A stretch of 63,536 bases of DNA, the filler included, from Reclinomonas americana ATCC 50394 (lineage: Eukaryota): NCBI GenBank assembly GCA_048213135.1. It is 8 parts of 5 records of this genome, joined end to end, with 100 filler letters (N's around TTAATTAATTAA, not from the genome) between each part and the next. Parts side by side here need not be neighbours in the genome. Positions count along the whole stretch, not along the records: positions 1 to 28,916 come from PS015676.1; positions 29,017 to 37,590 come from PS015677.1; positions 37,691 to 46,639 come from PS015678.1; 5 more parts are not named here. One strand, 5' to 3'. Under the pieces are notes generated by a model. It was not told the DNA's origin and searched no databases. It saw nothing but the letters and a program-made list of their open reading frames with translations. The translations under genes and the position numbers were made by a program. Of the stretch, positions 1-63,536 are shown one piece after another (the first letter of the stretch is position 1; each line of letters starts with the position of its first letter).

Positions 1-86
1 GAAAGGGGGAAGGGGGATGGATGAGGAAGGGGGGGAGGGGGGAAAGGGAAGGGGGAAAGGGGAAGGAATGAGGGATGGGGAAGGGG

Positions 87-490
87 AGAGCAAGGGGCAG
101 AGCAAGGGCAGAGCAAGGGCAGAGCAAGGGCAGAGTTGGAGGCAGAGCAAACGGCAGAGCACGGGGCAGAGCAAGGGCAGAGCAAGGGCAGAGCAAGGGC
201 AGAGCAAGGGCAGAGCAAGGGCAGAGCAAGGGCAGAGCAAGGGCAGAGCAAGGCAGAGCAAGGCAGAGCAAGGGCAGAGCAAGGGCAGAGCAAGGGCAGA
301 GCAAGGGGAGAGCAAGGCGAAGCAAGGCGAAGCAAGGGGCAGAGCAAGGGGCAGAGCAAGGGGCAGAGCAAGGGGCAGAGCAAGGGGCAGAGCAAGGGGC
401 AGAGCAAGGGGCAGGGCAAGGGGCAGAGCAAGTGGCAGAGTAGGAGGCAGAGTAGGAGGCAGAGCACGGGCAGAGTTGGAGGCAGAGCAA
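87..490. repeat. 11-12 bp minisatellite (GGCAGAGCAAG(G))n
   Basis: Directly visible tandem unit; it explains the spurious ORFs at 17-597. Confidence 0.95.
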
Positions 491-2188
491 GGGACGACTT
501 GATTCCTTTTCTGTACTATCATCTGCTTCGCTCACAAATCTGCTCGATACTGTGCTCGCTTGCACGCTCAAGAGACAGTTTGAGACAGCAGCATTGAGCT
601 GAAGTCCGCCGACTTCTGCTCGCTCACTCACTCATGACACGGAGAAGTGAGCCCAGTTTGCGGCCGAAAAATTGCCATGCTCATTTTCGCACAAGGATCT
701 TCCGTTATGCAGACGCACAACAAGACACGCACACAGTGCAGAACAAGCACGCGTAGAGAAGAGAAGACACGAGAGCAGTGCGTGCGCACGTGCAAGAACG
801 AAAGAACGAGCAACCAAAGTGATTCCAAAATCAACAACCGTCTCTCGATTGCTCTCCACTTACGCACGCACACTCTTCTTCTCTTCTGCACACTCACCTA
901 TACACACAGAGAGAGCAAGGAGAGGCCAAGAGAGCAAGGAGAGGCCAAGAGAGCAAGAAAACGCGAAAGAGCAAGATACAAAAGTGAATCAAAAATGAGA
1001 TCAAAGTCAGTCTCTTCTGTGTTCTCCAAGCGCGCACACACTCCAATACACACACGGAGAGTGAGTGTGTGTGTGAGAGAGAGAAGGCGAGAGAGAACAG
1101 AGGAGAGCAAGAGAGACACAGAAACGAAAGTGTGACAAAAATGTGACCAAAGTCACTCTCTCCTGTGTTCTCAACGCGCGCACACACACTTCTGCTCTTC
1201 TGCACACTCCCTAGAGAGAGAGAGGAAGAGAGAGAGTGAGGGAGAGAGAGGAGAGCACATAAAAAAACGAATGTGTCNNNNNNNNNNNNNNNNNNNNNNN
1301 NNNNNNNNNNNNNNNNNNNNNNNNNNNNNNNNNNNNNNNNNNNNNNNNNNNNNNNNNNNNNNNNNNNNNNNNNNNNNNNNNNNNNNNNNNNNNNNNNNNN
1401 NNNNNNNNNNNNNNNNNNNNNNNNNNNNNNNNNNNNNNNNNNNNNNNNNNNNNNNNNNNNNNNNNNNNNNNNNNNNNNNNNNNNNNNNNNNNNNNNNNNN
1501 NNNNNNNNNNNNNNNNNNNNNNNNNNNNNNNNNNNNNNNNNNNNNNNNNNNNNNNNNNNNNNNNNNNNNNNNNNNNNNNNNNNNNNNNNNNNNNNNNNNN
1601 NNNNNNNNNNNNNNNNNNNNNNNNNNNNNNNNNNNNNNNNNNNNNNNNNNNNNNNNNNNNNNNNNNNNNNNNNNNNNNNNNNNNNNNNNNNNNNNNNNNN
1701 NNNNNNNNNNNNNNNNNNNNNNNNNNNNNNNNNNNNNNNNNNNNNNNNNNNNNNNNNNNNNNNNNNNNNNNNNNNNNNNNNNNNNNNNNNNNNNNNNNNN
1801 NNNNNNNNNNNNNNNNNNNNNNNNNNNNNNNNNNNNNNNNNNNNNNNNNNNNNNNNNNNNNNNNNNNNNNNNNNNNNNNNNNNNNNNNNNNNNNNNNNNN
1901 NNNNNNNNNNNNNNNNNNNNNNNNNNNNNNNNNNNNNNNNNNNNNNNNNNNNNNNNNNNNNNNNNNNNNNNNNNNNNNNNNNNNNNNNNNNNNNNNNNNN
2001 NNNNNNNNNNNNNNNNNNNNNNNNNNNNNNNNNNNNNNNNNNNNNNNNNNNNNNNNNNNNNNNNNNNNNNNNNNNNNNNNNNNNNNNNNNNNNNNNNNNN
2101 NNNNNNNNNNNNNNNNNNNNNNNNNNNNNNNNNNNNNNNNNNNNNNNNNNNNNNNNNNNNNNNNNNNNNNNNNNNNNNNNNNNNNNNN

Positions 2189-2456
2189 TGAGCGATGCAC
2201 ACCAGCACACTCAATGCACAAAAAGATGCCGTGCTGCACAGAGGCCCACGTCGGATTCTTCGCCGCACAGTCAATACACGTCTGAGACAAGACACAAACA
2301 TAACCGAATGCGAAAAAAACGCGTGTCAAACCGCAAAAAAAAAAGAGTCACGCTCTTTCTTCCTTTTTATGCTCATACCTTGTTCTCGGGCTTGGCGCAC
2401 AATCGTCGCAGCACGGATTTGTAATCAAAAACCGCTGCGTGCTCCTGCTCCGCCAT
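2189..2456 (-). CDS. ADP-ribosylation factor GTPase-activating protein, 5' part (exons 2456-2379 and 2281-2189, then gap)
   Basis: Spliced translation [57 protein letters not shown] contains the ArfGAP CxxC-x16-CxxC-x4-R zinc finger; GT-AG intron. Confidence 0.92.
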
Positions 2457-2531
2457 TCTTTTTTGTTTGTGCAAAAGTCGTTCCACGGTCGGCTCCAGTC
2501 GACGGACGAAAGCATTCACGCACACTGCATC
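2457..2531. promoter_or_regulatory. Putative bidirectional promoter between divergent ArfGAP and NOP56
   Basis: Inferred start codons at 2456 (-) and 2532 (+) are only 75 bp apart. Confidence 0.55.
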
Positions 2532-4720
2532 ATGGTGAGCCGGCGCACACGTTTCTCCTGAACTGCTTCTGTGCAGCCTGCGCTCCTTCTCGTCTCGCAC
2601 TCTGCTTGCTTTCGTCGTGTTGTTTTCTTGTTTTTATGTGTGTGAATGTCGGCCATTACTCACTCTTTTGTTTTGTTGTTTTTCGTGTGCAGACGCTTTA
2701 CGTGTTGTTTGAGAGTGCCAATGGGTATGCGCTGTTTGAGCGTGTGGCGGGCGATGAGATTGCGCAGAATGTGTCGGGTGAGTGGGTTTTTTTGGGCGGA
2801 AAGTGGCCATGGTGATGCGCATGTGCACTTGCACTTGCGACGCCGACGAGAGTTTGCGTGTGCGTGTGTGGTGCATGCTGTCTGTGTGCATATTGGTGGT
2901 GGTACATGCAGGGTGACATCACCGCGCACTGCATCCCTCGTCATGCACTCTGCACTCGGTGTCTCTGCTCTCTGCGTCTGTGCCCCAAGTGTCTCCGCAC
3001 TCTGCTCTCCGTGTCTCTGCTCTCCGTGTCTCTGCACTCGGTATCTCTGCCCTCGGTGTCTCTGCTCTCCGTGTCTCTGCTCTCCGTGTCTCTGCACTCT
3101 GCGTCTCTGCACTCTGCGTCTCTGCTCTCCGCGTCTCTACCCTCTGCGTCTCTGCACTCTGCGTCTCTGCACTCGGTGTCTCTGCACTCAGTGTCTCTGC
3201 ACTCAGTGTCTCTGCTCTTCGTTTGCCGCAGTGTACTCTTGGTGTCTCTGCTCTCTGCGTCTCTGCTCTCTGCGTCTCTGCTCTCTGCGTCTCTGCACTC
3301 TGCGTGTCTGCACTCTGCGTCTCTGCTCTCTGCACTCAGAGTCTGTGCTCTCGGTGTCTGTGCTCCCCGCGTCTCTGCACTCGGTGTCTCTGCACTCGGT
3401 GTCTCTGCACTCGGTGTCTCTGCTCTCCGTGTCTCTGCTCTCCTTGTCTCTGCTCTTCTTGTCCACACCCACTCCCGTCACCCTCTCCATTCTCCCTTAC
3501 TCACCCCCGCCTTCTCCTTCTCCCCCCACAGCCGTACAAGACCGCGCCCGCGATTTCGACCGCTTCTCCACCCTCGTGAAGCTGGAGTCGTTCTGCCCGT
3601 TCGAGTCGGCCGAGGACGCACTCGAGAACATCAACTGCGTGTCGGAGGGTGCGTTCCTCTCCCTACCCCCTCTCTCTCCATTCCTGCATTCTCACTTCCC
3701 CACTTTGTGCAGGCGTGGTGACCAAGACGCTGGAGGCGTTTTTGGAGGGCAGGGGCCTGCGCGGCAAGACCGGCAAGAAGTCCAAGGTGATGCTCGGCGT
3801 GTCGGAGCCCAAGCTCGGCAATGCCATTCAAGAGGGCATGTCGGTGCGTAAGCCCTCGACTCTGTCTTTTCCCCTTCCCTCTTTTTTCACCCTCTCCTCT
3901 CCACAGATCTCCTGCCAGTCGAACGACGTGATTGGCGAGCTGGTCCGCGGCATCCGCATGCACTTCCACAAGTTTGTCAGCGGTCTCGGTGAGATCGACG
4001 TGCAGACGGCGCAGCGTGGTCTGGCGCACAGCTACTCGCGCTCCAAGGTCAAGTTCAACGTCAACCGTATCGACAATATGATTATCCAGGCCATTGCGCT
4101 GTTGGATCAGCTGGACAAGGATGTCAATACGTTTGCCATGCGTGTGCGGTGCGTGAAGGGGGAAGAAGGGGAAGGGAGAAGGGGGATAAAAGGGAAGGGG
4201 GGGGGAAGGGAAAGGGGAAGGGGAAGGGGAAAAAGGGAGGGGGGCGGAAAGGAGATAGGGGAGGAGATGAAGTGATAGGGGGAAGGAAATGGGAGTGACA
4301 GGAACGAAGTGCATCTGAGGACAAGTAAGGCATTTTGCGTGTGTATTCTTAATCGCTGGCGGCTTTTCTCTTTCTGCTCATCTCGTTGTGCTCCCCAACG
4401 TCAGTTTGTCTGTCTATCCCTTTCGTCTCTCTCTCTATCTCTTATGCTTGATCGACATCCTCTTTTCTTTTTTTCTCATTCTTCTCATTCTCTCGTTCAT
4501 CGCATTCTCCTTTGTGTGGTCATTAAGTCACTGGTGTGTTTTCTCTGTGTGTTCCTCCTCGGTCGCCGACTCTGTTGTCTCTCGTTTTCTCTCTCTCTCT
4601 CTCTTCTTTTTCTCTTCATTCTCGCGGTGTTGGCTTCTTCCTTGTGAGCAACTAGTGGTTTGCTCTGTTTGCTCATCCTCTCCGTGCACCTTGTCACTCT
4701 GTTCAGTCTGTCACGCTCGT

Positions 4721-4766
<46 letters not shown>

Positions 4767-7700
4767 TTGATTTCTTTCTGCCTGCCTGCCTGTCTGCTTG
4801 GGCGACTCTTTTTTTGTCTCGCTCTTGCTCGCTTTCCCTCCCTTCTGTCTTGCTTCTTTCATTCGGTCTGATGTGAGCCTTGCGGTTTGTCTTCCTGCCT
4901 GTCGGTCAGTCTGTCCTTCTGTCGCTTCTCTCTTGCTCTCTCGCATGTGCTTCTTTCGACTTGTCTGTTTGCCAGTCTGTCGGCATTTCATTGTCTTCAT
5001 GCTACTCCTGTCTCTCCTTCTCCCTGTTTCTCTTTCTCCCTCTCCTGTCTCTCTCTCTCTCTCTCTCCCTCTCTCTCTCCCTCTCCACCTCTCTTTCCCC
5101 CTCCCTCTCCGATCATTGAGATTCATGAAACTGACGTGTTTTGTCTTGTCACAGTGAGTGGTACGGCTGGCACTTCCCCGAGCTCGTCAAGGTCGTGAAC
5201 GACAACTTCACCTACGCGCGCCTCGTCAAGTTTATTGGAAACAAGAGGTTTGTCCCGTCTTTTCTTGCAGTCTGTGACTGTCATTGTGGCTGATTCGTTG
5301 CGACGTGCGCAGCACGCTGTCGGAGGAGTCACTCGCCGGCCTCGAGGAGATCACGATGGACGCTGATCAGGCACGCCGTGTGTTTGAGGCGGCACAAAAG
5401 TCCATGGGTGAGTGAGAGGAGAAGGGAAAGGGGAAAAGGGGGAAGGGTAGAATGGCACAGGGAAGAGGGAGACAGCGATTGCACGCACATCGGTCAAGGG
5501 TTAAGGGTGGAGAGAGATTGCACGCGCAGCGGTCAAGGGTTTGGGGTGGAGAGAGATTGATTGCGCACGCAGCGGTCAAGGGTTAAGGGTGGTGAGAGAT
5601 TGCGCGCACAGCGGTTAAGAGTGGAGACACATTGATTGCACACAGAGCGGTCAAAGATTAAGGGTGGAGAGACAGCGATTGCACACACAGCGGTCAAGGG
5701 TCGAGGGTGGAGAGAGATTGATTGCGGACGCAGCGGTCAAGGGTTAGGGGTGGAGAGAGACACTGGTTGCACGTACACACCGATTAAGGGTTAAGGGTAG
5801 AGAGACAGTGATTGCACGCAGAGCGGTCAAGGGTTAAGGGTGGAGAGAGACACTGCTAGCACGCACAGCATTCAAGGGTTGAGGGCGGAGAGAGAGAGAG
5901 CGATTGCACACACAGCGATCAAGGGTTGAGGGTGGATAAGAAGAGACAGCGATTGCACATTTCGGTCAAAGATCGTTGAATTCTCCCCTCTTCTTCTCCA
6001 CATGCTAACCTTCTCCTTCAATCGCTTACAGGCGCCGACCTCGGCGAGATCGACATGGTCAACATTGAGCGATTCGCGGAGAAGGTCATCAACCTGGCCA
6101 AGTACCGCAAGGACCTGCACAGCTACCTCGTCACCAAGATGAACGCTGTGGCGCCGAACCTGGCCGCCATTATTGGCGAGCAGGTTTGTGATTGGGAAAG
6201 GGAGAGAAAGAGAAAGAAAAGTGAGAGAGTGAGGAATGAGGTGGATTTGAGAGAGTGAGAAATGCTAGAGCCTGTAGTGAGGGGAAGTTGAAGGCGAGAG
6301 AATAGGAGTGTGGCGTTGGACGGATTGTCGAGGTGAGAAAGAACAGACACGCGAATAAGGAATGCATTTCAGAGAGTGAAAGAGCAGCACCAAGGCTGCA
6401 CGAGCACAGTGAGACACGAGAATGAGCAGATTCTTGACAAGACAAAGGAGCCAGTGGAGAGACTGAGACTTGGTTGGAACAGAGCGAGAGAAATGAGAAT
6501 AGGTGATCGAAAGAAGTGCAGAGAGGAGGAAGAATAAAGGGTGAGAGAATGGGAAGCAGAGAGATACGGAGTGGAGAGCGTGAGAGACGAAGCGCGAGAC
6601 GAAGAGAGTGGGCGAGAGAGGGTGGCAGTTTGTGCGAGAGCGAGAGAACAACGGAGACATCTGTTTCACTCAACCATCCCCTCTTCACAGGTGGCCGCCC
6701 GCCTCATCCAGCACGCTGGCAGTCTCACAAACCTGGCCAAGTACCCGGCCTCCACTGTGCAGATTCTCGGCGCTGAGAAGGCTCTCTTCCGGTGCGTGTG
6801 CCAGACGAGATAATATTGCCGCTGTAATTCTCTCTTGCTTAATCCCTCTTGTCTGCTTCTGAGTGCACATTGCCCATTTCGTCTCGTTATCTGTTTTGTT
6901 TTGATTTTCTTGTTGTTTCCTTGTTGCTTGATCCCTTTATCTTCTCCTGGTTGTGTCACATTTCTTGCGTCATTCCCGTGCCGTCTTTTTATGTTCATTT
7001 TCGTGTTCCTTATTGTTTCTTCGTTGTTTGGTCCCTTTATCTGCTCCCAAGTGTGTTACATTTCTTGCGTCCTCTTTGCTGCATTTCTCTCTCTCTCTCT
7101 CTCTCCCCTTCTATCCTTTCTCCCCTTCTCTCCTTTCTCCCCTTCTCTCCTCCTCTTTACCTTCCCCTCCTTCCCCCTTTCCCTTCCTTCCCCTTTATCC
7201 CCCTTTCCCTTTTCGCTCACCCCTCCCATTCCCTTTTGTGTGCAGCGCCCTGAAGACCCGCTCCAACACCCCCAAGTACGGCCTGCTCTTCCACGCCTCG
7301 TTCATTGGCCGCGCCTCGGCCAAGGACAAGGGCCGCATGTCGCGCTTCCTCGCCAACAAGTGCTCGATCGCCGCCCGCATCGACTCGTTCAGCGACAAGC
7401 CATCGCGCGTCTTTGGCGAGCTGCTGAAGGAGCAGGTGGAGGAGCGATTGCAGTTTTTCGAGACGGGCCAGGCACCACGCCGCAATGCCGACGTGATGCA
7501 CATGGCGTACGAGAAGGCGCTGGCGGAGTTTGGCGATTTGCTCGGCGATGAGGACGAGGACGAGGACGGCGGTGACGTCAAGATGAAGGCCTCGGGCGAG
7601 AAGAAGTCCAAGAAGGACAAGAAGAGCAAGAAGCGTGCTCGCGAGGAGGAGCCGGAGGAGGAGGAGGAGGAGGCAAAGGAGGCCGAGCCGGAGAAGAAGA

Positions 7701-7771
7701 AGAGCAAGAAGGATAAGAAGAAGGGCAAGAAGGTGGTGGAGGAGGAGGAGGAGGCGGTACCAGCAGCAGCG
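2532..7771 (+). CDS. NOP56: Nucleolar protein 56 (box C/D snoRNP). Exons 2532-2534, 2693-2777, 3532-3648, 3713-3843, 3907-4148, 5155-5247, 5313-5407, 6032-6183, 6691-6791, 7246-7771; 3' end uncertain
   Basis: Motifs [85 protein letters not shown] and a K/E-rich tail; exon phases join in frame. Confidence 0.96.
2945..3460. repeat. 15-bp intronic minisatellite (GTGTCTCTGCWCTCN)n in NOP56 intron 2
   Basis: Tandem unit visible. Confidence 0.9.
5470..5960 (+). repeat. ~45-50 bp intronic minisatellite (GATTGCACGCA..GCGGTCAAGGGTTAAGGGTGGAGAGA)
   Basis: About 10 degenerate units; same family as 58755-59510 (reverse complement). Confidence 0.88.
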
Positions 7772-9590
7772 GTGCGTGGGAGGGGAAGAGAAGGGGGAAG
7801 GGGGGTAGAGGGGAAGGGGTAGAAGGGAAGGGGTAGAAGGGGAAGGGTGGAGGGGGAAGGTGTAGAAGGGGAAGGGTGGAGGGGGAAGGGGGAAGGGGAG
7901 GGGAGGATGTGTGCCTTACGTGTGATTGTCTCTGTTTTGTTAGTGTTTGTGTGTCTTATCTTGTGTGGGTATCACATGTTTATATGTGTGTGTTGTTGTG
8001 TTGTGCTTGCGTTGATGTTTATGTCTTCTTTGCAAGTCTGTTTGTTTCTGTGGTCAATGTACTCTTGTGTGGTGTCTTCGCATTGTGTCACTTGCGTTGC
8101 TTTCTTGTCGTCTCTGTTTTTACTTCACTTTGTCTACGATGTTGTGGGTGTGTGGAGGCATCGAAGCGTGTTGCTTGTTTACTTTAATGTTCATTTGTGC
8201 ATGCAGTTCTTCTCTTGTTTGTGTTTGTGCCTTGTGGTTCGTTGGTTTTGAATCTCTCTCAGATCTTTTGGTGGAGTATGTGTTTGTGTGTGTCGTGATT
8301 GTCTGCGTTTGGAAGGTGCATGCGTGCGTTCATTTCTGTCTGCATCTCCTTGTTGATGTCGAGTGCCTCTGTGATATGGTTGCATGTCGTTTGTATTTGC
8401 TTGTTCTGTGAATAAGTGTGCGTTTGTGCATTTGTGGGTTCATTTGCGTCAGCGAGTTTGCATGTTTCTCGAGTGTTCACGATTGTGAGTGTGTAAGCTT
8501 CATGCGAATGCCTTTGTCTTGAAGTCGGGCTTCTTGTGCGATTGTGTGTTTGTGTGTCGCGCTGTTCATTTTCTTGGAATGAGACTATTTGTTTATGCTT
8601 GTCTGTTTGTACATAACCCGGTCTCTCTCTCTCTTTCTCTCTCTCTCTCNNNNNNNNNNNNNNNNNNNNNNNNNNNNNNNNNNNNNNNNNNNNNNNNNNN
8701 NNNNNNNNNNNNNNNNNNNNNNNNNNNNNNNNNNNNNNNNNNNNNNNNNNNNNNNNNNNNNNNNNNNNNNNNNNNNNNNNNNNNNNNNNNNNNNNNNNNN
8801 NNNNNNNNNNNNNNNNNNNNNNNNNNNNNNNNNNNNNNNNNNNNNNNNNNNNNNNNNNNNNNNNNNNNNNNNNNNNNNNNNNNNNNNNNNNNNNNNNNNN
8901 NNNNNNNNNNNNNNNNNNNNNNNNNNNNNNNNNNNNNNNNNNNNNNNNNNNNNNNNNNNNNNNNNNNNNNNNNNNNNNNNNNNNNNNNNNNNNNNNNNNN
9001 NNNNNNNNNNNNNNNNNNNNNNNNNNNNNNGAAGGAAGAAGAAGAGAGAGTGTGTGTGTTGGCCATGCTCGCAAGTCTTCCATCTCTCACACGCGCGCAC
9101 GTTGTCTTTTGCTGCTGCTTGTGTGTGTGTGTCTCTCTGTTTGGCGAGTGTGTATGTGACGATGTCATTGTTGTTCTGCGTTGTGTGTGTGTTGTCTTGT
9201 GCAAATTCGTTTTTCGCGCGCATGTTTGTTTGTTTGTTTGTTGGGCGTGGTGTTGCGCGCTGGTGGGGAGAGAGGGAGTGAGGAGGGGAGGAGGGTGAGA
9301 GAGATGGGGAGAGATAGAGAGAGTTTCGTGTCATTTGTGAGTGGCGGATGGGTGCATTGCTCAAACACTCAGCGAGAGCACAGAGAAGGAGAAGGAGGTT
9401 GTCGTGCTGTCTCCTTGCCTGGCCGTCTGGCTCTCTCTCTCTCTCTCTCTCTCACGCTCCAATCGCTTTCTCTTTCTTAATCCATTTGTCTTTCTCTTTT
9501 TTGCTCCCTCGCTCCCTTGCATTCTCTCACTTTCCCTCCCTCCCTCCCCGCTCTCTCCCTGCTCTCCTCCTGCCCTGTGTATCTATCTGT

Positions 9591-9624
<34 letters not shown>

Positions 9625-9667
9625 NNNNNNNNNNNNNNNNNNNNNNNNNNNNNNNNNNNNNNNNNNN

Positions 9668-9720
<53 letters not shown>

Positions 9721-10232
9721 CTCTCCCTCTCCTCTCTCTCTCCTCTCTCCCTGCTCTCCTCCTGCCCTCCATGTATTTACGTGTCATTCACTTTCTCTCT
9801 CTGTCTGTCTCTTCTTGATTGATTCGTCCTTCCCCGTGCTTTTCTTGTGAGACGCTTGTTTCTATGCTTCCGTGCTTTGGTGCATCCTGCCCGTGCCTCG
9901 CCTTACTCGCTGTCCGTCAGACCCTCGCTTGTTCTGGGTGTCTCAGTCTTTGCCGTTGTTTGTGCGAGACAGGGTCGCACTCCTTCCTTGTTTTGCATGT
10001 GCTGCGCTTCGTGGCTCGTTTTGCTCAACGGAAGCGACTCACTCTCATCTCCTCTCTCTCTTTTTCTCTCTCTCTCTCTCTCACGCACACAAACACACGC
10101 ACTCTTTCTCTCACATTGGCGCTTCGACGTTTCCTTTCTGTGCGTGCAGTTCGTCTTCCTCCCCTTGAGCCTCCCTCATGCTTCATGCCATTTGTCTTCG
10201 TTCTTAATCCACTCGCGCCATTCCTCTCGCAG

Positions 10233-11475
10233 GTCCACTTTGTCACCAACTTTGCCTCGTTCCTCGTGGAGGGCGCCGACACACCGGTCGACCAAGTGCT
10301 GTATGCTCGTTGCGTTTCGCCTCTCTCGCTGCACTCGCTCCTGCTCTGGCACTCATTTTTTCTCTCTCTCTCATTTCACCCCTTGTACCCTTTCCTTCTC
10401 TTCCCCTGTTCAGGCGACACGCTGGAGAACGCCGTGCTCCTGTGCGCACGCATGGGCGACCTGGACGCATTCGACATCAACATGGCGCAGCTGAAGACGT
10501 ACTACACCGACTTCCGGTGCGTCGCCCTCCCACTCCCGTGTCCTCACTATCGCCCGAGCTCACTCTTGTCATGGCAGTGGCAAGGCACGGCCGTCAGAAC
10601 GCGAGTACATGATCCGCGGACTCAACTTGCTCCGATTGCTGGCGCAGCACTCACGTGCGCGCTTCCACACCGAGTTGGAGTTGATTCCGATTGATCAGCG
10701 GTGAGTAGCACGGGAGGGAATGGCGGGAGGACAGGACAGGCACTCGGCGATTGTCCTCTTGCATGTGTGCTCCTTGTATCTCTGATCGCTCTTCTGCTGC
10801 CCTCTCTGGCGCCCCTCGCTTTTGCCTCATGCCCTCCTTTCCCCTTTCCTCCACACAGCGAATCCAACGTGTGGATCACGCACCCCGTCAAGCTGGAGCG
10901 CCACCTCATGGAGGGCGCCTACTCCAAGGTCTGGGCCTCGCGCATGGACGTACCACACCCGACGTACGCCCTCTTTGTGGAGGAGCTGATGAAGACTGTG
11001 CGGTGCGTTGGCGGTGTGCAGAAGAGATTGAGTGGGTTGATGTGTTCTGCTTGTAGGCAGCTTTGTCCAAGTGTTCGTTACTCTCCCTTATCCTTGCACT
11101 CTCTCTTGTCGAGTATGTGTGCGTTTATGCATGTCTGTCTGTTGCTCCCTTCTCATTTCTCCCCCCTTTCCCCCTCCCACCCCCCTTCCCCCTTCCCCCT
11201 TGCCCCTTGCCCCTTGCCCCTTGCCCCTCCACAGTAAGGAGTTCGCGGCCTGCGCTGAAAAGTCGTTTGAGCGCCTGCGCGTCACCGAGGCGTGCCGCAT
11301 GCTGCTCTTCGACTCGCTGCAGGAGCTCAAGGCCTTCACCGACAACCTGGGCTGGCGAGAGCAGAACGGCGAGTTCATCTTCCAGTCGGAGGAGACCAAG
11401 GAGCACGTGGTGCCGGCGCGCAACATTATCAGCAAGGCGCTGGCGTACGCCAAGGAGCTGGAGCGAATCATCTGA
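10233..11475 (+). CDS. PSMD8: 26S proteasome regulatory subunit Rpn12, 5' exon(s) missing. Exons 10233-10308, 10414-10516, 10578-10700, 10859-11002, 11235-11475
   Basis: ARDTLE, MAQLKTYYTD, GLNLLRLLAQ..FHTELELI, HPVKLERHLMEGAYSKV, C-terminal AYAKELERII-stop. Confidence 0.95.
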
Positions 11476-12019
11476 GAAAAGAAAGGAAGAGGGAGACTCG
11501 AATGGGAGAGCGTGACGGAGAGAGCAATACAGTTTGCGGTTGAAGGGAAATTGTTGAAGGGGACTGGGCGCAGAGGGAGCAGTTGGGGAGGGACACTTTT
11601 CACGCAGTAGTCAAGGTTTATGGTTGTGAAGCTGTTCCTCGCGTCACGCCCATGTTCGAGCGTGGAGGTGAGAGTGGATGCATTCACTTGGTTCCTTTAA
11701 CTTGAGTTGCGCCACGACAATTGTTCTCTGTCAGTGACGAAGAGAAGGACGGGAAGAGTCAGCGCATGGGTGCATCGTGTTTGGTTGATGAGGCACATTG
11801 TTCTCTGTCAGTGGGGAATCGATGCCGAATAGGAAGACGGGAAGAGTCAGCGGATGGTTGATTAGACGCAGATAATGTCTGCATCGATTTCGCTCTCTCA
11901 CGAGCCCAGCCAGTGCCTACAGTTTGAAGAGAGACTGAGCTGGTTGTACCTGTTACCACGCACCATAGCTTGTGCATTTGGTGAGTGAGCAGAGCTGCAA
12001 ATGATGGCAACAGATGCGG

Positions 12020-15000
12020 TGAACAATGAGGGCAGCACGAGCTTATATTCGCTGGCGTTTCACGGTGCGCGACGGTCTGGTGGCCTGTGAGGAGGGCGTG
12101 AGTGACGAATGGTGGGCAACCGTACGCAATTTCACACGAAGATACCGGGAAGGTATAATCGGCCTGCATTACGAGCAGAGAGTCAGCAGAACAAGCACAT
12201 CATCGGCGACTGTAAACAACAGGACGCACAATGTCCGGCGGCTCCTCAGACGCGAAATAGTCGAGCAGATAGGCACCGCGGACTGCCGGCACTTCACCAG
12301 TGGCGAGCGCTTCCATCTCCTGCAACTCGGCGGGCAGGCCGGCGTCCGGTACGACCGCGAAACACACATGGGCGGCACTGAGTGCGGTGAGGAGTCAAGG
12401 ACGACAACAGAGCAACAGAGAAGGGATACGCGGGACACTTCTGGCGAACAGAAAGGATATGCGTTGTGCTGCCGATGAGGGTGATTGGTTCGCCGCCGCC
12501 CTCCGCCACAATGTTGCACAGCAGTTCGTAGTAGGGGCTGGCGTCTTTGTGAATCGCCACTGCAAATTGGGGGAAGGGATTGAGGGAGAGGTGGGGGAGA
12601 AGGGTGGAGGTGAAGGGTGGAGGTAAAGGGAAAGGAGAAGAGATTGAGGGAGAAGGTTGAGGGAGAGTGGAGTGGAGGGAAAGTGTTGAGCTAGGAATAA
12701 GAAGACGACAAGTGACAATCGCCAGTAAGCGCAGAAACAGATTAACAAGCAGAGCAGACATATTAGGGCAGCTACTCAGAGTTCAGGTTGTCTCAGAGTC
12801 AGCCGGTTCTGCTCTGCGAATGCTCAATCTCACAATTTCCGCTGCACTCCAGATTTCTCCTCACCGTTTCCATCTGCGCCTCGACTCAGCAATATGTTGC
12901 GCTTTCAACCTCTCTCTCTCTCTCTCACTCTCTTTGCCTCTCCCTCTATCTCACTCATTCCATTTTACTCTCCATTATCAATCCCATTACTCCATTTCAT
13001 CTCTTTTAGCTTTCCTTTCTCGCTTCTCTCACTTTCCATCTGCCATTCCCCGTTTCCCTCCCTTCTGCTGCGCTTGTTCCTCTCGATTCAGCAATCGGCT
13101 GTGCTCTGCACGCGCCCACACTCTTCTTTCTTTCTGCCCGTTTTCCTTTACGTCTGCGTCTTGTTCCTCGCGATTCAGCTATCAGCTGCGCTCTGCAGCT
13201 CACCCACTCTCTTTCCACCCTCCTTCCATCTGCGTCTTGTTCCTCTCGATTAAGCAATCGTCTGCGCTCTGCACCTCATCCACTCTCGCATCCGTTTCCT
13301 TTCCTTCTACGCTTGTTCCTATTGATTCAGCTAACGGCTGCGCTCTGCACCTCGCCCACTCTCTTCTCTCTCTTGATACCCGTTTCCCTCCCTTCTGCAC
13401 TTGTTTCTCTCGATTCAGCAATTAGCTGCGCTCTGCTCCTTCCCACACTCTTCTCTCTCTTGACACCCGTTTCCCTTTCCTTTCCTGAATCAGCAATCAG
13501 TCGTGCACTCCACCTCGCCAACACTCTCCTCTCTCTTGCCACCCGTTTACTTTCCTTCTGCGTCTTGTTCCTCGCGATTCAGCTATCGGCTGCGCTCTGC
13601 ATCTCAACCACTCTCGCACCCGTCTCCTTTCCATCTGCATCTTGTCCTCTCGATTCAGCAATCAGCTGCGCTCTTCACCTCGCCCACTCTCTTCTCTCTC
13701 TCCATCCGTTTCCTTTCCTTTTCCTGAATCAACAATCAGTCGTGCTCTGCACCTCGCCCACTCTCTTCTCTCTCTTTCCACCCGTTTCCTTCTCTTCAGC
13801 GCTTGTTCCCTTTCCCCTTCTCCGCCCCTTTTTCCCCCTTTCCACTCACCTCGCCTCCCTGCCATCCCTCCATGCCCATGCCGCTGCTTGTACACACGCC
13901 AGCTGCGCGGCGACGCCAACCACAACTTGCGCTCCTTGTCCCAGTCCTCGGCAAAATACTCAAAGTCCTCCTCGGGCAGGAAGCGATCGGCCTTGGCGCA
14001 CTCGTCGCTGCACCCGAGTCAGCGACGGCACTTATGGTTGACAAAGGGAGAAGGGACGCAACAGGTACTCGGCACGCAGAATCCAGCAGCCGGCAGCCAT
14101 GGCGCACAGCACCTTTTCGGTGCGTGAAATGTTGTTGGTGACCAGGTGCGTGCAGCCGGGCACAAAGTGACTGCGTCGGGTGCGCAGCGTTCCTGTGAAT
14201 TAAGACAGTCAGACCAAACTCGTTTCGCAGGACACGCTTCGGTGGCAGGACGAGACCTCCCAGCCGCTCCACCGTGCTGCAAATTAAGAGTGAGTCTCAG
14301 AAGCACCACTATGCACCGAACTGTGTGAATGCGCAACTGCTTGAACTTGCGCGACCGCTGAATGTCGCCGGCAAACAGGAACACGCGCGCACCGGGGGCG
14401 TTGATGTGCGGCACTCGCAGCTCTGCATCCACCGCGGCGAGACTGCGCTTGCTGGCACGCGCGCGTGGCTGTCTGGTCGCGCGCTCCCGCCCACTCGCAC
14501 TGTCCTCGGTGCACTCGCTGGCGGCGGCGGAGGACAGAGGGGGGGTGGCCGTCAGGGGCGGGCGAGTGGGTGGTGTCAGCATGGAGATCGGTGGGGTGCC
14601 GGGGGCGTGGGAGCTCGACGAGATGGGTGAGGAGCGGATGGTGGACATGGTGATGTCGTCGCTGGTCATGTCTGTGGAGGGGAAGGAGGGGGTGCAAGGG
14701 GATATAAGGGAAAGGTTGAAGGGGAAGGTGAAAGGGGAAGGTGGAACGGGAAGGTGGAAGGGGACGGTGGAAGGCAGCGGAAAGGGAAAGGCGATAAAAG
14801 GGAAAGTGGATTTAGGGAGAAAGGAGATGTAGGGGAAAGGTAGGGAAGAGGCAGAGAAGGCAGCGGCAAGGTCAAGGACTTGTGATTGCAAATACAAGTC
14901 AAATGGCGAGATTGATCGACGGAAGATGAACAGGAATCGACGCAAGTTGAGATTTGCGGATTAATGATAATCGAGGAATGGAGATAAGGGGTTGAGTTAC

Positions 15001-17875
15001 AGAATGCAGAGGGCCAACAGTAAAGAGTTGGCGATCCCTTTCGGCCAAGAGAGATAGAGTAAGCAAGCAGTAAAGGGTTGACGATCAAGGGACAAAGGAG
15101 AGAAGAATTGATGATCGAGGGTTACAGGAAGGGAGGGTTGATGATCAAGGGTTAAAGGAGAGGAGAAATGATGATCGAGGGTTACAGCAAACGGAGGTTG
15201 ACGATCAAGGGTCACAGGAGAGAAGAAATGATGATCGAGGGTTACAGGAAAGGAAGGGTTGACGATCAAGGGTCACAGGGGAGAANNNNNNNNNNNNNNN
15301 NNNNNNNNNNNNNNNNNNNNNNNNNNNNNNNNNNNNNNNNNNNNNNNNNNNNNNNNNNNNNNNNNNNNNNNNNNNNNNNNNNNNNNNNNNNNNNNNNNNN
15401 NNNNNNNNNNNNNNNNNNNNNNNNNNNNNNNNNNNNNNNNNNNNNNNNNNNNNNNNNNNNNNNNNNNNNNNNNNNNNNNNNNNNNNNNNNNNNNNNNNNN
15501 NNNNNNNNNNNNNNNNNNNNNNNNNNNNNNNNNNNNNNNNNNNNNNNNNNNNNNNNNNNNNNNNNNNNNNNNNNNNNNNNNNNNNNNNNNNNNNNNNNNN
15601 NNNNNNNNNNNNNNNNNNNNNNNNNNNNNNNNNNNNNNNNNNNNNNNNNNNNNNNNNNNNNNNNNNNNNNNNNNNNNNNNNNNNNNNNNNNNNNNNNNNN
15701 NNNNNNNNNNNNNNNNNNNNNNNNNNNNNNNNNNNNNNNNNNNNNCGCCCTCGGCCCTAGAAGGAGAAGGAGAAGAGTGAGAGGGAAGGGAGAGAAGGGA
15801 TGGGAGAGGAGAAGGAGAAGGGAGATGAGAGGAGAAGGAGAAGGGAGAAGGGAGAGAAGAGGAAGAAGGTGAAGGGAGAAAAGAGAGAGAAGGGAGAAGG
15901 GAGGGAAGGTACTGTATGAATCTACAGTCAAGCAACTTGAGGCAGATGAGATGCGTGTTCTCACGCGTCATGTATCCCGTGTAGCGCGCTCCAATGTACT
16001 GAATGTACCGCTTGAGTTCCTCGCGAGGCACGCCCTGCGAGCATCCAGATGAGTTGCACGCGACAGCAGCGTGCAGCGCGTCGCAAGAAACAAACCTGGA
16101 ATCCAGTGACTGCAATCGTCTGCAACGTAGGGCAAGAGAGAAGAGAGTCAGCAGCAAGAAGCATGACTGCAGAGAAAGAGTGCGACGCGAGGACAGCTCG
16201 AGGCAAGAGAGCAACATTGCCACGCGAGAAACGAGCGGAACACTCAAGGCACGGGAGAACCAGCGCAGACAGACGTAGAACAGAGATCGTTCATGAGAAC
16301 GTGCGGAAACTTGAGGCACTTGACGAGCAACTACAAGCGATGCAAAGAAGACGAGACATGCAAGTGGCGAGACGGAGAGCACAGAATTACAATGCGCGAC
16401 AAAGTACGATTTCGCCCCCCAAGGAGAGTGAGAACTCAACTGCGGAGAGAAAAGAAAAAGAGTGCAATCAGTCACAGACAAAAAGAGACTGCGTTACGGC
16501 ACGACTGATCTCCACAGAGAACTGAAAACCTCTATGACATGCAAGTCCAAGGAGACAGAGTCACACGCAATCACTGATATACAATCGAAAAGAGAGTGCG
16601 ATACAGCACGACGCAAAAAGCATGATCTCCATAGAGAACTGAAAAGTTCTGTGTCCTGCACGGTAAACAGGAAGCCACAAAGAATTGTGGAGAAAAGCGT
16701 GCGCATCCAGTCAGAGAACCACAGACAAAAGAGACTGCGATACTGCATGCCGCGGAAAGCATGATTTCCAGAGAGAAGTGAGAACTTCTTGTGCCATGCA
16801 CGGTAAACAGGAAGCCACGAGAATTAAGGAGAAAAGTGTGCGCATCCAGTCAGAGAACCACAGACAAAAGAGACTGAGATACTGCATGCCGCGGAAAGCA
16901 TGATCTCCAGAGAGAAGTGAGAACTTCTTGTGCCGTGCATGCCACAGAGAATTCAAGGTGAAAAGTCACACGCAGTACAACGGAAAGAAATTGCAAATGA
17001 CATGACGCACAAAGCCTGCTCTCCCGAATCGAAGCGAGAATATCTCTGTGCTGCGCGGAAAACAGGAAACACGGAGAATCAAAAGAAAAAAGTCACACGA
17101 ACGCAAACAACAAGAAGCGGTGATACAATATGCCGAGAAAAACATGATCTCCAGAAACACAGTGAGACTATCTGCGCTGCGCGGTAAACAATAGACAAAG
17201 CGATTCGTGACAGATTGATTTCTCATCTTCTCTTCCCCATTTCTCCTCCCTTCCCCTTCACCCTTTCCCCCCACACCCCTTCCCCTTCTCTCCCTTCAAC
17301 ACACCATTCTCTCCATGCGGTAAACAAAAGACAAAGCGATTCGTGACAGCTTGATTTCTCTTCTTCCCTTCCCCTTCCCCCTTCACCCTTCCCCCCTTCT
17401 CCCCCCTTCCCCTGTAACACACCATCCTCTCCATCGCCGCAATGGTCTTACTGGGCGTAATCTGGAAATCAACATCCGACGTCGGCAGCAGCGACAGCGA
17501 ATTGTGGCAGCGCACCAGCCACCGCTCATTCACGCAGCGACAGCCGGCACAAATGGCCTCGGCGTAGCCGGCGTCGCTCGTCGCGCTGCCGATGAACAGA
17601 TTGTGCCGCCGCCGATCGAACACGAAATCCACCTCGGCGCCCATGCTGCGCAGCACGCTCACCACATACATGGCGTTCTCCGTCGCCCCCGGGATGGAGT
17701 CGTCGGCGGGAGGGGCTGCAGCGGTGGTGGTGGTGGTGGTGGAAGTGGCGGCGGGATCTGCCGCAGGTGCTGCTGCTGCGACAGGAGCAGGCTCGGCGGG
17801 AGCCTCGACGGCAGCGGGGGCGGGGGCAGGGGCGGGGGCGGGGGCGGGAAGCGGACCGTGTACGTCAATCACCGC
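12020..17875 (-). CDS. Multi-BRCT DNA-damage/replication scaffold (TOPBP1/PAXIP1-like), partial and interrupted by gaps
   Basis: BRCT motifs LRSMGAEV..CRCVNERWLVRC (17.5 kb) and IQYIGARYTGYMTRENTHLIC (16.0 kb), and a C-terminal tandem pair CTHLVTNNISRTEKVLCAMAAGCWILRAEYL|DECAKADRFLPEEDFEYF..NIVAEGGG. Ends are approximate. Confidence 0.8.
13030..13810. repeat. Intronic degenerate minisatellite (core CTCGATTCAGCAATCAGCTGCGCTCTGCACCTCGCCCACTCT)
   Basis: About 9 copies of the core separated by related pyrimidine-rich linkers. Confidence 0.85.
15070..15285. repeat. ~30 bp tandem repeat (TGATGATCRAGGGTTACAGG...) running into a gap
   Basis: Tandem units visible; shares the GATCAAGGGT core with the 5470 family. 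Confidence 0.8.
16480..17190. repeat. ~125 bp degenerate intronic tandem repeat
   Basis: Repeated AAAAGAGACTGCGATAC..AAAGCATGATCTCCAGAGA..CACGGTAAACAGGAAGCCAC blocks. Confidence 0.8.
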
Positions 17876-19383
17876 NNNNNNNNNNNNNNNNNNNNNNNNN
17901 NNNNNNNNNNNNNNNNNNNNNNNNNNNNNNNNNNNNNNNNNNNNNNNNNNNNNNNNNNNNNNNNNNNNNNNNNNNNNNNNNNNNNNNNNNNNNNNNNNNN
18001 NNNNNNNNNNNNNNNNNNNNNNNNNNNNNNNNNNNNNNNNNNNNNNNNNNNNNNNNNNNNNNNNNNNNNNNNNNNNNNNNNNNNNNNNNNNNNNNNNNNN
18101 NNNNNNNNNNNNNNNNNNNNNNNNNNNNNNNNNNNNNNNNNNNNNNNNNNNNNNNNNNNNNNNNNNNNNNNNNNNNNNNNNNNNNNNNNNNNNNNNNNNN
18201 NNNNNNNNNNNNNNNNNNNNNNNNNNNNNNNNNNNNNNNNNNNNNNNNNNNNNNNNNNNNNNNNNNNNNNNNNNNNNNNNNNNNNNNNNNNNNNNNNNNN
18301 NNNNNNNNNNNNNNNNNNNNNNNNNNNNNNNNNNNNNNNNNNNNNNNNNNNNNNNNNNNNNNNNNNNNNNNNNNNNNNNNNNNNNNNNNNNNNNNNNNNN
18401 NNNNNNNNNNNNNNNNNNNNNNNNNNNNNNNNNNNNNNNNNNNNNNNNNNNNNNNNNNNNNNNNNNNNNNNNNNNNNNNNNNNNNNNNNNNNNNNNNNNN
18501 NNNNNNNNNNNNNNNNNNNNNNNNNNNNNNNNNNNNNNNNNNNNNNNNNNNNNNNNNNNNNNNNNNNNNNNNNNNNNNNNNNNNNNNNNNNNNNNNNNNN
18601 NNNNNNNNNNNNNNNNNNNNNNNNNNNNNNNNNNNNNNNNNNNNNNNNNNNNNNNNNNNNNNNNNNNNNNNNNNNNNNNNNNNNNNNNNNNNNNNNNNNN
18701 NNNNNNNNNNNNNNNNNNNNNNNNNNNNNNNNNNNNNNNNNNNNNNNNNNNNNNNNNNNNNNNNNNNNNNNNNNNNNNNNNNNNNNNNNNNNNNNNNNNN
18801 NNNNNNNNNNNNNNNNNNNNNNNNNNNNNNNNNNNNNNNNNACTGTGAAAAGGCAAAGGGTGGGGGAAAGGGGAAGGGTGGGTGAGGGGGATGTGAGGGG
18901 AAGGGTGGATGAGGAGAAGGGGGATTAGGGTGGGAGGAGGGGGGGATGAGGATGAGAGGGGAAGAGGAGAGGGGGGAGAGCAGAGGGAGAGAAGAGCAGA
19001 GGAGAGGAGAGGGAAGCAGAGAAAGAGCAGAGGAGGGAACAGAGAAAGCAGAGCAGAAGAGAGAGAGAACAGCAGAACAGAGCCGGGGAGAGAAGAGCAG
19101 AGAAGAGCAAGGAGAAGAACAGAGGACAGCAGAGGAGAGCAGAGCAGGGGAGAGAAGAGCACAGCACAGCAGAGTGCAAAGAACAGAGCAGACGAGGGCA
19201 GAGAAGAAAAGAAATGATCAGGGTTGAGACAAATAGATGAACAGCCGAGAGAAGGACAGTGTTCTGCAAGGGGAGCGAAAGCAGGAGAGCGGGAGACAGA
19301 CAATCAAGTGAGAATGCAGAATGAGAAGAAGAAGACAGAAGGAATGAAGGAGGCAGTGTGCTGCGAGGAGAGAGCACAGAGAG

Positions 19384-19456
<73 letters not shown>

Positions 19457-20464
19457 GACGTAGTACGNNNNNNNNNNNNNNNNNNNNNNNNNNNNNNNNN
19501 NNNNNNNNNNNNNNNNNNNNNNNNNNNNNNNNNNNNNNNNNNNNNNNNNNNNNNNNNNNNNNNNNNNNNNNNNNNNNNNNNNNNNNNNNNNNNNNNNNNN
19601 NNNNNNNNNNNNNNNNNNNNNNNNNNNNNNNNNNNNNNNNNNNNNNNNNNNNNNNNNNNNNNNNNNNNNNNNNNNNNNNNNNNNNNNNNNNNNNNNNNNN
19701 NNNNNNNNNNNNNNNNNNNNNNNNNNNNNNNNNNNNNNNNNNNNNNNNNNNNNNNNNNNNNNNNNNNNNNNNNNNNNNNNNNNNNNNNNNNNNNNNNNNN
19801 NNNNNNNNNNNNNNNNNNNNNNNNNNNNNNNNNNNNNNNNNNNNNNNNNNNNNNNNNNNNNNNNNNNNNNNNNNNNNNNNNNNNNNNNNNNNNNNNNNNN
19901 NNNNNNNNNNNNNNNNNNNNNNNNNNNNNNNNNNNNNNNNNNNNNNNNNNNNNNNNNNNNNNNNNNNNNNNNNNNNNNNNNNNNNNNNNNNNNNNNNNNN
20001 NNNNNNNNNNNNNNNNNNNNNNNNNNNNNNNNNNNNNNNNNNNNNNNNNNNNNNNNNNNNNNNNNNNNNNNNNNNNNNNNNNNNNNNNNNNNNNNNNNNN
20101 NNNNNNNNNNNNNNNNNNNNNNNNNNNNNNNNNNNNNNNNNNNNNNNNNNNNNNNNNNNNNNNNNNNNNNNNNNNNNNNNNNNNNNNNNNNNNNNNNNNN
20201 NNNNNNNNNNNNNNNNNNNNNNNNNNNNNNNNNNNNNNNNNNNNNNNNNNNNNNNNNNNNNNNNNNNNNNNNNNNNNNNNNNNNNNNNNNNNNNNNNNNN
20301 NNNNNNNNNNNNNNNNNNNNNNNNNNNNNNNNNNNNNNNNNNNNNNNNNNNNNNNNNNNNNNNNNNNNNNNNNNNNNNNNNNNNNNNNNNNNNNNNNNNN
20401 NNNNNNNNNNNNNNNNNNNNNNNNNNNNNNNNNNNNNNNNNNNNNNNNNNNNCACACTCACTCT

Positions 20465-20536
<72 letters not shown>

Positions 20537-20671
20537 ACTCTCAGTCTCTCTTTTTCTGCTCATTCTCATCCGCCTTTCTTTGTTCTGCCTTCCCTTCTCT
20601 TTCTGCTCTCTCTTTCTCTCTTCCCGCCCTCTCCCTTGTGCACTCGCTCGCTCACTCACTCCCACTCACAG

Positions 20672-23600
20672 GATCGCCGCGACTCCCGCCTCCGCCGCGA
20701 GTACATCTACAAGAAGAATGTGGAGATTCAGGAGGCCAGCAAGGCCGAGAAGAAGAGCCTGATCAAGCGTGCCATTGCTGGTGAGTCGCGTGTGGAGAGA
20801 AGAGAAGAGAGCGCGCGTCACTTTTATTTTTTGAGTGTGTGTGTTTTGATGATGTACATGTGCACATGAATTTTTTTTTGGACTCACTCTTCTCATTTTT
20901 TTGTTTGTGGTGGCGGGGTGCAGAGAAGCAGCGTGTGGCGACGGAGATTGTGGATGATGTGCACACGTTGCGGCATGAGATGGAGATGGAGGATGAGAGG
21001 ACCGCGGGTGAGTCATTGGGGAATTGGGAGGAGAAGGATGGAGGGGGAAGGGGAAGTGGGTGCAGGAGGAGAGCTGGGCGTGTGTTGTATGTTGTGCAGC
21101 TGTGATGCGCGGAACAGCGTCAGGTGCACTATTTTTGCACTACGGTTGAGTTCTTTGAGATGTGACAACGAGATGGAGTGTGCGCTGTTCTGCAAACTGT
21201 GCAGCTGTGAGAGAAAGCCAATCAGACGCCCTATTTTGAGATCTTGTTGGTGCGAGGGATATAGAAGAAGGAAGTGTGGGAAAGAGTGAGTGAGAGCAGC
21301 TCTGCAAGCTTTGCAGGCGCGTTGAAGGAACCGCGTCAAACGCCCTCGTTTGAGTGCTTATGGGCGACGAGGGAGACGAGTGGTCAATCTCTCCTTCTCC
21401 CCTTCTATTCCCCCTTCTCTCCCCTTCTCTCCCTTCTCTCCCCTTCTCTCCCCTTCTCTCCCCCTTTTCTCCCCCNNNNNNNNNNNNNNNNNNNNNNNNN
21501 NNNNNNNNNNNNNNNNNNNNNNNNNNNNNNNNNNNNNNNNNNNNNNNNNNNNNNNNNNNNNNNNNNNNNNNNNNNNNNNNNNNNNNNNNNNNNNNNNNNN
21601 NNNNNNNNNNNNNNNNNNNNNNNNNNNNNNNNNNNNNNNNNNNNNNNNNNNNNNNNNNNNNNNNNNNNNNNNNNNNNNNNNNNNNNNNNNNNNNNNNNNN
21701 NNNNNNNNNNNNNNNNNNNNNNNNNNNNNNNNNNNNNNNNNNNNNNNNNNNNNNNNNNNNNNNNNNNNNNNNNNNNNNNNNNNNNNNNNNNNNNNNNNNN
21801 NNNNNNNNNNNNNNNNNNNNNNNNNNNNNNNNNNNNNNNNNNNNNNNNNNNNNNNNNNNNNNNNNNNNNNNNNNNNNNNNNNNNNNTCCCCCTCCGCAGC
21901 CGCCGCCTCCACTGTCGACGACGAGTACGCCCGCGCCGGCATGGAGGACCCGCGCATCCTCATCACTACCTCGCGCGACCCCAGCTCGCGCCTCATCCAG
22001 TTCGTCAAGGAGCTGTCGTTTGTGTTCCCCAACACGCAGCGCATGAACCGCGGCCAGCACGTCATCAAGAACATTGTCAAGTCGTGCCGCACGCACGAGT
22101 TTACCGATTTGATTTTGGTGCATGAGCATCGCGGGGAGCCAGGTGCGCACAAGGGAAAGGAAAAGGGGAAGGGATGCGATGATAGAGAGACGAAGAGCAT
22201 CCGCACATTCTCTGTGATTGTCTCTCAATCTCTCTTCGAGTCAGTCTCTCTCTCTCTCTCTTTCTTCGAGCCAGTCTCTCTTTCTTCGTGTCGGCTTCTC
22301 TCTCTCTCTCTCTATCTTCGCATCAGTGTGTGTTTCTTCAAGTCTCTCTTTCTTCCAAGTCTCTCTCTCTCTTTGCCTCTCTCTCTGTATGTCTCCCTCT
22401 TTGTCTCTCTCTCTCTCTCTCCCTCTCTCTCGCTGTCCACCCCTCTCTTTCACGCTCTCCCTCTCCCTCCCTCTGACATTACCTCCCTTTCCCCCTTTCC
22501 CCCTTTCTCCCTTTCCCTCCACAGACGGCCTCATCATCTCCCACCTCCCCTACGGACCCACCGCCTACTTTGCCATTGTCAACGCCGTCTCGCGCCACGA
22601 CATCAAGGCCGACGGCACGATTCCCACCGCCTATCCGCACCTGGTGATGGAGAATTTCACGACCAAGCTCGGCAAGCGCGTGGCGAATATTCTGAAGTTC
22701 CTGTTCCCGGTGCCGAGGCCCGACACGCGGCGCATCATCACGTTTGCGAACTCGAATGATTATATTTCGTTCAGGTGTGTGGGACGGGAAAGAGAGGGGG
22801 GAGGGGAAGGGATTTGAGGGGAAGGGGAAGGGGGAAGGGAGGGGAAGGGGAAGGGGGAAGGGCGAAGGGAGGAGAAGGGGGAAGAGTGGGAAATGAAGGA
22901 TATGGAAAGGGGGAGGGAGAGAAGAGAGGCGAGGAAAGAATGAACGCGATATGAACGAAGGTTGACATTAGTGAGCGAGAGAAAGAAGCACGAACAGAGA
23001 ATTGGAGATACGAGCGAGACCAGAAACTGATGAGAGAGAAGGCCCAGGTGAAGAGGAAATAAGAGACTTGTGTTTTCAAGGATGATTGTCACACTGTGGA
23101 CTTGAAGTGAGGCGCGTGCTTCTTTGTTGTCGGTCTCCTTCTCTCGTTCTCTTTCTCTCTTTCTTTCTATCTCTCTTTCTCTCTTGTTGTCTTTCTCTCT
23201 CTGTCTTTCTCTCATTTTTCTTCTTCCTTCTCATGTGCCTCTTTTCTCTCTTCTTCGTTCTCTATGTACCTCTTTCACCTGCTGAGTTGTCACTTGTGAA
23301 TCAGAAGAATGCTCGAGGTTTGCTATCTCGTTCTCGACAAACTGGAGTGAGGTGTGATGCCTCTTCGTGACAGCTTTTGTCACTTGATGCGCCACGTGCT
23401 TCTCGCTTTCTTTCTCATTCATTGTTTCTCTCTCTTTTGTTTACTCTCAATTCTCTCAAGCATTCTCTCAAACGTGTTCCATGTCTCTTTCACTCAGCAT
23501 AGACATTGAGTTGTCGCACTTGTGAATCAGAAGGATGCATGCAGTGGAAAAGGACGCATTCAATAGATGAGAATGAGACGCTGTCATTCTGGTTGCAGTG

Positions 23601-23973
23601 AGAGGCCGAAGAGCTGAAGGGAGTGTCGCACTGTATTGAGAGAATGTATCGGGTGTTGGAGAATTGCACGAGAAGATCGGCACTCGACACCACACTTTGC
23701 TGTTGAGATGGACGCAGAAAGGAGGGAAGAGCACTGTGTCAGTGCCATAGCGAGGACTCTTTATATTGCTCTTCCCTCACTTCACCCTTCGCCCACAATA
23801 GGCATCACATTTACGAGGTGCAAGACGGCCAGACGGTGCTGAAGGAGGTGGGTCCGCGCTTCGAACTGCGCTTGTTCCAGATCCGCCTGGGCACGGTGGA
23901 CATGACGGAGGCGGAGAACGAGTGGGTGTTGAGACCGTACATGAATTCGGCGGCGAAGAAGCAGCAGATTTGA
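20672..23973 (+). CDS. IMP4: U3 snoRNP protein IMP4 (Brix domain), first exon in gap. Exons 20672-20780, 20924-21007, 21900-22142, 22525-22774, 23802-23973
   Basis: [84 protein letters not shown]. Confidence 0.96.
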
Positions 23974-24562
23974 GAAAGGAGGGAAATCGGTTGGATTGAT
24001 GGTCGGAATAAAAATAGTCGAGGCTGAAGTGTGGCGTGGAGAGGAGGAGGAGAAGAGCAGAGGAGGATGCATCAACCGAGTGACTTGGCGGGTATCCGCG
24101 ATGCGCTGGTCAAGTTGTGTGAGGGGAGAAGGGAAAGAGAAGAGGAAGGGTGTTGAGGGAGAAAGAGAGAGTGGCATGAAGGGAAGGGTGTTGTGCAAGT
24201 GGGGATGGAAGGAGAGAGCACTGGCGAGTCGGGAGAGAGAGGGGGGCGAGTGGGAGAGAGAACTGTCTCTCTTTCTCTCGTTCACTCTCTTCGCGTTGCG
24301 CATCGATGCAGAAGGCAGAACGCCCTCTCTTGCACTTTGTACGCTCGTCTCCTCTCTGTTTTCTTTAGAGGGCGGGAGTGCAAGAGAGTGAAAGAGAGAA
24401 CTCTTCTCTCAGTGCAGGATTCATGCAGAAGGCAGACTGGTTGGAATGCAGCCCTCTCTCTCGCACAGCACACGCCCTCGCTGAGTGTGCTCGTCCCCCT
24501 TTGTCTGAGAGACAGAGAGCAAGAAAGAGAGAGCAGATGACAGCACAGCTGAGAGAGATGAC

Positions 24563-24598
<36 letters not shown>

Positions 24599-24737
24599 AC
24601 GAGAGAGAGAAAGAGAGAGAAGAGAGGAGAGCGAGTNNNNNNNNNNNNNNNNNNNNNNNNNNNNNNNNNNNNNNNNNNNNNNNNNNNNNNNNNNNNNNNN
24701 NNNNNNNNNNNNNNNNNNNNNNNNNNNNNNNNTACTA

Positions 24738-24793
<56 letters not shown>

Positions 24794-25246
24794 ACCCAAT
24801 TCTAGAACATCAACAACTCACGCCTCACAATACGTACATATACATACACACGAGGAAGGGAACTGCACACTAAATACAGTACGATTCTAACACTCCTGAT
24901 CGCCCTCCTCTCTCTCTCTCTCCTGTACAAGAATTACTTCATGCACAGACAACATCAGCCACTCACCCCATACACGCACACATACACCCGACTCAGTAAT
25001 ACACGCAGCACCGTGAAGTCAACCACATCCAACTGCTTGCTAATCCTATACACTCGCAGAGAGATCACCGGCCTCTGTTGCAAACGCACACGTACGCACA
25101 TGATACGCAGCGAATTCAACTTATTCAACTGCTCCGCCACACACACACTCACGAAAAGAGAGAGAACATGCGAACCCTGTCCTCCACCATTCCAGCTCAT
25201 CTGCGTCCCTTCTCTCCGCCCTTCCCCACTCCCCCCACTACGCAAC

Positions 25247-38639: not shown

Positions 38640-41600
38640 TCAGATCTTCACGCCCGACGTGCAGTCCCCACTCGTGGCACACGCTGTCGCCATCGACGTG
38701 GCCACCACGCCGCTCTTCGGCACACACTGCTTTGTCGACGCTGTGAATGTCCACGAGCCGCAGGCGGTCAACTGCGAGCACCACAGTGAGCATGCCTGCG
38801 GCCCGGTAGTTGTCTTGATGGCCCACGTGAGATCGCCACCAGGTCGATCTGCATGCAAGCAACCAACACATCAGTCACAGATCTCTTCATGTCTCATCAT
38901 CTCTCTTCTCAGCGAGGACTCACCCGTGCTCGTCTGGAAACCGCTGCTGTCATACGCTGCCGCACTCGTCTTGCGTCCCGACACCAAACAGAAGTGCGAG
39001 CCACACACATTGCTGGTCTCTGCATTGGCTGCTGTGGCTGGCACAGTGCTCTGCGTGCAACAAACGAAGCGGTGAGTTTGACAGTCTCACACAATCCCTC
39101 TCTCATCTCGGATCACGTGCCTTCAGTGTGCACACACTTGCTCCAGATGTGTTCGATGCAGCGGCAGCATCCAAAAAGGTCCACGATCGACAAAGAGGGT
39201 ACTGGTCGCACAGTTCACAGCACCCGACTTCGCTGAGAACAGAAGGCATCGAACCCAGGATCGTGCCGCCGGGTCGATCCACAGCCTCGAACTGGCACAC
39301 TTCCAACGCCGCTGTTCGAGGCAATTACAAGTGAGAAGGCGACAATTTAGAACATCTGTGATACTAAACAACGCAACGAGCGACCACTCCATTCTGCACC
39401 GTTGAACAACCCGTACTCATTGCTGCACAAGCACCCGTTATAATGAGCACCATCCATATTTTCGCATTTCTGTAAACGCGCTGCGTTGCAGGAAAGAGAG
39501 GGCGACAACAATCACACAAATCTGCGGCTTCGGTGCTCCCTTCCCCTTCCCTTCAAGGATTTATGCTGTCTTTTCTCTGAATGTACTGCCATGCAAAGTA
39601 AGACAGGACGACGGTAGTCAAATGAATCTGCTACTTCCGTTCGCTCTCTCCCTCTGTTCCCCTCCCTTCCCCATCACGCACCATAGACAATCATGAACTG
39701 CTTGGTGTACGACAGCGCCCCGTCGCTCACTTGCACAAACACTTGCAGTCGCCGACTCAGCGGCGGAGCCACCGAGATTGTCAGCTGATTGCCACCAACC
39801 AGACTGAAAAGAGCCGCGTGCACACCGCCCACAATGCTGAATGTCGGCGTCTGTCCCGTGTTGAGATCCACCATGCTCAGTGTGCCCACCGTGAACGGCA
39901 CCGCAGCACTCGAGTACGTCTGCGCACCAGACAGCAGAATGTCGCTCGGACCAACACTCCCTGCACATTCACATAGACAAAGGTTCAGCTCATTTTCTCA
40001 GCCTCCTCCCTCTCCTCTCCCTCTTCCCACTTCCTCTCCCTCTCTCTCCACCTCTCTCTCCCTCCTCCCCTCACACCTTACCCCCCCCCCCCCCACTCCC
40101 TCTCCTTCTCCTTCTCCCCTCTCCCTTTCCCCCGTTCCTCACCAATGGCGAAAGTCGACACCGCCAGATATGTCTTGGTTGACGCCCAGCGTGTGCACAG
40201 CTCGTACGTGCCTGTAGCTGCACCCGCCGCTCCGATCGTCAGTGTGATGCTGGTCGCACTGCCGAACGCGCTGCTGATGCTGGTGCTTGCCACGGCCGTC
40301 GGCGGTGTCGCGGCGCCACAAAGGGGAGTGGCCACCACATAAGCCGACGCATCGGCCGAGTTGTTCACAAGCGCGGTTCCCGTCAGTGTTATCAGCTGGC
40401 CAGCCAGTGCCGACACAAAGGTGGCCGACAGCGATGTCACAGTGGGTACTGCAGTGAGGCAAAGGCAAATCAGCATCATCGTTCATCACAACAACACACA
40501 ATCAGAGTAGCACGCAACCGGCAATGTTGAGGGTCTGATCGAACGACATGGCAGGATTACCGTTGTCGGTCGTACGTACAATCACCACCAGCGACGTCGT
40601 CACACCCGCAGTCGCAAACTGCAGCTGGTTGCCAGACGCAACCGTCACCAGTGCACTGCTCGCACCACCCACCACCGAATACGTGAACGACTGCTGCGAG
40701 TTCACATCACTCGTGCTCATCGTGCCGATCGCCTGCCCCATCGCACTGGGCGTAATGTACGAACTCGCACTCAGTGTCACCGCCGTCGGCGCATTATTCA
40801 CTGCGTGAAGACAAGTTAAGCATCCACACCAAGGAACAAACACCGCTCTCAATCAGCCATCTACTCACCCGACGTCACACTGAATGACTTGTCGAAGAAC
40901 GTCGGAGGTGTGCCATTGTCGAACGAGCGGATCGTGACAGCCAGTGGACTGCCCGACTGGCCCGACGACGTGATCTGCAGCTGCGCGCCAGCGCTTACCG
41001 AAAACGCACTGCCATTCGCTCCTCCACTGACCGCGTACGTAAACGACTGTCCCACGTTATCGTCGCTGGTGCTCATCGTGCACACGGCCGTGTTGGCCGT
41101 CGACGGTGCAACATAGGTGGTGGCAGAGCACGCAATGTCGGTCGGCGTCGAGTTGGAGGTCGTGAAGGACATGGTGGAGCCAGTGAGAGTGCTGGGCACG
41201 GTGGATGTGGACAGGGCACGGAAGTAGTACGTCCAGTTGGCGGCGAGTGGTGTCAGTGATGCGGTGAGGGCGGTCCTGGAGGCGACGCCGGAGGTGGCAG
41301 GGGTGGCCGAGACGGTGGTGGAGCCGATGGTGAGTCGGCGGACGGTGTTGTTGGTAAAGTCTGCAAGCAAGAAAGAAACGACAGTGATCATCACGTCACC
41401 GCTCGCAATGTGCTACCAATCTCGTACCCGGAATGTACAGTGTGGACGTCGCCGCATCGTAAGCGATGTAGTGCTGCATTCAATGTTACGCAATTAAGAT
41501 GCAAGCAGGCTGCTGACTAGATTGTGAAAGCGCGTACCGGCTGGATGAACCGAGCAACAGTGAGCGGGCTCCCATCAGCCGATCCAGTGGACCCCGCAGC

Positions 41601-41948
41601 ACCCGCGATGGTCGTGACAGCACCCGTGCTAATAACGATTCGGCGGATCGTTTGGTTGCCCGCCTTTGCGGATCGCAAGTGATGAGTCAACGATTAGATG
41701 AGCAGCGATCTCAGCGCAATTCGCAACTTCAGAGACGTAAAAGACTCCTCGTCCTCGATCCAACTGGATGCCAACAGGTCCGTTGAAATAAGCAGCAGTG
41801 CCCGTGGCATCAGTCGATCCCGCAGTGCCGGTGAGCGAGCCAGCCAGAGTCGATACCGTCATCGCCAGCATGTCGATCGCGCGAACATTATTCCCATTAC
41901 GGTCAGCTACTTGCCACCACCGTGTAAGTACTATTCCTTCTGCTGAAA

Positions 41949-41984
<36 letters not shown>

Positions 41985-43390
41985 CACACACCGACGTACA
42001 GCCGATTGGCCGTCGAATCCAATGCCACGCCGTTCGGTCCACCAAACTGTGCCGTGGCACAAGCGCCATCAACCGTGCCCTGCGTCCCAATTGTACCGCA
42101 GTAGGTGGTGACCTCGCCGCCATAAGTGACCTGCGTTGCGGGAAGATCAGGAGATGAGTTCACTCACTTGCACATCAGGTGCAGATGATGCCTGCACGCA
42201 CCTTCCTGACAGCTTTGTTCTGCCAGTCACCAACATATGCCGCTTTGTTGGCCGCATCAACTACAATGCCGTGTGGAGACTTAAACCTGGCGCTCGACCC
42301 GGTGCCGTTCGCAGTGCCAAGAGTTCCGTTGCCAGCCAGAGTCGACACAGAGCCGGAAGGAGTGCTCACACGAATTNNNNNNNNNNNNNNNNNNNNNNNN
42401 NNNNNNNNNNNNNNNNNNNNNNNNNNNNNNNNNNNNNNNNNNNNNNNNNNNNNNNNNNNNNNNNNNNNNNNNNNNNNNNNNNNNNNNNNNNNNNNNNNNN
42501 NNNNNNNNNNNNNNNNNNNNNNNNNNNNNNNNNNNNNNNNNNNNNNNNNNNNNNNNNNNNNNNNNNNNNNNNNNNNNNNNNNNNNNNNNNNNNNNNNNNN
42601 NNNNNNNNNNNNNNNNNNNNNNNNNNNNNNNNNNNNNNNNNNNNNNNNNNNNNNNNNNNNNNNNNNNNNNNNNNNNNNNNNNNNNNNNNNNNNNNNNNNN
42701 NNNNNNNNNNNNNNNNNNNNNNNNNNNNNNNNNNNNNNNNNNNNNNNNNNNNNNNNNNNNNNNNNNNNNNNNNNNNNNNNNNNNNNNNNNNNNNNNNNNN
42801 NNNNNNNNNNNNNNNNNNNNNNNNNNNNNNNNNNNNNNNNNNNNNNNNNNNNNNNNNNNNNNNNNNNNNNNNNNNNNNNNNNNNNNNNNNNNNNNNNNNN
42901 NNNNNNNNNNNNNNNNNNNNNNNNNNNNNNNNNNNNNNNNNNNNNNNNNNNNNNNNNNNNNNNNNNNNNNNNNNNNNNNNNNNNNNNNNNNNNNNNNNNN
43001 NNNNNNNNNNNNNNNNNNNNNNNNNNNNNNNNNNNNNNNNNNNNNNNNNNNNNNNNNNNNNNNNNNNNNNNNNNNNNNNNNNNNNNNNNNNNNNNNNNNN
43101 NNNNNNNNNNNNNNNNNNNNNNNNNNNNNNNNNNNNNNNNNNNNNNNNNNNNNNNNNNNNNNNNNNNNNNNNNNNNNNNNNNNNNNNNNNNNNNNNNNNN
43201 NNNNNNNNNNNNNNNNNNNNNNNNNNNNNNNNNNNNNNNNNNNNNNNNNNNNNNNNNNNNNNNNNNNNNNNNNNNNNNNNNNNNNNNNNNNNNNNNACGT
43301 ACGTACGTACGTACGTACGTACGTACGTACGTACGTACGTACGTACGTACGTACGTACGTACGTACGTACGTACGTACGTACGTACGTAC

Positions 43391-43467
<77 letters not shown>

Positions 43468-46400
43468 GATAACACAACGCAACGTCAGTAATGTACAAAT
43501 ACCCGGTGTTGAGGTCGATCGACACATTGGTGGGCGCGTTAAACCGTGCAGCAGTGCCGATTCCGTCAGTCAGACTCGACATTCCACCAGTTCCCAGAAA
43601 CGTCGACGTCACACCGCCAGTCGTCACTCGCCGGATCGTGTGATCGAACATAGAGCACACGTATGCAGTGCCCGCAGCATCAAACGTGACACTCTGTAAC
43701 AGACAGTCGTGAGATGTACGTACACATACTGTGGCAGGCGGTCTTCGGGCAGAGGACGAACCGAAGGGTTGACGAAGCGGGCAGCGTTTCCCGTACCATC
43801 CGTCGAGCCAGACATGCCCGCCGTGCCCAACCACGTCGACACCGTTGGAGTGACACCGAATGCAGCCGCAGTGGGCGCCCATTCAAACGAGTTGGTCATT
43901 GTCGAGGCCGCCACAGAGTTGCCCACCACGGCATTCAACGTCGCCGACGTCGTGGTCACACTGCTGGCCGCCAGGGTGGCCAGTGATTGGGTGGCTGTGA
44001 CGCACCAAAGGAGAAAGACGAACATTAACATTGTGAGTGACCAGCAGAAAGGGACAGCGGGAGGGAGAGGAGGAGAAGAGGAGAGGGAGAAAGAGGAGGG
44101 GAAGAAAGAGGAGGAGAAGAAGAAGATGAAGAACAAGAAGATGAAGAAAACGAAAGTAACTCGATGACGGTGACAAATTAACGAAGACGAGACAATAGGG
44201 AGAGAGAGAGAGAGAGAGAGAAATCCAGAACACACAAGACAATGCAGCTTCCGATCGCCTCACCCGTGGTGATGGTGAATGCCTTGTCGAAGAACAACGG
44301 CGGCGATCCATTGTCCGTCGACCGGACCGTCACCGCCAGCGAGCTGCCCGCCTGCCCCGCCGCCACAATCACCAACGACTGTCCGCTGATCGAAAACACT
44401 GCGCTGTTGGTGCCTCCAACGATCGAGTACGTGAACGACTGGCCCACATTCGTGTCCGTTGTCTGCAGCGCGCACACGACTTGATTCGCCACCGATGGCG
44501 ACACATACGTTGTCGACGAGCAACTGATGTTGGCCGGTGCCACATTGGCCACAGTGGAAAAGGACACAGTGGCGCCATTGATGGTGCTGGGTGTGGAAGT
44601 GACGCCGACGGCGCGATAGTAGTACGTCCAGTTGCTCGCCAATCCAGTCAGTGAGGCGGTGATGGAGGTGGCCAGAGAGCCAGTGGCGGTGGCGGGCGTG
44701 GCTGACGCAGACTGTGACGCCAGCGAGAGTCGACGGATGGTGAAATAAGTGTAATCTGATACCAGCACAGATGCCGTCGACGCATCGAAGGCGACAAAGT
44801 GGGGCTGAGCAAAGCGCGCCACGGTCAGAGCATCGCCATTGGCAGCACCAGCCGTGCCCGCCGCGCCAGCAATCGTCGTCACTGACGAGTCCGATACTCG
44901 GAATTGCCGCAAGGTGTTGTTGATAGCCTGCAGATAGCACGCATTCAGGTAATGAAGCAGCGAACGCGCAGAGGGTGTGTACTGAGATACTCAACATCGA
45001 CAATGTAGATGACGTTGTTTCCAGCGTCGTATGCCATTCCGATCGGCGTGCTGAAGCGAGCAGCCGTTCCTGTTGCATGAACATCGATGAACACCCCCCC
45101 GCAATAATCGATCACGCAGAGGTGCACGTGGTGGACATACCGGTGCCATCCGTGGATCCAGATGCGCCGCTCGTCGAACCCGCCACTGTCGTCACCGTCA
45201 TTGCCACAGTGTCGATGGCGCGGATGGAGTTGTTCACGCGGTCGGCTGCACGTACACACAAACAATGCACAGATGAGCACGGGAGGAAGGGCATCATCTC
45301 TCCGCACAGTGGCTCACCAACATACAGCGTGCTTCCGACGAGAAGCAGGCCGTTGGGACCACCGAATCGCGCAGTTCCCGCACATGTGCCATCGGCAGTG
45401 CCACCCACGACAGCCGAGCCACAAAAGGTCGTCACCACGCCGGCATAGGTCACTCGCCGAATGATTTTGTTGTTAATATCGCCCACGTACACGACTTGAT
45501 TCGTGGCATCCACCGCCACATCCGCAGGCTGATTGAAGGAGGCCGCTGCGCCCGTGGCATTGGCAATCCCCGCCGCTCCATTGCCCGCCAGCGTGGTGAC
45601 CACGGCCGCTGAGGTGACCGCACGCACAGCGTGGTTGGTCAACTGCGTGAAAGAGACGACACACAAGAGTCATCAGCATGCATCACACGTGATCATGCAC
45701 GCATGCCAGCAGCACACTCACATCGGCGACATAGATGGTTCCCGTGGTTTGGTCGACGGCGAGACCATAAACACTGCGAGTGAGTGAGCGAAGGGAGGAA
45801 GGGCGAGAGAGAGAGAGGGAGAGAGAACGCACTTTTTGAACTGTGCAGCCACTCCGGTGCCATCCACGAGGCCGCACGTGCTTCCCGCAAAGGTGGTCAC
45901 TGTGGCCGCAGGCGTAACCCGTCGAATGCGACAGTTGCTGCCATTATCATCAACACGCAAGAAAAAAGTGAGAAAATGCAGGTACGAGGAGGACCGACCG
46001 CGAGCGACGGGCAACGAAACAAGTAATCGCTCACGAACAGGTTGCCTGCGGCGTCAAAGGCCAGTCCCTGTGGAGAGAGCACACACTCACAGTGTCAGTA
46101 CAGCACACACACAAGGAGTACGAGCGCGATCGTTCACACCGCTGTATTTGTGAACAGAGCACTCGCGCCTACGCCGTCCGTCGTTCCCGACAAGCCTGAC
46201 GTGCCCACAAACATAGAGACAGTGGCAGTGGAAACGCCGAGGGTGGAAGAGTAGGGCGACCACTCGAATGAGTTGGTGGTGCCTCCAGCAACACTATTGG
46301 GATTGACCCACGCATTGAGTGTGGCAGATGTGCCAGTGATATTGCTGGCGACGGCCGTGGTCACTGTCTGGGCGTCTGTGGCGCGCACGGAGAGAAGAGA

Positions 46401-46600
46401 CGAGTGTGTGTGCGTGTGCAAGTGAGAGTCGAACGAGATATGCAGCGGAGTTAGGTTAAAGGCATAACACACACACAACTTGCAATGGTGGCTGAAGAGA
46501 GGATGAGTAAGTGGAGGAAGAGCGTGATGCTGAAGAGCGCGCGCAGCACGTTGAAGCGCGTGAGCGACCGAGGAGAGTCCCGTCGCTCACTGTCGACCAT
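38640..46600 (-). CDS. Giant secreted FN3/NHL/cadherin-like/IPT/PAN protein, copy B (near complete, more than 20 exons, one gap)
   Basis: ATG at 46600 with a hydrophobic leader, exon structure parallel to copies A and C, stop at 38640; no transmembrane helix seen at the C-terminus. Confidence 0.9.
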
Positions 46601-46625
46601 CACTGCGAAACAGCAGAAACGCCGA

Positions 46626-46639
46626 TTTTGGCGCCAAAA
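46626..46639. promoter_or_regulatory. E2F-like perfect palindrome TTTTGGCGCCAAAA upstream of copy B
   Basis: 26 bp upstream of the ATG; conserved with 29998-30009. Confidence 0.45.
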
Positions 46640-46683
46640 NNNNNNNNNNNNNNNNNNNNNNNNNNNNNNNNNNNNNNNNNNNN

Positions 46684-46695
46684 TTAATTAATTAA
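46684..46695. other. Artificial scaffold linker
   Basis: TTAATTAATTAA in N padding. Confidence 0.95.
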
Positions 46696-46769
46696 NNNNN
46701 NNNNNNNNNNNNNNNNNNNNNNNNNNNNNNNNNNNNNNNAAAATTACTCATTTCTATTTATTCGTTTGC

Positions 46770-46856
46770 AATCCCGACGTGCAGTCTCCTTCGGCACACA
46801 TTCCACGACCCGCAGGCGGTCAACTGTGAGCGACAGCTCCATTCTGCACTGCTGAA
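46770..46856 (-). pseudogene. Heavily deleted relic of the PAN-domain exons of the NHL/cadherin/PAN family
   Basis: Abutting blocks CCGACGTGCAGTC, CTTCGGCACACA, TCCACGACCCGCAGGCGGTCAACTG and ACAGCTCCATTCTGCAC match 30661-30781 and 31376-31392 in order. Confidence 0.8.
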
Positions 46857-47074
46857 TTGCCTGCGCCCCACCCTGCACATGCACCCAGGCTGTTTGCAAC
46901 GGAAGACCTCTCTCACTCCTCCCTCTCCCTCTCTCCCTCTCTCCCCCTCTTTAACACACAAGATACATTTACATTCTGTTTCTCATTGTCCTCACGCGTG
47001 CATGTTCCCGACACTGCTGCCAGGACACCCACCGAGGAGGAGACCGCGCGCGCGCGCCACACTGCAACTCACAT

Positions 47075-47756
47075 TCACTCGTCGTCCTCGTCGTCGTCGT
47101 CGTCGTCGTCATCCTCATCGTCATCCCCCTCCTCCTCCCCCTCGTCACCATCCTCCTCATCGACCTCGGCGCTCTCCAGCCATGAGATCACCGGCTTGAC
47201 CTTTTCGAGCAGCGGCTGCAGACGCACACGCTTCTTGGACGTCATGGCCTTGTGGTACCAGCCGAGGATGAACTCCTCCTCCAGCACGTCGAGGTCGTAG
47301 AGCTTCTTGAGAATGTGCGCCGCCATTGGCAGCACGTGCTTGGCGTTCCACTCCACGGCCACCTTTTCAAAGTAGCGCAGGACGAGTTTCTGGCCGGAGC
47401 CTTGTTCGGAGCCCTCCGTTTGGCGGAAGTACTGCGGACGAAGGGGAAGGGGAAGGTAAGGGGAAGGGAGAATAGGGGGAAGGGGGCAAAGGGGGGAAAG
47501 GGGGGAAAGGGGGCAAAGGGGAAAGGGGGAAAAGGGGAAAGGGGGAAAAGGGGAAAGGGGGAAAAGGGGGAAAGGGAGGGGAAAAGGGAGGGGAAAGGGG
47601 AGGGGAAGGGGAAGGGGGCAAAGGGGAAAGGGTCAAAAGGGACAAGGGGAAAGGGTCAAAAGGGAGGGAAAGAGGAAAAGGGGAAAGTGGACGAGACTCT
47701 GAGTGTGCATTGCTGAGGTCGGAATATACACATAGAGAGAGAGAGAGAGAAACGAA

Positions 47757-47854
<98 letters not shown>

Positions 47855-48158
47855 AGAGAGAGAGAGAGAGACGAGACGACGACGACGACGANNNNNNNNN
47901 NNNNNNNNNNNNNNNNNNNNNNNNNNNNNNNNNNNTTAATTAATTAANNNNNNNNNNNNNNNNNNNNNNNNNNNNNNNNNNNNNNNNNNNNAGAGAGAGA
48001 GAGAGTGAAGAGAGAGTGAGAGAGAAGAGAGAGAGAGAGTGAAGAGTGAGTGAGAGAGAAGAGAGAGAGAGTGAGAAGGGAGGGAGAGAAGAAGACTGAA
48101 AGACGCAAATGACGAAGGGCAAGAGAAAGCGAAAGAAAGATTGAGCAAACAGACAGGC

Positions 48159-48197
<39 letters not shown>

Positions 48198-48508
48198 GAG
48201 AGTGAGAGCGTTCAAGGGAGAGATAGAGAGAGAGAGAGAGAGAGAGAATGAGATGAATGAGAAGAGTGAGAGCAAGAGGCAGAGGGGCGAGAGAGAGAGA
48301 GAAGGGCGAGAAGGACAGTCTGAGTTGAAGTGGCACGCACGGCGAGAGACACAAAGGAGAGAAGAGTGAGAAACAGTGCAGATCAATCTCTGCTGCTGCA
48401 TCACTCGCGCGACCCACCATTTCCGCGTCCCTCAATCTTGGACTGCAGCGCAGGCATCTTGTAACGATAGAACTCGTCCTTGACATCACCAATGTTGACA
48501 GTCGCCAT
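47075..48508 (-). CDS. EIF5: Translation initiation factor eIF5 (first coding exon 48508-48418, last exon 47431-47075; middle exons lost at the linker)
   Basis: N-terminus VNIGDVKDEFYRYKMPALQSKIEGRGNG; W2 domain ILKKLYDLDVLEEEFILGW..KPVISWLESAE with acidic tail. Confidence 0.92.
47936..47947. other. Artificial scaffold linker
   Basis: TTAATTAATTAA in N padding; lies inside eIF5, so scaffold order is meaningful at least here. Confidence 0.95.
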
Positions 48509-49175
48509 GGTTGCTTGCTTGATACGAAGAAAAGAGAGTTGAAGTGTGAACTGGAAATAGACCCCCATTAAAAAACCAAGACACACACACACAAGTCGCG
48601 CAAACAGAGTGCGTGAGACAGGCGCAGAGACACACATAGGCAGAGAGAGAGAGAGGAAAAAAGTGAGTGACTTTGGGCGACATGTCTCAAGATGGACATG
48701 TGCACTTTTATCTCACCTTTTTGTTTGTTTGTTGAGGTGTTGCTAGTTGCTTGTTAGTGAGCTGCTGTTGCGATGTGCTGTCCTTCGTGCTTCTTCTTCT
48801 TCAGTCCGTTGTTGAAGAGACAGGGCGCGGAGAACATAAAAAGGGGTAGTTGACACAGAGAGAAGGCGGGAGAGATGTGTGTGTGTTGTTGTTGTGTGTG
48901 TGTGTGTTGACTGCAGCAATCGGTGGGTCAACTTGTGGCGTTCTGAGTGCGATGGGTGTGTGTGAGTTGGTGAGAAGCCGCGCAAATTTTCACCAGTTTC
49001 CGGCGGCCTACATAACTCGGGTATACACAAGCATGCAAGCAGGGACGGCAACTTGCACCAAATCGGCCTGAGTATTGGCCGTCAGCGACGAGACAATGGA
49101 GACAGTACCATGGACCGCAAACGTTAAAGTTGAGAGAGACCAGCCGTGCGAAACTACATCTCCCTTCACTCCCTC

Positions 49176-49429
49176 TCACTTGCCCGACTGACTCAGCGAC
49201 TTGAGCAGCGACGAGAACATTCCACCTCCTGCAGCTGCACTGCCACTCGCCATGGGCGTCAAATTGGAACTGCTGGCACTGCGCATGCTCTGCTCGCCCA
49301 TGATGAGTATCAGCCCGCCAACTACCCCCTTCCCTCCTCCCACCACACACACACACACCTGCATATCCGACTCCCATCCGCTGCTGCTCGCCGACGACCG
49401 CGATCCGGGTGAACTCGCTCGACTGGCCT

Positions 49430-49461
<32 letters not shown>

Positions 49462-52400
49462 GTCTTGGCGCTCTTCTTCTTACTTTCTTTCTTCTCCTTC
49501 TTCGTTGTCGACGTCGGCGTCGTCGTTTTCTTTGTCGACTTGGACCGCCTCTTCCCTTTTGGCTTCCTCCGATGCCGCAAGTGGTGCACGAGGAAGGCCG
49601 CCGACACCTCGTCCAGCGGCGTCTCCTTGAGCACGTCGCGCGACAGCGCCTCGTTCACGTCGCCCTCGTTCCACGCGTCGTGCACATCGTCAAAGAGCAA
49701 GTCGCCGACGTAGTCGTCGCGCCACTTGCAGCCGAACTCGGGCAAGTCGCGCACCAACTCCTCGTACGTTTCCACTTCCGCGTCCACGTCGTCCGGCAGC
49801 ATCGGCACGTCGGCCAGGTCGCGCGAGTCGCCCACAGCGCGCAGGGGTGGGAAGGCGCGGGCGAGGGTGTGGAGCAGTTTGGCGCGCGCGGAGGTGTTGT
49901 TGGCGGCGACGGAGAGGTCGTTGAGGAAGCGGTCGCTGGTGAGGATGAAGAAGGGCGGGCGGTGGGAGGGGGAGGACTGCGCAAAGAAGGGAAATGGGAA
50001 AGGGTGAGGGTGAGGGGGAAAGGGGAACGAGAGGGGAAGTAGATGAAGAGGTAGAGAATAAGGGGAAAGCAAAAATAGAAGGGGAGGGGGGAGGAGATAA
50101 AAGGGCATGGAATTGGGGATCACAGCGAATGGAACGAGCAACAAAAGAGAAGAGGTGAAGAAAATTGAAGAATAATGGGAAACGGAATGACTGAAGCAGA
50201 AGCATGGAGGGGTGTTGGAGGGCAAGATGTGGGTGGTCGCAGGAGATGAAACGGAAGAGAAAGAGAGAGAGGCACGGAGAAGACAAGAAACAAGAGGAGT
50301 CAGAAAGAGAAAGGGGATTCCGAAGACGATGAATACAAGAGACACACTTCTCATCAGCAAAGGCAAGTCCTTCTTCCCTGCCTCGGTCTCTTGCTGTGCA
50401 ATTTTGCATTATACCACTTACAAAGGACTCGGGTTGAGAATGAGAGCGAGACAAGGCAAACAAGAAGGAGAAGAGAAAGAACATAACTAAAGAGTCTTAA
50501 AGAGGTAGAGTGTGAGGCACAACGACGACGAGGCGCTTCCTATCCGCACAGCTGAAAAGAGAAGAGGGAGAGGACGAAGAGAGTGCCAGAGAGAAGCAGT
50601 GCTCTAAACTCGTCATTATCTTCTTCGAGGGTGGAAAGTAGAGAGCGAGAGGACCTCTGTGCACTCTTATCTCACTCCTCTAACCTTGTGACCATGAGCG
50701 AGAGAACTATAGGCAATCAAAAGTGTGGTCTTGCTCACACCACCATTCACAACCTTGCGTACAGATAGGACAGCGGCATGACAGATTTCCTCGACCCTGA
50801 AAGTGCAAGTACCGGGTCTCCTGTTCCTCTACTCTTCCTTTCTCGGAATGACAGATTTCCTCGACCCTGAAAGTGCAAGTACCGAGTCTCCTGTTCCTCT
50901 ACTCTTCCTTTCTCCAGACCCTTGTACACACGAGGGAGAGAGCCACAAGCAATGACAGTGCCTGCATCTGCCACTCTTCCAAGAGCAGCATGACAAAACT
51001 GACTCCCCACCCTCCACTCTTCACTCCACTCTTCCCTCCAATCTTCCCTCCACTCTTCCCTCCACTCTTCCCTCCACTCTTCCCTCCCTACCTGCACCTC
51101 CGGCTCCGCCCCCGTAAACCTCCAGCACCAACACACCAGCGCCACGCCGCGCGTCTGTCCCGGCCACCTGACATGCTTGATTGAGGCCAGCAGCAGGTCT
51201 GGCACGCAATGTAAGCCTTCTCTTCCAAGTGTGCAACAAGCAGCACCCCCCACACCGCAACTCTGCGAGCGATACAGTCGCGGATACAACTCCCGCAAGT
51301 GCTCCCGCACGCTGTGCACCACGCCGCGTGGTGGCTGCCGCACATCGGCGGCCTCCTCACGCTGCTCCTCCGCTTCCACGTGCTCCACCAGTGCCTCCAG
51401 CACGACTCGCTGGCAGACATGCGGGGCGACTTTGGCGCGCAGCGCACTGGCCATTTGATCACTGCGATTGACGGTGAGGGCCGATGAAGAAGGGCAGCAG
51501 TCGACGAGTGACGAACCACGCGCGTGGCTGCTTGAGGATCTCATCCAGATCGGCGCGTGACAAGCGCTGCAGTTGGAGCTTGACGTCGTCGACGCTCCAT
51601 TCGCTGTGCATCAGGTCTGCGAGGGAAAGAGGGGGAGAGGGGGGGAGAGGGGAAGAGGGGGAAAGGGGAGAGAGGGAAGAGGGGGAAAGGGTGAGTGGCG
51701 GGGAGGGAAAGAGGGACAAGGGGAGGAGGCAACAATGAGTGAGAGAGAGAGCGAGCGAGAGAGAGAGAGAGAGAGAGACAAACGCGGAAAAGACTAGACT
51801 ACAAGGAGAGAGAGGTGAAGAGATGGAAAGGAAGAAAAGCACCTCCAGAAAAACATAGAGATGTCACTGGCTGACAAGCATCCAAACGAAACAAAGCAGA
51901 AAGGCGAGAAAGAAGCAAGGCATTATCATGTTGTGCTTCAAATATGTGCTACCTGCAGCTCAGGTACATTACCAACAGCGCCAATGCTCGTCTGCGAAGA
52001 TCTCCATGCATTCCTTCTCTCCTTCTCACACACGTTTCCTCTTCTCTCCCATTCTCCCCCCTGCTCCCCCCTCCTTCCCTTTCCCCCTTCCCCCTTCCCT
52101 CCCTTCCCCTTTCCCCCCTTCCCCCCCCTCTCACGCACCTCTCGCCACCGCCGAAAAATCAGTCGTCGCCCGCGCCTCCCTGATCACACCCAACTCCGGC
52201 AACCGCCCACCCAACGCCAACCACATCTCCGGCGCAAACGCCGACACCGAGCCTCTCGTCCCCCTCTTCTCCTCCTCCGCCTCCGCCTCGTCGGCAAAGC
52301 GCCATTCCTGCGCAAAGGTGATTAGCAACACCCCCACCTCGTCCCAGCTCCACTGATTAACAATACGCACCCTTTTTATCACATCGCCCGCCGACGTGGC

Positions 52401-55400
52401 CTCAAAGGTCCACCATCGACCACTGCCATCCTTGTCGCCGCCGCCTTGCAAGACATCCATGCCCTCGACGGTCACCGGCCGCTGCCNNNNNNNNNNNNNN
52501 NNNNNNNNNNNNNNNNNNNNNNNNNNNNNNNNNNNNNNNNNNNNNNNNNNNNNNNNNNNNNNNNNNNNNNNNNNNNNNNNNNNNNNNNNNNNNNNNNNNN
52601 NNNNNNNNNNNNNNNNNNNNNNNNNNNNNNNNNNNNNNNNNNNNNNNNNNNNNNNNNNNNNNNNNNNNNNNNNNNNNNNNNNNNNNNNNNNNNNNNNNNN
52701 NNNNNNNNNNNNNNNNNNNNNNNNNNNNNNNNNNNNNNNNNNNNNNNNNNNNNNNNNNNNNNNNNNNNNNNNNNNNNNNNNNNNNNNNNNNNNNNNNNNN
52801 NNNNNNNNNNNNNNNNNNNNNNNNNNNNNNNNNNNNNNNNNNNNNNNNNNNNNNNNNNNNNNNNNNNNNNNNNNNNNNNNNNNNNNNNNNNNNNNNNNNN
52901 NNNNNNNNNNNNNNNNNNNNNNNNNNNNNNNNNNNNNNNNNNNNNNNNNNNNNNNNNNNNNNNNNNNNNNNNNNNNNNNNNNNNNNNNNNNNNNNNNNNN
53001 NNNNNNNNNNNNNNNNNNNNNNNNNNNNNNNNNNNNNNNNNNNNNNNNNNNNNNNNNNNNNNNNNNNNNNNNNNNNNGGGGAAAGGGGTAAGGGGGAAGG
53101 GGAAAAGGGGGAAGGGGAAAAGGGGGAAGGGGAAAAGGGGGAAGGGGAAAAGGGGGAAGGGGAAAAGGGGGAAGGGAGGTGAGGTGAAAAGGGAGGGGGA
53201 AGGATGGGCGAGAGAGGGGGGAGAGGGAGGACGAAAAAGGAAAGAAGGAAGAAGTGCGAGGGAGACATGCGAAGAGCAAGGAGAAACAAGCAATAGAAAG
53301 CGCACACGACACTTGAGAGAAAAACTGGAGAACGAGAGACAGCGAAAGGTCGACGGCATTGAGATGGAAGAGGCCAGTCGAGGAGAGGAAATCGACACAA
53401 AAATGACATGGGAAAGACGGGACGGAATGGGACGAGGGAAGGAGAGGGTGAGGCAAGGTGGGAATACATGAGGGGAATGAGAAGGAGGACAAGGGGAAGG
53501 GGGTGGAGTACGTGAATCGGAGAATGAGTGAGGGAGCGGAGAGAGACAGACAAGCGGGAATGCAAGGCGAGGAGAGACAAAGGAGAGAGAGAAACAAGAC
53601 AGAGTGATACGCTCAGGGAGAGCTCTACAGGAGGCAAGTCACGAAGGAGAGAGACAGATGACCGACAGGAGGAAGAGAACGAGGCAAGGAGAGATAAAAA
53701 GACACAGCATAGAGTGAACGGACCAGAGAGAGAAAGAGAGTCGAGAGCGAGAGGGAGGGAGGGAGAGAGCCACGACAGAGCAATGCGCGCAGGAAGCAAT
53801 CCAAGGAAGACGAGATACGAAAGATAGAGAACAACGAAGTTCAGATGAGACGGAAGAGAGAAGTAGACACAGAATAGAGTGAACAGACCAGAGAGAGAGA
53901 GAGAGANNNNNNNNNNNNNNNNNNNNNNNNNNNNNNNNNNNNNNNNNNNNNNNNNNNNNNNNNNNNNNNNNNNNNNNNNNNNNNNNNNNNNNNNNNNNNN
54001 NNNNNNNNNNNNNNNNNNNNNNNNNNNNNNNNNNNNNNNNNNNNNNNNNNNNNNNNNNNNNNNNNNNNNNNNNNNNNNNNNNNNNNNNNNNNNNNNNNNN
54101 NNNNNNNNNNNNNNNNNNNNNNNNNNNNNNNNNNNNNNNNNNNNNNNNNNNNNNNNNNNNNNNNNNNNNNNNNNNNNNNNNNNNNNNNNNNNNNNNNNNN
54201 NNNNNNNNNNNNNNNNNNNNNNNNNNNNNNNNNNNNNNNNNNNNNNNNNNNNNNNNNNNNNNNNNNNNNNNNNNNNNNNNNNNNNNNNNNNNNNNNNNNN
54301 NNNNNNNNNNNNNNNNNNNNNNNNNNNNNNNNNNNNNNNNNNNNNNNNNNNNNNNNNNNNNNNNNNNNNNNNNNNNNNNNNNNNNNNNNNNNNNNNNNNN
54401 NNNNNNNNNNNNNNNNNNNNNNNNNNNNNNNNNNNNNNNNNNNNNNNNNNNNNNNNNNACATGGAGAAGAAAGAAAGAGAGAGAGAGTGTGTGTGTGTGT
54501 GGTGAGAGAGAGAGAGAAAGACAAAAAAACGAGAAAAGGTCAGACAAGAGGAGAGAGAAATAGACACAGAGAGTGAGAGAGAGAGAGTCGGGAGCGAGAC
54601 AGCGGAGAGCGAGAGACAGAGAAACAAGACAAAGTGGAGACATGTCATTTCGAGAAGACCCTTTACAAAAAACACGCACCTCTGATCCATCAGCACCACC
54701 GCCACCTCCGTGACCACAATAAACCGAAACTCGCGCGCCGCACCAGCCGGTACCATGGCCAGCACCGGCCCCGTGCTCAACACACGCGACGAGAACACAC
54801 CTTGACTTTGAAAACTCTACAATCACACAAGTCATCAACCAAGAAAGCACAAAAAGGAGAGAAATCAAGAAGGCGCAACTCTGAAATCAACCAGTGACAC
54901 ACCCGCCTCACCCGCCACCAACAAACTCAACGGCAGCGCGCCAAACGCACACGAGCAGCACGCCCTCAGCTCACTCTGCACACGCCACACCTCCTCGCCA
55001 TTCCACCACCACACCACCTCCCCCGTCGCCAACAGCACCGCCACCGCCCCCGTCCCACTCGCCGCATCCACCACAGTCGACTCGAGCGAGACATCCCACA
55101 GTAGTCGCCGTTTCATGCCGTTTTCATGCCATACACGTGCATGATGCAGTCCATACACAGTCAACATCCCATCGCCTGCAGCTACAATCCCACGGACGCG
55201 TTCGTGCTCCGGCACAGGCAATGACTCCACTGCGCGTCCACTGCGTGTGAGCAGCGATAAGGTGTGGTTATGGTCGGAGGCTGTGGCGATTAGGTGCTGC
55301 GTGAGTGCGGTCAGTGTGTTGTTGCGTGTGGAGGTGCGGTGTGAGGTGGCGAGGGTGTGAGAGGGAATGGCGAAGGTGTCGGAGGGGTTGAGGTGGTCGA

Positions 55401-55540
55401 CTCGGAAGGAGCGGTATGACTGTGTGAAGAGTGAGACAGGGGGAGAGTGAGTGTGTGAGTTGAGGGGGAGGGGTGGACGTGACTAGGTAGCGAGACTCGA
55501 GTGGGGGGCAGAGGAGGTCCACGTGGCTGGCGGTGAGGCG
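49176..55540 (-). CDS. Hypothetical multi-exon protein (possible N-terminal beta-propeller, helical middle, charged low-complexity tail); may be more than one gene
   Basis: Coding-like exons with GT-AG borders at about 55230-54680, 52486-52139, 51616-51170 and 49935-49359; family not recognised. Confidence 0.55.
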
Positions 55541-55836
55541 CTGTGTGGGGGAGAGTGAGAGAGGCAAAGAGAGAGAGAGAAGAAGAGTGAGCTGCAAAGA
55601 TGCACATGAATGCACAGAGAGAGAGAGAGAAGAGGCACTGATACACACTCTCTCACACACACACGCACACAAAGAAAGAAGAAAGAGCTGCACAGAGATA
55701 CCCTCACTCTCACTCTCTCACTCTCTCTCTCTTTCTCACTCTCTCTCTCTTTCTCTCACTCTCTCTCTCTCACACAGACTAGTGAGAGTGTGTACCTGCG
55801 CGGGTCCGCAAGGCTTTGCGTACATTGTGTGTGTGT

Positions 55837-55900
<64 letters not shown>

Positions 55901-55953
55901 TAGTAGTTANNNNNNNNNNNNNNNNNNNNNNNNNNNNNNNNNNNNNNNNNNNN

Positions 55954-55965
55954 TTAATTAATTAA
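55954..55965. other. Artificial scaffold linker
   Basis: TTAATTAATTAA in N padding. Confidence 0.95.
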
Positions 55966-56009
55966 NNNNNNNNNNNNNNNNNNNNNNNNNNNNNNNNNNN
56001 NNNNNNNNN

Positions 56010-56049
<40 letters not shown>

Positions 56050-56259
56050 GAAAGAGAAGAGAGAAGAGTGCGTGCGAACATGTTGGTGTCTGTTTTTTGT
56101 GTGTGGCCTTGTGAAGAAGTGTTGAGGTAAGAGACGAGACTGTGCATGCGAGAGAGTGAGAGAGGGGCGAAGGAAAGAGAAAGTGGGCACAATGAGATTC
56201 GACTTGCAACGCAAACACTCAATTGCAGAGGCAGGCATGTGCCTCTTTTCCTGTCCTTC

Positions 56260-56700
56260 CTTCCGTGCCTCCTTTTCACGCCTCTCACTTCTCTCTCTGC
56301 AGAGGAAAGCATTAGCGCAAGTGCAGCGAAGGTGTTCCCTCCTTCCTCGTCATCTCTCCCTCTCTGCAGAGAAAAGGTATGTGCGCAAGTGCAGCGAAGG
56401 TGCTCCCTCTCTCCCTATCCTTTTTCCGTGCCTCCTTTCTCATCTCTCACCTCGCTCTCTGCAGAGGAAAGTATGTACGCAAGTGCAGCGAAGGTGCTTC
56501 CACTCTCCGTCTCCTTCCTTCCGTGCCTCTCTTTCTCACCTCTCTCTCTGTGTAGACGACAGGATGTACGCAAGTGCCCTCTCCTTTCTTCCGTGCCTCT
56601 TTTTCTCACCTCTCTCTCTCTCTCTCTCTCTCTCTGCAGAGGAAAGTATGTACGCAAGTGCAGCAAAAGTGCTCCCTCTCTCCCTCTCCTTTCTTCCGTG
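56260..56700. repeat. Degenerate minisatellite (TCTCTGCAGAGGAAAGTATGTACGCAAGTGCAGCGAAGGTGCT)
   Basis: About 5 copies visible. Confidence 0.85.
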
Positions 56701-56835
56701 CCTGTCTCTCTCTGTCGCCCCCCCTCATCCCTTGTCTCTCTCTCTTCTCTCCTTTCTTTGCGTGCCTCCCGCTCTTCTTTCTTCACAATCGTTTTCTTTA
56801 CAGTGCTCTTCATCACCCTCTTTTTCGAGATCAAA

Positions 56836-57293
56836 TCATGGTGCCGAGGCGCCAGCGGCATCCCCCGACGAATCTGCAGTGGCGGTGGTGGTGGTGGTGG
56901 CAGCGGCGGCGGCGGCAGAGGCAGCGGCGGCGTCGGCGCTCTCACCCTTTTTGCCGCCGGGGGCGGATTTGACGGTGGCGCCACGTGCGCGGCCCTTCTT
57001 GGCGGGTTGTTGTTCTTCTTCTTTTTGTTGGCTGGCGATGCGGGGACTGTGGAGGGGAGGAAGGGGAGGGAGGAGGAGTGAGGGAAAGGAGAGGGGAGGA
57101 GGGGAAGTAAAGATTGAAGAGGAGCAGATGTGCGGAGAGCGAAAATGAGGTGAGAGAGAACAGGAAAGCGAGTGACTCGCGAGTGGCAGAGAAGTACGCA
57201 AGAAAGACAGAAGAGAAAGGACAGAGCAATGGAGAAGATAACGAGAGGATTGCGAGTGACAAGGGCACGAGAAGAAACACACTGATATACCTC

Positions 57294-57342
<49 letters not shown>

Positions 57343-59793
57343 GAGGACGACGAGAGACGCCACACAGATACGACCNNNNNNNNNNNNNNNNNNNNNNNNN
57401 NNNNNNNNNNNNNNNNNNNNNNNNNNNNNNNNNNNNNNNNNNNNNNNNNNNNNNNNNNNNNNNNNNNNNNNNNNNNNNNNNNNNNNNNNNNNNNNNNNNN
57501 NNNNNNNNNNNNNNNNNNNNNNNNNNNNNNNNNNNNNNNNNNNNNNNNNNNNNNNNNNNNNNNNNNNNNNNNNNNNNNNNNNNNNNNNNNNNNNNNNNNN
57601 NNNNNNNNNNNNNNNNNNNNNNNNNNNNNNNNNNNNNNNNNNNNNNNNNNNNNNNNNNNNNNNNNNNNNNNNNNNNNNNNNNNNNNNNNNNNNNNNNNNN
57701 NNNNNNNNNNNNNNNNNNNNNNNNNNNNNNNNNNNNNNNNNNNNNNNNNNNNNNNNNNNNNNNNNNNNNNNNNNNNNNNNNNNNNNNNNNNNNNNNNNNN
57801 NNNNNNNNNNNNNNNNNNNNNNNNNNNNNNNNNNNNNNNNNNNNNNNNNNNNNNNNNNNNNNNNNNNNNNNNNNNNNNNNNNNNNNNNNNNNNNNNNNNN
57901 NNNNNNNNNNNNNNNNNNNNNNNNNNNNNNNNNNNNNNNNNNNNNNNNNNNNNNNNNNNNNNNNNNNNNNNNNNNNNNNNNNNNNNNNNNNNNGGAAATA
58001 ATGCTTGTGAACGTGAAGGGTTGTCAGAGTCGTGAGTGACAAATACAGGCTGTCAGGAGGGAGGAAGAGAGGGCGAGAGACAGGGAGAGGAGCTGAACGG
58101 AGATCTCAGTCTGAAAAAGAATGAATGCAGGGCAGTTGAACAACAGGAAAGAGAAAGTCAGCTTGCAGCGCCGTTTGCGCAGCGCACCTTGACAGCAGCA
58201 GTGGACAGTCGGGTGCCACCGGCTGGAAGTCGTAAAAGATGGTGCACTCGAGTTTCTCCGGCATCTCGTCTGCAGAGGCGGCGGCGGTGAGGCAACAGTG
58301 TGATAAAATGTTTACGGACCAATCTCTCCCTCAATCCTCACAAAGGGCAGCAACCCCTGACCCTCAAGGCAAGACCCTCAACCCTCGGACGTAAACCCTT
58401 GTCCCTCTGTCTTCAACCCTCGATAGCAAGGATTGAAAGGCCAAAATATTTTACGGAAGGCCCACGGAAAGCAATAAACATAGATGTGCGTGTGACTTCT
58501 CCATCCAACCTCAACTCTTCCTTGATCGATTCCGCATCCTCCTCCAACCTCAACCCTGCGTGGTCTATGCCTCGTGTGCTTTCAGCCAAAGTGCGTGTTG
58601 TTGGTGAAGATGAGAAGTAGACAGAACCCTTGACCCTGAAGGAAAGACCCTCAACCCTTGAACCATGACCCTCGACCCTCTCGATTCAACCCTCGACATC
58701 AAGGGTTGAAAGCTCAAAATATTTTAGGGACGACCCACGAAAAGCGATAAAGATCGGTGTGCGCGTGTGCAATCAATGTCGCTCCACTCTTATCCCTTGG
58801 TCAGTGTGCAATCAGTGTCTTTCCTCCACCCTCTACCCTTGATCGATGTGTGCGTGTGATCAGTTTCTCTCTCCATCCCTCGACCGTTGATCGATGTGTG
58901 TGTGCAATCAGCGTCTCTCTCCGCCCTTGACCATTGATTGGTGTGTGCGTGCAATCAGTGTCTCTCCTCCACTCTCGACCCTTGATCGGTGCGTGTGTGC
59001 AATCAGTGTCTCTCTCCACCCCTTGACCCTTGATCGGTGTGTGCGTGCAATCAGCGTCTCTCTCCGCCCTTGACAATTGATTGGTGTGTGCCTGTGTGAT
59101 TAGCGTTTCTCTACACCCTCAACCCATGATCGGTGTATGCGTGTGTACGATCAATGTCTCTCCTCCTCCCTAAACCCTTGATCGATGTGTGTGTGTGATC
59201 ACCGTTTCTCGCCACCGCTTGACCCTTGACTGATGCGCGTGTGCAATCAGTGTCTCTCTCCACCCCTCGACCCTTAACCGGTGTGTGCGTGCGATCAGTG
59301 TCTCTCCCCCACCCTCTACCCTTGATCGGCGTGTGCGGTTGATAAGTGTCTCTCCTCCACCCTCACCCTTTATCGGTGTGTGCGTGTGATCACCGTCTCT
59401 CTCCACTCTCAACCCTTGCTCGTTGTGTGTGTGTGTGTGTGTGATCAGTGTCTCACTCCACCCTCAACCCTTGATCGTTGTACGTGTCTCCCTCCACCCT
59501 CTACCCTTGCTCGACGATAACTCTCCACATCTCTTCCCCTATTGCTCTCCCTTTCCCTCTCCCTTTCCCCCTTCCTCCCCCCTTCCCGACTCACCACCCG
59601 ACGACTGCTCGGAGAACTTGAAAATGTCCTCCAGCGTGCGCAAGTGATCCTTCAGCACGTTCTTCGGGTGCACCTGCGCCTTCCACAGCGTCATTTGGCC
59701 GACGGCGCCCGAGTGGTGTTGTGAGATGATTTCTTGCACGACGCGGAGGTTGGCGCTGACGGGGAGGAAGGCGTCAAAGTCGAGGAAGTGCCA
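56836..59793 (-). CDS. Hypothetical protein, partial (exon 59793-59595; probable last exon ~57046-56836)
   Basis: Exon WHFLDFDAFLPVSANLRVVQEIISQHHSGAVGQMTLWK.. flanked by CAG and GTGAGT; linkage to the low-complexity terminal exon is inferred. Confidence 0.5.
58755..59510 (-). repeat. ~48-50 bp intronic minisatellite, same family as 5470-5960
   Basis: Unit TGCAATCAGTGTCTCTCTCCACCCCTTGACCCTTGATCGGTGTGTGCG is the reverse complement of the NOP56 intron unit; about 15 copies. Confidence 0.9.
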
Positions 59794-59951
59794 CTGGGAA
59801 GGGTGGGTGAGGAAGGGTTAGGGAAAGTCGCAATCAGCTGAAGGTGACTCTCGCAGTTCTAAGATGTGTCCCTCGTTGTGCTGTTCACTCTCCCTGCCTT
59901 ACTCTGTNNNNNNNNNNNNNNNNNNNNNNNNNNNNNNNNNNNNNNNNNNNN

Positions 59952-59963
59952 TTAATTAATTAA
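59952..59963. other. Artificial scaffold linker
   Basis: TTAATTAATTAA in N padding. Confidence 0.95.
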
Positions 59964-60341
59964 NNNNNNNNNNNNNNNNNNNNNNNNNNNNNNNNNNNNN
60001 NNNNNNNCTCTCCTCTCTCCTCTCTCTCTCTCTCTCTCCTCTCCTCTCCTCTCCTCTCCTCTCCTCTCCTCTCCTCTCCTCTCCTCTCCTCTCCTCTCCT
60101 CTCCTCTCCTCTCCTCTCCTCTCCTCTCCTCTCCCTTTCTCCCCCCCCTCTCTCCCTCCCCCGTTCCTCTTTCTCCCCTATTCTCCCTCTCACCCCTTTC
60201 CCCTTCAGTCCCCTCCTCTGCCAGCGGCGTGGCATCGGCCTCCATCCACACTCACAGCTCATCCTTCAGCCTCCGTTGCGTTGCATTCTCAATGATCAAC
60301 ACGCTCCCCTCCCTCCTCCCTCCCTAACCCGTTCCTCACAG

Positions 60342-62153
60342 GCGCTGACCCTGCCGCCACCACCTGCACCGCCATCCCCCACGAGTCCAAGCGCATTTGG
60401 TGGTCCGTCGCCTCCAACGACAGCGGCACCAAGCTCGCGGCCGTGGTCGAGTTCGGTCGCATCTACACCTCCACCGACTCGGGCGCGACGTGGACGCCAC
60501 GCGAGTCGGAGCGCTACTGGGTCAGTGTGGCCTCCAGCAGCGACGGCACCAAGCTGGTGGCGTGCGTGTACTGTGGCGGTCAGATCTACACCTCCACCGA
60601 TTCCGGTGCGACGTGGACGGCACGCGCGTCGGTGCAGGCGTGGTCGGCGGTGGCCTCCAGCGCCGATGGCACCAAGTTGGTGGCTGCGGCTATGGGCGAC
60701 TCGATCTACACTTCCACTGACTCTGGTGCGACGTGGACGCCGCGTGACTCGCATCGTCAGTGGGTCGCCGTGGCCTCCAGCGCTGACGGTACAAAGTTGG
60801 TGGCGGCGGTGAGCGGTGGCGAGATCTACACCTCTTCCGATTCTGGGGCGACGTGGACGGCGCGGGATGCCAGTCGACCGTGGGTCGGTGTGGCCTCCAG
60901 CTCGGATGGCACCAAGCTGGTGGCCGTCACCCACGGTGGCCAGATCTACACCTCCACTGATTCCGGAGCGACGTGGACGGCTCGCGAGTCGGCGCGCTTG
61001 TGGCGGTCGGTGGCCTCCAGCAGCGACGGATCAAAGCTGGCGGCTGTGGTCGGCAACGACAAGATCTACACGTCGAGCAACTCGGGTGTGACGTGGACGG
61101 CGCGCGACTCGAATCGCAACTGGTTTGCGGTGGCCTCCAACGCCGACGGCAGCAAGCTGGTGGCGGGTGTGTACGACGGCCAGATCTACACGCTGGACGT
61201 CAGCACGTGCGCTCCGTGCTCGGGCCATGGCACGTTGAACAACGACGGTTCGTGCACGTGCTCGGGCGACTACGTGAACGCCAGCTGCAACTGCAGTCCG
61301 TCGGCCACCTGCTCGGGTCACGGAACGTGCCAGAGTGACGGATCGTGCCAGTGTGCCACCAACTATTACGGCGCGGCGTGCAGCGTGAACTGCGTGGCGG
61401 CGACGACGTGCTCGGGTAACGGAACGTGCAAGAGCGACGGCAAGTGCCAGTGCAGCGCCGGGTTCACCGGAGCGGCGTGCGGCACTGCAACGTCGAATGC
61501 AAACTGCGTGGCGGCCACGACGTGCTCCGGAAATGGAACGTGCAACGTCAACGGCACGTGCCAGTGCAACAACAACTATTACGGTGCGTCGTGCAATGTG
61601 AACTGCGTGGCGGCCACGACGTGCTCTGGACGCGGAACGTGCAGTTCCAGTGGAACGTGCAACTGCACCAGCCCGTGGAGTGGTGAGTGACATACAATTT
61701 GATCTTCCTCTCTCTCTCATCAAATATCGCCCCTGCGCCCATATGCTGACTCGATCGACAAATATAGGACCCTCGTGCTCGCTCTGCTCCGCTGCTGGTG
61801 ATGAAACTCTCGGATTTGTCGGCAGCTGGAAATCGGTGACCACCAGCAGCAACGGTGCCGTGATCGCGGCTGTAGGTCCATCAACTCAAGTCTACGTCTC
61901 CACTGACTCTGGGGCGACGTGGACGACTGGTGATGAGAGACGCAACTGGCGGGCAGTGGCCGCCAGCAGCAACGGCACCAAATTGGTGGCTGCTGCGGTT
62001 AACGGTGGTCAGATTTACACCTCCACAGACTCCGGTGTGACGTGGACAGCTCGTGGATCCTCTCTCGACTGGACTGGAGTGGCCTCCAGCAGTGACGGAA
62101 GCAAGCTGGTGGCGGTGGCAGACAGTGGTCGGATCTACACCTCCACTGACTCC
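60342..62153 (+). CDS. Extracellular protein: 7 x 40-aa Asp-box/BNR-like propeller repeats, ~5 EGF-like repeats, then further propeller repeats (exons 60342-61682 and 61768-gap)
   Basis: Repeat WTARxSxRxWxxVASSxDGTKLVAxxxGGQIYTSTDSG; Cys pattern CSGxGTCxxxGxCQCxxxYYGAxC; GT-AG intron in frame. Confidence 0.88.
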
Positions 62154-62197
62154 NNNNNNNNNNNNNNNNNNNNNNNNNNNNNNNNNNNNNNNNNNNN

Positions 62198-62209
62198 TTA
62201 ATTAATTAA
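62198..62209. other. Artificial scaffold linker
   Basis: TTAATTAATTAA in N padding. Confidence 0.95.
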
Positions 62210-62253
62210 NNNNNNNNNNNNNNNNNNNNNNNNNNNNNNNNNNNNNNNNNNNN

Positions 62254-63536
62254 GGTGTGACGTGGACCGCTCGTGATGCGAGTCGAGCGTGGATCTCGGT
62301 GGCCTCCAGCAGTGACGGCGTCAACCTGGTGGCGGTGGCGAACGGAGATCAGATATACACCTCCACTGACTCGGGCGAGAACTGGACTCCTCGTGAATCC
62401 ATTCGCAGTTGGACGTCTGTGGCCTCTAGCAGTGACGGCAGCAAGCTGGTGGCTGTGGTGAACAATGGACGGATCTACACCTCCACTGACTCGGGTGAGA
62501 CGTGGACGGCTCGCGATTCCAGTCGCAAGTGGCAAGCTGTGGCCTCGAGCAGTGACGGCACCAAGCTGGTGGCTGGTGTGAAAAACGGCCAGATCTACAC
62601 CTCCACTGACTCTGGCGAGACGTGGACAGCTCGTGAATCCAGTCGGCTGTGGGCGTCGGTGGCCTCCAACAGTGACGGCACCAAGCTGGTGGCTGGTGTG
62701 GGTTTTGGTGGTCAGATCTACACCTCCAGTGACTCTGGTGTGACGTGGACTGGAGTGACGTCCCCGGATCTGGATGCGGTCACCTCGTGGAATGCAGTCT
62801 CCTTTAGCGGTGACGGCAGCAAGATGGCGGCGGTGGGGTCGAATACTTTGATCTACACCTCGGCTGACTCCGGCGCGACGTGGTCGGGTCATGAATCCGG
62901 TCGCCAGTGGAGGCAAGTAGCCTTCAACAATGACGGCACCAAGCTGGTGGCTGTTGCGAGTAACGGTGATCGAATTTACACCTCCACTGATTCTGGCGTG
63001 ACGTGGACTGCTCGCGATTCCGCTCGCAACTGGTTCTCGGTGGCCTCCAGCAGCGACGGCACCAAGCTTGTGGCCGTGGTGAACAATGGTCAGATCTACA
63101 CCTCGACTGATTCTGGTGTCAACTGGACGGCCCGGGATTCCGATCGCGGCTGGTTCTCGGTGGCTTCCAGTAGTGACGGTACCAAGCTGGTGGCTGTGGA
63201 GATCGGTGGTCAGATCTACACCTCCACGGACTCCGGCGTGAACTGGACGGCTCGCGATTCCGTTCGCGACTGGGTTGGAGTAGCGTCGAGCAGTGACGGC
63301 ACCAAGCTGGTGGCTGTTGGGACCTACAGCATGATCTACACTTCGACTGACTCTGGTGTGACGTGGACGGCTCGTGATTCCGTGCGCGAGTGGACGTCGG
63401 TGGCCTCCAGCAGTGACGGTAGCAGGCTGGCGGCTGCGGAGAATGCGGGCCCGATCTACACGTCGAATGACTCTGGGGTGACGTGGACGACCCGTGATTC
63501 CGCGCGCGGCTGGACGTCGGTGGCTCTGAGCAGTGA
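62254..63536 (+). CDS. Open frame of ~11 more 40-aa Asp-box-like repeats (continuation or paralogue of 60342-62153), open at both ends
   Basis: Frame GGT GTG ACG TGG.. reads GVTWTARDASRAWISVASSSDGVNLVAVANGDQIYTSTDS with a 120-bp period. Missing from the ORF track because it has no stop. Confidence 0.88.

Follow-up and report, generated by a model that had tools for sequence, protein, structure and literature searches.

Two U1 snRNA genes and a displaced 5′ splice-site class suggest parallel intron-start codes in Reclinomonas americana

The U1 arm and the pairing of G+5 with U6 vary less than almost anything else in nuclear splicing. In Reclinomonas americana ATCC 50394, many introns appear to begin with GTTGCGT, an ordinary donor with one extra T, which raises the question of whether the cut truly falls before this motif and, if so, what reads it. 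Our window is the whole stretch of 63,536 nt that was analysed, filler included. A first-pass annotation listed 13 such motifs in it, and all 13 were found at the coordinates and on the strands given. They are set out here with three further sites (a slash marks the cut).

10309..10413, plus strand: Rpn12/PSMD8 intron, donor c/GTTGCGT, phase 1, 105 nt; 54-sequence profile and donor-blind model
14008..14062, minus strand: BRCT-gene intron, donor t/GTTGCGT at 14062, phase 2, 55 nt; donor-blind model and Pfam BRCT
14277..14337, minus strand: extra class member, a/GTTGCGC at 14337, absent from the earlier list; model only
25240..25246, minus strand: probable PI3K donor t/GTTGCGT, next exon not fixed; motif and model
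26954..28042, minus strand: PI3K intron, donor t/GTTGCGT at 28042, phase 2, crossing an assembly gap; spliced alignment to P0121 and P0122, donor knock-out
31306..31370, minus strand: NHL-repeat family intron, t/GTTGCGT, paralogue of 39377; donor-blind model and paralogue junction
33993..34064, minus strand: NHL-repeat family intron, g/GTTGCGT, paralogue of 40518; donor-blind model and paralogue junction
35194..35253, minus strand: NHL-repeat intron, t/GTTGCGT (YVVD/GNTIR), paralogue of 41727; paralogue frame, missed by the model
36867..36934, minus strand: NHL-repeat intron, t/GTTGTGT, paralogue of 44995; donor-blind model and paralogue junction
39312..39377, minus strand: NHL-repeat family intron, c/GTTGCGT; junction as in paralogue 31370, missed by the model
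40449..40518, minus strand: NHL-repeat family intron, g/GTTGCGT; donor-blind model and paralogue junction
41664..41727, minus strand: NHL-repeat intron, a/GTTGCGA, AAG acceptor; paralogue frame YVSE/AGNQTIRR, missed by the model
43477..43483, minus strand: donor c/GTTGCGT after YITD; motif, repeat position as in the other five
44928..44995, minus strand: NHL-repeat intron, t/GTTGAGT; donor-blind model and paralogue junction
45643..45721, minus strand: ordinary donor GTGAGT at the repeat position and phase of GTTG-type donors; YVAD/LTNHAVR
45938..46020, minus strand: extra class member, t/GTTTCGT at 46020; donor-blind model and paralogue junction

The cut site was said to be fixed by conserved protein in three genes, and homology bears this out for two of them. 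At Rpn12 10309, 11 open-frame junctions were compared using a profile of 54 sequences, and LYAR/DTLE scored highest (262.0 vs. 255.4 bits); a word-based homologue search gave no matches for this gene. At PI3K 28042, both homologues selected the donor, and disabling it cost 7.0 bits. Support is weaker at BRCT 14062, where the Pfam match extends to the final exon residue and the alternative cut would be at an in-frame GTACCT lying 6 nt upstream. At PI3K 25246, homology does not settle the cut, and the motif and the donor-blind model point to the donor. The model chose exactly the listed donor at nine of the 13 sites, missing 35253, 39377, 41727 and 43483; three of these four give junctions agreeing with their paralogues (41727 requires an AAG acceptor), and the acceptor of 43483 falls in an assembly gap. 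The 13 sites are not independent, as they include four paralogous pairs (31370/39377, 34064/40518, 35253/41727 and 36934/44995). The ordinary GTGAGT at 45643..45721 shows that the two classes can occupy homologous positions without sliding.

The donor-blind model, seeded on dynein genes that were also used as its check (68/77 introns exact), yielded 1155 introns over 678 kb. GTTGCGT was the commonest donor, with 149 cases vs. 3.2 expected from independent positions, an enrichment that excludes chance. It made up 9.65% of 1989 predicted donors, against 0.10% of other GT sites in exons, 0.45% in intron interiors and 0.09% in antisense. We defined the class as GTT-N-C-G-T type, set by T+3, G+6 and non-G at +5; it comprised 246 of the 1155 modelled donors (about 21%), mostly after a non-G exon base, in line with the major donor class first proposed. 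A further 215 donors, some of them errors, fell in neither class. Among single-base neighbours of GTTGCGT, +3 (one case) and +6 (two cases) are near-fixed and +5 varies (A 7, T 7), just as ordinary donors vary at +4. At that matching ordinary position, C exceeds A (287 vs. 174 of 688), as had been noted, and at class +5 C is found in 224/246 and A in 8/246. The exon base before class donors likewise resembles position −2 of ordinary donors (χ2 9.8) and not their position −1 (χ2 476).

The best dynein match found is 68% identical. Among 77 strict, homology-fixed dynein introns, seven belong to the class, none of them after G, whereas 58/65 canonical ones follow G; in the relaxed set, 19/20 class introns follow a non-G base vs. 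9/95 ordinary ones. Homology also fixes the cut before GTTGCGT in PRP8 (MDL/C), and is gap-free across the invariant-motif junction SP/VGEKFR. Disabling the donor cost <5 bits in eight of 27 dynein class introns; the usual alternative there, an in-frame GC 3 nt downstream, was ruled out only via self-set penalties.

Both classes occur together in 68 of 73 predicted genes with at least five introns, which speaks for a single organism, and class introns showed no tendency to cluster along genes (p 0.095). They have GT-AG ends and, some 20 nt before the 3′ end, a loose CTNAY branch point, and match ordinary introns in branch motif, branch distance, length and 3′ end. They avoid phase 0 (phases 0/1/2 76/86/84 vs. 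336/227/125 in ordinary introns; p 4e-8), and their donors show no enrichment of +8A/+9T. Two origins were rejected: one-base sliding from G/GTGCGT, because a next-exon G is no commoner in the class (77/246 vs. 251/688) and the phases disagree with a −1 shift; and introners, because the 27 similar pairs among 1155 introns do not form families of mutually similar introns (of 25 pairs listed, most were short, and one class-class pair represented paralogues).

What, then, might read the displaced donors? A variant U1 had been suspected, and the genome does encode one. Alongside the canonical U1a, with arm AUACUUACCUG (G000:C343, L003), there is a variant U1b with arm AUACGUAACUU at two loci (G000:C429 and C479, L001/L002), which are 154/154 identical with differing flanks and are probably alleles. 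Both arms are 11 nt long and differ by three substitutions, U5G, C8A and G11U; because the length is unchanged, these allow U1b to pair donor positions +1 to +7 one base off register (C9-G+1, A8-U+2, A7-U+3, the wobble U6.G+4, G5-C+5, C4-G+6 and A3-U+7, with U10-A-1 on the exon side). Mean duplex energy for class donors is −8.4 kcal/mol with U1b and −1.4 with U1a, and for ordinary donors −3.9 and −6.5, a gap that is partly built in since T+3 and G+6 define the class. The C at class +5 matches G5 of U1b, not U5 of U1a. In a pattern that suggests compensation, exon position −1 is A in 37/53 class donors without T+7 vs. 61/193 with it (p 1e-6), an A that would equally pair U5 loop 1 or U1a in a shifted register; position −2 does not discriminate between the two U1s, and GTTACGT, the perfect U1b complement, is rare (4/193). 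Given the unchanged 11-nt arm and the −2-like exon base, displacement of the entire recognition frame by +1 describes the class better than normal U1 tolerating a bulge, the minority pairing mode cited in the earlier annotation.

The U1b gene itself looks functional in its sequence features. It matches the Rfam U1 model across positions 1–166 (E 4e-14) at 64.0 bits vs. a cut-off of 69.5, which U1a (63.7 bits) likewise falls under, and has an 11-nt single-stranded arm, helix H, loop I/II protein sites, an Sm site and stem-loop 4; its loops and stem-loop 4 are common to other snRNAs of the genome. Double-sided changes between U1a and U1b affect 3/5 stem-loop-1 pairs and 2/4 helix-H pairs, a covariation of two sequences only and not significant against shuffles (54/500). 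The promoter motif CCCAYAA lies at −66 of U1b and at −62 to −72 of U2a, U4, U5, U6, U6atac and U11, and a downstream motif is shared with U1a, U2a and U5, both motifs having been derived post hoc from these same genes. No further U1 types were found among six loop-pattern matches or 22 stem-loop-4 pattern matches, 19 of the latter non-U1 (13 scanned loci covered nine of these 19, and 13 of the 19 were read).

The donor class, the two U1 genes, the complementarity of U1b to class donors and the conserved features of its gene together suggest that two intron-start codes operate in parallel in one genome. We think it likely that there are two U2-type donor classes and two U1 snRNAs, with U1b reading the class in the +1 register, and it is probable that U1b is expressed and binds class donors. 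U1a would read G/GTNNGT in the normal register, and U1b would pair one base downstream; with seven pairs on the intron side, it could dispense with a G at the exon end and would serve introns preceded by A, C or T. Both intron classes share their branch point and 3′ end.

In U2-type donors U6 C42 pairs with a G at +5; in the class, the G is at +6. After hand-over, the single major U6 would most likely pair C42-G+6 and A41-U+7, with one extra base accommodated between +2 and +4. We lean slightly toward this +1 register of U6 on class introns, in favour of which we count the near-fixed +3/+6 and variable +5 around GTTGCGT. We found no description of such a register in the literature, and the available text of PMC11162779 reports an alternative U6 register only as −1. 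Other suspected causes fell away: U6, U4, U5 and U11 are all canonical, searches turned up no major-U6 variant, and METTL16, SNRNP27 and LUC7 are all present, so their loss is not the cause. A short-domain search did not find U1C, and searches for U12 and U4atac were likewise negative; these blanks are uninformative because a search of similar kind missed U5, later found by pattern.

The most serious competitor, though an unlikely one, is a hybrid spliceosome in which U1b and U2 (perhaps U2b; the genome has two types, U2a and U2b) recognise the class and a U4atac/U6atac tri-snRNP catalyses. U6atac is present as one gene pair (G000:C392 and C1225; 37.8 and 34.9 bits, cut-off 33), with no second U6atac among 22 core-pattern matches. 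A16, G15 and C14 of its box, CACCGAGAGA, can pair C+5/G+6 without leaving the normal register, which would remove the need for a shifted U6: the box pairs class +5 in 91% and +6 in 100% of donors, vs. 0% and 0% for the major U6. It fits poorly at +6 and +7 of the true U12 donors of this genome, ATATCCTTT; its helix-I strand is able to pair with U2, and the bias against phase 0 recalls minor introns (PMC10639083, in the part available). Yet C13 of U6atac cannot pair class T+7, class donors vary more at +5 than at +6, no specific U2b/U6atac helix emerged (shuffle p 0.56), and exon-base preference alone could yield the phase pattern. U11 is canonical, its arm AAAAAGG not complementary to GTTGCGT, and the class has neither RTATCCTT donors nor TCCTTRAC branch points, its branch points being major-type; true U12-type candidates are present separately. 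Pairing past +7 gave no signal with U6 or U6atac. The CC-variant U6atac, termed difficult to explain in 2008, is already found in many lineages with ordinary minor introns, according to the accessible part of PMC2396436; it is thus no sign of co-adaptation, and we dropped the idea that the box co-adapted to the donor class. That a third, mixed spliceosome of U1b, U2b and a borrowed CC-type U6atac removes about a fifth of introns seems doubtful.

It is less plausible still that canonical U1a reads the class in a shifted or bulged register, with U1b a minor helper or in some other role. Such a register is established in human (PMC4856993), the −1 A and the GTTGAGT form (seven cases, about 20-fold above background) are compatible with it, and the human variant U1A7, analogous to U1b, failed to rescue complementary sites, as far as PMC3561869 could be consulted. 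But U1a would face two internal mismatches and that weak mean energy; the A predicted at +5, complementary to the canonical arm as at human-type sites, is the rare base there, and the match between the U1b arm changes and the class would go unexplained. Very improbable is a true cut elsewhere (GC at +4, GT at +6) or a U1b from a second organism, for although probable bacterial contigs (C1, of differing composition) and allele pairs occur in the assembly, homology is gap-free at the invariant motifs in SP/VGEKFR, PRP8 and Rpn12, genes adjoining both U1 loci mix GTTGCG and ordinary donors, and U1b resembles the other snRNAs in its promoter motif, its loops and its stem-loop 4.

Known systems each share part of this arrangement. 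Human shifted-register sites (Roca and Krainer 2009, as presented in the available parts of PMC4856993, PMC11162779 and PMC3561869) also have a consensus one base further into the intron and U1 pairing one base downstream; there, however, canonical U1 reads them and all non-canonical registers combined make up about 1.5% of sites, whereas here the class takes about a fifth of modelled introns, with C at +5 and a matching U1 paralogue. In Entamoeba (ACAAAC) and Mastigamoeba (ACGUAC, also a U5G change) the U1 arm co-evolved with non-standard donors, and Physarum has a standard and a modified U1 (bioRxiv 10.1101/2022.06.08.495308). As described in the accessible portion of that source, the register stays normal despite these changes, and there is one U1 candidate per Entamoeba species; R. 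americana differs from that description in its canonical and +1-register U1s and its two discrete donor classes within the same genes. The diplonemid S. specki likewise carries a canonical and an alternative U1, but in the part of PMC12621601 available the two pair about equally well with a single donor logo, the variant without a matched separate donor class. The minor spliceosome, expanded in Physarum (bioRxiv 10.1101/2020.10.12.336362, in part), is likewise a second snRNA set for a second intron class, and minor introns share C at +5, the lack of an exon-side G and scarce phase 0; unlike them, the class is not U12-type in donor, branch point or 3′ end, and this genome has a canonical U11 and true AT-AC introns apart from the class.

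If the two-U1 model is true, about a fifth of R. americana introns use a displaced donor code and have a U1 paralogue dedicated to them. This would be a naturally occurring example of a variant snRNA serving one intron class, a concept that did not pass when tested in human. Two questions become testable: whether U6 can routinely set the cut at a distance of six bases from C42, and which sequence is the pairing partner of the CC-variant U6atac; were the mixed spliceosome true instead, the CC-variant box would gain a matching substrate. Annotation of this genome with standard donor models will go wrong. Finally, we noted that a −1 A precedes 20/287 ordinary donors with +4C vs. 11/401 (p 0.014), a faint hint that U1b may cross-read A/GTGCGT.

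On sequence evidence, introns of Reclinomonas americana that begin GTT, any base, a base other than G, then G (the class; commonest form GTTGCGT) are a discrete second donor class, ∼21% of modelled introns, with a matching second U1 small nuclear RNA (snRNA). The window belongs to a fragmented, 108-Mb assembly; this eukaryote is rich in introns and has many dynein heavy chains. Across 678 kb from ∼20 contigs, a self-trained gene model whose donor score was flat returned 2003 introns; 1155 of them passed a filter (length 50–130 nt, YAG at the 3′ end, both neighbouring exons 45 nt or longer, no N, each intron counted once) and 848 were dropped. The model recovered 68/77 homology introns, but had been seeded on those same genes; all junctions, for class and ordinary introns alike, are based on homology or on this model. 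By rule, the 1155 donors comprised 246 of the class, 688 with G at +5 (ordinary donors), 215 that were neither, and six GC donors. All 13 GTTGCGT-like motifs listed in the first-pass annotation are present in the window sequence where it had placed them, and its expectation that GTTGCGT is enriched was borne out: The motif is the commonest donor heptamer, observed 149 times in the 1155 introns versus 3.2 expected with independent positions. The class goes beyond what that annotation could show. Exon-final G precedes 22/246 class donors (77 expected from codon composition) versus 589/688 ordinary donors. Class introns do not differ from ordinary ones in length or at the 3′ end, and have the same branch motif at the same distance; among the 1155 modelled introns they showed no clustering and no repeat family. 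Both donor classes occur in 68 of the 73 modelled genes with at least five introns, although the model fuses genes at times.

Homology gave a second set of junctions. We wrote a spliced aligner for which every GT or GC is a permissible donor and no further donor sequence is scored. Given a profile of 30 of 120 dynein homologues, it yielded 197 introns across nine dynein regions (excluding the allelic copy C97). A strict filter kept 77 (seven GTTGCG-type, 65 with G at +5, five other), with exon-final G before 0/7 and 58/65 of the first two groups, respectively; under a relaxed filter, 19/20 class introns followed a non-G base and 86/95 ordinary introns followed G. When the donor was disabled, 19/27 dynein class introns lost 5 bits or more. 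The commonest alternative was an in-frame GC three bases further, adding one residue per junction, and is excluded by gap and GC penalties chosen in this analysis. Conserved protein had been said to fix the cut in three genes. In Rpn12, the cut at GTTGCGT 10309 came top of 11 open junctions tested, and in PI3K, the cut at 28042 was selected by spliced alignment with both homologues; the BRCT cut at 14062 has Pfam support and no other support from homology. In PRP8, the match with solved structures stops at MDL, immediately 5′ of GTTGCGT, and C comes next in the database chain. One further site is listed here.

Additional window site
25246: candidate class donor in the PI3K gene, not fixed by homology

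An Rfam search found a canonical U1 (U1a; contig C343, arm AUACUUACCUG) and a variant (U1b; arm AUACGUAACUU) in two identical copies, probably alleles, on C429 and C479. A variant U1, suggested earlier as a possible cause, exists beside the canonical U1. Both arms are 11 nt 5′ of helix H, so the U1b arm differs by three substitutions and has no insertion. C9 to A3 of U1b pair with GUUGCGU with one wobble, at +4, in a frame displaced one base intron-ward. Mean duplex energies were −8.4 for U1b and −1.4 for U1a on class donors, and −3.9 and −6.5 on ordinary donors, a difference for which the class definition partly accounts. Three features are independent of that definition: C at +5 (224/246 class donors; A in eight); the association of A at −1 with loss of T+7 (37/53 vs. 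61/193 with T+7, p = 1e-6); and a −1 base resembling −2 of ordinary donors (chi2 9.8), not −1 (chi2 476). The latter two show a shifted frame but could fit a shifted U1a or U5 as well; of the three, C at +5 alone points to U1b.

The predicted U1b snRNA keeps its stems through double-sided changes, in 3/5 pairs of stem-loop 1 (two sequences only) and 2/4 pairs of helix H. U1b is invariant across its copies, and the 500 nt upstream carry 12 substitutions plus indels. As in other snRNA genes, CCCAYAA lies upstream of it and a further shared motif downstream; this CCCAYAA element resembles the plant upstream element. Separately, 620–1220 nt upstream of U1b, five GTTACG (its perfect complement) and three GTTGCG lie on a single strand (L039:3093–3690, from C479 of G000, the whole assembly) and are preserved in L038, i.e., in both copies. 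The background is 0.06 per kb, with at most two in every other sampled 700-nt stretch; the cluster may serve U1b feedback or bind transcription factors.

Spliceosomal features (L, loci taken from the assembly)
−62 to −72: CCCAYAA element of snRNA genes L001, L057, L064, L148, L004, L005, L154, and L156, common to Pol II and Pol III genes
L057 (C14:162841) and L058/L059 (C409, C371): U2 snRNA types, 114 and 85 bits
L156/L157:201–331: canonical U11 snRNA, 51 bits
L154/L155:201–332: U6atac, CC type, double-sided change in 5′/3′ pairing versus the Rfam consensus
Window 12387–12460 (−): candidate U12-type AT-AC intron, donor ATATCCTTT, branch point TCCTTGAC, AC end, 74 nt

Catalysis of class introns would call for a mixed spliceosome, unless U6 works in a register so far undescribed. 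In its normal register, major U6 forms no pairs with +5 or +6 of class donors; according to the available portion of PMC11162779, the normal distance between the cut and the C42 pair is five bases, with only a −1 exception described. We lean slightly toward U6 acting in the +1 register (one base downstream of normal), where it would pair with G+6 and U+7. Class donors are nearly fixed at +3 and +6 and allow A and T at +5, a tolerance that favours this route. Alternatively, the U6atac box would pair with +5 in 91% and +6 in 100% of class donors with no shift needed, but this box is a widespread, unexplained CC variant (PMC2396436, available portion) and is no evidence of co-evolution; we regard the route as improbable. 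Being widespread, the CC variant was dropped as a change co-evolved with the class; it may be a pre-adaptation for class donors. What likelihood these two routes leave falls to an unassembled U6 or protein-only handling. A variant U6, proposed earlier as a possible cause, is not supported: the three identical copies of major U6 found, at two loci, carry the canonical ACAGAGA box.

U4 is of one type, as is U5, which has a canonical loop. The two U2 types share an identical branch-site box and differ in the 5′ stem and helix-I bulge; the second lacks the exact promoter motif common to other snRNA genes. METTL16, SNRNP27, and LUC7 (one gene), raised earlier in connection with altered donor dependence, are all present, as is U1-70K. 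Judging by canonical U11, U6atac, and candidate RTATCCTTT introns, a minor spliceosome is present, with ∼4 candidate U12-type introns in 678 kb; for the AT-AC candidate at window 12460, an alternative 79-nt end is possible. U12, U4atac, and U1C gave no match in genome searches too weak to mean absence.

A shifted register and a co-evolved U1 are already known; what sets the class apart is its scale and an snRNA of its own. According to the available portions of the sources, human U1 is known to act in shifted and bulged registers (PMC4856993), at ∼1.5% of sites (PMC11162779), and the human variant U1A7 did not rescue sites complementary to it (PMC3561869). Compensatory U1 arms are described in Entamoeba and Mastigamoeba, and a standard plus a modified U1 in Physarum (bioRxiv 10.1101/2022.06.08.495308, available portion). 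S. specki has two U1 arms, yet no distinct donor class in the available portion of PMC12621601, whereas here the class matches U1b. Neither a donor class of GTTGCG type nor a U1 paralogue in the +1 register was described in any paper listed by a search that left outside most subscription journals and all supplements, including the snRNA alignments of PMC2396436, which might bear on U1 and U6atac variants.

The assembly seemingly includes bacterial contigs (C1, C2) and both alleles of many loci (C429/C479, C392/C1225, C27/C30), so copy numbers given here are probably doubled. PRP8 (L061:3–660 / L084, G000:C729) contains an in-frame insertion ending ...VTHN, followed by CPKELGG, which we take to resemble an intein with a homing-endonuclease domain. 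Several window genes were labelled by inspection, the single genes from their modelled proteins.

Other genes in the window
2532–8600 (+): Nop56-like gene
20849–23973 (+): Imp4/Brix-like gene
47000–48500 (−): eIF5-like gene
28900–46600 (−): tandemly arranged family whose proteins look secreted and carry NHL-like repeats and cadherin-like segments, previously called an "adhesin" family
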